Assembly (NCBI GenBank): GCA_027460535.1 | Contig: JAPZAR010000010.1 | Location: 30,001-62,000 of the forward strand | Length of the DNA stretch: 32,000 nt | From: Candidatus Methanoperedens sp. | Lineage (GTDB): Archaea > Halobacteriota > Methanosarcinia > Methanosarcinales > Methanoperedenaceae | Reading direction: 5' to 3' | Shown: positions 1 to 32,000 of the stretch, in pieces | Layout: each line of letters begins with the position of its first letter | Numbering within the stretch: the first letter of the stretch is position 1 | The notes under the pieces: generated by a model | Database searches by the model: none | What the model saw: the letters and a program-made list of their open reading frames with translations, nothing else | What the model was told of the DNA's origin: nothing | Program-made: the position numbers and the translations under genes

Positions 1-1070
1 CAGCGAAGATCCAGAGTGCAGTTGCCGACATGATAAAGGTAGAGAACGGCGACGACACCAATGTAGAATCCTTGAACGGTGGAAAACAGCTCATTGTTCA
101 GGTGCCTTCCCAGAGGATCGATGTAGCAGCAGAGTATGTATCATCACTGACCTGCTCAGCATCAGCAGTAACACAGGCTATCATAACCCAGTTCAATATC
201 GGAATGTTCGATGCACCAACCATCAAGTCCGCAGTCTGGGGACAGTACCCGCAGACCCTTGATATGGTCGGCGGAAACGTAAAGTCCATCGTCGAAATCC
301 CACAGAAAGATGAAGGCTTTGGTTATACGCTCAGAAACGTCATGGCAAACCACCTTGCAGCAACCTGTAAGTTCAATGCTATGAACACAGCAGCTCTTTG
401 CTCGATCCTTGAGAACACCGGTGTCTTCGAAATGGGAGACGCAATCGGTATCCAGGAAAGACATAGATTACTGGCATTCTCACACCAGGGCTTGAATGCA
501 AACAACATGGTATATGGAACTGTAAAAGCCCTGGGCAAGACAGGTACCATCGGTACAGCTGTGCATGCATGCGTCGAAAAGGCAATTGCAGATAAGGTTA
601 TCAGCGCAGATAAGAAATTTGCATCTGGCTATACAACCTACAAGACCAATGATGTCGGAAAGTGGAATGCATATTGTGCAGCAGGCACAATGGTTGCAAC
701 ACTTATCAACTGCGGTGCAATGAGGGCCCCACAGTCAGTATCAGCAGTATTGCTGTATTTCAACGACCTCATTGAGAAAGAGACCTCACTGCCAGGTTGC
801 GACTTTGGTAAGGTAGAGGGTGCAGCGGTCGGATTCTCCTTCTTCTCACACTCCATATACGGAGGCGGAGGACCTGGAGTCTTCAACGGCAATCACGTCG
901 TTACCAGACACTCAAAGGGTCTTGCAGTACCATGCGTAGCAGCAGCAGTTGCTCTTGACGCAGGTGTGCAGATCTACAGCCCGGCAAAGACCTCTCAGCT
1001 CGTAGGAGATGTCTTCAGCTCAGTCGATGAATTCAGAGAGCCGATCAAGGCTGTAGCGGGGGCCGTATAA
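1..1070 (+). CDS. mcrB: methyl-coenzyme M reductase beta subunit, 5'-truncated by the window edge
   Basis: The frame is open from nt 3 (AKIQSAVAD before the first listed Met). About 355 aa are visible, roughly 85-90 fewer than a full-length McrB (~435-445 aa). The McrB-like sequence includes FFSHSIYGGGGPGVFNGNHVVTRHSKG. It sits immediately upstream of mcrD/G/A. Confidence 0.93.
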   Translation, partial: AKIQSAVADMIKVENGDDTNVESLNGGKQLIVQVPSQRIDVAAEYVSSLTCSASAVTQAIITQFNIGMFDAPTIKSAVWGQYPQTLDMVGGNVKSIVEIPQKDEGFGYTLRNVMANHLAATCKFNAMNTAALCSILENTGVFEMGDAIGIQERHRLLAFSHQGLNANNMVYGTVKALGKTGTIGTAVHACVEKAIADKVISADKKFASGYTTYKTNDVGKWNAYCAAGTMVATLINCGAMRAPQSVSAVLLYFNDLIEKETSLPGCDFGKVEGAAVGFSFFSHSIYGGGGPGVFNGNHVVTRHSKGLAVPCVAAAVALDAGVQIYSPAKTSQLVGDVFSSVDEFREPIKAVAGAV

Positions 1071-1084
1071 ATTCGGAGAATTGA

Positions 1085-1606
1085 ATGGTAAAAACTGCTT
1101 CAGTCACGGATAAACCCATCCAGGTAAAGGTATTTCCAAAACGATTATTACTGCCAGAGACCGCTGAGAGAGCCTTGAATGAGATCGATCAGGTCAAGGG
1201 TGTAATAAGAATGCTCATAAATGGCAAAAATCTGCCAAGAAAGGTCACAAGTGGACCCGGTACAGGTACAGACGTAAACCATCCCGAAAGGAAAATAATC
1301 CATGTAGGGGAATGTGCATTGGAATTGCATATTATAGTGGGAGAGATATTAGTCGAAGTTGAAGATGAAAGTGCTGTAGAGGGGGTCAGAAAAGCGTGTG
1401 AGCGAGCGTTTCCCTTCTCGTTTGAATTCAAGCGCGGGCACTTCATGAAGAGGAAACCGACTTTGACTGATTACGGCAAGTATGGGTTCAGGAGCAGGAC
1501 TGACGAGAGTATCAATCTTGAGGATGAACGCTTACTGGGCTTGATAGACCCACATGCAAATGCGGAAAGCAATCTTTGTGTAATTGACACAGAGGAAAAA
1601 CCTTGA
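1085..1606 (+). CDS. mcrD: methyl-coenzyme M reductase operon protein D
   Basis: 173 aa, located between mcrB and mcrG. The N-terminus is McrD-like (VFPKRLLLPETAERALNEI...RMLINGKNLP). A GGAGA Shine-Dalgarno sequence lies 5 nt upstream. Confidence 0.88.
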   Translation: MVKTASVTDKPIQVKVFPKRLLLPETAERALNEIDQVKGVIRMLINGKNLPRKVTSGPGTGTDVNHPERKIIHVGECALELHIIVGEILVEVEDESAVEGVRKACERAFPFSFEFKRGHFMKRKPTLTDYGKYGFRSRTDESINLEDERLLGLIDPHANAESNLCVIDTEEKP

Positions 1607-1662
1607 GTTTATCTTTGGAAGAGCAGAAGGAACCGATTCAACCAAAATAAGGAGGAAAAAAT

Positions 1663-2412
1663 ATGGCTTATAAACCACAATACTACCCAGGCAATACCTC
1701 AGTTGCAAAGAATAGAAGAAAACACATGTCAGATGATGTTGAGAAACTGCGCGATATATCAGATGAGGACTTAACCGCACTTCTCGGACACAGAGCGCCC
1801 GGCTCGGACTATCCAAGCACCCATCCACCACTTGCGGAAATGGGAGAGCCGGATGATCCAGTAAGAGAGGTTGTTGAACCAACCCCAGGTGCAGCAGCAG
1901 GCGACAGGGTCAGATACTCACAGTTCTCTGACTCGATGTACAATGCGCCATCAACCCCATACTGGAGATCGTATCATGCAGCGATCAACTTCAGAGGAGT
2001 TGACCCAGGTACCCTGTCAGGCAGACAGGTCAATGAAATGAGAGAGAGAGATCTTGAAGAGTATACCAAGAGACAGGCAGAGACCGAAATGACTGACTGG
2101 GGTCTTGCAGGTCTAAGAGGCTGTACAGTTCACGGACACTCCCTCAGACTTCAGGAAGACGGCGTAATGTTCGATATGCTGGACAGGCGCAGACTCGAAG
2201 GCGGCGTAATGGTAATGGACAAGGACCAGGTCGGCGTACCAATTGACAGGAAGGTCAACCTTGGGAAACCAATGAGCGAGTCCGAAGCTGCCAAGAGAAC
2301 CACCATATATAGAGTGGACAATGTACCCTTCAGAAGCGACAAAGAAGTCGTCGAACATGTGCAGAGAGTCTGGGAGTTAAGAACCAAATATGGCTTCCAG
2401 CCAAAGGCGTGA
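1663..2412 (+). CDS. mcrG: methyl-coenzyme M reductase gamma subunit
   Basis: 249 aa with a typical McrG N-terminus (YYPGNTSVAKNRRKHMS...EKLRDISDEDL). A strong AAGGAGGA ribosome-binding site is present. Confidence 0.95.
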   Translation: MAYKPQYYPGNTSVAKNRRKHMSDDVEKLRDISDEDLTALLGHRAPGSDYPSTHPPLAEMGEPDDPVREVVEPTPGAAAGDRVRYSQFSDSMYNAPSTPYWRSYHAAINFRGVDPGTLSGRQVNEMRERDLEEYTKRQAETEMTDWGLAGLRGCTVHGHSLRLQEDGVMFDMLDRRRLEGGVMVMDKDQVGVPIDRKVNLGKPMSESEAAKRTTIYRVDNVPFRSDKEVVEHVQRVWELRTKYGFQPKA

Positions 2413-2423
2413 GGTGATTCAAA

Positions 2424-4124
2424 ATGGCAGATCCAAAATTTAAGAAAGCAATGGAAACAAAGTACGCAAAAGAATGGGGATCCAACAAGTGCGGCTCCAC
2501 TGCAAAGAACAAAATAACAGATAAGAAGACCAAATACCTCAGATTGGGATATACACAGAACCCAAGAAAGGTAGAAATGACAAAGTGCGGAGCGGCAATC
2601 ACCAAGAAGAGAGGATTACAGGCATATGATCCAAAGTTGCATCTTGCCGGTATCCCAATGGGTCAGAGACAGTTGACCCCGTATACAATATCTGGAACAG
2701 ATATCGTATGCGATGGTGACGATCTACACTTCGTCAACAATGCTGCAATGCAGCAGGAATGGGACGATATCAGGAGAACATGTGTGGTAGGACTTGACCT
2801 CGCACATGAGACTCTTGAGAAGAGATTGGGCAAAGAAGTTACCCCCGAGACCATCAACTACTACCTCGAAGTCTTAAACCATGCAATGCCTGGCGCAGCA
2901 ATCGTTCAGGAACACATGGTCGAGACACACCCGGCACTGGTTGATGACTGCTATGTGAAAGTATTCACAGGCGACGAATCCCTCCAGGATGAAATCGACA
3001 AGCAGTTCGTTATCAATATCGACAACGAATTCCCGGCAAACCAGGCAAAACAAGTTAAGGCAGCAATGGGCAAGACCTCCTGGCAGGCAGTGCACATCCC
3101 GACCATAGTCACAAGGACTGAGGACGGACCAGGCACAAGCCGCTGGATGGCAATGCAGGTCGGTATGACCTTTATCAGCGCATATCATATGTGCGCCGGT
3201 GAAGCAGCAGTCGGTGAACTTGCATTCACAGCAAAGCACGCTGGACTTGTTGAAATGGGTGATATGATCCCGGCCCGCAGAGCCAGGGGACCAAATGAGC
3301 CCGGAGGATTATCCTTCGGTCATATGGCAGATATCGTTCAGACCAACAGGAAAACACCAGAGGACCCGGTAAATGTTGTCTTACAGGTAGCAAGCGCAGC
3401 AACCATGCTGTATGACCAGATATGGCTCGGCGGCTACATGTCAGGCGGTGTCGGATTCACAATGTATGCAACACCAGCATACACCAATGATATCCTGGAT
3501 GACTACTGCTATTGGGGCAAAGAATACGCAGATAAGAAATACGGTGGACCAAGAAAGGCCAAAGCCACAATCGAAGTTGTCAAAGACATCGGCACAGAGG
3601 TAACCCTCTACGGTATTGAATCGTATGAGAAGTACCCGACAACACTCGAGGACCACTTCGGAGGCTCGCAGCGCGCTACAGTACTTGCTCTCGCAGCCGG
3701 TACTACAGCAGCAGCGGCAACCGGACACAGCAATGCCGGTCTATCCGCATGGTATCTCTCCATGTACCTCCACAAAGAGGCATGGGGCAGACTTGGATTC
3801 TACGGATACGATCTGCAGGATCAGTGCGGTGCCACCAACGTGTTCTCGATCGGCTCAGATGAAGGCTGCATAGGCGAATGCAGAGGTGCAAACTACCCGA
3901 ACTACGCTATGAACGTAGGTCACCAGGGTGGATACACCGCCGTAGTCGCAGCAGCACACGCTGGCACAGATGCCTTCGTTGTGAACCCGTTAGTCAAGAC
4001 CTGCTTCGCAGATGACCTGGTCAACTTTGACTTCGCGGATCCAAGAGGAGCATTCGGCAAGGCGGCACTCAGAGAGTGGGACCGCTGCGCCGGTGAGAGA
4101 GCATTCGTTATCCCAGCAAAGTAA
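2424..4124 (+). CDS. mcrA: methyl-coenzyme M reductase alpha subunit
   Basis: 566 aa with hallmark McrA segments: [34 protein letters not shown] and [18 protein letters not shown] (the thioglycine / didehydro-Asp / S-methyl-Cys region). A GAGGTGA ribosome-binding site is present. Confidence 0.97.
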
Positions 4125-4130
4125 ATCCAT

Positions 4131-4167
4131 AAGTAGGCTTCATGCCTACTTTTTCTTATTTTTTTTG
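4131..4167 (+). terminator. hairpin plus T-run terminator of the mcr operon
   Basis: The stem is aagtaggc / gcctactt with loop ttcat. It is followed directly by tttcttattttttttggg, 7 nt after the mcrA stop. Confidence 0.55.
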
Positions 4168-4232
4168 GGATATTCGAGATAAAAAGGAAAAATATAAGTT
4201 ATGCTTTGATGTTCATAGTGGTGTGATTTAAA

Positions 4233-4490
4233 ATGGCGGAAGCAAAAGTAGAAAAGAAACGAGCGCCGAAAGTACCCGGTTTAGTAACATGCATGTACTG
4301 TGACGGGACAGGAAAGCAGGAAGGCAAGACATGCATTGTTTGCGGCGGAAAAGGAAAGGTAGAAGTCGTAGATTCATCAAGAAAATGCCAGTGGTGCAAG
4401 GGCAGAGGTTACTTGATGAAAGGAATTCCATGCACAAACTGTGGTGGAACGGGCTATACCAGACCTATCGGTAGAGAGCGCCTGTTCTAA
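4233..4490 (+). CDS. standalone DnaJ-type cysteine-rich zinc-finger protein (4x CXXCXGXG)
   Basis: 85 aa containing four motifs: CMYCDGTG, CIVCGGKG, CQWCKGRG and CTNCGGTG. These are the CXXCXGXG repeats of the DnaJ zinc-binding domain. No J-domain is present. Confidence 0.7.
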   Translation: MAEAKVEKKRAPKVPGLVTCMYCDGTGKQEGKTCIVCGGKGKVEVVDSSRKCQWCKGRGYLMKGIPCTNCGGTGYTRPIGRERLF

Positions 4491-4560
4491 AGGGAAAGAG
4501 GGGATAAACCCCTACTCCTTATTGAATAATTTGATACAAAAATAAATATTATAAGTAATC

Positions 4561-4881
4561 TTACGATTTCTTGTAATTATACTTTTCACTTAATTTTTGA
4601 TAGATGTAGTCATGCGCATTATTCACCGCTTCCAATTCACCTCGCAGCACAAGTAGATTTTCCGGGTCTACATCTATTGTTTTAACTGCGCATTTCCGAT
4701 GGGCAATTTCCAGATTGAATTTATCCACGGCTTCAATGATCACTTTATGCGGCAATCCCGGTGGCAGAACCAGGTCATACATGCCTTCAAGGGCTTTTTC
4801 TTCCGGACTAACATTTTCTTTTGTCTCTTCTTCGAATTCATCTCCAACGTATTTGGATTTAGTTTTTTCCATAGTAATCAC
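4561..4881 (-). CDS. hypothetical acidic protein
   Basis: The ORF is 106 aa from a GTG start. An in-frame ATG at 4872 (MEKTKSKY...) is the more likely start. It is divergent from the radical SAM gene and I recognise no family. Confidence 0.45.
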   Translation of the reverse strand: MITMEKTKSKYVGDEFEEETKENVSPEEKALEGMYDLVLPPGLPHKVIIEAVDKFNLEIAHRKCAVKTIDVDPENLLVLRGELEAVNNAHDYIYQKLSEKYNYKKS

Positions 4882-4928
4882 TTTTGATATGAAATCTTTA
4901 TTAAGTCACATAAAGCTTATGGTGCATT

Positions 4929-7100
4929 ATGCTTACAAAATTATTATTTCCTCCACAATGGATTCCTACCCAGCCTTATTTAAGTCTTCCATCTCTCACA
5001 GCTTTCCTGAAATCCAATAATTGTAACGTTGAACAGGCGGATATCAATATAGCATTCTTTGATGACCTGTTGAGTAAAAAGGGCATGCGTGAATTTTATG
5101 AGAAGGCCTATTCTAAATTCCAGGATATTGAATCTAAAGAAGAGTTACCCCCTGAACTCCAGAGGCAATACGCAGCCTTGAGCAGCTCTATACTTTTTGG
5201 TGAGAGCATTATTGATGAGGTGGACGAAGCAAAAAAACTATTGAAGGATAAAGAGGGTTTTTACGAGATCGATGAATTATTCAGGGCATTCAAGGTTCTT
5301 GAACTTGGCCTCAAGCTTGCATCTTCCGCTTACTATCCCACGAACCTGACCTTTCATTCTTATGACATGCGTTACTCATGCCGTTCGAGCAATGACGTGC
5401 TATCAGCAATAAATGATGATGAAGAGAATCTCTTTATAGACTATTTTAAGAAAAACACGGTCGCTGATATCCTGAGAAACAAACCCGATTTAATAGGCAT
5501 TTCCATTATTAATACAAGCCAACTGATCCCAGGATTGACGCTTGCCAATCTGATTAAGAAATCCGACGGGAATGTTCATATAAACATTGGAGGCAGTGTT
5601 TTTACGCGTCTCATCCCTGAGATCAGCCATAATAAAGAACTTTTTTCAGTTTTTGACAGCGTAATCGTCCATGAAGGTGAGACTGCTTTATTGAATCTGA
5701 TTTCATATTTAAAGAACGAATTCGATATAAATTCCATCACCAATCTCATTTACAGGAATGGTTCTGAAATCAGGGTCAATGAATTAAATTCACAGGGGGA
5801 AGACATCGATCAATTGCCAACTCCATGCTTTGATGGTTTCCCTCTGGACCGGTATTTTTCACCGGAACTTATCCTTCCTGTACTTTCTTCAAGGGGATGC
5901 TATTGGAGGCGGTGCACTTTTTGCGACCACGGCTATGGTTATTCAGGGAAATACAGGCCAAGGGATGTTGATCTGCTTTACAAAGACCTGGATAACTTAA
6001 AGACAAAATATAAGACCGGGTTTTTTACATTCCAGGATGAGGGCCTTGCCCCAAAATTGGTTAAAGCATTATCTGATAAATTAATTGAAAGTTCCCTGGA
6101 AATATCGTGGTTAGCCGATTCGAGATTTGAATCAGCGTTTTCTCCCGAACTGGGCAGAAAACTTGCCAGTGCAGGGTGTAAGATGATCTATTTTGGGCTG
6201 GAGTCTGCAAATGAACGGATTCTGACATGCATGGATAAGGGAATAAAAAAGGAAAATGTCTTAAAAATCTGCAAATACAGTACAGATGCAGGTATCTGGA
6301 CGCACCTTTTTTTGATATTCGGATTTCCCACTGAGACCAGGGATGAAGCAAAGGAAACAATGGATTTTATTTTAGAGAACAATGAAGTAATCCGTTCAAT
6401 GTCATTCGGTAGTTTCCAGCTTACCAGGCACTCAAAGGTTTATGAAAACCCGACAGCTTTTGAGGTTACCAAAGTAGTCCAGGATGACAGTATTGATCTC
6501 TCATTATGGTTTGATTATGAAATCAAAAGCGGGCTGTCTAAGAAGGAAACGGATGAGATCATAAAGGAATTCTACAGCAAACTTTCCATGAGGTACGGGG
6601 ATTTTCCTATATGGAGCAATCTCGACCGGGAGCATCTTTTTCTATATATTTCCCATTACAAGAAGTCAAGGGATAAAGCCCCGGATCTGTCTTTCCTGAT
6701 CGAAAAAGCCCATAAGAAACAATTAAAGAATAAGCCCACATATATCGATCCTGCAAACAATGAGTATTATCCTTTTCTCGGGGAGGGTGTTTTTGCTGGA
6801 AGGTTCAATTTCAATCTGGCACAACTAATCCATGCGATGATGTCAGGAAACGGATTGAAGAACAAGATGCAAAGAGAAAGAACGAATGTATTGTTCGATA
6901 CCGACAATAACAGGATTTTTACTGTTACTGATTTTGCAAGAGATGTACTTGACAGATGCGATGGTGAACATAAATTATCTGAAATAATAGGATTCATAAA
7001 AGGAAAATATCAAATGTCATTTCCTGAAGCGGATTCTAAATGCAGGAACTTTTTGAATGGGCTGATAGCAAAGAATATAATCTGCAGCAATACTGAATAA
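4929..7100 (+). CDS. B12-binding-domain radical SAM enzyme with a C-terminal PqqD-like (RRE) domain
   Basis: 723 aa. The N-terminal region resembles class-B radical SAM cobalamin-binding domains (PDLIGISIINTSQLIPGLTLANLIKK...INIGGSVFT). The cluster motif is SSRGCYWRRCTFCDHG, which I read as CX4CX2C. The C-terminal ~70 aa (RIFTVTDFARDVLDRCDGEHKLSEIIGFIKGKYQMSFPEADSKCRNFLNGLIAKNII) matches the PqqD / RiPP-recognition-element pattern. Confidence 0.85.
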   Translation: MLTKLLFPPQWIPTQPYLSLPSLTAFLKSNNCNVEQADINIAFFDDLLSKKGMREFYEKAYSKFQDIESKEELPPELQRQYAALSSSILFGESIIDEVDEAKKLLKDKEGFYEIDELFRAFKVLELGLKLASSAYYPTNLTFHSYDMRYSCRSSNDVLSAINDDEENLFIDYFKKNTVADILRNKPDLIGISIINTSQLIPGLTLANLIKKSDGNVHINIGGSVFTRLIPEISHNKELFSVFDSVIVHEGETALLNLISYLKNEFDINSITNLIYRNGSEIRVNELNSQGEDIDQLPTPCFDGFPLDRYFSPELILPVLSSRGCYWRRCTFCDHGYGYSGKYRPRDVDLLYKDLDNLKTKYKTGFFTFQDEGLAPKLVKALSDKLIESSLEISWLADSRFESAFSPELGRKLASAGCKMIYFGLESANERILTCMDKGIKKENVLKICKYSTDAGIWTHLFLIFGFPTETRDEAKETMDFILENNEVIRSMSFGSFQLTRHSKVYENPTAFEVTKVVQDDSIDLSLWFDYEIKSGLSKKETDEIIKEFYSKLSMRYGDFPIWSNLDREHLFLYISHYKKSRDKAPDLSFLIEKAHKKQLKNKPTYIDPANNEYYPFLGEGVFAGRFNFNLAQLIHAMMSGNGLKNKMQRERTNVLFDTDNNRIFTVTDFARDVLDRCDGEHKLSEIIGFIKGKYQMSFPEADSKCRNFLNGLIAKNIICSNTE

Positions 7101-7122
7101 ATAATTTCCGTATCTGCGATAT

Positions 7123-7290
7123 TTAAGCTGCCCTTGGTTTTATTTCCTTTGACCCGCAGTTCGGGCATTCGGTTGCGCCTTTCTTCATGAACGTCTTCTT
7201 GCATGACCTGCACCAGAACATCCCGCTTTCTTTTGCCATCCTTTCAAGGTCTTCAGGCATCAACGAGAATGGCGTATATGTGCTGCACAT
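7123..7290 (-). CDS. small zinc-ribbon protein (55 aa), not in the supplied ORF track
   Basis: My own translation is MCSTYTPFSLMPEDLERMAKESGMFWCRSCKKTFMKKGATECPNCGSKEIKPRAA. It contains a CxxC...CxxC zinc-ribbon pair. A GGAGGT Shine-Dalgarno sequence lies 7 nt upstream of the ATG at 7290. Confidence 0.55.
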   Translation of the reverse strand: MCSTYTPFSLMPEDLERMAKESGMFWCRSCKKTFMKKGATECPNCGSKEIKPRAA

Positions 7291-7508
7291 GATTCTTACC
7301 TCCTAAATCATGATTATGTATGATGTTATTTACTTTGATATTAAAGTATTGTATAATCTGGTTGCCAGATTAAAAAATACGGTCAATAGACGTATGGAAA
7401 AGGTCACGATGGAATGGCTATATCATATTTTATCATCAACCCCGACAACCTCCTTCACACGCCTATTGTACTGGTCCTCGTATTAATTGAAGCTCCCGGT
7501 CTTCAATA

Positions 7509-7652
7509 TTATGCTTCTGGCTGCGGCGCGGAGCGGCTTCTCAATTGTTCATAGAACTTTGCCTGTCTCTCCCTTTCGGCTTCGTCAACTTCCGGCTTTT
7601 TGACCTTCTTGGCAGCTTCAGCCTGGTCCATTGAGCTTTCCAGTCCAACCAT
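7509..7652 (-). CDS. small charged hypothetical protein (47 aa), not in the supplied ORF track
   Basis: My own translation is MVGLESSMDQAEAAKKVKKPEVDEAERERQAKFYEQLRSRSAPQPEA. A GAGGAGGTGA Shine-Dalgarno sequence lies 6 nt upstream of the ATG at 7652. Confidence 0.35.
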   Translation of the reverse strand: MVGLESSMDQAEAAKKVKKPEVDEAERERQAKFYEQLRSRSAPQPEA

Positions 7653-7959
7653 TGTTTTTCACCTCCTCTTATTTGTAAGTCGTATTACAGATTTATATTA
7701 ATTCCATCTTTTGAAATTTTCGGCGCTGCTACTGATATCAATGCCCCCTTTTCCCGTGGAGCAAAGGAAATTTTGTATTTAATAATTTATGTATTTCATG
7801 ATTAATAGTTTTTGATAACAGAATAGGTAAAAAAGATGTCAACCGGAAATATGTTCAGCATGATTGAAGCATGGCAAGAATTTCGAAAATTGCGCGAGAT
7901 CCAGGATGATCTGAGCCAAAATCATTCTGAAAAAAAAGTCCTGGAAACATTTCTTTGCG

Positions 7960-10137
7960 CTAAATTTTCAAATCTTGCGCCCTATTTTTCCTGACATCAT
8001 TAAAAAAGTTCATTAGAGAATACTTGACGCGCTCTGGCGCAACATCAATGATCTCACCACGCTCTTGTTCCGGAAAAATATTGAACACTGAATATTTTCC
8101 CCAGCGCTTTACTGACGAGGATAAGTATCGCCCATCCAGAAGCACTCTGACACCATAATCATCCGGAGAACGGACGACCCTTCCCAGCGCCTGCCTTACT
8201 TTCCTTATCGTAGGTATCTCGATGGCATAATCCCAGCCGTGCCCGAATTCTGCTTCGTATGCCGATTCTACCGCGCGTGTCCTGTCATTCAGGGCAGGGT
8301 AGCCAACGCCCACTATCACCACGGTTCTTCCTCTCCCATCCTTGTAATCCACTCCTTCCGTTAGCGTTCCCCACATATAAGAAATAAGCACAGCCTTCTT
8401 GCCGCTTTCTCCAATTTTGAAGAACTCATCCCTGATAGCCTGGGCAGACACACCAACTTCGTCCAGGAATACCGGGACATTGCATTTTATCCTGTTCTTA
8501 TACTGGCTGGCCTCATTGAAGCTGGGAAAGAAGATCAATACGTTCCCGTCAGACTGCTCTATTATATCGTTCAAAACCCGCGTGACGATCTCCTTTGTCT
8601 GGGGATTGTCCCTGTCCTTTGCAAAAAGAGGAGGGACTGATACCGCAATCGTAAGACGTTTCTCTTTCGGGAAGGTGAGGCCGAAAGACAATTCACATGT
8701 CTCTCGCGCAATCCCGAGCGTTGCTTTGATGGTCTCAAAAGGTGCAAGCGTGGCCGACATTAGCACAGCTGCATGGACGGCATCAAATAGGGGTGCAGTG
8801 ACATTTTTCGGAATGCAAGTGAATAATTCAAGCCGCCCATAGATCTCATTGCTCTGCCGCCTGACGCTGAGGATAGGGTAATAGGCCCTGTCGTTTGAGA
8901 ATTTCATGTAATTTGAAAGGAAGGTTGCAGCGACCAGACTGCTGGATATTTTTTTTACCGGACTTTTTCCCTCTATAAATTGTTTTTCATAGGACTGATC
9001 GATCTTTAACCCCAGGCTCCTTAAATTTTCTATTGCTTCTTCCGGCTTTTTGACGCCCGCGCTCTCCAGTGCCTTCAAAAGCTTGATCCTGAATAAATCT
9101 ACACGTTCCTCGGGGTCAGCTATCCTCAGGTCATACCATTCGCTGCCCACCCTTTCGCGTTCTCCAAATTTGAACCTCATATTGTAGGTGGCTCTTAACG
9201 TATCAAGTAGAACTCGCAGGAAAGTCTCAACTTCCTGTAATGGCAAAATGTCTTTATCCGCTTCGACCTCATCAAGCGCCCTGTTAATGGCAATTTCCGT
9301 GAGTGTCATTGATGAATGCGATCGAGCGGCGGATTCTAAATTGTGGGCTTCATCAAAGATCACTATGGTGTCTTTGAGGCCCTTATCCATCCACCCCAGA
9401 ACATTGGTGCGTATATCTTCGCTTAACAGGTGATGGTAATTACATATAAGAAGATCAGCTTCCTTCATGAACCTTTTCAACAATTCATATCCGCAGCTGT
9501 TATTTGACAAAGCCCATTCTGCGACCTCTTCAGGCGTCCTTACTCCTGAGAATAACCATCTGCGAAAATCATCATTATCATTTTTGAGTATTTGAAGGAG
9601 CTTGTCACATGAATTTTTCTGCAATTCATGCATCTGCCTTTCATATTTGTCTGATTCCCTGCTAAGTTCCCGCTGAAGTTCTATCAGACCCGTGTCTTTA
9701 AGCCTCTTTTGCTTGTCTTTGACCGACCTTATTTCGTTCTTCAATTGTGCAGAATCTTTTTCCTGCTCAAGCAATTTGTAGGTATTATCCCTTAGCAGGC
9801 TGCACGAGTCATAATCCATATTCGGTTTCGGACACATCAGCATTTTACCTTTCAGGACAATTGCTTTGATATTTTTTTGTTTATGTATCTCCCTTGCCTC
9901 TTCTATGAACTGGGCCATTTGTTGATGGACATTTGTGACAATGACTACTGTTTTCTTCTCCTGCGTGGCCACATGGAGAGACGGAGCAAGGGCGCTCAGG
10001 GTTTTTCCTGTCCCGCACGCTCCCTCGAACAGGACGATATGCTTTTTTATGAGAGCTTCATGGATAGCGTCCATGGCTTCCAGCTGGTTCGGATAAGGAG
10101 AGCTCTTAGGAAAATAACTGAGGTATTCCCGTTTCAT
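7960..10137 (-). CDS. XPD/Rad3 (DinG-like) superfamily-2 Fe-S DNA helicase
   Basis: 725 aa. Walker A is GACGTGKT and the DEAH box is FDEAHN. Four Cys lie between motifs I and II, as in the XPD 4Fe-4S domain. The C-terminal motifs are XPD-like (GTLTEGVDY, QALGRVVRS). Confidence 0.85.
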   Translation of the reverse strand: MKREYLSYFPKSSPYPNQLEAMDAIHEALIKKHIVLFEGACGTGKTLSALAPSLHVATQEKKTVVIVTNVHQQMAQFIEEAREIHKQKNIKAIVLKGKMLMCPKPNMDYDSCSLLRDNTYKLLEQEKDSAQLKNEIRSVKDKQKRLKDTGLIELQRELSRESDKYERQMHELQKNSCDKLLQILKNDNDDFRRWLFSGVRTPEEVAEWALSNNSCGYELLKRFMKEADLLICNYHHLLSEDIRTNVLGWMDKGLKDTIVIFDEAHNLESAARSHSSMTLTEIAINRALDEVEADKDILPLQEVETFLRVLLDTLRATYNMRFKFGERERVGSEWYDLRIADPEERVDLFRIKLLKALESAGVKKPEEAIENLRSLGLKIDQSYEKQFIEGKSPVKKISSSLVAATFLSNYMKFSNDRAYYPILSVRRQSNEIYGRLELFTCIPKNVTAPLFDAVHAAVLMSATLAPFETIKATLGIARETCELSFGLTFPKEKRLTIAVSVPPLFAKDRDNPQTKEIVTRVLNDIIEQSDGNVLIFFPSFNEASQYKNRIKCNVPVFLDEVGVSAQAIRDEFFKIGESGKKAVLISYMWGTLTEGVDYKDGRGRTVVIVGVGYPALNDRTRAVESAYEAEFGHGWDYAIEIPTIRKVRQALGRVVRSPDDYGVRVLLDGRYLSSSVKRWGKYSVFNIFPEQERGEIIDVAPERVKYSLMNFFNDVRKNRAQDLKI

Positions 10138-10279
10138 TAACGGCTATACTATGCAGGCATGATATAAATCGTGCGATTGCATGTGTGATTTTAAAGAACA
10201 TAGCATAATAACAAAGTAGTAGCACCATAGTAGTACTATTATATATATCGATGATAACCTGTATGTAAGTTGATAAAAA

Positions 10280-10705
10280 ATGGAACAATTTAAAAAACAG
10301 GGGGAAAAAACGATTAATTCATTAGCTGTTGTAAGAGCTGATGAGATGTCAAAAGTCAAAACAGCTTTGTGCGACCTAGTTCGATATGCCCGTTTGACTT
10401 TTGCAGATAAGGCACGAAGACTTGAACCTGCTTTTGCGGACAATATCCTTGTCCATGTCATGAAAAGCCCATTGAGGTCATGCTGCGAAGCGGCATCCAT
10501 AGTGCCTTTGAATGAGGAAGCAAGCGCTGCGATAGGGAGGCTTCGGAAAATCCATCCGCCGGCACATGTTATAATCGTTAGTCCAAGACACGAAATATTC
10601 CACGAACTTGTCAACTATGTGGACATATTGCCGGAAATTGACCTCACACTGGAACCAAAGGCTGAGTTCGAACCTGTCCAGGTGCCAGTCGAAGCAAAAT
10701 TCTGA
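10280..10705 (+). CDS. hypothetical protein
   Basis: 141-aa ORF with protein-like composition. It is preferred over the overlapping antisense ORF 10144..10614, which is Cys/Ser/Leu-rich. I recognise no family. Confidence 0.45.
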   Translation: MEQFKKQGEKTINSLAVVRADEMSKVKTALCDLVRYARLTFADKARRLEPAFADNILVHVMKSPLRSCCEAASIVPLNEEASAAIGRLRKIHPPAHVIIVSPRHEIFHELVNYVDILPEIDLTLEPKAEFEPVQVPVEAKF

Positions 10706-10855
10706 ACATTTTTGTTTATCATTTTTTGTCTTGCTAATTCGGATTAGCGTTTGATTTATCTCTTTTTTTTGTATTCTTATCAAATCGAACAAAATCACAT
10801 ACTTTTTAAACAAGGAAGGTAATTAACAAACATAACATTAAAAAAGAGGGTTCAG

Positions 10856-11233
10856 ATGACATTAAAGGTAACTTTGATAACAGGAAGAACAATCAATCAG
10901 GGAGCAAATCTTGAAAACAAAACCTCTTCTGATTATCTTGAAGCCACGGCTTATTGTGAGTTGAATTCCAAGGATTTGGCACTTTTAGGAAAATCCGGGG
11001 AACATGTAAGGGTTAAGACAGCCCATGGGGATGTAGTGGTGAAATTGAAGGAAAACAACGGCAATCCCGATGGACTGGCATTCATCCCAATGGGCCCGTG
11101 GGCAAACGCAGTGGTTGACCCTGATACTAAGGGCTGCGGGATGCCAGGATTCAAGGGTATTCCGGCAGATATAGAGTGTAAGGATAAGAAAATACTTTTA
11201 ATGAAAGAACTGATTGCGAGGTATAAGCAATGA
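10856..11233 (+). CDS. fwdD: formylmethanofuran dehydrogenase subunit D
   Basis: 125 aa with a molybdopterin-dinucleotide-binding beta-barrel-type sequence (LITGRTINQG...FIPMGPWANAVV). It sits directly upstream of fwdB and overlaps it through ATGA. Confidence 0.88.
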   Translation: MTLKVTLITGRTINQGANLENKTSSDYLEATAYCELNSKDLALLGKSGEHVRVKTAHGDVVVKLKENNGNPDGLAFIPMGPWANAVVDPDTKGCGMPGFKGIPADIECKDKKILLMKELIARYKQ

Positions 11234-12531
11234 CGACAGTAATAACCGATGCCCTTTGCCCATTTTGCGGCTGCACGTGCGACGATATCACGATTGTGGT
11301 GGAGGATAATAAGATAATAGAGGCAAAACACGCCTGCAAGCTCGGTGCTGCAAAAATAATGGGGCATCACAGGATAAAAGCGCCAATGATGCGGTCCGAC
11401 AAAAACAGCGATTTCAAGGAAGTCTCGTACGAAGAGGCGATCGATGCGGCAGCCAGGATATTTGCCAAATCAAAAAGACCTCTGATGTATGGCTGGGCGT
11501 CGACGCTATGTGAGGTTCATAAAAAAGGTATCCTTCTTGCCGAGGATCTGGGCGCAATCATAGATAACACAGCTACTGTTTGTCATGGCCCTTCAACGCT
11601 CGCAGTCCATGAGAAGGGCCTACCGACTTCCACTCTTGGCCAGATAAAGAACCGGGCCGATGTTGTTGTATTCTGGGGGAGCAACCCCGTACACGCCCAT
11701 CCAAGACATATGGGACGCTATTCCGTTTTCGCCAGGGGATTTTTCTCGGATAAAGGAAGAAAGGGGCGCAAAATAATCGTTGTGGATGTGCGAAAGACCG
11801 ATACTGCAAATGTAGCCGATGAATATATTCAGGTGCAGCAGGGCAGCGATTATCTGGTGGTTTCGGCTCTCCGTGCGATACTATCAGGACACACAGACGT
11901 AGTCCCGGAGTCGGTCGGAGGTGTGCCGAAAGAACAGCTCGCAAAACTTGTGGAGACATTGAAAGCAGCGAAGTTCGGCGCGATCTTTTTCGGCATGGGT
12001 CTCACCCAGAGTGCGTCCAGGTATAAGAATATCGATAACGCCATTTCTCTCACATTTGAATTGAACTCATTTACAAAATACGTTATCATGCCGATGCGAG
12101 GACATTATAATGTAACTGGCTTCGGGCAGGTCTGTACCTGGGAAACAGGTTATGCCACTGCGGTGGATTTCTCGCGCGGGGCACCGTACTACAACCCTGG
12201 CGAGACAGCCTCCAACGATGTCCTTTACAGGAAAGAAGTAGATGCAGCAATGATCATTGCGGGGGACGCAGGAGCTCATTTCCCGGCAAACTCGGTCCGC
12301 CACCTTGCGAAGATACCTGTGGTGCAGATTGATCCTTACTGGAATCCCACCACAGAGATCTCCAATGTGGTGATACCAACGGCCATATGCGGCGTTGAGG
12401 TAGAGGGCACGGCTTACAGGATGGATGGGGTTTCTTTGCGTTACAGGAAGATGATAGAACCAACACATCCAACAGATCTTGAGGTACTTGAAAGAATACA
12501 CGAACGTGTCAGAGAATTAAGGGGTGAGTAA
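11230..12531 (+). CDS. fwdB: formylmethanofuran dehydrogenase subunit B (Cys-type)
   Basis: 433 aa. The N-terminal Fe-S motif is CPFCGCTCDD. A Cys falls at residue 118 in NTATVCHGPS, the position of the metal-ligating Cys/Sec in FwdB. Confidence 0.92.
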   Translation: MTTVITDALCPFCGCTCDDITIVVEDNKIIEAKHACKLGAAKIMGHHRIKAPMMRSDKNSDFKEVSYEEAIDAAARIFAKSKRPLMYGWASTLCEVHKKGILLAEDLGAIIDNTATVCHGPSTLAVHEKGLPTSTLGQIKNRADVVVFWGSNPVHAHPRHMGRYSVFARGFFSDKGRKGRKIIVVDVRKTDTANVADEYIQVQQGSDYLVVSALRAILSGHTDVVPESVGGVPKEQLAKLVETLKAAKFGAIFFGMGLTQSASRYKNIDNAISLTFELNSFTKYVIMPMRGHYNVTGFGQVCTWETGYATAVDFSRGAPYYNPGETASNDVLYRKEVDAAMIIAGDAGAHFPANSVRHLAKIPVVQIDPYWNPTTEISNVVIPTAICGVEVEGTAYRMDGVSLRYRKMIEPTHPTDLEVLERIHERVRELRGE

Positions 12532-12532
12532 C

Positions 12533-14251
12533 ATGGAGCTTCTAATAAAGAACGGGGCGTTATTTGACCCGGTCAATGGAATCAAAGGCGACAAAACGGA
12601 TATCCCGATCAAAGATGGAAAAATCGTAGACAAGGTCAGCAGCAGGGCGTCTTTGTTAGATGCAGGCGGCAGGCTTGTAATGGCGGGCGGAGTCGATGCC
12701 CATTCCCACATAGCTGGCGCAAAAGTGAACGTGGGAAGAGTAATGCGTCCCGAAGATACACGGTCGGGAATAAAACCAAGGACAAAAATAACAAGACCGT
12801 ACACAGGTTACACGGTCCCGAATGTTTATGCTATGGGGTACCGCTACGCCCAGATGGGTTATACAACTGTCTTTGAGGCGGCCCAGGCGATAATGAAAGC
12901 ACGCCACACACATGAGGAACTTGAGGAGATACCCATCATCGACAAGGGTGCCCTCACGCTTTTCGGGAGCAACTGGCCCACGATGGACTATGTTCGCGAG
13001 AAAAATATGGATAAGCTGGCAGCGTATGTGGCGTGGGGATTGCTTGCTTCCAGAGGCTTCGGCGTAAAGGTCGTGAACCCCGGCGGCGGCGAGATGTGGG
13101 GATTCGGCAAGAACGTGACAGGTCTTGATGACGTCGTCCCAAATTTTGAAGTCACGCCAAGAGAAATTATCGTGTCATTAATGAAAGCCAATGAAATGCT
13201 GGGGCTTCCGCATTCCGTGCATCTTCATTGCAACAACCTGGGAAAACCTGGGAATTACAAGACAACTCTTGCCAGCATGGAGCTTGCAAAACAGGTGAAA
13301 CCCAGCAAGGATAGGCAGGTTCTTCATGTGACCCATCTTACATTCAACGCATGGGGAGGTACGAATTGGGGAGACTTCGAATCCAAAGCAGATGAAATCG
13401 CAAATTTCCTCAATAACAGCGAGAACGTGACTAGCGATATGGGTCAGCTTATCTTTGGCAGCGCGACCACTATGACGGCTGATGGCCCGGTGCAGTACGC
13501 CAACGCAAAATTATTGCATGAAAAATGGGGTAACGGGGATGTAGAACTTGAAGATGCATCTGGCGTTGTGCCCATCTTCTATGCCAAGCAGGTCTCTATT
13601 CATGCCATAATGTGGGCGATAGGGCTTGAGCTGGCTCTCCTCACAAAAGATCCATACAAAGTGTTGATGACCACTGACCATCCGAATGGCGGCCCGTTCG
13701 TGAACTATCCCGAGGTCATGGCCCTTCTCATGAGCAATAGGAAGCGGCAGGAAGAGATCAAGACCCTGCATGAAGCGGTCCATAAACGGACTAAGATACC
13801 GGGAATTGATCGGGAACTTGACTGGAGCGAGATAGCGATAATGACAAGGGCAGGCCCTGCGAAAGTGCTCGGGCTGCTTGATACAAAAGGTCATCTGGGA
13901 GCTGGGGCGGATGCTGATATTTCAATATATGACATTAAGCCTGACCAGATAGACCCATCAGTGGAACATGCGAAGGTGAAAAGTGCCCTCCAATCCGCGG
14001 CTTACACAATCAAAGGCGGCGAGGTAGTGGTTAAAGACGGGCAGATAGTTGCAACGCCCGCGGGCAGGACTTTCTGGGTGGATGCGGGGGTTCCCGAGCA
14101 GCACATGGACGAGGTCATGAAAGACCTCCGTCTGAAATTCAGGAACTATTACTCTATACAGCTTGCCAACTATATGGTGCAAGATGCGTATGTCACCCAT
14201 CCGAGAGTGGTGAAAGCGGGTGTAATGCCTGTTATGGCGGAGGTGAGCTGA
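12533..14251 (+). CDS. fwdA: formylmethanofuran dehydrogenase subunit A (amidohydrolase)
   Basis: Amidohydrolase fold motifs are present (GGVDAHSHI, HLHCNNLG, TTDHPNGG). I place the start at the ATG at 12533, which is preceded by AGGGGTGA. The track's 12524 start is a GTG inside the fwdB stop region. Confidence 0.92.
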   Translation: MELLIKNGALFDPVNGIKGDKTDIPIKDGKIVDKVSSRASLLDAGGRLVMAGGVDAHSHIAGAKVNVGRVMRPEDTRSGIKPRTKITRPYTGYTVPNVYAMGYRYAQMGYTTVFEAAQAIMKARHTHEELEEIPIIDKGALTLFGSNWPTMDYVREKNMDKLAAYVAWGLLASRGFGVKVVNPGGGEMWGFGKNVTGLDDVVPNFEVTPREIIVSLMKANEMLGLPHSVHLHCNNLGKPGNYKTTLASMELAKQVKPSKDRQVLHVTHLTFNAWGGTNWGDFESKADEIANFLNNSENVTSDMGQLIFGSATTMTADGPVQYANAKLLHEKWGNGDVELEDASGVVPIFYAKQVSIHAIMWAIGLELALLTKDPYKVLMTTDHPNGGPFVNYPEVMALLMSNRKRQEEIKTLHEAVHKRTKIPGIDRELDWSEIAIMTRAGPAKVLGLLDTKGHLGAGADADISIYDIKPDQIDPSVEHAKVKSALQSAAYTIKGGEVVVKDGQIVATPAGRTFWVDAGVPEQHMDEVMKDLRLKFRNYYSIQLANYMVQDAYVTHPRVVKAGVMPVMAEVS

Positions 14252-15009
14252 TGCAGGAAGTTTTCATAAAGCCCAAAATGAAATTCGAGATATCCGTGGA
14301 GGCTGAAAACGTTTCTCCGGATAAGTTCTCGGGAAAGACAGAAAAAGAGATCCAGTCGCTGGAGGCCTGGATGGGAAATCAAAAGACCATGCTCGGTGAG
14401 CTTTTCTTGATCAGGGTGAACGGAGCAGGAGCTGCGGCGGATACGAAAATCGTCATGGAAGGCGATTTCTCGCGTGTTAAAAGGATAGGCGAAGGAATGA
14501 CAGCCGGGTTGATAATGATAAAAGGGAACGTGGATATGCACCTTGGCTCAAAGATGAGCGGCGGAAAAATATCCGTATCTGGAAATGTGGATTCCTGGGC
14601 AGGCAGGGAGATGAAAGGCGGGGAGATCATTATCGAAGGTGATGCCGCTTATTATCTTGGAGCTGGATACCGCGGAGAAAAATGTGGTATGCGAGGAGGT
14701 AAGATCACAGTTCTGGGGAATACACTTGACTTCGTGGGCGAGCATATGTGCGGTGGGGAGATCGTTGTGAAAGGCAACGCAGGGATACTTGCCGGATTGA
14801 GCAACAACGGCGGCAAGATCGTGATCGAAGGTAATACCAGCAGGCCGGGGAGCGAGATGGTGAAAGGTACAATAATAGTCAACGGTGCCGTTGATGAGAT
14901 GATGCCTGTTTTCAAGCTTGAAGGCACGGAGGCCGTGGACGGCGCCACTTACAGGAAATATACGGGGGATGTCATAGTAAATGGAAAAGGTCTGCTGTAC
15001 GTGAAGTAA
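14251..15009 (+). CDS. fwdC: formylmethanofuran dehydrogenase subunit C
   Basis: 252 aa with repeated glycine-rich beta-helix units (GGKISVSGN, GGEIIIEGD, GGKITVLGN, GGEIVVKGN, GGKIVIEGN). Its start overlaps the fwdA stop as TGATG. Confidence 0.92.
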   Translation: MQEVFIKPKMKFEISVEAENVSPDKFSGKTEKEIQSLEAWMGNQKTMLGELFLIRVNGAGAAADTKIVMEGDFSRVKRIGEGMTAGLIMIKGNVDMHLGSKMSGGKISVSGNVDSWAGREMKGGEIIIEGDAAYYLGAGYRGEKCGMRGGKITVLGNTLDFVGEHMCGGEIVVKGNAGILAGLSNNGGKIVIEGNTSRPGSEMVKGTIIVNGAVDEMMPVFKLEGTEAVDGATYRKYTGDVIVNGKGLLYVK

Positions 15010-15133
15010 TAGATTCATGGTGCAAGACTGCCATCTTAAGGGATGTCCCCCCGGCAGGGTTGCTCGCCTAATGGCGTAAAGATTTGAAGGACAGCCATAC
15101 GGAGCGAAATCCCGAAGTTGTCAAAGAAATAAC

Positions 15134-15727
15134 TTATGAAAGTATGCTATAATAAATTATTAATAGAATTAGAATGATTGTTGAAATTAGTAAGGCCATA
15201 TCCAAAATTTTTTGGAAATAAATTTTCTTCTCTTTTTCATTTTCGATAATGGATGCGATATAGTCATCGATAGGTCTGCATACTTCTGGATTCTTTTGCT
15301 CAAAGCTTTCGATAGCAGATTTACCAATCGATGTAAGCACGCAATTTTGAAAATATTTTATATCCCCTTCTTTCATTAGCTTGTAAACATGTTTCTCAAC
15401 CACCATTGTCCTTATCTGGAGCGCTTTCGAGATATGGTTAATGGTCTTGAATCCATAAGCAATAGCCTTCAGGATAGCATAATCCACTTCCCCGAACTCC
15501 TTATCAGAATCAATTGCATCATGACTTCCTTGTTGAATTTCGATTCTTGACTTTGTCTCGACATAAGGCTCTTTTTTAAGGATAACATCATCTGAAGAAA
15601 TGGTCTCATGTTTTTCTTCTATACCCGGCATTTTTTCTGTGGTTTTTTTCTTAGGGATGATTTTTTCATACCATGGGCTGTCATCCATAAAAAAATCCAA
15701 GATTTTTTTGTTTTCTGTCCTATCCAT
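15134..15727 (-). CDS. membrane-tethered winged-helix DNA-binding protein
   Basis: 197 aa. The central segment is wHTH-like (YAILKAIAYGFKTINHISKALQIRTMVVEKHVYKLMKEGDI). A C-terminal TM helix is present (ILDMALLISTIILILLIIYYSIL). The start lies 2 nt after the upstream MinD gene. Confidence 0.55.
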   Translation of the reverse strand: MDRTENKKILDFFMDDSPWYEKIIPKKKTTEKMPGIEEKHETISSDDVILKKEPYVETKSRIEIQQGSHDAIDSDKEFGEVDYAILKAIAYGFKTINHISKALQIRTMVVEKHVYKLMKEGDIKYFQNCVLTSIGKSAIESFEQKNPEVCRPIDDYIASIIENEKEKKIYFQKILDMALLISTIILILLIIYYSILS

Positions 15728-15729
15728 AG

Positions 15730-16467
15730 TTATCTGAAAAACCTCTCAAAAATGCTCTTTTTCGGGGGTATATCGCATAATTTTTCAGCTATTCTCATCA
15801 CTGCTTTTGCGGCAGAGGATTTTGGCTTTAATGAAATGAGCGGTTTCCTGGCATCCCTTGCTTTGATGATGGCATCATCTTCGGGTATGATGCCGAACAC
15901 AGGCAACCCTAGCTTTACCCCGATATCTTCATAGATGCTCTTCTTATATTTGTTCACAATGACACCCGCGATGTTGATGCCGGCAAGCCCTGAAACAGCT
16001 TTCACCTTCTGCGCATCAGAAATAGAAGCAGGATCTGGATTGACAATGATCAAAACCTCATCTGAGTACGTCATGGGCAGTATGCTGAACTTGGAAAGGC
16101 CTGCTGCAACATCCAGGATTATGAAATCATATTCTCTCTTCCTTAACGCTGAAATAACATCCTCTAATTTATCTATGTTCGCATCCCGGAGGGTCTGCAG
16201 CGAAGAACCACATGGCAGGATATTGAGCCCCATCTGGATTGTGTATATCGCATTTTGGATCTCCGCTGTTCCATTGAGCACTTCAAGAAGCGTGACTATC
16301 GGTTTTTCAAGACCCGTATAGAGATCGAGATCCGGTAGGGATACATCAGTATCCACTACAAGGACTTTCTTTTTCAATGACGCGAGTGCAAATCCTATGT
16401 TCAATGCAACGGTTGTTTTCCCTACACCGCCTTTTCCTGAACCCATAGCGATTATTTTTGGAGCCAT
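15730..16467 (-). CDS. MinD/ParA-family P-loop ATPase
   Basis: 245 aa with the deviant Walker A GSGKGGVGKTT near the N-terminus and MinD-like overall length. Confidence 0.85.
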   Translation of the reverse strand: MAPKIIAMGSGKGGVGKTTVALNIGFALASLKKKVLVVDTDVSLPDLDLYTGLEKPIVTLLEVLNGTAEIQNAIYTIQMGLNILPCGSSLQTLRDANIDKLEDVISALRKREYDFIILDVAAGLSKFSILPMTYSDEVLIIVNPDPASISDAQKVKAVSGLAGINIAGVIVNKYKKSIYEDIGVKLGLPVFGIIPEDDAIIKARDARKPLISLKPKSSAAKAVMRIAEKLCDIPPKKSIFERFFR

Positions 16468-16471
16468 ATTA

Positions 16472-17842
16472 TCACTTTGATCTCTTCTTTAAATACAATC
16501 TTAATGCAAGTATGAATATGATAACTATGGAAAGTCCAATTATGGGTTTAAGCTGTGGTTTTTTTTCGATTTCAGGTACTGCGGTCACAGTGGGAGCGGT
16601 GGTAGCTGCCTCTACAAAAAATACCTTGCTCAGAGCCGAATTTCCTATCGTTACTCTGTACGCGCCGAGGTCAGATCTCGTGACAGTGAACTTAATATCC
16701 TCTATTTCCGAAAAATTCAGATATACCTCGCGTTCCTCTTGCAGGGCATCATTGATGAAAATATCCACGGGCTGTGATCCGTCCTTACCTGTATTTTCCA
16801 CGGTCACAGAAATGGTCACTGTTTGATTTGGCGGAACGCTCAAATGATCTATCTGTATATCCTTAAAATCGAATGCGGTAGGTATTTCGATCTTTTTTTC
16901 AGCGCTTACATTGAAGACCGTGGATAGTTCTAGACCTACCGTGTTATTCCCCGTAGGGATGATCTCCAAGCTGTGGTTCCCAACGGTTTCCGATGAGACC
17001 GTGAACGAGACCGGCTGGCTTTGGTAAGCTCCTATTTCGATCGTGGTATTGTCTATTAATTTACCGTCAAGTAACAGGGAAAGGGAGGTCGTTCCTGCCT
17101 CATAAAAAGTATTTGTGACATCAGCGCTCACGAGAACAGGTTCATTCGGGAACACACTCCTTCTGTCAAGTACGATGTTTTCTACTTTGAACCTGTCCAC
17201 GGGGTATTTGCTTGCATATCTGTCTATATAAAAGTTCTTATTGATCGAGATCTCCTGTGTATTTAATAATCCGCTCTCATTTGTTATATCACTCCGGTCT
17301 AAGTACGGGATATCTGGTTTACTGCTTCCGTTCAGATATGAAAAGGTCACATCAGAATAGTACTGATCCATAATGGAATCATTGAGAAGGTCAAAAATAT
17401 GGATCTCTGCGGTATAAATGCCGTCCTCCCAGCTCGTCGGCACTTCCCTTGAATAGGTGATGAAATCATTCTCCCTGTAATCCTCGTATCTGTCACTGTA
17501 CGCTGCAGTATCCACTATGTTATTATTAGAATCCCTGATAATGAATACATAATCCACACCTACTTCGCGCCTGTGATTTACTCCATTAGCTTCGGCGTAG
17601 ATCTTTAGGATGCTGCCCGGGGGAAATCTATCGTTCCAGTGCAGGTCGTAGTCCTGTAATCCCCTTACGTTGTAGACTATTCTGGCATATCCGGTATCTA
17701 TTGCCAATGAGGGGAGAGGTAATATTGCGAGCATAATAACCAGAATTATCATGGGTATATAATTCATGGACAACATAATACAAATTTGCTTATAAAGATT
17801 TTGAAAAAATTTGCATATGCAACGCATGAATTTTTTGTTCAT
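16472..17842 (-). CDS. CARDB-repeat cell-surface protein with a C-terminal TM anchor
   Basis: Has a signal-like N-terminus; an alternative start is MNYIPMIILV at 17767. Two CARDB-like repeats are present (VLVSADVTNTFYEAGTTSLSLLLDGK...; VTISVTVENTGKDGSQPVDIFINDA...). The C-terminus is a hydrophobic helix plus a basic tail (IIGLSIVIIFILALRLYLKKRSK). Many N-x-S/T sequons occur. Confidence 0.7.
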   Translation of the reverse strand: MNKKFMRCICKFFQNLYKQICIMLSMNYIPMIILVIMLAILPLPSLAIDTGYARIVYNVRGLQDYDLHWNDRFPPGSILKIYAEANGVNHRREVGVDYVFIIRDSNNNIVDTAAYSDRYEDYRENDFITYSREVPTSWEDGIYTAEIHIFDLLNDSIMDQYYSDVTFSYLNGSSKPDIPYLDRSDITNESGLLNTQEISINKNFYIDRYASKYPVDRFKVENIVLDRRSVFPNEPVLVSADVTNTFYEAGTTSLSLLLDGKLIDNTTIEIGAYQSQPVSFTVSSETVGNHSLEIIPTGNNTVGLELSTVFNVSAEKKIEIPTAFDFKDIQIDHLSVPPNQTVTISVTVENTGKDGSQPVDIFINDALQEEREVYLNFSEIEDIKFTVTRSDLGAYRVTIGNSALSKVFFVEAATTAPTVTAVPEIEKKPQLKPIIGLSIVIIFILALRLYLKKRSK

Positions 17843-17997
17843 AGACTCTTTTCGAGCATTGCTCCATGGGCATTGAGCAAAATATAAAAAATCAAAATGG
17901 ATGACCGCTCATCTCCCTCTTAGTATATGGCACCGCAGAGAGTTCTATTCTTCCTGAAAATACTTCTGATCCAACTATTAAAATTGGTGAAAGCATT

Positions 17998-18990
17998 TTA
18001 TTTTTTCCAGGCATAACCATTCTCGGGATTTTTTTTTTCTTTCTCTAATTTATGTTCAAGCTTCATAATTGAAGCCTCGAACAATTCTTTAAATAATCCT
18101 TTTTGTTGCAATGCAAAAAAACCGCTTTCTATGGTTTCGGGCTTCCTTGGGGCAATAAAGGGCAGACTTCCTGTGGATGAATATACAGCCCAGAGATAAT
18201 AAATAAATGTGTAAATACCCACGAAAACGTACATTGTAGCCATCATTACATTATAATTCAAAAGGTTGCCCAGGAGCATTACGGTTACTGGTATGGCAAG
18301 GATTGGCAAAAAAACCATGGACCATGCGGTAGCCTCTTTCCAGAGACCGTATTCGTTTGTAATGAATACCCACCACATGATAAATATCAGAAGAATTGCA
18401 TAGGGTGTGATGCCACTGAGGTTGAAATTTACAAAGAACATGAACGCGGCCATTGTTACTGTCATTAAAAAGATCGTTTTGATCGCAAATTTGATGGAGG
18501 TCCCCACCGCAATGGGCTCCTGCATGAGATCTTTTGATCTTATATCCCTTTCATACCGTTCTTCCAGGATATTCTGGACCTTTAGATCGATATTTGACAA
18601 TCGGTCCAGGACGACATTCGTTCCAATGTGAGCCTGTGCGATGTTTTCGATCAGGGGCTCCAATCTTGCGTAGACCCCATCCTGGAATGCTGTATCGATC
18701 AATACCTCGGTAACGATTCTTCTCTTGAATGTTCTAAAAATAAAATATATCGGACCAATGAATATTATAATAAGAGATATATCTATTAATGCATAAAGAT
18801 AATTTGCGCTGGCAAAATCAATAAAAAAGGAAACGGCTGAAAATAGCAATATTGCTATCGTAATGATCAAAGCGCTTATCAAGCCTATTTTCTCAAAGAA
18901 TTGCAAATGCTGGATTGGCTTTTCAGATATATCCTCATCAACATCGAGCAAAGGGTTCTTCATTTTATCACGGCTATTGCTGGGTCCCAT
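17998..18990 (-). CDS. polytopic (~6 TM) membrane protein of unknown function
   Basis: 330 aa with six hydrophobic helices and a ~75-aa loop between TM2 and TM3. No His or Cys occurs in the helices. Its start overlaps the 3' end of the upstream cytochrome gene by 17 nt. Confidence 0.65.
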   Translation of the reverse strand: MGPSNSRDKMKNPLLDVDEDISEKPIQHLQFFEKIGLISALIITIAILLFSAVSFFIDFASANYLYALIDISLIIIFIGPIYFIFRTFKRRIVTEVLIDTAFQDGVYARLEPLIENIAQAHIGTNVVLDRLSNIDLKVQNILEERYERDIRSKDLMQEPIAVGTSIKFAIKTIFLMTVTMAAFMFFVNFNLSGITPYAILLIFIMWWVFITNEYGLWKEATAWSMVFLPILAIPVTVMLLGNLLNYNVMMATMYVFVGIYTFIYYLWAVYSSTGSLPFIAPRKPETIESGFFALQQKGLFKELFEASIMKLEHKLEKEKKNPENGYAWKK

Positions 18991-20527
18991 TAATATATAT
19001 GGTTACCTGAGGCTCTGTATATATTTTGAAGTGTAATGAATTATTCGGAACAGGATTGTTGGTGTTCTTGCATGCCATGCAGAGATACGATTGAATAAAT
19101 GCCGGCTCCGCACCAATTGAATTTTCTATACCACCCATTGCAGTGCTATTGTAGACGGGAATTTGCGCATTTTCATTCAGATTTACAAGAAGATCGGGTT
19201 TGCCATGGCAATCCAAGCAGGTTATCTGAATTGCACCATGGTTTGGAGAGTTAAATGGATACGCAGGATATGGTGTGGTTCCATTGCTGTTCTGGGTGCT
19301 GGGTCTATGACAGGATTTGCAGTAAGAATTCATATCTGTATAATCAGTAAAATTATGTTTCTGTTTCCATTGTTCATTGGAATGCCCACCAGAAATCACG
19401 GCATCGTTTATATCACTGTGGCAGGATATGCAATCAATCCCGGATATATCTGAGATATTATGTATTTTTCCATTTAAATATTTTGTCACATTTACTTCTT
19501 TTGTAAGCCCATAAGTAAGATTCTCTATCGTCCAGGTACCTGACGAATCCACAACGTCCCATTCGATAAAACTTGGTCTCGTAAAACTTATGTTCGTATT
19601 GAAACTCGAATGGCATGACGTGCATGCGACATCATTTCCTGTGGATATGTTGCTGTTATTAGCGCTTATGACAAATGGGATATGCGCATCCGGTCCATTC
19701 AGGTCACCTGCGTAAACAGGTGCAGTTCTCGCTGGATTACCATTCTGGTCAGTTACGTTCAGCGGTGTAGCACCATGGCAATAGAGGCATGGAGGTACGC
19801 TTGAGGCATGATATGAGGAATATAGCTGATGGCATGAGCCGCATGAAAAATCTTTGTGATGGAAAGAGCTGTTTAGCTGGTCTCTCGTTTCTGAATGGCA
19901 TTTTTCGCATTTCAGCTGTGTTAGGGCAGGGAATTCATGTATACCCGTAGATTCGTTGTCCTGTATCAATAAATGCCTGCTAAAATCATTCTTTGAATAA
20001 TTTGACAGCTGCCATGAGCTATCGTTTGTCCTGTCAGCATTGAATTCATACGTTAAAGCATATAGCATCGAGATAGTAAGCGACTTGGCGGTATGGCACG
20101 AAACACACGCCTCGTTCTCTCCTTTCAGGAATGGAGATGAATTGGCACCCGTTATGAAAGGATTGTGAGATTCATCATTCATAATATTCTCCCCGAAAAC
20201 CTTGGCTAGTGGAGAAACGCTTGTGTTCCCGTCGGAATCAACCGTTCGGTTCGAGGTTCCATGGCAATCAAGGCATCGGGGACTGATCACATTCCCATGC
20301 GTGAGGTTTGAGCTGGTATTCAGGACATGGCAGTTTTCGCATGTGAAAGATGTGTGGATTCCGGAGAGAAGAAGTTCAGACTTTATGTCCGAATGGCACT
20401 TAACGCAATAAGAATTATTTGAATCATAGAACCAGTGCTGACCTCCCAGAAGTGAAAAGATCGCGGGTATAGCGAGAATAGCGATCGAGAAAAGAGCCGT
20501 GACAAGAAAGAAGTGCCGAAGTTCCAT
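18974..20527 (-). CDS. multiheme c-type cytochrome with 11 CXXCH plus 1 CXXCK
   Basis: 517 aa. I counted CVKCH, CENCH, CLDCH, CVSCH, CEKCH, CGSCH, CLYCH, CTSCH, CISCH, CKSCH, CLDCH and a terminal CMACK. The N-terminus has a signal peptide followed by LLGGQHWFY. More than 20 N-x-S/T sequons occur. Confidence 0.9.
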   Translation of the reverse strand: MELRHFFLVTALFSIAILAIPAIFSLLGGQHWFYDSNNSYCVKCHSDIKSELLLSGIHTSFTCENCHVLNTSSNLTHGNVISPRCLDCHGTSNRTVDSDGNTSVSPLAKVFGENIMNDESHNPFITGANSSPFLKGENEACVSCHTAKSLTISMLYALTYEFNADRTNDSSWQLSNYSKNDFSRHLLIQDNESTGIHEFPALTQLKCEKCHSETRDQLNSSFHHKDFSCGSCHQLYSSYHASSVPPCLYCHGATPLNVTDQNGNPARTAPVYAGDLNGPDAHIPFVISANNSNISTGNDVACTSCHSSFNTNISFTRPSFIEWDVVDSSGTWTIENLTYGLTKEVNVTKYLNGKIHNISDISGIDCISCHSDINDAVISGGHSNEQWKQKHNFTDYTDMNSYCKSCHRPSTQNSNGTTPYPAYPFNSPNHGAIQITCLDCHGKPDLLVNLNENAQIPVYNSTAMGGIENSIGAEPAFIQSYLCMACKNTNNPVPNNSLHFKIYTEPQVTIYINGTQQ

Positions 20528-20550
20528 GGTTTATCCCTGCGTTGCAGACC

Positions 20551-21276
20551 TTATCTACTTTGCCATGGCTTTTGTTTCATCGTCAGGCCGACGTACAGAA
20601 GGAGAGAGAATGCCGCTATAACATAACCATAGATCTTCACGACCTGGAAGAAAAGGAAATATTTATTGTAGTCAGTTCCAAAAGGACCGAAATCCTGGTG
20701 CCTATCATCCACTATGAAAAATTTTCCATACCCTTTGATAACTATTGGTTTCCCATTCATCAGGATAGCTTTTCCCAGGATATCTTCTTTTTTGATGTCC
20801 CACCAGTCCACCTGGCCTGTGGCATCCCCGGCCGTATGAATGCCTTCTTTGGTGATGCTTACGATCCGGTGCGAAACCGGATTCGAGGTATCGGGCCGTT
20901 CGAACATTATTATATCTCCGGTTTTGTAGGTGTGCTCTATATTCTGCATCAGGATAATATCGTTAGTATTGAATGTCGGGGACATGCTCCCCGATGCCAC
21001 AGCCGTTAAAAAGATCGCTTTTGTGGAGAGCAGGCCCATTATGAGCAATACGCACATGAGTGCCGATGCCTCTTTAAAGAACACCTTCTGAAAATCCAGA
21101 GGTCGCCTGTTTATTTTTTTGATATATCTGTCCATTCTCTGCTTTCTGCCAAATTCCCAGTATCGTTGCCTGATGGTTTCAAGGACGTCCGTATTTTGTA
21201 CGATTTTTCTGTAAACAAGCATCAAGAAAATACCGAGCGATACCAGGAACAGTATATCATTTAGTGGTATATACAT
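20551..21276 (-). CDS. type I signal peptidase (S26 family, archaeal/ER Ser-His type)
   Basis: 241 aa. The boxes are SGSMSPT (catalytic Ser), GDIIMF, SHRIVS (His in place of the bacterial Lys) and TAGDATG. TM helices are present at the N- and C-termini. Confidence 0.8.
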   Translation of the reverse strand: MYIPLNDILFLVSLGIFLMLVYRKIVQNTDVLETIRQRYWEFGRKQRMDRYIKKINRRPLDFQKVFFKEASALMCVLLIMGLLSTKAIFLTAVASGSMSPTFNTNDIILMQNIEHTYKTGDIIMFERPDTSNPVSHRIVSITKEGIHTAGDATGQVDWWDIKKEDILGKAILMNGKPIVIKGYGKFFIVDDRHQDFGPFGTDYNKYFLFFQVVKIYGYVIAAFSLLLYVGLTMKQKPWQSR

Positions 21277-21308
21277 AAGGTATTCACATTTGTTTCATAT
21301 TTATTACT

Positions 21309-22022
21309 TCAGGGATTGAGGGGGTCCCATCCTATTGGGGTCGGAGATATAGAGATCACAGGTTGTGTCGAATTGTTTACTCCGCCGGACTGGTTGCCGT
21401 ATGTCTGTATGAAAGCTGATCCTTCGATCGTGAAGTTGCCAACTGTCCATGTACGGCTGCCGTCCGAGGACATGTTCTCCTGTGCATCAAAGGCTATTTT
21501 GTACGCTTTCGTCCAGTTGATATCTACGGCTACGTGCGTGTGGCATGCGATACATGCTTCATTGGCTCCCTTTAGCAGGGAAGAGTTGCTAGCCGCGTTT
21601 GCGAACGGCTTGTGGACCTCCTCAGGTCCATTGAGAATATTTGTTGCGTTCAATCCAGGTTCGAATGATGCGTTATGGCAGTCCAGGCAGGCGGGAGATG
21701 CAGCCGCATGGAATTGACCACCTGTTAAATCAGGGGGTCCATTAACGATACCTTCTTTTTGCATCGCTGTCGTCATATGGCATCCTTCGCAGCCGTATGC
21801 CCTGTGGGCTGCATTGACCCCCCCTGGCTGTTTTAGCTCTGCAAAGATATCGGCATGACATTTTCCGCAGGGAATATTGGTTGTAGTTCCTCCTCCATAA
21901 ACATTATTGCTTATCGTATCATAGAAATTATGCTGGCCTACGAATAACGCAAGTGTCTGTGGCAGAGCTACAAGTCCCACAGCTGCTATTGCCAGCCCGA
22001 TTAACATCAATTTGGTAGCCAT
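21309..22022 (-). CDS. tetraheme c-type cytochrome, LFxGQH family (paralog A)
   Basis: 237 aa with CGKCH, CEGCH, CLDCH and CIACH. The Sec-type signal is MATKLMLIGLAIAAVGLVALPQTLA, followed by LFVGQHNFY. Eight N-x-S/T sequons occur. A GGAAGAGGT ribosome-binding site is present. Confidence 0.9.
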   Translation of the reverse strand: MATKLMLIGLAIAAVGLVALPQTLALFVGQHNFYDTISNNVYGGGTTTNIPCGKCHADIFAELKQPGGVNAAHRAYGCEGCHMTTAMQKEGIVNGPPDLTGGQFHAAASPACLDCHNASFEPGLNATNILNGPEEVHKPFANAASNSSLLKGANEACIACHTHVAVDINWTKAYKIAFDAQENMSSDGSRTWTVGNFTIEGSAFIQTYGNQSGGVNNSTQPVISISPTPIGWDPLNP

Positions 22023-22209
22023 TTATTCTGGTACCTCTTCCTATCCGGAATTATAAAGGCGTATTTTATATATCTTCTTATGGGAAATATACTTTCCGAT
22101 TTCAAAACACATGACATGATTTTAATAAGTTTTATAATTATATGCTCCTTGCCTTTATTAAAAATGCTGGCATGGGAAAAAAAATAGAAATATTCAATGG
22201 CTCAAACAT

Positions 22210-22245
22210 AAAAAAATAAATAGGAAAAATTTTTTTTTCCTATTT
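22210..22245 (-). terminator. AT-rich hairpin plus T7 run downstream of tetraheme paralog B
   Basis: On the minus strand the sequence reads TAAataggaaaaaaaaatttttcctatttattttttt. The 12-bp stem is aaataggaaaaa / tttttcctattt and overlaps the stop codon. A T7 run follows. Confidence 0.4.
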
Positions 22246-22975
22246 ACGGAGTGCTCGGGTCCCATCCTGGCGGTGTTGGCGATACAGTTACAACCGGTGC
22301 GGTAGAAGCATTATTTTCACCTGACATGTTACCATAGGTCGTTATATTGGCGGAGCCCTGAATTCCAAAGCTGCTGATATTCCATGAATGGGTGCCGCTG
22401 CCGTCAGTGGCCATTTGTGCTACTGAGGTAAAGTTCATCATGTATGCCTTTGACCAGCTGATATTCACGGCCACATGCGTGTGGCATGCGACACATGCTT
22501 CGTTAGCCCCCTTCAAAAGGGAAATATTATTGGTCTGATTTGCAAATGATGCATGAACTTCTACATTGGTTATAACTCCCGTTGTGTTAGTAACAATTCC
22601 AAAAATATTACGTGCATCGTTTATGCCTGTGCTATTTCCATCATGGCAATCTAAACAGGCAGGAGCTGCAGCAGCGTGGAACTGCCCTGTAGGCCCGTTA
22701 TAGAAACCTTCCTTTTGGAGCGCTAGCATGTGGCATCCTCCGCAGCCCTGTTGAAGGTGAACTGAATTTACCGCTCCAGCCTGTTTCAACTCTGCATATA
22801 CATCAGCATGGCATTTTCCGCAAGGGATATTGCTTCCGTTGCCAAAATTGTAGAAATTAGTCGTCATCGTATCGTAGAAATTATGCTGCCCTGCGAATAA
22901 AGCCAGCGTCTGCGGCAGCGCGACCAATCCTACTGCCGCGACTGCAAATCCCATGAGCACAAGTTTGTTCACCAT
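22244..22975 (-). CDS. tetraheme c-type cytochrome, LFxGQH family (paralog B, tandem to A)
   Basis: 243 aa with CGKCH, CGGCH, CLDCH and CVACH. The signal MVNKLVLMGFAVAAVGLVALPQTLA is followed by LFAGQHNFY. The C-terminus SPTPPGWDPSTP is shared with paralog A. An AGGTGA ribosome-binding site is present. Confidence 0.9.
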   Translation of the reverse strand: MVNKLVLMGFAVAAVGLVALPQTLALFAGQHNFYDTMTTNFYNFGNGSNIPCGKCHADVYAELKQAGAVNSVHLQQGCGGCHMLALQKEGFYNGPTGQFHAAAAPACLDCHDGNSTGINDARNIFGIVTNTTGVITNVEVHASFANQTNNISLLKGANEACVACHTHVAVNISWSKAYMMNFTSVAQMATDGSGTHSWNISSFGIQGSANITTYGNMSGENNASTAPVVTVSPTPPGWDPSTP

Positions 22976-23094
22976 AATTTAAGTCACCTATTCTTACCTG
23001 GATTAAAATTCAGACAATCGATTTATCTTTTTTAAAGGATTTATACTTATCTATTAATACTTTAACGCGAGCTGTTGAATCATTATTGTCGCAA

Positions 23095-23523
23095 TTATTT
23101 CCAGAACATATTATCCACTACATAGCCTATCCTGTTCCCGTCTTTATCGACAACGATAATGGAAATATGCACGATGTCGCCGGATACGGGATTATGATCC
23201 TCCTGGAAACCTATGTTGAAAGAATATTTTCCGTTTCCCTTGTAGGTCAGCATTTCCCATGGACCGATAGTGCTGTTTGGACCTTTAGATATCATCGTCC
23301 TGGCACCTATGGCCGGGAAAGAATCAGCCTCCGTGTTTCTCGGTCTGTTGAGGTAGGCCACAGTTCCCTGAGTCAATGTGTAGTTCTGAGCGACGACAAT
23401 TCCCTGGTTTTCCACAAAGGCAATATTTACTTTCACAACAGGCACCTGCTTGGCAGGATTGGTTATACATCCTGAGAATAGTATCACGGGAAGGATCAAC
23501 AATATCATAAGAATTTTTTTCAT
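23095..23523 (-). CDS. small putative lipoprotein of unknown function (paralog of 30223..30684)
   Basis: 142 aa. The N-terminus MKKILMILLILPVILFSGC is lipobox-like. The C-terminal half aligns with 30223..30684 (GKYSFNIGFQEDHNPVSGDIVHISIIVVDKDGNRIGYVVDNMFW vs GVYTLRMFFRDGMEPKKGDVLIIPIRLVSHTGAIQYKTTAFYCW). Confidence 0.65.
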   Translation of the reverse strand: MKKILMILLILPVILFSGCITNPAKQVPVVKVNIAFVENQGIVVAQNYTLTQGTVAYLNRPRNTEADSFPAIGARTMISKGPNSTIGPWEMLTYKGNGKYSFNIGFQEDHNPVSGDIVHISIIVVDKDGNRIGYVVDNMFWK

Positions 23524-23527
23524 AAGA

Positions 23528-24196
23528 TTACCTTATCATTTGAAACAGCGAATCTATCATTTTTCCTATCAACTGACCGATAGTGGGATACTCAAGAGCG
23601 GCAGCGGCCTGAAGGTTTGGCACAGAGGGTGGTGGCATTTTCTGGCCTGCAAACGTCTCTCCGAACTCACCATGGCATGCAACGCACATTTTTTCAAGCC
23701 TTTTGCCATGGACCACATGCGGATCGCCGCCGTGGCAGTCCGAGCATTTTGTCTTCTCTGGTTTTTGAACCGTATTGTTCATAAATGTATGGCAGCTACG
23801 GCATGACACGTTGCTCATAATCCTGTGGAAATCCGCTGCGGTAACATTATTCCCATCTTTATTCCCCACATGGCACTTGATGCACACTATATCCTTATGG
23901 ATTTCGAAGATCTGGGCCATATCCACTTTTAACCCTTGAGCATTTTTTGGCTTGTAATCATGGCATTTACATCCATTGGATATTGACTGTGCTTTCTCGG
24001 TTCCAAGTAGCGTGTAATGGCAGGGGATACAATAGCTCCCGGGATGCCAACTTTCGGTCAATCCATCCGTGAATTGCGGTCTTTCGTATGCATTTGAAGG
24101 CATCGCCAGGATAAACGGGATTATGAGGGAAAAGATCAAAATTATCTTCTGAAACTCATATACTGCATTCCTTTTTAAACTATTTTCACTGGACAT
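23528..24196 (-). CDS. multiheme c-type cytochrome with 5 CXXCH plus one shifted CXCH
   Basis: 222 aa with CIPCH, CIKCH, CRSCH, CSDCH and CVACH. GCKCH occupies the position where the paralog 29545..30147 has CGNCH. The signal peptide ends in SNA. A C-terminal amphipathic helix is present. Confidence 0.9.
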   Translation of the reverse strand: MSSENSLKRNAVYEFQKIILIFSLIIPFILAMPSNAYERPQFTDGLTESWHPGSYCIPCHYTLLGTEKAQSISNGCKCHDYKPKNAQGLKVDMAQIFEIHKDIVCIKCHVGNKDGNNVTAADFHRIMSNVSCRSCHTFMNNTVQKPEKTKCSDCHGGDPHVVHGKRLEKMCVACHGEFGETFAGQKMPPPSVPNLQAAAALEYPTIGQLIGKMIDSLFQMIR

Positions 24197-24215
24197 GGAT
24201 CCATTAATATGTGAT

Positions 24216-25841
24216 TTATCTTCTGAAATTATGTCTTTTTATTAACCATATAACTATGAAAAGCATGATAAAAATATATCCCTGGAATCCGGACGCCGGT
24301 TTTGGCGTCGTGACAGGCGTCCCGGTGATCCCTGGAGTGGCGGTCTGCACCGGGATACGGGTAACTTCAATAGCAGGGCCTTCCAGCTTCAAAGGTTCCC
24401 TGACATCCAAAACAAGATAGTTTGAAACAGCCCTCTGCGTGTACCTTTCATCCAGATAGAGAAACTGGTCCAAAACTATCGCCTTTGCAGGAGGGATAAC
24501 AAAACTGCCCGAAGCATTTGCATTGAGTGCATAAGAGAAGGATGCCGATTCCCCGGAATGAAGCACAACCGTATTTAAAACAACCTTATATTTTTCAGGC
24601 GACGCGTTTGAGATGGAGTTGTCAGGTGGTAGGCCATCACTCAGTTTTACTATCGCGGTGGCGTCCCCCTGGTTTTTTGCCTCCACTGTAACACTGATAT
24701 TCTCTCCCACAACAGGATTGATAATGTTTGCGGATTTGACCAATACCACATAAGGACCATTAACTATCAGCTTGGCAGGTTTTTCATTGTACCCGAATCC
24801 CCCCGGGTATTCGAAAATCGAGCTTCCGGGCATTAATAGATAAGTCCCTGGCTTTTGTGGTTTTATAGCATAGGATATCAATTTATGCTCAAGAGGTCCC
24901 AGCGAAAAATTCCATGAAAGGTTCGTATCCAGCGGTTCAAGGTCCGGGGGCAGACTGTCGGTGAGGCTCACGTTATCGATCGGCAGGCTGAGATTGTTGG
25001 TAAGGCTTAATGAAACCACGGCAATATCACCCATGTATATTTTTTCGGAAACAAATTTTCCAAACATTATCCTTTTATCCATCTCCCTTACTTCGATATA
25101 GGTTGAATCAACGGCCTTGTAGGCTCTTCTCAGAACGTCATTTCCGTTTACCTCAGCTGAGATCTGGAAGGACTTGCCCTCTGTTATATACGGAGCTTTG
25201 AACCTGACTGTGATAATATCAGATTCATTTCCAGCTTTCAATTCGGGCAATTCATAGTCGAGTCTCTCATGCGCTAGCGGAGGTAATGACGTATTGATTT
25301 GTAAAGTCGGGCTTCTTAACGAGCCTTTGCCGTCATTCCTGATGGTAAAATTGATCGAGATCTCAGAGCCTGGAGCAAATATGCGACTTACAATCGTTCT
25401 ATTATTGAAATGCTTCTCAGCAGGGAGGACTGATAATTTAGGTAACGGGGTACCCGGGACTCGTGTCCGGATCTTTACCCACTGGTCCGCGATCGCATTT
25501 ACTCCATGGGCTGCACCGATGTTCGCGAACCTGTCCTGAAGATCAATAATTGTAATATTCAACCTGTTATCAATAGAAAAAGAATCATTGATCCGCGTAA
25601 TGTTACTTGTAACCAGCCTGTGGTCAGAATCGTACACTGTTATCAGGGCCATGAGATCCTTGAAATCCGTATTATTATAGAAACCCGTTGCCTCGATCTG
25701 GAAACCTTCTCTGGTGAAAGAATCGGTAAATCTCAATGTTTTTTCCTGCGGGTCGACCCATTCTATCTCATCTGCGAATGCAGGATAAATACCTGTGTAA
25801 ATCAAAATTAAAACTATCACTATTTTGTAGAGGTATTTCAT
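24216..25841 (-). CDS. DUF11/CARDB-like repeat cell-surface protein with a C-terminal anchor
   Basis: 541 aa with signal MKYLYKIVIVLILIYTGIYPAFA. Repeats of the type ...LTNN..LPIDNVSLTDSLPPDLEP and ...EAKNQGDATAIVKLSDGLPPDNS are present. The C-terminus is PASGFQGYIFIMLFIVIWLIKRHNFRR. Confidence 0.7.
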   Translation of the reverse strand: MKYLYKIVIVLILIYTGIYPAFADEIEWVDPQEKTLRFTDSFTREGFQIEATGFYNNTDFKDLMALITVYDSDHRLVTSNITRINDSFSIDNRLNITIIDLQDRFANIGAAHGVNAIADQWVKIRTRVPGTPLPKLSVLPAEKHFNNRTIVSRIFAPGSEISINFTIRNDGKGSLRSPTLQINTSLPPLAHERLDYELPELKAGNESDIITVRFKAPYITEGKSFQISAEVNGNDVLRRAYKAVDSTYIEVREMDKRIMFGKFVSEKIYMGDIAVVSLSLTNNLSLPIDNVSLTDSLPPDLEPLDTNLSWNFSLGPLEHKLISYAIKPQKPGTYLLMPGSSIFEYPGGFGYNEKPAKLIVNGPYVVLVKSANIINPVVGENISVTVEAKNQGDATAIVKLSDGLPPDNSISNASPEKYKVVLNTVVLHSGESASFSYALNANASGSFVIPPAKAIVLDQFLYLDERYTQRAVSNYLVLDVREPLKLEGPAIEVTRIPVQTATPGITGTPVTTPKPASGFQGYIFIMLFIVIWLIKRHNFRR

Positions 25842-25976
25842 CGATTCACCATTATCGTTTTCCTATTAATGACATCATTTTCGGATACATTTATAGAACG
25901 TGTAGAATTGTCATATTTCAATTCGTAGCCTTAAACATTTGCGTTTCATAATGCTATTGCATTTTAATAAAATTCA

Positions 25977-27443
25977 TTACTTAATTAATTTTTTTATCGA
26001 TATCGCCAGAATAAGTCCCATAATGCCAATCAGAAAATAGAATCCCGGTATTCTAGCCGGTGGTGTTTTCTCAGGTACTTCACTGCCGAGATATGTGATC
26101 GTCCTTTTCTCTGTTCTGATATTACCAGCTTTATCTACCGCCACTATAGTTATTATATTAGTGCCGTTTGAAAGGGTAATTACAGAATTCCAGTTATTTG
26201 TCCCGGCGTTCACCCCATTGACCGTCACTAACAGGATGCCACTTGCATCTTCCGCCGTACCCGATATAGAAAATTTATCGGAAGTAACATTTGAAGGTAT
26301 GGGATTGATTCTTAGGACTGGGGGGGTGGTATCCGGTGGCAATGTGGGAGCAACGGTGGGGGTCTCGGGTATCGGAGCTCCGAATGCATACACGTACCCA
26401 TCCCGTGCTGTGGCAAATAACATGTTATCCGATAGGGCCAGGGCGATTACCCCGCTTCCTATCATATATTTATCCATTAATGTCCCATCTGCCGCATCCA
26501 GAGCATATACTGTCCCGTCTTTTGATCCTGCATATACTATTCCCTGCGTTACTACGGGAGACGATTCGACCCGGTCAGAAGTCTTAAATTTCCAGAGCCA
26601 GTCCCCGTTGTCGGCATTCAGCGCATAAAATGTATTATCATTCGATCCTACATATACAGAATTCTCAAGAACAGCAGGTGAGGATCTGACCCAATCATTT
26701 GTTTTCTTGCTCCATTTCAATTCTCCGCTGCTGGAATCTATGGCGTAAATGTTATTATCGTTTGATCCCACATACAAAACGCCGTTCATTACAGAAGGTG
26801 AAGAAAAGACACTTCCACCCGTCTTGTATTTCCACCTGAGATTATTTCCAGCATCCAGAGCATATATGTTATTATCATTTGAACCGACGTAGAGTAACCC
26901 CTGGGCTATTGCAGGTGAGGATTCAACAAAGCCTTGAGTTGAATATTTCCACTTTAAACTTCCATTAATAATGTAAATTGCATAGATGTTCCTGTCAAAG
27001 CCGCCATAAAGAATATTATTATAGGAAATTGGCGGTGAAGCAGAGCTGCTTCCTGTATTATATTTCCATTTAAGGTTCCCGCTATAATCCAGAGCATAAA
27101 TATAATTGTCAAAAGAAGGTGCGAATACGATTCCATTCCTGGCTGCCGGGGTATAAATCTTTCCAAGACCTGGATATTTCCATTTCAATTTTCCCGATGC
27201 TGCGTTTATCGCGTACAGATTGTTGTCATCAGATCCTGCGAACAGGGTCCCGGAATCAATTATCGGCGCAGAGATATCAGAATCCCCTATTTCATATTTC
27301 CACCTTAATTCAAGGGGGACAGTTTGACCTTCCGAATATCCACTGTGCTGCAGGTCCCCACCAACATTCTGCCATTTGCCAGAAGAATTATAAGAAGAGA
27401 GGAGTATAAAAATTAATATCAAAACTGAAGGCCATTTTCGCAT
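25977..27443 (-). CDS. PQQ-like beta-propeller repeat protein with an Ig-like domain and PGF-CTERM sorting signal
   Basis: 488 aa with about 8 repeats of the type N(I/L)YA(I/L)D..(S/N)G.LKWKY. A Pro/Thr linker and a beta-rich domain follow. The C-terminus is ARIPGFYFLIGIMGLILAISIKKLIK, i.e. PGF, a TM helix and a basic tail. Confidence 0.85.
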   Translation of the reverse strand: MRKWPSVLILIFILLSSYNSSGKWQNVGGDLQHSGYSEGQTVPLELRWKYEIGDSDISAPIIDSGTLFAGSDDNNLYAINAASGKLKWKYPGLGKIYTPAARNGIVFAPSFDNYIYALDYSGNLKWKYNTGSSSASPPISYNNILYGGFDRNIYAIYIINGSLKWKYSTQGFVESSPAIAQGLLYVGSNDNNIYALDAGNNLRWKYKTGGSVFSSPSVMNGVLYVGSNDNNIYAIDSSSGELKWSKKTNDWVRSSPAVLENSVYVGSNDNTFYALNADNGDWLWKFKTSDRVESSPVVTQGIVYAGSKDGTVYALDAADGTLMDKYMIGSGVIALALSDNMLFATARDGYVYAFGAPIPETPTVAPTLPPDTTPPVLRINPIPSNVTSDKFSISGTAEDASGILLVTVNGVNAGTNNWNSVITLSNGTNIITIVAVDKAGNIRTEKRTITYLGSEVPEKTPPARIPGFYFLIGIMGLILAISIKKLIK

Positions 27444-27853
27444 GATTTTACTACATCATATCCTATTTTAAAACTATGCACGCAGGCATGCAGTCTTTAA
27501 TAATTAAATCTATCAGGCAGCGGAATAGCTCAAATCTTTGGATTGTATTTATTCGAGTATTGTAGTATAACATTTATAACAACCTTGCAGATTTATAGTA
27601 CATGCAATAAAGTATATGTAATTATGATTATGCTCATTATTATTAGTATCATAATTATTTTAATCATTTTAAAAATCGTTAACTATAAATACCGGAATAC
27701 AGTATACTAATTATACCCAAATTAAACCCAAATTTGGAGTAATGGATAGGATAGGAGTAAAAGCAAAAAAATGATGCAGACGTATTCTGTTCTTGAATTA
27801 CTGCTTTGGGAAGATGGGCTATATTAACAATAGATAGGAAGGATGAAAAAAAT
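27444..27853. promoter_or_regulatory. 410-bp AT-rich divergent intergenic (promoter) region
   Basis: It lies between the divergently transcribed propeller gene (-) and the pentaheme gene (+). It is very AT-rich with several TATA-like runs (tttataac, tttatagt, ctataaatacc). No convincing ORF is present. Confidence 0.4.
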
Positions 27854-29155
27854 ATGAATGCAAAATTTAGTTTAGCCTTAATTGCGTTAGTTGGAGTAGG
27901 CGTGTTCGCTCTGCCATCCACGATGGCATTGTTCGCAGGGCAGCACTCATTCTACAACATCGACGCAACAGGCAATCAGGTACCGTGTCAGAAATGCCAC
28001 GGTGACGTGAAAGCAGAATTGAGCAGTGGAGCTTCAGCGACCACAGGCACCCCAGGACCCCACGCAAATTTCAAATGCGAATATTGCCACAGGGCTGAGG
28101 CAGGCGCAGCAAGCGGTGACGATGCATCAGCAGAGATCAGTTATAGGGCAGTGGCCCCGGATACTGGGAGTATTAAACTCGTAACTACAGTGCAGAATTT
28201 CGAGAGAGGGAACTTCCCCAAGAATATCACTTATAGGACTGGCATGACCGTGGACAACTGGAATGCGACACCTTCAGATATACAAAATCTGGACGGCTCA
28301 AATTTCAATGACCAGTTAGCATACCGGGATAACAGTGCTAAGTACAGGGGCAGCCTGACCACCTTTGGTACCAATGGTGTAAAATACAGCTATTCCGGCT
28401 CCTCTGAAGTAGGACTTCGGCCTAACGGAGTGCCGAAAGATACACAACTGACGACGCAGAACACGGCGTTCAATCCAAGAGCGGTAAATTTCACTGGAGT
28501 GACGACTGCAAACTATGATTTCGCAGGTTCAAGAGAAGTCACACCGGGTTCACAGTACCATGCAGCATCTCTCGTCTCATGCCTGGAATGCCATGGCGGA
28601 GAAAAGGAAACGGGTATTGCAGGATACGAGATCGAAAGCGGACCTCCCTATAAACACGAGTCATGGCTACTTAACGGCGAAGGCGGAAGCAGCTGCAATG
28701 ACTGCCACTATGGTGGAAGTGCACTGAGGGAGCGGAATCTCGCTGCAGGTGGATTCGGCTTGACCCCATATGGCAACGACACCGGCGCAATAGAAGCCCA
28801 TAATGCCTTCGTGAAGACGGATGACGGCCTTGACAGGTTCGGCTACGGCGCATCCAATGGCGCATGCATCGCATGCCATACGCACGTTGCAGTGGACATC
28901 ACCTTCCAGAAGGGCTACACGCTATCCTTTGACGCAATCGAGAACTCAGGTACATACAGCGTTGGCAACTTCGCTGTCGGAGGACAGGTCAATGTCGAAA
29001 TATACGGCAATGGCTCAGGCCAGACATTCGCAACCGGCAACAAGACCTATACCTGGACGCCAAGCAGTACGCTGTATCTTAATGGAAACAGTACACAGGT
29101 CAGCGGTCTAAATGGAGATAATAACGACACTGCAGCAGCTTTAACATCCCCGTAA
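27854..29155 (+). CDS. pentaheme c-type cytochrome, LFxGQH family (paralog C, with insertion)
   Basis: Contains CQKCH, CEYCH, CLECH, CNDCH and CIACH. I place the start at the ATG at 27854 (MNAKFSLALIALVGVGVFALPSTMA, then LFAGQHSFY), which matches the paralog N-termini. The track's 27806 start is a TTG. Confidence 0.9.
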   Translation: MNAKFSLALIALVGVGVFALPSTMALFAGQHSFYNIDATGNQVPCQKCHGDVKAELSSGASATTGTPGPHANFKCEYCHRAEAGAASGDDASAEISYRAVAPDTGSIKLVTTVQNFERGNFPKNITYRTGMTVDNWNATPSDIQNLDGSNFNDQLAYRDNSAKYRGSLTTFGTNGVKYSYSGSSEVGLRPNGVPKDTQLTTQNTAFNPRAVNFTGVTTANYDFAGSREVTPGSQYHAASLVSCLECHGGEKETGIAGYEIESGPPYKHESWLLNGEGGSSCNDCHYGGSALRERNLAAGGFGLTPYGNDTGAIEAHNAFVKTDDGLDRFGYGASNGACIACHTHVAVDITFQKGYTLSFDAIENSGTYSVGNFAVGGQVNVEIYGNGSGQTFATGNKTYTWTPSSTLYLNGNSTQVSGLNGDNNDTAAALTSP

Positions 29156-29158
29156 ATG

Positions 29159-29192
29159 AAATGGGTAACCCCCATTTCTCTTTTTCTTTTTT
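29159..29192 (+). terminator. hairpin plus T-run terminator
   Basis: The stem is aaatggg / cccattt with loop taacc. It is followed by ctctttttctttttt and starts 4 nt after the stop codon. Confidence 0.5.
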
Positions 29193-29310
29193 AGTTGCAT
29201 TTACTTGATTTATCGATACTCTTCTAATTATCACGATTAAAAATTCTTGATGCTTTTCATCCGGTGTAAACTTTATATACTTTAGTAACAAATATTACTT
29301 TTGTGATAGG

Positions 29311-29538
29311 ATGAAAGTAGTGAGAATAGAGGATACGGATAAGATCCACTTTGATAATCTCAAAGCGGATTTCAAGAACCGATTTTCGAAAGAGCCAGAC
29401 TGTGATGTGAAAGAGGTCAGCACATTAAAGGATTCATGTTTTTTGAATATTCTTCTTGAGGTCTGGAGAATGACCCCGTATGAAGAAGCTGTTAGGAAAC
29501 TTTCAGAATCTCAGGTGTTCAATAATTATAAAAAGTGA
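29311..29538 (+). CDS. hypothetical small cytoplasmic protein
   Basis: 75-aa ORF ending 6 nt before the hexaheme gene start. It has no signal peptide, and I recognise no family. Confidence 0.4.
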   Translation: MKVVRIEDTDKIHFDNLKADFKNRFSKEPDCDVKEVSTLKDSCFLNILLEVWRMTPYEEAVRKLSESQVFNNYKK

Positions 29539-29544
29539 ATGTGA

Positions 29545-30147
29545 ATGAATAAAAACGCTGTATATCCCTGCCTTGTCTTAATCTCCGTTTTACTTACCGC
29601 AGGGGCCGTAAGTGCGGATATTCCGCCAGGGCATAAACCTATCCCATGCTTTGGATGTCATGCAGAGACGCTGAACGCTGATTACGGACCTGGTGAATGC
29701 GGGAACTGCCATGATTACATTCTGGGGGAAGGAGGAGGCTTCAATGTGCCTCTTCTGCAATCCCAGCATAACCCGAACATCTGTACAGCATGCCATATGG
29801 GGAATACACTGGTCAATGCAAGCGCAAGAGACATTTTCCACAACGGTCATAACGCAGTAGAATGCAAACAGTGCCATGAGACAGGGAACTCCACGATTGT
29901 GAAAATCCAGGGAATTGAAGAAAAAGGATATCCCTGCGTGGCATGCCATGGCAATCAGATTCATTCGATACATATAAAGAACCTGGATAAGATCTGCTCT
30001 ATATGTCACGGTTCATGGGCAAAAGACAAGGTTTATGCAGGCAACTCTGCCTCTTCTCCATCGAACAATTCTCAAAAGAACCTCGAAAAATTCACCATAT
30101 TCGATCTTATAAAAAACTTATTTAATGCTATATTTGGAATGATATAA
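29545..30147 (+). CDS. hexaheme c-type cytochrome (paralog of 23528..24196)
   Basis: 200 aa with CFGCH, CGNCH, CTACH, CKQCH, CVACH and CSICH. The signal peptide ends in VSA. The C-terminal helix is FTIFDLIKNLFNAIFGMI. Confidence 0.9.
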   Translation: MNKNAVYPCLVLISVLLTAGAVSADIPPGHKPIPCFGCHAETLNADYGPGECGNCHDYILGEGGGFNVPLLQSQHNPNICTACHMGNTLVNASARDIFHNGHNAVECKQCHETGNSTIVKIQGIEEKGYPCVACHGNQIHSIHIKNLDKICSICHGSWAKDKVYAGNSASSPSNNSQKNLEKFTIFDLIKNLFNAIFGMI

Positions 30148-30222
30148 ATGCACCAGGAAAAAAACTTTAAATACAAAATTTTACTGCTGATACTTTCAGT
30201 ATATGGATAGGAGCGAATGTAA

Positions 30223-30684
30223 ATGGATAAGAAAAAAATCTTAAAATACACAGTGGTAGTGCTGTTGATACTTTCGGTATCAGGGTATTACCTATACCAG
30301 CATGCTTTAGATATCGGCCTGGAAAAACCAGCACTTGTACTGACGGTCTCTACGAATCTGACAGATAAGGGTACCCCAATAATCAACAATGTCACATTCG
30401 AGGAATCCAGTGTGATGTTCTTCTATAAGAGAGCGGATACGCCTGCGAATTTCCCGGAAATAGACGCTAACGCCCGAATCAATAAGCTTGCCGCAATTCC
30501 TGCGAGCTTTTGGGCTTCAATTCATCGCCCAAGCGAAGGCGTGTATACCCTGAGGATGTTCTTCAGGGACGGTATGGAACCTAAAAAAGGCGATGTCCTG
30601 ATCATACCGATCCGCCTTGTAAGCCATACGGGAGCCATCCAGTACAAAACAACAGCTTTCTATTGCTGGAGTTGTGAGGAATGA
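30223..30684 (+). CDS. small N-terminally anchored protein of unknown function (paralog of 23095..23523)
   Basis: 153 aa with an N-terminal TM helix (ILKYTVVVLLILSVSGYYLY) and no lipobox Cys. The C-terminal half aligns with 23095..23523. Confidence 0.65.
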   Translation: MDKKKILKYTVVVLLILSVSGYYLYQHALDIGLEKPALVLTVSTNLTDKGTPIINNVTFEESSVMFFYKRADTPANFPEIDANARINKLAAIPASFWASIHRPSEGVYTLRMFFRDGMEPKKGDVLIIPIRLVSHTGAIQYKTTAFYCWSCEE

Positions 30685-30685
30685 G

Positions 30686-31645
30686 ATGAAACTGATGTGG
30701 GTATTGCTTGCGCTGGGCGGGATTTCATTATGGGTTATTCCCAATACCCTTTCCCTCTTCAGCGGAGGGCATGCCTACTATAACATTGATGCCAATGGTT
30801 CACAGGTCCCATGCCAGAAATGCCATGGGGATATCCAGATAGAGATCCATACGGGCTCCATACATTCCAATTTTACATGTGCCGACTGCCACCGCGTCCA
30901 GAATGGCGTACAGTACGCAAGCGGCGACGATGCATACGAGCGGCTCATATATATCAACGTGACCGGGCCGACGAACATAGGGAACAGGGTTCTTGCAACA
31001 ACGCTGGGGAATTTCCAGAGAGGTAATTTCCCAAAATCAATAATCGGTGAAACTATGATCGACCAGTGGGCAGTCTCCGGAAATGACGAGGTGCAGTTCC
31101 GGGATGCAAATAATCAATATGCTGGCGCCATGACACCCGGCGAAACAGGCATATTATACAACTACGCATATGCAGAAGAGATAAGCACGTATTTTAATGG
31201 AACACCAAAAGACACAGACCTTTTCACCCAACAAAATATGCTTGACCCAAGATTGATTACTGTGAACCCGAACCGTTTGGGTTCGGACGATCTCATAGGC
31301 GCGGGGTCCAGAGTGGTTACACCCGGGACATTGGCCCATGCAGCATCGACTATCCTGTGCGAAGAGTGTCACTCAGATTATCTGGCCAAAATGCCTGACA
31401 ATATACATGAAGCTTTCATCAAGTATGGTATGGAACACGATACAAACGAAAACTGCATCGCATGCCACACTTCAACAGCCGTATCAATTAACTGGACCCG
31501 TCCGAGCACACTGGGCATTGAAACAGGCTCTGATGGCTACAATATCACAATCAAGAAGACCTACTCGGCTTTCAATGAAAAACTTGAAACTTTTGGAAAT
31601 AAGGAAGGTAATGTTTTCGCAGTATCGAATGTGACAATAATATAA
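30686..31645 (+). CDS. tetraheme c-type cytochrome, LFxGQH family (paralog D, with insertion)
   Basis: Contains CQKCH, CADCH, CEECH and CIACH. I place the start at the ATG at 30686 (MKLMWVLLALGGISLWVIPNTLS, then LFSGGHAYY), 2 nt after the upstream stop and preceded by GTGAGGA. The track's 30674 start is a GTG. Confidence 0.9.
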   Translation: MKLMWVLLALGGISLWVIPNTLSLFSGGHAYYNIDANGSQVPCQKCHGDIQIEIHTGSIHSNFTCADCHRVQNGVQYASGDDAYERLIYINVTGPTNIGNRVLATTLGNFQRGNFPKSIIGETMIDQWAVSGNDEVQFRDANNQYAGAMTPGETGILYNYAYAEEISTYFNGTPKDTDLFTQQNMLDPRLITVNPNRLGSDDLIGAGSRVVTPGTLAHAASTILCEECHSDYLAKMPDNIHEAFIKYGMEHDTNENCIACHTSTAVSINWTRPSTLGIETGSDGYNITIKKTYSAFNEKLETFGNKEGNVFAVSNVTII

Positions 31646-31706
31646 ATATTCAAGTGCTAATTATTTAAAAAATGTATAATAATAGAAATAAATTGTGTTC
31701 GATTGT

Positions 31707-32000
31707 ATGAAAAGAATTATCGTATTAATATTCACGCTAATGCTATTGTCGCAGACCGCATCAGCTCTGGGCGAGTTCAGGTTTGATTTTGCAACTTCGG
31801 TCGCTGGGGTTAGTAACTACACAAAGCACTGGTCAAATACCTATCCTCCCGATCCAAAAGCGGACATTATAATTTATTCAGCGGCCTATAATATGTCCTA
31901 CAAACGCATATCAGCTGTCACGTTCCTCTATACCGTCTATGATCCGTATGACAATGTCGTGAGCGTGCAAACGATAGACTCTTTCAAGCGCGGTTATGAC
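31707..32000 (+). CDS. secreted surface protein, 3'-truncated by the window edge (N-terminal domain paralogous to 16472..17842)
   Basis: My own translation is MKRIIVLIFTLMLLSQTASALGEFRFDF...HWSNTYPPDPKADIIIYSAAYNM...VTFLYTVYDPYDNVVSVQTID, open to nt 32000. It resembles HWNDRFPPGSILKIYAEANG...VDYVFIIRDSNNNIVDTAAYSD in the CARDB protein. It is absent from the ORF track because no stop codon falls inside the window. Confidence 0.6.
   Translation, partial: MKRIIVLIFTLMLLSQTASALGEFRFDFATSVAGVSNYTKHWSNTYPPDPKADIIIYSAAYNMSYKRISAVTFLYTVYDPYDNVVSVQTIDSFKRGYD

Follow-up and report, generated by a model that had tools for sequence, protein, structure and literature searches.

A B12-radical SAM gene beside mcr as a candidate for the McrG 3-methylhistidine modification of Methanoperedenaceae

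Most biological methane is made and consumed by MCR, an enzyme whose modified residues have long been a puzzle. Mmp10, the MCR arginine C5-methyltransferase, is often mcr-linked in methanogens, and YcaO-TfuA enzymes are often encoded beside mcr as well. RiPP-type maturation chemistry on MCR thus has a forerunner in the thioamidation of McrA by YcaO-TfuA (PMC11796369). In two ANME-2d MCRs, Müller et al. (2025) found McrG to carry a new modification, 3(S)-methyl-His159, to which they assigned no enzyme (PMC12413448). This 3(S)-methylhistidine was reported as the first β-methyl-His of a natural protein as well as the first modification of the gamma chain, and in the atomic-resolution structures it is the only modification reported as ANME-2d-specific; didehydro-Asp and 6-hydroxy-Trp, two further residues with no enzyme assigned to them, are present in ANME-2d MCR and also in ANME-2c MCR (PMC12413448). 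In the literature searched, we found no later paper assigning an enzyme to McrG 3-methylhistidine. ApyD, a B12-radical SAM enzyme with an RRE, makes β-methyl-Tyr in a peptide (PMC10635010).

The window analysed here, a stretch of 32,000 nt of Candidatus Methanoperedens DNA, carries the following features; the gene at 4929..7100 is called the rSAM gene.

1..1070, + strand: mcrB, its 5′ end lost at the window edge (MCR_beta 401.7 bits, MCR_beta_N 140.4 bits)
1085..1606, + strand: mcrD (MCR_D 171.8 bits)
1663..2412, + strand: mcrG, encoding the proposed substrate protein of 249 aa (MCR_gamma 383.5 bits)
2137..2139, + strand: codon CAC of McrG His159, the proposed methylation site (aligned with the modified X159 of PDB 9qqt and 9qr1, chain C)
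2424..4124, + strand: mcrA (MCR_alpha_N 443.2 bits, MCR_alpha 212.1 bits)
4133..4166, + strand: terminator-like hairpin GTAGGC...GCCTAC with a T-run behind it, 3′ of mcrA (read from the sequence; function putative)
4233..4490, + strand: 85-aa DnaJ-type CXXCXGXG zinc-finger protein (DnaJ_CXXCXGXG 30.1 bits, below the cut-off)
4561..4881, − strand: small conserved protein of 106 aa, its gene divergent from the rSAM gene
4929..7100, + strand: B12-binding/radical SAM/RRE fusion protein, open over 723 aa
4929..5780, + strand: cobalamin-type Rossmann domain (from model secondary structure, Pfam B12-binding and Foldseek; limits approximate)
5886..6371, + strand: radical SAM core (PF04055 69.2 bits, residues 320-481)
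5898..5924, + strand: CX4CX2C cluster motif, CYWRRCTFC, residues 324-332 (C324, C329 and C332, invariant alignment columns)
6888..7082, + strand: predicted PqqD/RRE peptide-recognition domain (PF05402 at residues 654-718, and fold match)

The solved chains nearest to the McrG of the window are the ANME-2d MCR gamma chains 9qqt_C (E 3e-156) and 9qr1_C (E 2e-155). The rSAM gene starts 804 nt after the end of mcrA (4124), close to the 800 nt or so given in the first-pass annotation of this DNA, and 47 nt separate its start from that of the divergent 106-aa gene. The hairpin and T-run after mcrA suggest that the rSAM gene lies outside the mcr transcript. Between mcrA and the rSAM gene lie a hairpin, one further gene and one antisense gene, an arrangement that counts against a role on McrG. 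The zinc-finger gene follows mcrA in every locus with sequence there except G015, including the rSAM-less loci G022, G038 and G001, and the 106-aa gene is found in nearly all family loci, rSAM present or absent. The M. nitroreducens ortholog of the 106-aa protein has a precomputed match to PF27275 (MJ0093), and a Pfam scan of the window protein gave no match. In many genomes, small 55-aa and 47-aa genes lie convergent downstream of the rSAM gene, the latter sometimes duplicated.

The protein had at first been read as a cobalamin-binding domain, a radical SAM core and a C-terminal PqqD/RRE-like domain, and profile and fold agree on that architecture. The AlphaFold model of the full-length protein (pLDDT 94.1) has as its top Foldseek matches OxsB, TsrM, TokK, CysS and MgmA 9ccb, which are cobalamin-dependent radical SAM enzymes, and these matches span both the Rossmann and the radical SAM domains (probability 1.00). 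Pfam B12-binding (PF02310) reaches 29.1 bits over residues 175-257, slightly below its cut-off of 32.1, and is matched by 37 of the 50 members of the rSAM family. In the model, an unusual insert made of helices, about 140 aa long (residues ~39-182), splits the Rossmann domain. The cysteine spacing is CX4CX2C and not the canonical CX3CX2C, and C324, C329 and C332 do not vary across the 50-sequence family alignment. By its domains, the protein would belong with the class B (cobalamin-dependent) radical SAM enzymes, methyl transfer being the predicted reaction.

The C-terminal domain passes its PqqD profile, PF05402, with 30.3 bits against a cut-off of 23.4, as do 35 of the 50 family members. Modelled alone, the C-terminal 84 aa (pLDDT 87.9) match leader-bound TbiB1 (Z 9.7), leader-bound lasso B1 (Z 9.5) and PqqD 3g2b (Z 9.3), in a search in which an unrelated methyltransferase domain likewise reached Z 9.3. 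Of the elements of the RRE winged-helix, the domain model has two strands out of three and every one of the three helices; in the whole-protein model, a short bridge precedes them. The C-terminal 124 aa gave no match when compared by sequence with PDB chains; among the PDB comparisons, it was the fold search alone that found the RRE. Profile and fold thus confirm the domain as an RRE, with peptide binding as its predicted role. In a six-frame scan of the 2.9-Mb genome, the only PqqD match is the one in the rSAM gene itself. The gene is under purifying selection where it is kept, with a dN/dS of 0.10-0.19; that of the last 80 codons, the RRE end, is 0.11-0.31.

Orthologs of the rSAM protein, at 62-75% identity, occur in 43 of the 53 Methanoperedenaceae genomes. 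Orthologs in non-mcr organisms had been named in the first-pass annotation as grounds for rejecting its idea; in the genomes sampled, none appeared outside the family (0 of 231 other genomes of the order, and none in about 400 of the phylum). Where the rSAM gene and mcr are on one contig, the gene stands directly 3′ of mcrBDGA in 27 of 28 cases, 1.1-1.9 kb beyond the mcrA C-terminal domain and in the conserved order mcrBDGA, zinc-finger gene, small gene, rSAM gene; the linkage is found in a second genus as well. The lone unlinked case (G009) is compatible with a 36-kb inversion, and its rSAM gene is intact. The first-pass annotation had drawn a functional link to MCR and had expected the linkage to recur in related genomes; the distribution supports the former and the latter is conserved. 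In the rSAM tree, the Methanoperedens sequences form a monophyletic clade (SH-aLRT 100), and the stem leading to it is long (0.48). The gene has nevertheless been lost or pseudogenised at least four times in the family, and is therefore dispensable, with an accessory function; 7 of 34 high-quality genomes are without it.

Which residue of MCR might such an enzyme modify? The initial suggestion was McrA, and this is probably wrong, since the two known C-methylations of McrA are accounted for and the sole unassigned ANME-2d-specific C-methylation is on McrG His159. The genome's true Mmp10 is encoded at C7:112009 (TIGR03278, 621 bits), away from mcr, and none of the 53 family genomes has MgmA (best TIGR04014 match in this genome, 139 bits), which agrees with there being no 2-methyl-Gln in ANME-2d MCR. 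Thus, the idea of an MCR-modifying enzyme is upheld as to MCR, with McrG and not McrA as the likely target. After a compensation idea of Müller et al., MgmA was also considered as present in place of the rSAM gene in rSAM-less Methanoperedens, and this was rejected on the same count of MgmA (0 of 53). A co-occurrence of the gene with an MCR modification does exist: both organisms with McrG 3-methyl-His159 carry it. In Vercelli strain 1 the protein, MCX9030099.1, is three accession numbers past McrA (MCX9030096.1); a BLZ2 protein falls in the same 90% cluster, and an intact, mcr-linked copy is present in the genomes whose McrG is BLZ2-like or Vercelli-like. The match of modification to gene distribution takes in only three ANME-2 structures besides the older methanogen structures, which counts against a role on McrG. 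In the supplements of PMC13079737 and PMC12413448, searches found no expression evidence for the rSAM gene.

We propose that the rSAM enzyme probably makes 3(S)-methylhistidine at McrG His159 in Methanoperedenaceae, and that it was domesticated from a bacterial RiPP-maturase family. The gene is the best genomic candidate for the unassigned McrG enzyme. Several lines of evidence lead to this proposal: the model matches B12-radical SAM enzymes and ends in an RRE; the gene is conserved beside mcr and limited to Methanoperedenaceae; the organisms with the modification carry it; the McrG of the window has a His at 159, where 9qqt and 9qr1 have the modified X159; the other C-methylations have their explanation; ApyD offers an RRE-containing relative in chemistry, acting at a β-carbon in a peptide; the signs of a RiPP system are absent, there being no paralog-like precursor and only one PqqD domain in the genome; and selection has preserved the gene where it is kept. 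On the other side, it would be unusual for an RRE to work on an enzyme subunit of 249 aa, and any of the at least nine other B12-radical SAM paralogs could be the real His methylase. Repeated loss of the gene also counts against a role at His159. Co-variation of McrG residues with that loss is not usable as a test, as the D145C/W146P pair occurs only in four rSAM-less genomes, which amounts to one or two events, and the mcrG of G032 seems mosaic.

The course of the reaction can be pictured by analogy with the class B radical SAM methylases. A [4Fe-4S] cluster on CX4CX2C would split SAM, giving a 5′-deoxyadenosyl radical, which would take a hydrogen off C-beta, an unactivated carbon of His159; the carbon radical so formed would receive a methyl group from methylcobalamin bound by the N-terminal Rossmann domain, and the cobalamin would be re-methylated by a second SAM. 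The RRE may dock a strand of McrG, free or nascent, prior to MCR assembly, with the His159 loop still exposed. The enzyme would have been recruited out of a mostly non-mcr family of RiPP maturases acting on small leader-bearing peptides. It is tempting to go further, and we give about even chances to a history in which an ancestor of Methanoperedenaceae captured a RiPP maturase, a B12-radical SAM protein with a fused RRE, and repurposed it to methylate a full-size catabolic subunit, the RRE docking unassembled McrG in the manner of a leader peptide.

The first alternative to weigh is that the enzyme is an ordinary RiPP maturase, methylating a small unrecognised precursor, and that the mcr adjacency is a frozen accident of insertion. 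The wider family does resemble RiPP machinery. Relatives at 30-42% identity have the same architecture, B12 and rSAM domains with a C-terminal RRE, and the CX4CX2C motif; where homologs 37-42% identical stand in non-mcr contexts, ORFs of 56-63 aa that resemble precursors lie upstream in the same orientation, with a common leader motif and Asn-rich or Val/Met/His cores. That the nearest relatives are RiPP enzymes with small precursors of their own counts against the His159 proposal, and the top NCBIfam matches are RiPP C-methyltransferases too. Repeated loss would suit an accessory natural-product gene, and the convergent 55-aa and 47-aa genes downstream could be brought in on the same side. 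Against this, no co-oriented small ORF stands ahead of the rSAM gene in this locus or in 25 other family loci. The absence of an adjacent co-oriented precursor ORF had been remarked upon from the start, and it holds, the upstream neighbour being the divergent 106-aa gene; a search for short ORFs with leaders, likewise suggested then, came back empty. Homologs of the paralogs' precursors were sought in the genome by tblastn (E > 2), by a leader HMM over 64,269 six-frame ORFs (best E 2.9) and among Asn-rich small ORFs, with only noise in each case. The four small neighbours (85, 106, 55 and 47 aa) persist at 60-85% identity where the rSAM gene is deleted, and the two shortest, of 55 and 47 aa, lie unlinked to it in M. 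nitroreducens as well as in BLZ2-like and Vercelli-like genomes, so that all four were rejected as obligate substrates and are unlikely to be substrates of the enzyme. Nor does the locus have a protease, a transporter or further tailoring genes, and mcr linkage has held while the orthologs diverged to 62% identity. The RiPP alternative, which the first-pass annotation had left standing, is thereby weakened, and we now hold it to be unlikely. A leader-like motif resemblance at McrG residues 62-72 was also considered and dropped, as the stretch is not conserved in BLZ2 and Vercelli McrG.

A second alternative keeps the enzyme in the MCR system and gives it another target there, be it a residue of McrA, McrB or McrG, the zinc-finger protein or the 106-aa protein, by a chemistry that is possibly not methylation. 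It would explain the same conserved mcr linkage, and ANME-2d MCR has didehydro-Asp and 6-hydroxy-Trp to be provided for. Non-methylation reactions are also known among B12-radical SAM enzymes, and the non-methylating relatives OxsB and AprD4 are among the fold matches. However, those two residues are shared with ANME-2c MCR, while no rSAM ortholog was found in the 231 genomes of the order outside Methanoperedenaceae; the neighbours are unchanged where the enzyme is lost, and the atomic-resolution structures show no further ANME-2d-specific modification. We regard such a target as unlikely. That a B12-radical SAM paralog makes 3-methyl-His159 and the rSAM enzyme has its substrate outside MCR, possibly one that is not a peptide, is very improbable: of the at least nine paralogs in the genome, 8 are in no curated family, but a PqqD domain is found in 0 of 9, none of the nine sites is near mcr (the closest is ~66 kb off), and the RRE of the rSAM protein points to a peptide or protein substrate.

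The rSAM gene offers one cloneable candidate for the McrG 3-methylhistidine enzyme, and the question becomes directly testable; the rSAM-less lineages are natural “knock-outs” for comparison. It is, moreover, an extra accessory gene to include in heterologous expression of ANME-type MCR. If the His159 proposal is true, this would be the first known enzyme making β-methylhistidine and the first modifying enzyme of MCR's gamma chain, and RRE-guided RiPP enzymes could be said to be open to domestication onto large enzymes.

How does the candidate stand beside the systems already described? Among MCR enzymes, MgmA (QCMT; TIGR04014, 9ccb) is likewise a B12-radical SAM protein, and it puts a methyl group on an unactivated carbon in an MCR residue close to F430; the fold match of 9ccb to the rSAM model has a Foldseek E of 1.7e-15 and a target-normalised TM of 0.60. 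MgmA, however, has about 420 aa, without helical insert or RRE, and acts on C-alpha of a McrA Gln, and the rSAM protein scores 61.5 bits against its equivalog cut-off of 360. Mmp10 shares the radical SAM and cobalamin C-methylase type but is of an unrelated family, with no TIGR03278 match in the rSAM protein. Profile comparison with these two methyltransferases, which the first-pass annotation had singled out, thus shows the protein to be neither, and orthology to either is ruled out on scores. The YcaO-TfuA enzymes differ from it in family and in chemistry. The best NCBIfam match is TIGR03975, the PoyC-like RiPP maturation radical SAM C-methyltransferases, at 125.1 bits, below the cut-off of 281.85. 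ApyD, of the aminopyruvatide pathway of Burkholderia thailandensis (NF050148), comes second at 119.9 bits against a cut-off of 750, with the catalytic core alone matched. Its substrate is a small leader-bearing precursor in a multi-enzyme cluster, whereas the rSAM locus is without a precursor and the proposed target is a His on a 249-aa subunit. In the same way, the RRE-fused relatives with known context have adjacent precursors; the Methanoperedens clade is instead tied to mcr.

The window is part of contig C10 of a Candidatus Methanoperedens genome. The gene under study (rSAM) encodes a fusion of B12-binding, radical SAM and PqqD/RRE (peptide-recognition) domains. It lies on the same strand as the mcr genes, in this order:

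from the window start, which cuts into the gene, + strand: mcrB, followed in succession by mcrD, mcrG and mcrA
1663-2412, + strand: mcrG
ending at 4124, + strand: mcrA
4133-4166: terminator-like hairpin and T-run after mcrA
4233-4490, + strand: DnaJ-type zinc-finger gene, 85 aa
4561-4881, - strand (opposite): 106-aa gene
4929-7100, + strand: rSAM, 723 aa
7123-7290, - strand: zinc-ribbon gene, 55 aa, conserved across the family
7509-7652, - strand: Lys/Glu-rich protein gene, 47 aa, conserved across the family

rSAM starts 804 nt past mcrA, and 47 nt separate its start from that of the divergent 106-aa gene. This layout suggests that it has its own transcription unit, separate from mcr, a caveat to any reading in which McrG is its substrate. 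For the 106-aa protein, a precomputed match to PF27275 (MJ0093) exists in the M. nitroreducens ortholog; a Pfam scan of the window copy gave no match. The zinc-ribbon and Lys/Glu-rich genes travel as a pair, independently of rSAM, and the latter is sometimes tandemly duplicated (loci L037 and L069).

The three-domain architecture proposed in the first-pass annotation is borne out in full, since the Pfam domains, the cysteine motif, the structural model and the RRE fold agree. In Pfam, the Radical_SAM domain scores 69.2 bits, PqqD scores 30.3 bits (above its cut-off of 23.4), and the B12-binding domain, at 29.1 bits, falls slightly under its cut-off of 32.1. The cluster motif quoted in that annotation is located at residues 324–332 (nt 5898–5924); its spacing is CX4CX2C, as opposed to the canonical CX3CX2C, and neither this spacing nor any of the three cysteines varies among the 50 aligned family sequences. 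The AlphaFold model built from this 50-sequence alignment is very confident (pLDDT 94.1, pTM 0.93) and shows a Rossmann domain that starts at residue 2 and is split by a helical insert some 140 residues long. Its top Foldseek matches, OxsB, TsrM, TokK, CysS and MgmA, are all cobalamin-dependent radical SAM enzymes. Modeled alone (pLDDT 87.9), the C-terminal 84 residues best match TbiB1 (Z 9.7) and a lasso-peptide B1 protein (Z 9.5), both leader-bound RREs, and PqqD (Z 9.3), with further RRE-bearing RiPP enzymes among the lower-ranked matches.

Of the 53 Methanoperedenaceae genomes, 43 have an rSAM ortholog (62–75% identity), and these cover three of the four genera. A search of 231 further genomes from the order and about 400 sampled from the phylum turned up no ortholog; three genomes of one other genus hold only paralogs, of 35–39% identity. 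Comparing the positions of rSAM and of the mcrA C-terminal domain, with genes mapped in 35 loci, showed that the linkage to mcr noticed in the window holds in related genomes: the order mcrBDGA, zinc-finger gene, small gene, rSAM is found in 27 of 28 same-contig cases. In the sole exception, G009 (C1:31300-77400; loci L068 and L069), the arrangement is that expected from a 36-kb inversion with its breakpoint just upstream of an intact rSAM, between it and the 106-aa gene. Downstream of rSAM the family loci differ: some have the two small genes (zinc-ribbon and Lys/Glu-rich), some an NTP-transferase and some other genes; therefore, the constant partner of rSAM is the mcr side. Where rSAM is kept it is under purifying selection, with dN/dS of 0.10–0.19 for the whole gene and 0.11–0.31 for the RRE part.

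In another genome, G002 (C2:289141-328211), gene order fits an inversion of about 36 kb, with the break between rSAM and the 55-aa zinc-ribbon gene; from these two inversion-like orders, the surroundings of rSAM may be a rearrangement hotspot. Several family genomes (G047, G014, G027, G039, G041 and G046) contain an apparent second mcrA match, which may reflect true duplication or an effect of assembly or binning; in G047, two full-length copies are on contig C10, at 55233 and 91580, 36 kb apart.

What, then, is the substrate? Müller et al. (Nat Commun 2025; PMC12413448) described MCR structures for BLZ2 and Vercelli strain 1, both ANME-2d enrichments, and for one ANME-2c enrichment. The modifications common to the three MCRs are N1-methyl-His, thio-Gly, 5-methyl-Arg, S-methyl-Cys, didehydro-Asp and 6-hydroxy-Trp. 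The ANME-2c MCR has an additional 2-methyl-Gln, which is missing from both ANME-2d MCRs; these have instead a new 3(S)-methylhistidine at gamma-chain His159. According to these authors, free McrG leaves the His159 loop exposed; they argue for a dedicated methyltransferase acting before assembly, with chemistry like that of Mmp10 or MgmA, and name no gene (PMC12413448). Nor is an enzyme for this methylation assigned in any paper found in our literature search. The closest PDB chains to the window McrG are the gamma chains of the two ANME-2d MCRs, in both of which the modified X159 lines up with His159 of the window protein (codon 2137-2139). Vercelli strain 1 encodes rSAM as MCX9030099.1 and its beta, gamma and alpha chains as MCX9030093, -95 and -96 (PMC12413448), so that the accession numbers indicate the same gene order as in the window. 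A BLZ2 protein shares a 90% cluster with the Vercelli rSAM, and genomes with BLZ2-type or Vercelli-type McrG signature motifs have an intact, mcr-linked rSAM. Thus, both organisms carry the gene, and the sole ANME-2d-specific C-methylation coincides with the sole ANME-2d-specific, mcr-linked B12-radical SAM gene, a phyletic argument that covers few solved MCRs. Didehydro-Asp and 6-hydroxy-Trp are poor alternative targets because they also occur in ANME-2c, which has no rSAM ortholog. We propose, with moderate confidence, that rSAM is the C-beta-methyltransferase of McrG His159 and that it was recruited from RiPP machinery; this is the best-supported reading.

One of the main caveats is that another B12-radical SAM protein of the genome could be the relevant enzyme. 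At least nine more, of 379–524 aa, are encoded in the source genome (contigs C7, C8, C9, C10, C11, C27 and C30; loci L008 and L025-L032), and only one of the nine belongs to a curated family (TIGR04013), the other eight being without assigned function; however, none of the nine has a PqqD domain.

The first-pass annotation had also considered that rSAM matures a RiPP, and its relatives give this alternative some substance. The Methanoperedens proteins form one 50%-identity cluster in a whole-library search, with hundreds of further clusters of the same architecture at 30–42% identity; in the tree they form a single clade (SH-aLRT 100) with a long stem, the sister group not being settled. Judged from gene context, the eight relatives inspected look like RiPP maturases. 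Four have a co-oriented ORF of 56–63 aa immediately upstream, with a common leader motif, (L/I)xx(F/Y)xPx(I/V)(I/V), and cores that are Asn-rich in three and Val/Met/His-rich in one; two others lie among further radical SAM genes. These precursor-plus-enzyme loci (L070:5508-8179; L011:7667-10148; L012:7736-10148; L074:1479-4032) constitute a putative, uncharacterised RiPP family. One Asn-rich core contains seven consecutive Asn, and the genome that holds one of the loci, probably a Methanosarcina, belongs to a different family of this order. In the source genome, no homologs of the relatives' precursors were found, and a six-frame scan of its 2.9 Mb revealed no other PqqD domain.

Repeated loss is a further caveat to the His159 reading. 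An accessory RiPP gene would show such loss just as readily. The gene is dispensable: it has six stop codons in G032, is split into three frames in G021, persists only as C-terminal remnants in G019 and G012, and is missing from G022, G038 and G001, which show a clean gap between two flanking small genes; in G015, nothing is recognisable past mcrA. In a tree of 30 genomes built on mcrG+mcrA DNA, the well-supported branches require four or more independent losses. MCR modifications reportedly vary from one lineage to another and, in Methanosarcina, can each be dispensed with; the repeated loss agrees with this.

McrG residues 145-146 are Cys-Pro, not Asp-Trp, only in four rSAM-losing genomes, G032, G012, G022 and G038 (loci L049, L062, L065 and L066), probably through one or two events; G030, which keeps rSAM, has Asp-Pro, and the mcrG of G032 looks mosaic.

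That rSAM is itself MgmA or Mmp10 is ruled out by NCBIfam, in which its MgmA (TIGR04014) score is 61.5 bits (cut-off 360) and the Mmp10 model is not matched, so that the comparison suggested in the first-pass annotation places it in neither family. The true Mmp10 sits elsewhere in the source genome (621 bits); MgmA is absent from it (best match 139 bits) and from all 53 Methanoperedenaceae genomes. The best NCBIfam matches of rSAM, all well below cut-offs, are RiPP and phosphonate C/P-methyltransferases: TIGR03975 (125 bits), ApyD (120 bits) and PhpK (118 bits). On the His159 reading, the RRE would dock McrG before assembly, and methylation would proceed as in the class B radical SAM methylases. 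ApyD, an RRE-containing B12-radical SAM enzyme that beta-methylates Tyr in a peptide (PMC10635010), is a direct precedent, in chemical terms, for an enzyme of this kind beta-methylating an aromatic residue.

Follow-up and report, generated by a model that had tools for sequence, protein, structure and literature searches.

The window (the whole 32,000-nt stretch of Candidatus Methanoperedens DNA that was analyzed) contains two head-to-head, divergently transcribed gene arms, a minus arm at 16472-27443 (-) and a plus arm at 27854-32000 (+), which comprise or adjoin the following features:

15730..16467 (-), archaeal MinD-type P-loop ATPase (NCBIfam TIGR01969 minD_arch, 218 bits, cut-off 201.75)
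16472..17842 (-), CARDB456 surface protein ("surf"), with N-terminal signal and C-terminal membrane anchor
17998..18990 (-), six-helix membrane protein (6-TM; AlphaFold2) of the "8x TMH" family of Chadwick et al. 2022
18974..20527 (-), cyt517, multi-unit ECN-like cytochrome with 11 CXXCH, one CXXCK, and the ECN-type leader LLGGQH
20551..21276 (-), archaeal/ER-type signal peptidase I (S26; TIGR02228, Pfam Peptidase_S26)
21309..22022 (-), cyt237, AvECN-family tetraheme cytochrome, candidate wire subunit (phmmer, CXXCH/His alignment)
22244..22975 (-), cyt243, AvECN-family tetraheme cytochrome, tandem paralog of cyt237 (motifs, BLASTP, alignment)
23095..23523 (-), small142, N-terminally anchored beta-sandwich protein with a lipobox-like SGC
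23528..24196 (-), cyt222, hexaheme cytochrome (5 CXXCH plus a conserved CXCH, from motifs; conserved C-terminal hydrophobic helix)
24216..25841 (-), DUF11/BatD/CARDB-repeat surface protein near the minus-arm head (Pfam BatD, DUF11, CARDB; C-terminal anchor)
25977..27443 (-), PQQ/BamB-like beta-propeller surface protein with an Ig-like domain (Pfam Beta-prop_ACSF4 E=4e-62, PQQ_2)
27444..27805 (.), AT-rich divergent intergenic region between the arms (GC 0.37 in that kilobase), a putative promoter region
27854..29155 (+), cyt449, AvECN-family pentaheme cytochrome (8e5g match), with a ~150 aa insertion between hemes 2 and 3
29545..30147 (+), cyt200, hexaheme cytochrome (6 CXXCH), paralog of cyt222
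30223..30684 (+), small153, N-anchored small protein, paralog of small142 (BLASTP, hhalign)
30686..31645 (+), cyt323, AvECN-family tetraheme cytochrome (319-aa gene call) with an insertion domain of ~130 aa
31707..32000 (+), N-terminus of a 488-aa anchored surface protein, the rest lying outside the window

The open reading frames all lie where the first-pass annotation placed them, and its count of seven cytochromes with 39 CXXCH motifs is correct (11+4+4+5+5+6+4 = 39 for cyt517, cyt237, cyt243, cyt222, cyt449, cyt200, and cyt323, respectively). The start of cyt449 was called at 27854 (a 433-aa gene call), the longest ORF beginning at 27806; a hairpin plus T-run follows its stop codon (29158-29178). 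The same annotation paired the cassette members across strands at the protein level, and BLASTP finds a paralog on the other arm for every member: cyt222 matches cyt200 (E=5e-18, 32% over 178 aa), small142 matches small153 (E=1.5e-7, 23% over 132 aa), cyt323 matches both cyt237 and cyt243 (E ~1e-11 at both ends), and CARDB456 matches the ORF at 31707 that is cut by the window end (E=2e-7, 24% over 82 aa), all between-arm E-values deriving from a tiny database and the pairings being backed by other genomes, where the paired proteins match the same families. Beyond the window, the plus arm continues in Logan contig SRR20964299_32 (0 mismatches to the window in 11,315 nt), which encodes the 488-aa surface protein, a 228-aa signal peptidase, a 294-aa 7-heme cytochrome (cyt294), and a 293-aa membrane protein (L007 coordinates 11022-14945). 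These are paralogs of the minus-arm CARDB456 (E=1e-20, 21% over 394 aa), signal peptidase (E=4e-29), cyt517 (E=2e-39), and 6-TM protein (E=4e-19), respectively; therefore, seven gene families are duplicated in the two arms. CXXCH motifs inflate cytochrome alignments and the BLAST database was very small, such that unrelated CXXCH-rich proteins might align spuriously in a recent mosaic holding no true duplicated module. We consider this extremely improbable and reject it, because the non-heme peptidase, 6-TM, and surface proteins are paired as well, as are the small proteins (hhalign probability 96.9%, E=1.8e-10, with a profile built without small153), and because the families co-occur in like order in other archaeal orders.

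Nucleotide similarity between the arms is limited to just three patches of 43-92 nt (74-79% identity), so the arms have diverged, as had been proposed, and the duplication is indeed old: inter-arm paralogs differ as much between themselves as they do from their counterparts in other orders. The further claim of the same gene order on both strands holds insofar as every family is paired, but the mirror is inexact, with the surface protein placed differently in each arm. The arms also start differently (the minus arm with the beta-propeller and DUF11 proteins, the plus arm with cyt449), and cyt323 has its nearest paralog, cyt449, within its own arm (32% identity over 401 aa, E=4e-58).

Clear homology links the tetraheme LFxGQH cytochromes to AvECN (PDB 8E5G), the structurally solved extracellular cytochrome nanowire subunit of Archaeoglobus veneficus. 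Searched against PDB sequences with phmmer, cyt237 has 8e5g_A as its sole match (E=2.4e-29), and 8e5g is also matched by cyt449 (E=1.7e-22) and cyt517 (E=2e-8); cyt237 and cyt243 are 58% identical to each other. All four CXXCH motifs of AvECN align with those of the ECN-like proteins in the window, and four non-motif His are shared between AvECN and all four tetra- and pentaheme proteins, the first cyt517 unit lacking one of them. In AvECN, the distal His of three of the four hemes is contributed by another subunit (PMC12203936). Members of the AvECN family have already been noted in Methanoperedens, ANME-1, ANME-2, Syntrophoarchaeales, and Archaeoglobales (PMC11176372, PMC12246660, PMC13046784), and no filament has so far been seen in Methanoperedenaceae (PMC13046784). 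By analogy with AvECN, the tetraheme LFxGQH cytochromes of the window are predicted to polymerize into filaments.

All seven cytochromes possess an N-terminal hydrophobic segment, and the abundance of N-x-S/T sequons remarked on earlier is evident within the window, at 2.48 per 100 aa in secreted versus 0.32 in cytoplasmic proteins. Compared with shuffled sequences, sequons are 2-3 times as frequent as expected in cyt517, cyt237, cyt243, and the 541-aa protein. AglB adjoins the module in L088, which is from a second Methanoperedens; together, the sequon enrichment and this neighbor fit glycosylated extracellular proteins. The host bears mcr and fwd genes, as the first-pass annotation had it (mcrBDGA, fwdB, and fwdA score above NCBIfam cut-offs, with fwdD and fwdC named by position only), and its reading of the locus as extracellular electron-transfer hardware in such an archaeon is supported. 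At the protein level, the window corresponds to NCBI entries from a Candidatus Methanoperedens sp. MAG.

The S26 peptidase of the cluster is intact: it scores 63.2 bits against NCBIfam TIGR02228 sigpep_I_arch (cut-off 51.85), with its SGSMSP, HR, and GDA motifs legible. A leader logo built from 134 ECN-like ORFs at 78 loci displays P (96%), T (88%), and S/A/T at position -1 (100%), followed by L81 F95 x G100 Q93 H100 x W95 Y95 (in percent), and within the module this motif is found in ECN-type proteins only. Cleavage at LPxTx[S/A]|LFxGQHxWY, and the peptidase responsible for it, are predictions from these patterns. Peptidase homologs reside within ECN-like gene runs at 11 of the 78 loci, with an ECN-like gene directly next in 10 of the 11; at the remaining 67 loci none is encoded within 10 kb, and a housekeeping peptidase may therefore process many of the paralogs.

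The multi-unit cyt517 consists of approximately three tandem AvECN-like units, three separate segments of it aligning to cyt237. Its CXXCK (CMACK) aligns with the last CXXCH of its homologs, directly before a conserved HFxIYTEP tail, and is kept by the two Methanoperedens paralogs and by a single ANME-2 homolog, with CXXCH elsewhere at that site. Such a site could denote a Lys-ligated catalytic heme as in NrfA, in which case the cluster would encode a membrane-bound reductase for a soluble or surface-bound substrate (nitrite, metal chelate, or selenite), with the hexaheme and 6-TM proteins as its membrane electron-input module. NrfH, NrfB, and DmsE models do match weakly, but at scores far under their cut-offs (e.g., NrfH at 27 bits versus 134). 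Moreover, the site is CXXCH in most taxa with the cluster, and CXXCK is therefore not the conserved function; the 6-TM protein offers neither a conserved heme b His nor a quinone-site family match, and no homology is stronger than that to a wire, all of which make a reductase improbable.

Accompanying the ECN-type cytochromes is a triad of hexaheme, small, and surface proteins. The "+1" heme ascribed to cyt222 by the first-pass annotation is a CKCH site, and in the family alignment this CXCH stands opposite a CXXCH in cyt200 and in Archaeoglobus. Both cyt222 and cyt200 end in the C-terminal helix of the family (YPTIxxLIxxhI tail), and cyt222 has no relative among PDB sequences (top match NrfH, E=0.016). 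The AlphaFold2 model of small142 is an all-beta sandwich (pLDDT 91.7); the protein belongs to no family in Pfam or NCBIfam, has no significant match among PDB folds (best E=0.03, TM-score at most 0.51), and has 57 homologs, nearly all unnamed and the remainder annotated "hypothetical." CARDB456 (Pfam CARDB, E=4e-8) carries a hydrophobic segment at each end. Small-family genes lie beside or near the hexaheme gene at loci L010, L015, L024, L050, L051, L083, and L084, and surf homologs adjoin it in L010, L015, L051, L083, and L084.

The proposed check for conservation across ANME and Archaeoglobi finds the gene set in other genomes: all seven families in ANME-2 (L083) and ANME-1 (L084), and most of them in Archaeoglobus (L051), ANME-1 (L027), Syntrophoarchaeum (L082), and the second Methanoperedens (L088). 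The cluster is thus real, common to related archaea, and partly described before. The suggestion that the module is undescribed fails, given that its tetraheme proteins fall in the AvECN family and that its peptidase and 6-TM families are listed by Chadwick et al. 2022, whose "signal peptidase / 8x TMH" pair comprises ANME-specific putative cytochrome-maturation genes (PMC9012536). The window's 6-TM and peptidase families are this pair: in their S2 Data, C5S53_16290 (RCV62945.1, an ANME-1 protein of L084 that is 38% identical to the 6-TM protein) is entered as "8x TMH," and the L084 peptidase homolog, by locus tag, as "Signal peptidase." Accordingly, the peptidase and 6-TM protein no longer count among those that the first-pass annotation could assign to no known conduit, whereas the small protein is still unnamed in the literature searched, where neither it, the hexaheme partner, nor the CARDB-type surface protein is named as a conserved cluster member. 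What is new is the triad of hexaheme, small beta-sandwich, and surface proteins, together with the leader motif, the variant heme sites (CXCH and CXXCK), and the duplication itself, which is ancient.

The AlphaFold2 model of the 6-TM protein (pLDDT 83) has six membrane helices and one long helix (residues 64-150) that is probably cytoplasmic. The protein has no family in Pfam or NCBIfam and no match in a PDB fold search, and its own family is restricted to 69 clusters (at 50% identity) in a set of 1.84 billion representatives. Conserved His or Cys are absent from the family, and extracellular loops are nearly absent from the model.

Chadwick et al. regard the small ANME multiheme cytochromes as short-range carriers and the peptidase, 8x TMH protein, and nearby CcmF as general cytochrome-maturation factors (PMC9012536). 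Under this view, the cytochromes would be short-range carriers, and the peptidase, 6-TM, and small proteins (with CcmF in other taxa) generic multiheme maturation factors that are not specific to wires. In L083 and L084, a CcmF paralog directly follows the gene of the small protein, which agrees with this view, as do CXCH and CXXCK sites, which could need special heme attachment, and the 67 loci with no nearby peptidase. Nevertheless, the nearest solved relative is a filament whose ligand His are all conserved, the leader motif is confined to the ECN-type proteins flanking the peptidase, and a 6-TM protein with no conserved His or Cys and hardly any modeled extracellular loops is a poor fit to heme handling. 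Nor are two complete, co-diverged copies per genome expected of generic machinery; the retention of every family in both arms fits specifically interacting partner sets better. We therefore consider generic maturation possible but doubtful.

With moderate confidence, we favor two ancient, divergently transcribed paralogous copies of a conserved archaeal cluster responsible for making and processing, and probably also for anchoring, extracellular multiheme cytochromes of the AvECN type in Candidatus Methanoperedens (ANME-2d), the best reading being a biogenesis, anchoring, and electron-input set for AvECN-type wires. The ECN-type cytochromes (cyt237, cyt243, cyt323, cyt449, cyt517, and cyt294) would be exported with their class-specific leader and receive heme outside the membrane. 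The cluster's own signal peptidase I would then cut at the leader site, freeing an N-terminus whose invariant His is one of the four non-motif His shared with AvECN, and the processed tetraheme subunits may form a heme wire by stacking, with His ligation between subunits as in the filament structure solved for AvECN. A membrane base that holds the wire and supplies it with electrons might consist of the multi-unit ECN-like cytochrome, the 6-TM protein, the small beta-sandwich protein, and the hexaheme cytochrome with its C-terminal helix, with CARDB-type glycoproteins as associated envelope components. Two different wires could result, a plain one from the minus arm and, from the plus arm, one bearing the 130-150 aa insertion domain. 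The roles of the hexaheme and surface proteins are putative, as are those of the 6-TM and small proteins, which have no structural relatives and whose roles are therefore guesses. Nanowire secretion and assembly are still unexplained according to a 2025 preprint (bioRxiv 10.1101/2025.10.22.684050), and the helper proteins of this cluster are the best current candidates for how AvECN-type wires get built.

The MinD-type gene adjoins the CARDB protein gene in L088, and in Archaeoglobus sp. JdFR-37 (L051) the hexaheme gene has a MinD-type homolog (E=7e-40) as its neighbor; from position, the gene, which flanks the minus arm, is possibly an accessory gene of the module. The DUF11 protein has 15 sequons versus 4.3 expected and an ortholog at the same position in L088, with none found near the module outside Methanoperedens. 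The beta-propeller protein, an uncertain member, ends by eye in a PGF-like C-terminal tail ("...ARIPGFYFLIGIMGLILAISIKKLIK"), for which the NCBIfam scan reported no PGF-CTERM model. The bacterial OmcE cluster, too, combines multiheme cytochromes and beta-propeller lipoproteins with a wire subunit (bioRxiv 10.1101/2025.10.22.684050).

The inverted cytochrome cassette is real, conserved, and biologically meaningful, but it is not a system of a new type: the core belongs to a nanowire family whose structure has been solved. Every ORF lies where the first-pass annotation had placed it, and the 39 CXXCH motifs that it counted in seven cytochromes were confirmed (11, 4, 4, 5, 5, 6, and 4 motifs). 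The window DNA, from a Candidatus Methanoperedens sp. (ANME-2d) MAG, matches part of a 50.6-kb Logan contig (L007) with 0 mismatches in 11,315 nt, and the right end is readable there beyond the window. Cytochromes and small proteins are named here by their length in amino acids; cyt237 is 100% identical to an NCBI protein of Candidatus Methanoperedens sp., and the polytopic membrane protein (6-TM), the peptidase, the small protein, cyt222, and cyt517 correspond to MCZ7355985-91 (O8C66_083xx), annotated as hypothetical protein, signal peptidase I, or multiheme c-type cytochrome and nothing more.

Members of the two arms pair at the protein level, as had been claimed: the hexaheme cytochromes cyt222 and cyt200 share 32% identity (E=5e-18), the small proteins small142 and small153 share 23% (E=1.5e-7), and the ECN-type cytochromes (AvECN family, with an LFxGQH start) and the two CARDB-type surface proteins (456 and 488 aa) pair likewise. 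A family profile built without small153 recovers the small-protein pair at an hhalign probability of 96.9% (E=1.8e-10). At the DNA level, similarity between the arms persists in three patches of 43 to 92 nt only, in agreement with the divergence noted earlier. The duplication itself thus stands, but its extent had been understated, as the plus arm runs on past the window end: the 488-aa surface protein is followed by a second S26 signal peptidase (33% identity to the minus-arm copy, E=4e-29), a 7-heme ECN-like cytochrome, cyt294 (E=2e-39 versus cyt517), and a second polytopic membrane protein (29%, E=4e-19 versus the minus-arm 6-TM protein). Each arm therefore contains seven families, and the arms are divergently transcribed from either side of a 360-bp AT-rich spacer. 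Gene order had been stated to be the same in both; the families are indeed shared, but the mirror is imperfect, with the surface protein placed differently in each arm, and the minus arm starts with a beta-propeller protein and a DUF11 protein and the plus arm with cyt449. For minus-arm proteins, the plus-arm paralogs are more distant than the homologs in ANME-1 and ANME-2 (184 bits for the 6-TM protein against ANME-2 locus L083, versus 76 to 85 bits against its own paralog); as such, either the duplication is old or one arm was acquired. The reported sequon enrichment was also reproduced (2.48 per 100 aa in secreted versus 0.32 in cytoplasmic proteins, and as much as threefold over shuffled sequences).

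The AvECN nanowire of Archaeoglobus veneficus was reportedly described by Baquero et al. 2023, Cell 186:2853. Its structure, PDB 8E5G (F2KMU8 / AEA46122), is that of an extracellular cytochrome nanowire (PMC12954529, bioRxiv 10.1101/2023.06.12.544705), and among all PDB chains searched by phmmer, 8e5g_A is the sole match to cyt237 (E=2.4e-29), over two stretches (chain residues 5-127 and 157-250). By the same search, cyt449 and cyt517 also match 8e5g_A (E=1.7e-22 and E=2e-8), and cyt243 and cyt323 are tied to AvECN via cyt237 and cyt449. Likenesses extend to the leader with its LFxGQH start, the order of the four CXXCH motifs, and the conservation of four nonmotif His residues; to size, in the case of cyt237 and cyt243; and to taxonomic range (Archaeoglobales, ANME-1, ANME-2, ANME-2d, and Syntrophoarchaeales). 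The four CXXCH motifs align with those of AvECN in cyt237, cyt243, cyt323, cyt449, and the first units of cyt517 and cyt294, as do three nonmotif His residues (in GQH, ahead of heme 2, and in ExH ahead of heme 4); the fourth nonmotif His (HAA, before heme 3) aligns except in the first unit of cyt517. These His residues were located by sequence alignment. A review notes that, of the four hemes of AvECN, three obtain their distal His from another subunit (PMC12203936), so the aligned residues would be those that matter for stacking. AvECN is a solved filament, whereas the window proteins are candidate wire subunits by sequence homology, and filaments have not yet been visualized in Methanoperedenaceae (PMC13046784). 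Homologs in Methanoperedens and relatives have been recognized by later papers (PMC11176372, PMC12246660, and PMC13046784), the first of which named the family “MmcX.”

Several members depart from the AvECN plan. Both cyt323 and cyt449 consist of the AvECN core plus a 130-150 aa nonheme insertion between hemes 2 and 3, and cyt449 additionally carries a fifth heme. Three consecutive segments of cyt517 align to cyt237, such that cyt517 looks like about three concatenated units; it and cyt294 are multi-unit relatives with 12 and 8 heme sites, respectively, ending in CXXCK. The following features concern the plus-arm members:

27854-29155 (cyt449) and 30686-31645 (cyt323), plus strand: shared insertion with the motif NFxRGNFPK and no family assignment.
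29158-29178, plus strand: GC-rich hairpin plus T-run, 3 nt past the stop codon of cyt449.

The insertion would decorate the surface of any wire formed by these two proteins. Because of the hairpin and T-run, cyt449 may be transcribed alone, which may suit an abundant structural subunit.

The first-pass annotation proposed a search for the cassette in ANME and Archaeoglobi neighborhoods, and conservation was borne out in loci searched with the module proteins. A protein search with the AvECN fragment yielded three partial relatives only; a scan of GTDB species genomes, seeded with an alignment led by that fragment, yielded 78 loci from Archaeoglobaceae, Geoglobus, ANME-1 (Methanophagales), ANME-2 Methanosarcinales, Syntrophoarchaeum, and others, none of them from A. 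veneficus. Two blocks recur: (i) [ECN genes]-peptidase-ECN (4-5 heme)-multi-unit ECN (8-10 heme)-6-TM, with a small 4-5-heme cytochrome often coming next, and (ii) a surface-protein gene divergent from hexaheme-small protein. Both blocks occur together in L083 (ANME-2) and L084 (ANME-1), and most members are present in L051 (Archaeoglobus sp. JdFR-37), L027 (ANME-1), and L082 (Syntrophoarchaeum). In a second Methanoperedens (L088), the minus-arm order is intact, with an AglB oligosaccharyltransferase upstream and a MinD-like ATPase downstream, and the inverted second arm is absent. Genes that accompany the blocks are as follows:

L088 5432-7693: AglB/STT3 oligosaccharyltransferase, just upstream of the minus-arm-type cluster.
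15730-16467, minus strand, and L088 18075-18812: archaeal MinD-type ATPase, flanking the cluster in two Methanoperedens genomes.
L083 9699-11539 (ANME-2) and L084 16753-18708 (ANME-1): CcmF paralog, immediately downstream of the small-protein gene (Pfam matches to Cytochrom_C_asm at E=2e-30 and to CcmF_C; WWD-type motif).
L055 1633-2112, L067 6748-7281, L083 6744-7208, L084 12884-13417, and L085 12833-13291 (ANME-1, ANME-2, and related loci): small, lipoprotein-like cytochrome with 4-5 hemes and a linker rich in Pro/Thr, after the 6-TM gene.

The last of these is absent after the 6-TM gene in the window. The AglB gene fits the sequon enrichment of the secreted proteins. A close homolog of the MinD-type ATPase also lies beside the hexaheme gene of Archaeoglobus sp. 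JdFR-37 (L051 3569-4297, E=7e-40); the ATPase may serve to position the apparatus, or the genes may be neighbors by chance. Iterating the profiles over the 78 loci produced no further peptidase, 6-TM, small, or surface members, and the hexaheme profile, which turned unspecific in this iteration, was discarded. A metagenome scan with small153 retrieved one 1.2-kb contig only, and a scan of viral contigs with the small-protein profile had no match. With the ECN profile, one viral contig matched: a 74-kb IMG/VR contig (L089, UViG_3300020045_010174) encodes an AvECN-family N-terminus at 10001-10234 (43% identity, E=4e-16), consistent with the multiheme cytochromes that a preprint describes for viruses of Methanoperedens.

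All ECN members have a hydrophobic N-terminal segment and, on reading their sequences, small residues at -3 and -1 before LFxGQH, which would fit a type I signal peptidase site directly before this motif. Over 134 ECN-like ORFs from the 78 loci, the N-terminal side of the junction reads L-P(96%)-x-T(88%)-x-[S/A/T], and the side after it reads L(81%)-F(95%)-x-G(100%)-Q(93%)-H(100%)-x-W(95%)-Y(95%); within the module, this leader is confined to ECN-type proteins. In ordinary signal peptides, conservation on both flanks of the cleavage site is unusual. Its occurrence on both flanks of the predicted site here suggests a dedicated enzyme and a functional new N-terminus for the ECN-type proteins. 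A candidate is encoded in each arm: the minus-arm peptidase (20551-21276, minus strand) scores 63.2 bits against TIGR02228 (archaeal signal peptidase I; cut-off, 51.85), and both copies pass Pfam Peptidase_S26 (28.5 and 33.4 bits versus 22.9). Their translations contain the boxes SGSMSP, HRIV, and GDATG (minus arm) and SDSMRP, HRVV, and GDNNP (plus arm), whose Ser, His, and Asp we take to be the catalytic residues of S26B enzymes. The peptidase was found in 11 of the 78 ECN loci, always among ECN-like genes, against a chance expectation that a random housekeeping gene lies within 10 kb at ~1% of loci. The tapA-sipW-tasA operon of Bacillus subtilis likewise pairs a fiber subunit with a signal peptidase of its own, of the ER/archaeal type, and with an accessory protein for anchoring. 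The resemblance (an S26 peptidase of this type beside a secreted fiber subunit and accessory proteins) is one of analogy without homology: the window's fiber candidate is a heme protein and not a TasA jelly-roll, there is no TapA-like protein, and the SipW equivalog model (NF046067) was rejected for the peptidase at 41 bits versus a cut-off of 190.

The 6-TM protein (17998-18990, minus strand) belongs to no Pfam or NCBIfam family, and its family comprises only 69 clusters among 1.84 billion representatives. A confident AlphaFold2 model has six membrane helices, as does the hydropathy profile, plus one helix of ~85 residues, and its fold search returned no PDB relative. This long loop/helix (approximately residues 90-165) follows a KRR-rich stretch and is probably cytoplasmic, given the positive-inside residues and the existence of N-terminal TPR fusions without signal peptides. 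Invariant residues are a WW pair inside helix 4 and the proline P234; the family has no Cys and no conserved His. Some of the homologs P0200, P0202, P0214, and P0216 have cytoplasmic TPR-like domains fused at the N-terminus, with long acidic linkers, and one homolog (1483 aa) has an N-terminal beta-propeller, Ig domains, and a long repetitive C-terminal region; none of the fusion partners is a cytochrome, so the family has no Rosetta-stone link to hemes. The ANME-1 fosmid of Meyerdierks et al. 2010 reportedly has the 8x TMH and signal peptidase genes in its cytochrome cluster as well.

The first-pass annotation could not name the signal peptidase and the 6-TM protein as parts of any cytochrome conduit, yet both were already in the data of Chadwick et al. 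2022 (PMC9012536), where a “signal peptidase” and an unannotated “8x TMH” are restricted to ANME, Syntrophoarchaeum, Argoarchaeum, Geoglobus, and Ferroglobus, adjoin cytochrome genes and a CcmF paralog, and are proposed to act in maturation. The 6-TM protein aligns to the ORF of L084 at 38% over 248 aa (174 bits); this ORF is RCV62945.1 / C5S53_16290, and the neighboring L084 peptidase is RCV62946.1. In S2 Data of that study, the same genes of ANME sp. CONS3730B06UFb1 are listed as C5S53_16295 (peptidase), C5S53_16290 (8x TMH), and C5S53_16265 (CcmF); the intervening tags, which correspond to the hexaheme, small, and surface proteins, are absent from the supplements searched. The two protein families, their restricted taxa, and their place in multiheme cytochrome clusters are thus the same. 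The published 8x TMH has eight helices and a Trp-rich periplasmic loop, whereas our model has six helices and a probably cytoplasmic loop, a mismatch that concerns the published topology and not family membership. The setting also differs: Chadwick et al. place the pair beside the giant S-layer cytochrome MHC-B and CcmF2, whereas in the window it is embedded among AvECN-type genes. In this genome, the pair is present twice. No CcmF or S-layer cytochrome was found in the 50-kb stretch of Methanoperedens contig examined.

Two further families without a solved relative are the hexaheme cytochromes (phmmer, PDB), which have a conserved C-terminal helix, and the small proteins, modeled as an N-anchored beta-sandwich with a lipobox-like SGC (pLDDT 91.7), for which the fold search gave no significant match and which lack an invariant His or Cys. 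Since neither this model nor that of the 6-TM protein has a meaningful PDB fold relative, ideas of a CcmE-like heme chaperone, an archaeosortase, or another heme-handling role for the two were dropped. The cytochromes carry variant heme sites:

23528-24196, minus strand: conserved C-x-C-H site of the hexaheme family, CKCH in cyt222 (residues ~75-78).
18974-20527, minus strand: last heme site of cyt517, CMACK (residue 483).
L007 13178-14062: CISCK in cyt294 (residue 264).
L083 4258-5517: CISCK in one ANME-2 homolog.

The C-x-C-H aligns with CXXCH in cyt200 (CGNCH) and in the Archaeoglobus homolog (CSPCH), and the family alignment, which also includes L010, L015, L019, L024, L050, L051, L083, and L084, suggests a noncanonical attachment site with a one-residue spacer in most members. 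The CXXCK of the multi-unit cytochromes stands just before a conserved HFxIYTEP tail and may denote a Lys-ligated heme; in bacteria, such a heme requires a special heme lyase. We regard a reductase built around this heme as very improbable, because the site is CXXCH in most taxa and all Nrf-type scores fall far under their cut-offs. NrfA/NrfH/NapC-type membership was rejected on these scores (NrfH, 27 bits versus 134; NrfB, 31 versus 167-184; DmsE, 54 versus 192); the match of cyt222 to PDB NrfH has E=0.016.

The variant sites, together with the adjacency of CcmF, speak for the main rival, namely, the reading of Chadwick et al., who describe a widespread, highly transcribed family of small ANME multiheme cytochromes (PMC9012536): that the cluster encodes short-range carriers and general maturation factors. 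We consider this unlikely. Against generic maturation and for specific physical partnerships, the strongest indirect argument is that one genome retains two co-diverged copies of every family, and we lean toward a cluster for wire biogenesis, anchoring, and electron input. In such a wire pathway, ECN-type precursors would be exported and receive their hemes, the dedicated peptidase would cut before LFxGQH, the subunits would polymerize via intersubunit His ligation, and the multi-unit ECN protein, 6-TM protein, hexaheme cytochrome, and small protein would form a membrane base.

A more ambitious version, which we offer as tentative when all of its elements are taken jointly, is that the seven-family cluster is a self-contained, previously unrecognized assembly system for archaeal cytochrome nanowires. 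Here, the peptidase would recognize the leader LPxTx[S/A]|LFxGQHxWY, and cleavage would trigger polymerization; the orphan 6-TM platform and the orphan lipoprotein-like beta-sandwich would nucleate and anchor the wire, of which the covalently concatenated “three-subunit” ECN protein would be the base or cap; the hexaheme cytochrome with its noncanonical CXCH site would inject electrons; and Methanoperedens would keep two systems, producing plain and domain-decorated wires for different electron acceptors.

The proposed function, a polymerized multiheme wire, is shared with OmcS, OmcE, and OmcZ of Geobacter/Desulfuromonas, as is some of the cluster logic: OmcE clusters comprise a wire subunit, further multiheme cytochromes, and beta-propeller surface proteins (lipoproteins in the account of a 2025 preprint, which calls nanowire secretion and assembly still unanswered), and OmcZ clusters include a processing protease (OzpA). 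The likeness comes without sequence similarity (no OmcS, OmcE, or OmcZ chain was returned for cyt237, cyt222, cyt449, cyt517, or cyt200 by phmmer against all PDB chains at E<=1 to 5), in an S-layer archaeon whose envelope has no outer-membrane barrel, and with a signal peptidase, not a subtilisin, as the protease. The electrode-induced Methanoperedens clusters of Ouboter et al. (NrfD-like, OmcZ-like; n=2) are different clusters from those of the window.

Two of the three “mystery” genes taken to be undescribed were, then, catalogued in 2022. In the literature searched, to which Baquero et al. 2023 did not belong, no paper joins the peptidase/8x TMH genes to the AvECN family or names the hexaheme/small/surface triad. 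What is new here is the link between the AvECN literature and the signal peptidase/8x TMH/CcmF literature in one conserved cluster, the leader specific to the ECN class, the conservation of the triad, the CXCH and CXXCK variants, and the full extent and age of the duplication. Minerals, electrodes, or partner cells must take up the electrons of anaerobic methane oxidizers, and according to recent papers the mechanism of nanowire secretion, assembly, and anchoring is not known; the locus yields a short list of candidate assembly and anchoring proteins with a predicted cleavage site, and its two diverged copies in one genome form a natural experiment on partner specificity. If the helpers are general maturation factors only, the finding shrinks to a well-annotated example of a known ANME cytochrome cluster.

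Upstream of the cluster lie mcrB(partial)-D-G-A and fwdDBAC, of which the mcr subunits, fwdB, and fwdA score above NCBIfam cut-offs and fwdD and fwdC are named by position. The mcr operon (1-4124, plus strand) is ordered mcrB-mcrD-mcrG-mcrA, with mcrC absent between D and G. Just downstream of mcrA is one further gene:

4929-7100, plus strand: 723-aa B12-binding radical SAM protein.

All model matches of this protein fall below threshold (RiPP-type, P-methyltransferase-type, and, with a weak match, Mcr glutamine C-methyltransferase); it may be an enzyme that modifies Mcr.

Follow-up and report, generated by a model that had tools for sequence, protein, structure and literature searches.

In the tapA-sipW-tasA operon of Bacillus subtilis, the signal peptidase SipW, an ER/archaeal-type enzyme with Ser-His chemistry, is encoded between the genes of the fibre subunits that it processes. 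SipA (LepA), which is encoded in pilus operons of Streptococcus pyogenes, lacks the catalytic residues, and SEC11, the catalytic subunit of the eukaryotic signal peptidase complex, carries a single N-terminal anchor and acts as one of four subunits in that complex. The core idea examined here, that a dedicated signal peptidase belongs to the cytochrome gene clusters of ANME archaea, was already published in 2022. In the passages that concern this pair, Chadwick et al. (2022; PMC9012536) describe a signal peptidase together with a membrane protein that has no annotation (“8x TMH”), both encoded beside multihaem cytochrome genes in ANME, including Methanoperedens, and propose a role in cytochrome maturation through cleavage of the signal sequence. 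According to the same passages, the 8x TMH protein also occurs in Syntrophoarchaeum, Argoarchaeum, Geoglobus and Ferroglobus, and both genes are absent from cytochrome-free ANME-1, being found only in cytochrome-bearing ANME and their relatives. The table in that work gives Methanoperedens BLZ1 and M. nitroreducens two peptidases each, with one 8x TMH gene two genes away.

Two other systems are relevant to the cytochromes themselves. The tetrahaem cytochrome AvECN of Archaeoglobus veneficus is a nanowire subunit of solved structure (PDB 8E5G). A 2026 review places AvECN homologues in Methanoperedenaceae, where filaments have not yet been seen and conductive appendages are regarded as an open question; how extracellular cytochrome filaments are exported, matured and assembled is likewise unsettled in the field. 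Ouboter et al. (2024; PMC10874420) reported a Methanoperedens gene cluster for OmcZ and an OzpA-like protease that is homologous to the Geobacter pair. That system differs from the one described below, because OzpA is a serine protease and not an S26 signal peptidase, and the cytochrome belongs to a different family. Apart from Chadwick et al., we found no paper in the searchable literature that connects either Methanoperedens or AvECN with a signal peptidase.

We analysed a window of 32,000 nucleotides from Candidatus Methanoperedens sp., a methane-oxidising archaeon of the ANME-2d group (assembly GCA_027460535.1, contig JAPZAR010000010.1, positions 30,001 to 62,000). Its only S26 gene, S26a, lies among cytochrome and surface-protein genes, all on the minus strand:

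15134 to 15727, minus strand: orf197, whose match to an HTH-like model (TIGR01884) is weak and below threshold; the protein has a membrane anchor at its C-terminus, and its gene accompanies that of the MinD-like ATPase
15730 to 16467, minus strand: archaeal MinD-type ATPase (TIGR01969, 218 bits, cut-off 201.75), part of the wider peptidase module
16472 to 17842, minus strand: CARDB456, surface protein of the wider peptidase module; it combines a signal peptide and a CARDB domain with a membrane anchor at the C-terminus
17998 to 18990, minus strand: TM330, uncharacterised multi-pass membrane protein with at least 6 predicted helices, two genes downstream of S26a
18974 to 20527, minus strand: MHC517, cytochrome with 11 CxxCH and 1 CxxCK motifs, 22 N-x-S/T sequons and an ECN-type N-terminus (...IPAIFS↓LLGGQHWFYD; arrows mark the candidate cleavage point)
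20551 to 21276, minus strand: S26a, archaeal/ER-type signal peptidase I of a specialised subfamily, 241 aa, ATG start
21309 to 22022, minus strand: ECN_A, tetrahaem cytochrome and AvECN nanowire-subunit homologue, 237 aa, 4 CxxCH, N-terminus ...LPQTLA↓LFVGQHNFYD
22244 to 22975, minus strand: ECN_B, tetrahaem paralogue of ECN_A (62% identical), 243 aa
23095 to 23523, minus strand: orf142, small lipobox-like secreted protein whose homologues adjoin ECN-type tetrahaems in many loci
23528 to 24196, minus strand: cyt222, pentahaem cytochrome whose signal peptide is an ordinary one without the ECN motif
24216 to 25841, minus strand: DUF11/CARDB surface protein of 541 aa, syntenic in orthologous clusters of Methanoperedens

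The S26a product scored above the cut-offs of both the Pfam model of the family (Peptidase_S26, PF10502; 28.5 bits against a gathering cut-off of 22.9) and the NCBIfam model of archaeal signal peptidase I (TIGR02228, sigpep_I_arch; 63.2 bits against 51.85), which places it in peptidase family S26 and among enzymes of the archaeal/ER type. The three motifs on which the sequence-only reading had based this assignment are present at residues 95–101 (SGSMSPT), 135–140 (SHRIVS) and 150–154 (GDATG). The reading frame is not a chance one, since it is conserved at full length in 90 homologues of 45–88% identity, all of about 240 aa; those that carry names come from Candidatus Methanoperedens and Methanosarcinales MAGs. 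Among proteins of solved structure, human SEC11C and SEC11A came out closest by sequence, and their SGSM and HR boxes line up with those of S26a; a fold search with an AlphaFold2 model of S26a (pLDDT 76) agreed, with SEC11A/C as the best matches. Ser97, in the S-x-S-M-x-P nucleophile box (SGSMSP), aligns with Ser56 of SEC11A, and the general base is His instead of Lys, so that the chemistry is Ser/His/Asp, as in SEC11A/C, and not Ser/Lys. These results bear out the earlier assignment of the enzyme to the archaeal/ER type.

The catalytic Ser, His and Asp motifs were at least 90% conserved in an alignment of 131 sequences, and Ser97, His136, Arg137, Asp151 and Asp157 were invariant across 42 diverse members of the subfamily. 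Because its catalytic residues are invariant in these members, S26a should be an active Ser-His-Asp peptidase, and we regard it as a specialised archaeal/ER-type S26 signal peptidase that should be catalytically competent. The same invariance bears on the proposal that S26a is a non-proteolytic chaperone or polymerisation factor, as SipA is in the pilus operons of S. pyogenes. The structure of SipA (4n31) is among the fold matches of the S26a model, and the S26a gene adjoins that of a filament-subunit homologue, both of which would fit such a role; however, the catalytic Ser, His and Asp are retained in 42 of 42 diverse members, and we consider a non-proteolytic function highly improbable. An inactive chaperone of the SipA kind was rejected on account of these residues.

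Membrane helices were predicted at residues ~5–26, 62–84 and 203–234, with the catalytic β-domain at ~88–170. The unusual N-terminal extension with an additional transmembrane helix, noted earlier from the sequence, was recovered both by hydropathy (residues 3–21) and in the AlphaFold2 model (residues 5–26), and no clade of the subfamily lacks it. Next comes a linker (residues 27–61) whose basic character suggests a cytoplasmic loop. The predicted topology therefore has three helices, with the N-terminus outside, the basic linker in the cytoplasm, the catalytic domain outside and the C-terminus inside. The extra helix, the basic linker and a C-terminal GKPIVIKG..G.YFI segment before the last helix are absent from ordinary archaeal signal peptidases, and S26a also differs from SEC11 in having three predicted helices and another partner, TM330.

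The subfamily is small. An exhaustive search of 1.84 billion representatives returned 2890 S26 relatives at E ≤ 1e-3 and only 94 at E ≤ 1e-10, and full-length matches ended at about 80 clusters. The homologues of S26a that carry a name are from Methanoperedens, Methanosarcinales or A. veneficus; the S26-carrying loci from the genome scan described below add ANME-1, Syntrophoarchaeum, GoM-Arc1 and Methanocellales. No Methanoperedens was among the ten canonical-looking S26 matches to which names were given. A profile search with canonical ER-type peptidases returned matches dominated by bacteria of the candidate phyla radiation and located no canonical Methanoperedens enzyme.

The S26a gene is packed tightly among its neighbours. 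The distance from the end of ECN_A to the start of S26a is 32 nt, that from the stop of S26a to the start of MHC517 is 23 nt, both as the sequence-only reading had given them, and the start of TM330 overlaps MHC517 by 17 nt. Neither of the gaps flanking S26a contains a T-run terminator. A hairpin followed by a T-run is found 3′ of ECN_B (~22200–22243), and an AT-rich region lies upstream of ECN_A; because of this terminator and this region, the likely transcript begins with ECN_A and continues through S26a, MHC517 and TM330. Co-transcription of S26a with these three genes, as judged from their layout, is thus likely, and the operon-like packing with cytochromes that had been described at the outset is upheld. 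Searches of Pfam, NCBIfam and the PDB returned no relatives of TM330.

The tetrahaem cytochrome upstream of S26a is related to AvECN over nearly its full length: ECN_A matched 8E5G with E 2.4e-29 across residues 4–217. The alignment takes in the N-terminal LF.GQH..Y segment, which together with four CxxCH motifs is common to AvECN and the flanking tetrahaems and supports a similarity to subunits of the AvECN type. An AlphaFold2 model of ECN_A, built from two sequences, was unusable (pLDDT 32). The ECN-type N-terminus is common to six cytochromes within and just beyond the window. A sequence logo of 85 unique cytochromes from the loci that we retrieved read L-P-[SQ]-T-[VL]-[SA]↓L-F-x-G-Q-H-x-W-Y, with Pro at −5 in 83 of the 85 and Thr at −3 in 74, so the conserved cleavage-site-like motif that had been pointed out in the neighbouring cytochromes extends to this larger set, where it can be written LPxTx[S/A]↓LFxGQH. 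At −3 and −1 the residues are compatible with cleavage by a type I signal peptidase, and T-x-[S/A]↓L-F is the candidate site.

The conservation on the mature side of this site may have a further origin. Histidines outside the CxxCH motifs are invariant at three positions of the six ECN-type sequences (H31, H105 and H137), and an equivalent of H73 is present in all six; together these would provide the four distal ligands that a tetrahaem requires. Because the histidine at +6 belongs to this invariant set, haem ligation would explain the conservation of LFxGQH at least in part, and it could account for the mature side of the motif by itself. The histidine of this segment is thus probably a haem ligand, and the segment would be conserved not only for recognition by the peptidase.

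Extending the analysis by 10 kb past the end of the window revealed a second, paralogous cassette in the divergent orientation:

27806 to 29155, plus strand: MHC449, first gene of the second cassette, 5 CxxCH, ECN-type N-terminus LPSTMA↓LFAGQHSFYN
29545 to 31645, plus strand: cyt200 (similar to cyt222), p153 (similar to orf142) and cyt319 (with an ECN-type N-terminus)
~1.2 kb past the end of the window (12958–13644 of locus L090): S26b, peptidase of the second cassette, 228 aa

The order of this cassette is cytochrome, small ORF, cytochrome, orf142-like gene, cytochrome, CARDB-like gene, S26b, cytochrome and TM330-like gene. S26b belongs to the same subfamily as S26a (33% identical; TIGR02228, 81.7 bits), and the downstream unit, S26b-cyt294-TMb293, ends with a protein 29% identical to TM330. 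At least two peptidases of this genome are therefore linked to such cassettes, the two being at most 13 genes apart, and the presence of a paralogous enzyme in the neighbouring cassette argues against a single housekeeping peptidase.

To place the locus among its relatives, a scan of 185,579 species genomes was carried out with the tetrahaem alignment as query, which gave 78 loci. Twenty of them had an S26 gene no more than 10 kb away. These included 8 of the 9 closest loci of the Methanoperedenaceae type, with the gene at about +700 nt, as well as loci from GoM-Arc1, two Methanophagales, one Syntrophoarchaeum, one Methanocellales MAG and one Archaeoglobus MAG. No S26 gene lay within 10 kb of the ECN genes in about 30 loci of Archaeoglobaceae, nor within 10 kb of the more distant ECN paralogues of Methanoperedens. 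The order tetrahaem-S26-(MHC)-TM330 is kept in GoM-Arc1, Methanophagales, Syntrophoarchaeum and the Methanocellales MAG, the last as a minimal cassette of three genes. Two Methanoperedens genomes whose peptidases are only about 50% identical share the order cytochrome, peptidase, multihaem cytochrome, membrane protein of ~330 aa, CARDB protein and MinD-like ATPase, and in an uncultured relative the tetrahaem, the peptidase and the membrane protein are followed by a giant cytochrome of the S-layer type.

Across 47 distinct loci of the S26 subfamily, 31 were well flanked (at least 3 kb on both sides). A TM330 homologue occurred within 4 kb in 25 of these 31, and a multihaem cytochrome within 5 kb in 23, while in 19 a CARDB homologue lay no more than 5 kb away. 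Because many loci were found through the cytochrome query, the sample has a bias in favour of cytochromes. Judged by these neighbourhoods, the peptidase of this subfamily is almost always paired with TM330, and the pairing spans at least four archaeal orders. The arrangement resembles that described by Chadwick et al. in the passages on the pair, where the order is also peptidase, one gene and multi-pass membrane protein within a multihaem cytochrome cluster. The 66%-identity cluster of S26a includes KPQ41181.1, a protein from BLZ1. TM330 is therefore probably the 8x TMH protein of those authors, the match between the loci being drawn from the gene order in the passages on the pair. In ANME-2a/2b/3, by the same account (PMC9012536), the pair differs in lying beside CcmF2 and the giant S-layer cytochrome MHC-B. 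The 2022 work predates the AvECN structure, and its passages on the pair contain no tetrahaem neighbour, LPxTxS↓LFxGQH motif, cassette duplication or CARDB/MinD module. What the present analysis adds is the link to a nanowire subunit, the conserved motif, the duplication of the cassette and a module without cytochromes.

The last of these came from the nearest non-ANME clade to S26a, which includes the enzyme of A. veneficus. In the complete genome of that organism, the peptidase gene, at 1.64 Mb, is accompanied by genes for a TM330 homologue and a CARDB protein and by those for a MinD-like ATPase and a small protein of HTH-like type. Cytochrome Pfam matches were absent from all genes within 10 kb, so that the peptidase is apparently not beside AvECN, in contrast to S26a, which adjoins ECN_A. 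The CARDB and MinD proteins of the window are homologous to those of A. veneficus (E 8.7e-14 and E 2.4e-54, respectively). A metagenome scan with peptidases of the A. veneficus clade as query, which is unbiased with respect to cytochromes, gave 22 loci, of which 8 had the cytochrome-free module, 4 had cytochromes and several were orphans without partner genes. One subclade (P0093/P0118) was an orphan among housekeeping genes, and a related orphan locus (L007) lay beside SRP19. Within the subfamily, at the level of the loci examined, cytochrome-free loci coexist with members from Methanoperedens, ANME-1, Syntrophoarchaeum, GoM-Arc1, the Methanocellales MAG and Archaeoglobi. Because cytochrome-free modules recur, the most general conserved unit is the peptidase with TM330, often joined by CARDB and MinD proteins. 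The expectation that the peptidase would be linked to LFxGQH cytochromes in other genomes was thus borne out only in part: the linkage persists at 50% peptidase identity and in 20 of the 78 tetrahaem loci, but it is missing in A. veneficus, in the 8 metagenome loci and in the roughly 30 loci of Archaeoglobaceae. By these comparisons, the link of the subfamily with cytochromes holds in ANME-type lineages and not universally.

These loci could also mean that the primary home of the peptidase is an envelope module consisting of S26, TM330, the CARDB protein, the MinD-like ATPase and the membrane-anchored HTH-like protein, which matures or positions a non-cytochrome surface structure and has recruited cytochromes only in ANME-type lineages, with the CARDB protein as the cognate substrate. 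The cytochrome-free loci, the homology between the CARDB and MinD proteins of the window and of A. veneficus and the CARDB homologues in 19 of the 31 well-flanked loci are in line with this explanation, as is the CARDB-like gene directly before S26b, a position that it shares with A. veneficus. [quoted passage not shown] The phyletic pattern in the passages of Chadwick et al. ties the peptidase/8x TMH pair to the presence of cytochromes (PMC9012536), and since AvECN is encoded elsewhere in A. veneficus, module and cytochrome still co-occur there at the level of the genome. We therefore consider it unlikely that the envelope module is the primary context of the enzyme.

The orphan loci, together with the match of S26a to the equivalog model of archaeal signal peptidase I, are what would be expected if S26a were a general signal peptidase that happens to stand among the genes of heavily secreted proteins and is not specific for any substrate. 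Thr and Ser/Ala, at −3 and −1 of the cytochrome motif, would suit any type I signal peptidase, and no canonical paralogue was located by the representative search, among the ten named matches or by the canonical-profile search. This reading has difficulty with two paralogues in two paralogous cytochrome cassettes, with a TM330 pairing conserved in at least four archaeal orders and with an architecture specific to the subfamily (the extra helix and the C-terminal segment). The family is also small and of narrow phyletic range, and in the passages of Chadwick et al. the pair is absent from cytochrome-free ANME-1 (PMC9012536). A general role without specificity is, in our judgement, quite improbable. 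Since no canonical housekeeping enzyme was found in Methanoperedens, the S26a subfamily could nevertheless process general secretory proteins in addition to its cytochromes.

We lean towards the interpretation that a specialised S26 peptidase, co-transcribed with ECN_A, MHC517 and TM330, cleaves the ECN-type precytochromes for extracellular assembly. The precytochromes would be exported by Sec and would receive their haems outside the membrane. S26a would then cut their unusually conserved signal peptide after L-P-x-T-x-[S/A] and release a mature N-terminus, L-F-x-G-Q-H, whose histidine is probably an axial haem ligand. The cleaved subunit would be free to leave the membrane and to join an extracellular cytochrome assembly, and TM330 would act as the obligate partner of S26a, either in substrate handling or as an assembly platform. 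We infer the site of cleavage, the substrate specificity, the role of TM330 and the formation of filaments in this organism. The dedicated, substrate-specific processing proposed in the sequence-only reading is retained in that a specialised peptidase is tied to AvECN-type cytochromes in ANME-type archaea; it is narrowed in that the tie is not universal and the substrate is itself an inferred one.

The comparison with SipW gains from the cytochrome evidence. The neighbours of the S26a gene include two genes for homologues of a filament subunit of solved structure, just as the sipW gene lies among fibre genes, and the homology of the tetrahaems to AvECN (8E5G, E 2.4e-29) makes the fibre analogy stronger. 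The likeness is one of analogy only: the earlier comparison with SipW does not extend to orthology, as S26a scored 41.2 bits against a cut-off of 190 with the SipW model (NF046067), and no neighbour of S26a matched the models of SipW-cognate signal peptides. The fibre chemistry is unrelated, a haem cytochrome here and TasA in B. subtilis, and S26a has an extra N-terminal helix and the TM330 partner.

A further-reaching version, which we put forward as speculative and rather unlikely, is that AvECN-type tetrahaem, S26 and TM330 together form a dedicated assembly machinery for archaeal cytochrome nanowires, in which removal of the signal peptide triggers polymerisation. In this scheme TM330 would serve as the membrane platform, and the freed LFxGQH histidine would ligate a haem, possibly in the neighbouring subunit; as ligation would follow cleavage, removal of the signal peptide would set off polymerisation. 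In some lineages the unit would be extended by the CARDB protein, the MinD-like ATPase and the membrane-anchored HTH-like protein. Ligation between subunits has precedent: a preprint reports that 0, 1 or 3 histidines ligate the haems of adjacent subunits in solved filaments, and according to a review there is one such histidine in OmcS and in OmcE but none in OmcZ. Taken together, these counts mean that at least one archaeal filament uses inter-subunit ligation, and the N-terminal LFxGQH histidine may be one of the ligands concerned. If correct, this would amount to a maturation-coupled assembly pathway, which has as yet been shown for no cytochrome filament. The compact cassette of subunit, peptidase and membrane partner, conserved across several orders, offers a concrete unit in which such a pathway can be tested.

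The cytochrome downstream of S26a, MHC517, had been read as carrying twelve haem motifs. Eleven of these are CxxCH, but the twelfth is the non-canonical CMACK (CxxCK). The window also contains mcrA and formylmethanofuran dehydrogenase genes.

The peptidase S26a and its membrane-protein partner, TM330, were found to be accompanied by a three-protein module: a surface protein with a CARDB domain, an archaeal MinD-type ATPase and an HTH-like protein anchored in the membrane.

15134-17842, (-), CARDB surface protein, MinD-type ATPase and HTH-like protein
17998-18990, (-), TM330
L011 (comparison locus) 6358-11563, counterpart of the CARDB/MinD-type/HTH-like module

The same association of module and pair was seen in A. 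veneficus, and cytochrome-free metagenome loci show it as well. Searches of Pfam, NCBIfam and PDB returned no matches for the TM330 family, in which residues W206, W207, P229, P234, Y260, Y264 and Y265 are invariant. A paralogous cassette, which starts inside the window at position 27806, includes a second S26 peptidase (228 aa) together with a cytochrome and a TM330-like protein.

L090 (locus extending past the window) 12958-15408, second peptidase, cytochrome and TM330-like protein, about 1.2-3.6 kb past the window end

Genes of the P0093/P0118-like peptidase subclade are solitary amid housekeeping genes, such as those for SRP19 and EPSP synthase, with no TM330, CARDB or cytochrome neighbours at the four loci below.

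L007 696-1394; L092, L097 and L101, P0093/P0118-like peptidases

The ECN-type tetrahaem cytochromes are adjoined by homologues of a small lipobox-like protein, orf142, in 39 of 89 loci, among them tetrahaem paralogue loci that have no peptidase. The tetrahaems may be accompanied more faithfully by this protein than by the peptidase.

23095-23523, (-), orf142, MKKILMILLILPVILFSGC...

One tetrahaem gene, ECN_B, looks to be transcribed separately and probably strongly, because a hairpin and T-run (window 22200-22243) directly follow its stop codon on the 3' side and are succeeded by an AT-rich region.

The large cytochrome, MHC517, carries 11 CxxCH haem motifs and one CxxCK (CMACK). It also has 22 N-x-S/T sequons, compared with 8-11 in the tetrahaems.

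18974-20527, (-), MHC517

In comparison locus L004, the orthologous cluster is flanked by an AglB/STT3 oligosaccharyltransferase and PMT_2 glycosyltransferases. Genes of other functions adjoin the cytochrome cluster in the window.

2424-4124, (+), mcrA
10856-15009, (+), formylmethanofuran dehydrogenase-type subunits
4929-7100, (+), B12-binding/radical SAM/PqqD-domain protein

Follow-up and report, generated by a model that had tools for sequence, protein, structure and literature searches.

The window, by which we mean the whole 32,000-nucleotide stretch of Candidatus Methanoperedens DNA that was analyzed, contains five related cytochrome genes (paralogs A to E). Paralogs B (22244..22975, minus strand; 243 amino acids) and A (21309..22022, minus strand; 237 amino acids) form a tandem pair, with B first. 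Both are tetraheme cytochrome precursors of the AvECF family with four CXXCH motifs each, and both contain the five non-motif histidines that a sequence-only reading of this DNA had listed (H31, H73, H105/100, H137/141, and H163/167). Paralog B has a sixth, H196. A Ca. Methanoperedens protein matches paralog A with 100% identity. A and B are neighbors and are 58% identical.

Paralogs C (27854..29155, plus strand; 433 amino acids from the ATG) and D (30686..31645, plus strand; 319 amino acids) are long members of the same family and are 32% identical over their full length (BLASTP). C has an insertion of about 150 amino acids between hemes 2 and 3, and D begins with LFSGGH and has CHTS in place of CHTH. 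Paralog E (18974..20527, minus strand; 517 amino acids) consists of three fused AvECF-like units: in BLASTP comparisons, A or B matched residues 1-196, 203-338, and 355-464. The last unit is degenerate, as it has CXXCK (the terminal CMACK) and has lost one distal histidine in the alignment of units. The label "tetraheme" is right for A, B, and D, which have four CXXCH motifs, but not for C, with five, or E, with 11 and the CXXCK.

All five proteins have a predicted signal peptide ending in P-x-T-x-[A/S], followed by L-[F/L]-x-G-[Q/G]-H-x-[F/Y]-Y and then the first heme site, CxKCH[AGS]D. In a six-frame search of the window, the pattern L[FL].G[QG]H.[FY]Y was found at five sites, all of them in these paralogs (0.0004 sites are expected by chance from the composition). 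So the earlier claim that five proteins share this motif stands, and the open reading frames and coordinates were correct, as were the signal-peptide ends (ALPQTLA in both A and B, and ALPSTMA, VIPNTLS, and AIPAIFS in the others) and the first heme site. However, paralog E, whose signal peptide is otherwise like the rest, begins with LLGGQH and has Ile at position -3, so there is an exception to the motif, and the residue at -3 is not small in every paralog.

The numbers of N-x-S/T sequons (8 in A, 11 in B, and 22 in E) are as expected for archaeal surface proteins. At their C-terminus, the A/B-type proteins have a PTPxG[WF]DPxxP tail, which many of their relatives lack. We considered a C-terminal sorting signal of the PGF-CTERM type for A and B and rejected it, as neither protein has a hydrophobic segment at its C-terminus.

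Neighboring genes and expression signals

The gene that begins 32 nucleotides after the stop codon of A (20551..21276, minus strand; 241 amino acids, about three predicted membrane helices) encodes a signal peptidase I of the Sec11/SipW (Ser/His) type. It scores above the cut-offs for TIGR02228 (63.2 bits against 51.85) and PF10502 (28.5 against 22.9), and its SGSMSP and SHR align with the catalytic SGSMEP and VHR of human SEC11A/C. Its apparent partner is a conserved polytopic membrane protein (17998..18990, minus strand; 330 amino acids, at least six helices predicted from hydropathy) that did not match any Pfam or NCBIfam family above the cut-off. Homologs of this membrane protein share conserved WW..E..L..AW and WAxY residues, and they adjoin the peptidase in 17 loci, including loci from ANME-1, GoM-Arc1, and Methanocellales.

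Both genes are linked to genes of the AvECF family in Methanoperedens, ANME-1, Syntrophoarchaeum, GoM-Arc1, and Methanocellales. Overall, 20 of the 76 loci have a peptidase homolog within 10 kb of the family genes. This linkage makes the peptidase a candidate for a dedicated processing enzyme for the precursors of A and B. However, the peptidase is missing from the surrounding 10 kb in most Archaeoglobaceae loci, which are the ones most closely related to AvECF, so the enzyme may process cytochromes in general instead of being specific to filaments.

Upstream of B is a module (23095..24196, minus strand) that comprises a cytochrome with five hemes (23528..24196) and a small protein resembling a lipoprotein (23095..23523). 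A copy of this module lies upstream of D (29545..30147 and 30223..30684, plus strand). The two cytochromes (F and G) are 32% identical and the two small proteins are 23% identical (E = 1e-7). In Methanoperedens loci, the module is conserved before the family gene, and the position of E after the peptidase gene is conserved as well. More broadly, a syntenic island that is kept across Methanoperedens holds the five divergent paralogs together with two further multiheme cytochromes and three surface proteins anchored at their C-termini. Many genomes have a single A/B-type gene where this window has two.

As had been noted, A and B each have their own ribosome-binding site (AGAGGT before the ATG of A, and GGTGA 8 nucleotides before the ATG of B), and both have AT-rich, TATA-like regions upstream. 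The terminator proposed for B also has a counterpart in our data: an AU-rich hairpin of 14 base pairs with a U-run (22210..22247, minus strand) overlaps the stop codon of B. Its folding energy is -15.1 kcal/mol (z = -5.4), and none of 200 shuffled sequences was as stable. This element between B and A is likely to be a transcription terminator or attenuator. A scan for bacterial-type terminators passed over it, as its G-C pairs are too few. (Bacterial promoter and terminator scans gave background levels of hits, and their model is irrelevant for an archaeon.) No such hairpin and U-run follows A.

According to Chadwick et al., one widespread group of small ANME cytochromes contains genes that rank among the most highly transcribed (PMC9012536), and this may be the group to which A and B belong. 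Transcriptomics of Methanoperedens on electrodes highlighted an OmcZ-like cluster rather than the A/B cluster, which a text search of that paper did not find mentioned (PMC10874420).

Homology to AvECF and the histidine ligands

AvECF (or AvECN; UniProt F2KMU8, PDB entry 8E5G) is an extracellular cytochrome filament of Archaeoglobus veneficus, reportedly described by Baquero and colleagues in Cell in 2023. In a phmmer search of the PDB, paralog A matched 8e5g_A with E = 2.4e-29, and at E ≤ 10 the only other matches were two chance-level hits to MccSep. Paralog C also matched 8e5g (E = 1.5e-22; the alignment falls into three collinear segments), as did E (E = 2.2e-8). A family profile that we built from A, B, and 29 homologs matched it in one stretch (E = 8.2e-50; profile positions 4-206 and residues 5-248 of the 262 in the chain). 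Identity to AvECF is about 30%, or 28% over the Foldseek alignment. In these alignments, the four CXXCH motifs of the family are in the same order as in AvECF, all four distal histidine positions are conserved, and LFVGQHNFY of A aligns with LFLGQHMWY of 8e5g. The N-terminal ...LPSTTSLFLGQHMWYN motif is also found in AvECF. The deposited model contains 220 of the 262 residues, which is compatible with the loss of 26 N-terminal residues. A search of our protein collection with a fragment of AvECF gave three distant matches, and F2KMU8 itself was not among them.

An AlphaFold2 model of A from a 31-sequence alignment was poor (mean pLDDT 54.6, pTM 0.35), and its best-scored part was the strands at residues 166-225. 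Given this model, Foldseek returned 8e5g as the sole match at E ≤ 0.001 (E = 1.8e-5, probability 1.00, TM 0.30-0.32). As the model is poor, this structural match is weak, and the evidence for the fold rests on sequence.

Filament formation and the exchange of histidines come from the literature on AvECF: according to two reports, AvECF is an extracellular filament in which three of the four hemes take their distal histidine from another subunit (PMC12203936; bioRxiv 10.1101/2023.06.12.544705). The family has been named MmcX in Methanocellales Met12 (PMC11176372), and AvECF homologs are said to occur in Methanoperedenaceae (PMC13046784). The sequence-only reading had proposed a polymer with cross-subunit ligation by analogy to OmcS. 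The homology of A and of the family profile to a solved filament protein, together with the published exchange of histidines, supports that idea. The likeness to OmcS itself is an analogy only, as neither OmcS (6EF8) nor OmcE (7TFS) had a chain that matched A even at E ≤ 10.

That reading had singled out the N-terminal histidine as one more than bis-histidine ligation of four hemes needs. We counted ligands and motif residues across 206 family units (the denominators vary by position). The N-terminal histidine (H31) is present in 152 of 152 units, and the other distal histidines are widespread too (H105 in 167/175, H137 in 154/159, and H73 in 109/175). In contrast, the second histidine of CHTH is present in just 66 of 155 units (43%), and is replaced by Tyr in AvECF, by Ser in D, and by Ala in the first unit of E. 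So the extra histidine is the one in CHTH. The four widely conserved distal histidines are exactly what four bis-histidine hemes need, so the N-terminal histidine is required and not spare. Judging by this conservation, it belongs to the set of four distal ligands.

Its neighbors in the motif are also well conserved (Phe in 136/149 units, Gly in 132/152, and Gln in 132/152). The motif's conservation across the predicted cleavage site had been taken to suggest that the new N-terminus is functional. This argument is weakened because multi-unit relatives have the GQH motif again at internal positions, away from any free N-terminus. As the most conserved single non-motif residue, the histidine of G-Q-H is the natural choice for mutagenesis and multimer modeling.

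We consider it likely that A and B are paralogous subunits, encoded in tandem, of AvECF-family filaments, within a conserved extracellular-electron-transfer island of Candidatus Methanoperedens (ANME-2d), and that they work as we describe below. They are probably nanowire building blocks of a known kind and not a new kind of protein.

Alternative roles and the signal peptide

The best-surviving alternative, although we think it unlikely, is that A and B do not polymerize and are small soluble cytochromes, either monomeric or in small oligomers, that shuttle electrons across the gap from the cytoplasmic membrane to the S-layer, with all of the histidine ligands within one chain. Proteins that exchange segments or ligands can often close up as monomers with the same residues. 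Chadwick et al. proposed such a role for the small cytochromes of ANME (PMC9012536), and no filament has been seen so far in Methanoperedenaceae (PMC13046784). However, A and B are homologous from end to end to a solved filament protein that takes three of its four distal histidines from another subunit, and they retain the N-terminal motif and all four distal positions. Also, paralog E is a natural fusion of three units, which suggests that the units are meant to sit in series.

It is more doubtful that the paralogs assemble into a hetero-oligomeric conduit that is short and attached to the cell, instead of long homopolymers. For instance, E might be a base near the membrane or the S-layer, with A/B and C/D capping or extending it, along with the CARDB/DUF11 surface proteins. 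The retention of the five paralogs, the two multiheme cytochromes, and the three anchored surface proteins in one Methanoperedens island would fit this, and the degenerate last unit of E could suit an end piece. But AvECF is described as a homopolymer (PMC11936953), and in many genomes there is a single A/B-type gene at that position.

In A, the predicted Sec signal peptide (21948..22022, minus strand) covers residues 1-25 and ends in LPQTLA, with cleavage predicted after Ala25. By hydropathy and sequence, it has one Lys, then roughly 16 residues of hydrophobic stretch, and then P-Q-T-L-A. A motif search placed the predicted mature N-terminus, LFVGQHNFY with the invariant His31, at 21921..21947 (minus strand); the equivalent in B is at 22874..22900. 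Across the family, the predicted cleavage site has Pro at -5 (132/147), Thr at -3 (105/148), and Ser, Ala, or Thr at -1 (147/149). This conserved site, the adjacent peptidase gene, and the lack of membership in the NapC/NirT or NrfH families lead us to favor a cleaved signal peptide over an anchor of the NapC type.

The weakest alternative is that these proteins are tetraheme quinol dehydrogenases of the NapC/NirT/NrfH/CymA type that keep their N-terminal helix as a membrane anchor, a reading to which the single N-terminal hydrophobic segment of each paralog (by hydropathy), the automated names of two homologs (P0053 and P0091, "nitrate/TMAO reductase-like tetraheme cytochrome c subunit"), and faint NrfH matches (TIGR03153; 27.2 bits for E and 20 bits for D, against a cut-off of 134.2) might point, but we reject it as very improbable: PF03264 had no match to A or E (up to E = 0.01) or to B, C, or D (up to E = 0.001), the short hydrophobic stretch ends in the conserved Pro(-5)-x-Thr(-3)-x-Ser/Ala(-1), a presumed heme ligand lies just six residues past the cleavage site, the modeled strands at the C-terminus suggest a beta-rich region that NapC-type proteins do not have, and the homolog AvECF is an extracellular filament (PMC12203936).

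We also considered a class III signal peptide like those of archaeal pilins and rejected it from the sequences: a [K/R]-[G/A] cleavage motif is missing ahead of the hydrophobic stretch, and the hydrophobic helix that would be retained would be a poor fit to a filament with a heme core.

Proposed mechanism and comparison with known systems

In the mechanism that we infer, the precursors of A and B would be exported by Sec, and four c-type hemes would be attached outside the membrane. The signal peptide would be cut after P-x-T-x-[A/S], most likely by the Sec11/SipW-type peptidase that is encoded just downstream of A. The mature chain would then start with L-F-x-G-Q-H, and the invariant His31 would provide one of the four distal heme ligands. 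By homology with AvECF, the subunits would stack head to tail and exchange histidine ligands. The continuous chain of hemes could carry electrons from methane oxidation out of the cell, to partner cells, electrodes, or metal oxides. In this scheme, C and D are decorated variants with an inserted domain, and E is a covalent three-unit version.

A bolder proposal, which we offer tentatively, is that the conserved set of AvECF-type subunits, Sec11/SipW-type peptidase, 330-amino-acid membrane protein, and E is a system for processing, assembling, and anchoring nanowires. Cleavage at P-x-T-x-[A/S] by the peptidase, as a dedicated enzyme, would free the L-F-x-G-Q-H end, whose histidine would enter a heme site of the preceding subunit, and E, a trimer joined from the start with a degenerate last heme site, would be a primer, base, or cap. 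If so, proteolysis would license the polymerization of archaeal nanowires, in a way comparable to the action of SipW on TasA.

Methanoperedens consumes methane and hands the electrons on to metal oxides, electrodes, or partner cells. A 2026 review considers it an open question whether cytochrome filaments or conductive archaella take part (PMC13046784). This locus offers concrete candidates: two short subunits, two decorated ones, a fused trimer, and the neighboring peptidase and membrane protein. The presence of AvECF homologs in Methanoperedenaceae and the pairing of the peptidase and membrane protein are already in the literature.

For that pair, Chadwick et al. 2022 describe a "signal peptidase + 8x TMH" gene pair in cytochrome clusters of ANME, Ferroglobus, and Geoglobus, with a proposed role in cytochrome maturation (PMC9012536). 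Our 330-amino-acid protein is probably their 8x TMH protein. Homologs of both of our genes adjoin each other in ANME-1 loci. Simple hydropathy gives at least six helices for our protein as against eight. Also, what the paper highlights is a pair beside CcmF2 and a giant S-layer cytochrome in ANME-2a/2b/3 (PMC9012536), whereas the pair in the window is interleaved with AvECF-family genes.

The arrangement also resembles SipW and TasA. In Bacillus subtilis, a dedicated signal peptidase of the ER type is encoded beside the subunit of a fiber. Here too, the gene for a Sec11/SipW-type Ser/His peptidase is directly beside genes for secreted subunits, which are fiber-forming by homology in the case of A and B. 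However, the match of our peptidase to NCBIfam's SipW model is weak (41 bits, short of the cut-off of 190 bits), and TasA, unlike A and B, is not a heme protein and polymerizes by donor-strand exchange.

OmcS and OmcE of Geobacter sulfurreducens are, like AvECF, homopolymers with a continuous chain of bis-histidine hemes and at least one histidine donated across the interface (PMC12203936). They have one cross-subunit histidine, as compared to three reported for AvECF (bioRxiv 10.1101/2023.06.12.544705; PMC12203936). They belong to a bacterial outer-membrane context, while A and B would lie in an archaeal envelope with an S-layer.

AvECF is the closest of these systems. It differs from A and B in having Tyr at the position of the extra histidine (CHTH). 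In the window, the A/B-type gene is tandemly duplicated beside the signal peptidase and membrane protein genes, which are mostly missing from the loci of Archaeoglobaceae. The filament has been demonstrated for AvECF, while for the Methanoperedens proteins it is predicted. What A and B share with AvECF is extensive: homology from end to end, the order of the four CXXCH motifs, the four distal histidine positions, the end of the signal peptide, the L-F-x-G-Q-H start, the fourth heme site (NEAC[IV]xCHT), and a C-terminal W-x-V-x-N region. We do not add a new kind of system; rather, a known one is placed precisely in an environmentally important organism.

Relation to the A. veneficus filament protein

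A six-frame search of the window for L[FL].G[QG]H.[FY]Y found five sites where composition alone predicts 0.0004, and these are exactly the N-termini of the five proteins that a sequence-only reading had grouped by this motif. They are the tandem paralogs B (22244..22975, 243 aa) and then A (21309..22022, 237 aa), and the paralog E (18974..20527, 517 aa), all on the reverse strand, and the longer paralogs C (27854..29155) and D (30686..31645) on the forward strand. C, D, and E have the N-terminal design of A and B: one or two charged residues come first, followed by a roughly 16-residue hydrophobic stretch, P-x-[T/I]-x-[A/S], and the motif directly after it. The first heme site (CxKCH[AGS]D) follows 4-16 residues past the motif. 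The start LFxG, which had been called invariant, holds in A-D, but E deviates (LLGGQH, with Ile at -3). Similarly, "tetraheme" describes A, B, and D (four sites each), but not C (five CXXCH) or E (11 sites and one CMACK). The fifth site of C is CNDCH at residue 281. In the family alignment, several members have gained a fifth CXXCH via an insertion after heme 3, so heme number varies within the family.

A strongly matched a single solved structure, chain 8e5g_A, whose title in the fold library is "Cryo-EM of A. veneficus cytochrome filament" (E-values of 2.4e-29 for A, 1.5e-22 for C, and 2.2e-8 for E). A profile of A, B, and 29 homologs matched it with an E-value of 8.2e-50, in one unbroken stretch (residues 5-248 of the 262-residue chain), and the N-termini aligned as well (LVLPSTTSLFLGQHMWYN in the filament protein, LVALPQTLALFVGQHNFYD in A). 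No OmcS or OmcE chain was matched by A in the PDB sequence search, even at E ≤ 10. The AlphaFold2 model of A was poor (pLDDT 54.6), and its sole significant Foldseek match, 8e5g, had a low TM-score (0.30), so we assign A to the A. veneficus extracellular cytochrome filament (AvECF) family from sequence, where the evidence is ample.

A and B are 58% identical, and A is 100% identical to a Ca. Methanoperedens protein in the database. C and D align over their full length with 32% identity, and both have, as do many database relatives, some 150 residues inserted between hemes 2 and 3. E is three AvECF-like units fused in series. In its last unit, CMACK (CXXCK) replaces the fourth CXXCH and Glu replaces the conserved His of EVH (the equivalent of H137). 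It looks like an end piece. N-x-S/T sequons are abundant (8 in A, 11 in B, 22 in E), so the secreted proteins may be heavily N-glycosylated. The C-termini of A, B, and their closest homologs share a conserved PTPxG[WF]DPxxP tail (21309..21350 in A and 22244..22285 in B, reverse strand). Many other family members lack this tail, which is located past the part that aligns to the A. veneficus protein.

The N-terminal histidine and the cleavage site

With an HMM from the family alignment, we aligned 206 family units (147 cluster representatives plus the window proteins). All five non-motif histidines counted in the sequence-only reading are present in both A and B. That reading took the N-terminal His of GQH (His31 in A) to be the surplus one. 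The case for its importance holds and is stronger than proposed, as it is His in 152/152 units, but the argument from surplus fails. H105 is His in 167/175 units, H137 in 154/159, and H73, in a variable loop, in 109/175. H163, the second His of CHTH, is conserved in just 66/155 units; the A. veneficus protein has Tyr at this position, D has Ser, and the first unit of E has Ala. The surplus His is thus this subfamily-specific one, which is dispensable in the family. The N-terminal His would then be one of the four distal ligands needed for four bis-His hemes.

The new N-terminus had also been proposed to be functional. This needs qualifying: the motif recurs in mid-chain, at the start of unit 2, in three E-like proteins (TGQHNFP, GQHSFP, and TGQHQFV), and unit 2 of E starts with TGIHEFP. 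The conserved element is thus the G-x-H segment before heme 1, not the free amino group.

Just before this segment, the family has a canonical signal-peptidase I site, with Ser, Ala, or Thr at -1 (147/149 units), Thr at -3 (105/148, otherwise Val, Ala, Ile, or Ser), and Pro at -5 (132/147). Position +1 is Leu in 98/149 units and +2 is Phe in 136/149. Judged from the alignment, this conservation is far above what such sites need. The solved 8e5g chain covers 220 of 262 residues, which is compatible with loss of a 26-residue leader. The alternative, which the sequence-only reading had raised against itself, is an uncleaved anchor as in NapC/NirT/CymA. Given the conserved canonical site, the adjoining peptidase gene, and profile scans in which none of A-E reached the NapC/NirT or NrfH thresholds, we consider cleavage of the predicted signal peptide much more likely than a retained anchor of the NapC/NirT/NrfH type.

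Gene neighbourhood

The gene directly after A (20551..21276, reverse strand) scores 63.2 against TIGR02228, the model for archaeal signal peptidase I (cut-off 51.85), and its product can be aligned to human SEC11A/C at the catalytic Ser and His motifs. Only 32 nt separate the stop of A from the next start. As the sequence-only reading had it, A and B each have a ribosome-binding site (AGAGGT and GGTGA, respectively) and AT-rich DNA upstream, and B has a likely terminator or attenuator of its own (a 14-bp AU hairpin and U-run after the stop; z = -5.4 by RNA folding).

The polytopic membrane protein at 17998..18990 (reverse strand; 330 aa) belongs to no Pfam or NCBIfam family. Its Trp-rich motifs are conserved across lineages, with invariant residues in WW..E..L..AW and WAxY, and it is kept beside the peptidase in Methanoperedens, ANME-1, GoM-Arc1, and Methanocellales. 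Its gene overlaps the stop of E by 17 nt.

A genome scan gave 200 relatives, and we compared neighbourhoods at the best 76 loci. These are from Methanoperedens, ANME-1 (Methanophagales), Syntrophoarchaeum, GoM-Arc1, Methanocellales, Geoglobus, and many Archaeoglobaceae. One gene order is shared by Methanoperedens loci L002-L010, with the exception of L008, and partly by the short contig L001: DUF11/CARDB surface protein, five-heme cytochrome, small protein, A/B-type gene (1-2 copies), peptidase, E-type fusion, 330-aa membrane protein, and CARDB protein. Within 10 kb of the family gene, the peptidase is found at 20 and the membrane protein at 17 of the best 76 loci, including ANME-1, Syntrophoarchaeum, GoM-Arc1, and Methanocellales; both are missing from this interval at most Archaeoglobaceae loci. 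In an exhaustive profile search of 1.84 billion proteins, 466 cluster representatives passed E ≤ 0.001, 93 of them with E ≤ 1e-30. This is a modest-sized family and, going by the organisms at the genome loci, an archaeal one.

There are two copies of a module consisting of a 5/6-heme cytochrome, a small protein, and a family gene. One is F, sm142, and B (reverse strand; the first two genes at 23095..24196), and the other is G, sm153, and D (forward strand; the first two genes at 29545..30684). Between the copies, identity is 32% for the cytochromes and 23% for the small proteins. The latter are about 145 aa, with a hydrophobic or lipobox-like N-terminal segment and without a family assignment. 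Three large surface-type proteins on the reverse strand, each with a C-terminal membrane anchor, are syntenic with the cytochrome genes across Methanoperedens genomes (16472..17842, CARDB; 24216..25841, DUF11/CARDB; 25977..27443, PQQ-like beta-propeller).

The window also contains mcrBDGA and formylmethanofuran-dehydrogenase-like genes, as would fit an ANME-2d genome. The mcr genes are at 30..4124 (forward strand): mcrB, which is truncated at the start of the window, mcrD, mcrG, and mcrA, with no mcrC between them. The formylmethanofuran-dehydrogenase-like genes, identified from ORF translations, are at 10856..15009 (forward strand), at a distance of 12-20 kb from the cytochrome island. Some 800 nt past mcrA, a 723-aa protein (4929..7100, forward strand) combines B12-binding and radical SAM domains with a C-terminal PqqD-like (peptide-recognition) domain, and could be a peptide- or protein-modifying enzyme.

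Comparison with known cytochrome filaments

The cytochrome filament family of A. veneficus was reportedly already known from Baquero et al. in 2023. A 2026 review places the family in Methanoperedenaceae and states that no filament has been visualised there so far (PMC13046784), and an alignment in a 2023 preprint includes Methanoperedens and virus-borne homologs of the A. veneficus protein. Chadwick et al. (PMC9012536) describe cytochrome clusters of ANME that include a signal peptidase and a membrane protein without annotation, and a widespread, very highly transcribed group of small cytochromes in ANME, Syntrophoarchaeum, and Archaeoglobales, which is probably the AvECF family. The filament family, its presence in Methanoperedenaceae, and the peptidase/membrane-protein pair are thus already published. 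Our additions are modest: family-wide counts for an invariant N-terminal His and a dispensable CHTH His, evidence that the cleavage site is very strongly conserved, the finding that in several ANME lineages AvECF-type genes are directly interspersed with those for the peptidase and membrane protein, and the recognition of E as a fused trimer. Secretion and assembly of such filaments are stated in the literature to be an unanswered question; we think it unlikely that these genes are the missing assembly system of archaeal cytochrome nanowires.

The sequence-only reading had further proposed that the N-terminal His ligates a heme of the neighbouring subunit. [quoted passage not shown] His31 may be one of the three exchanged ligands. 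Since the four distal histidines are all conserved, the Methanoperedens proteins most likely assemble in the same way as the A. veneficus filament.
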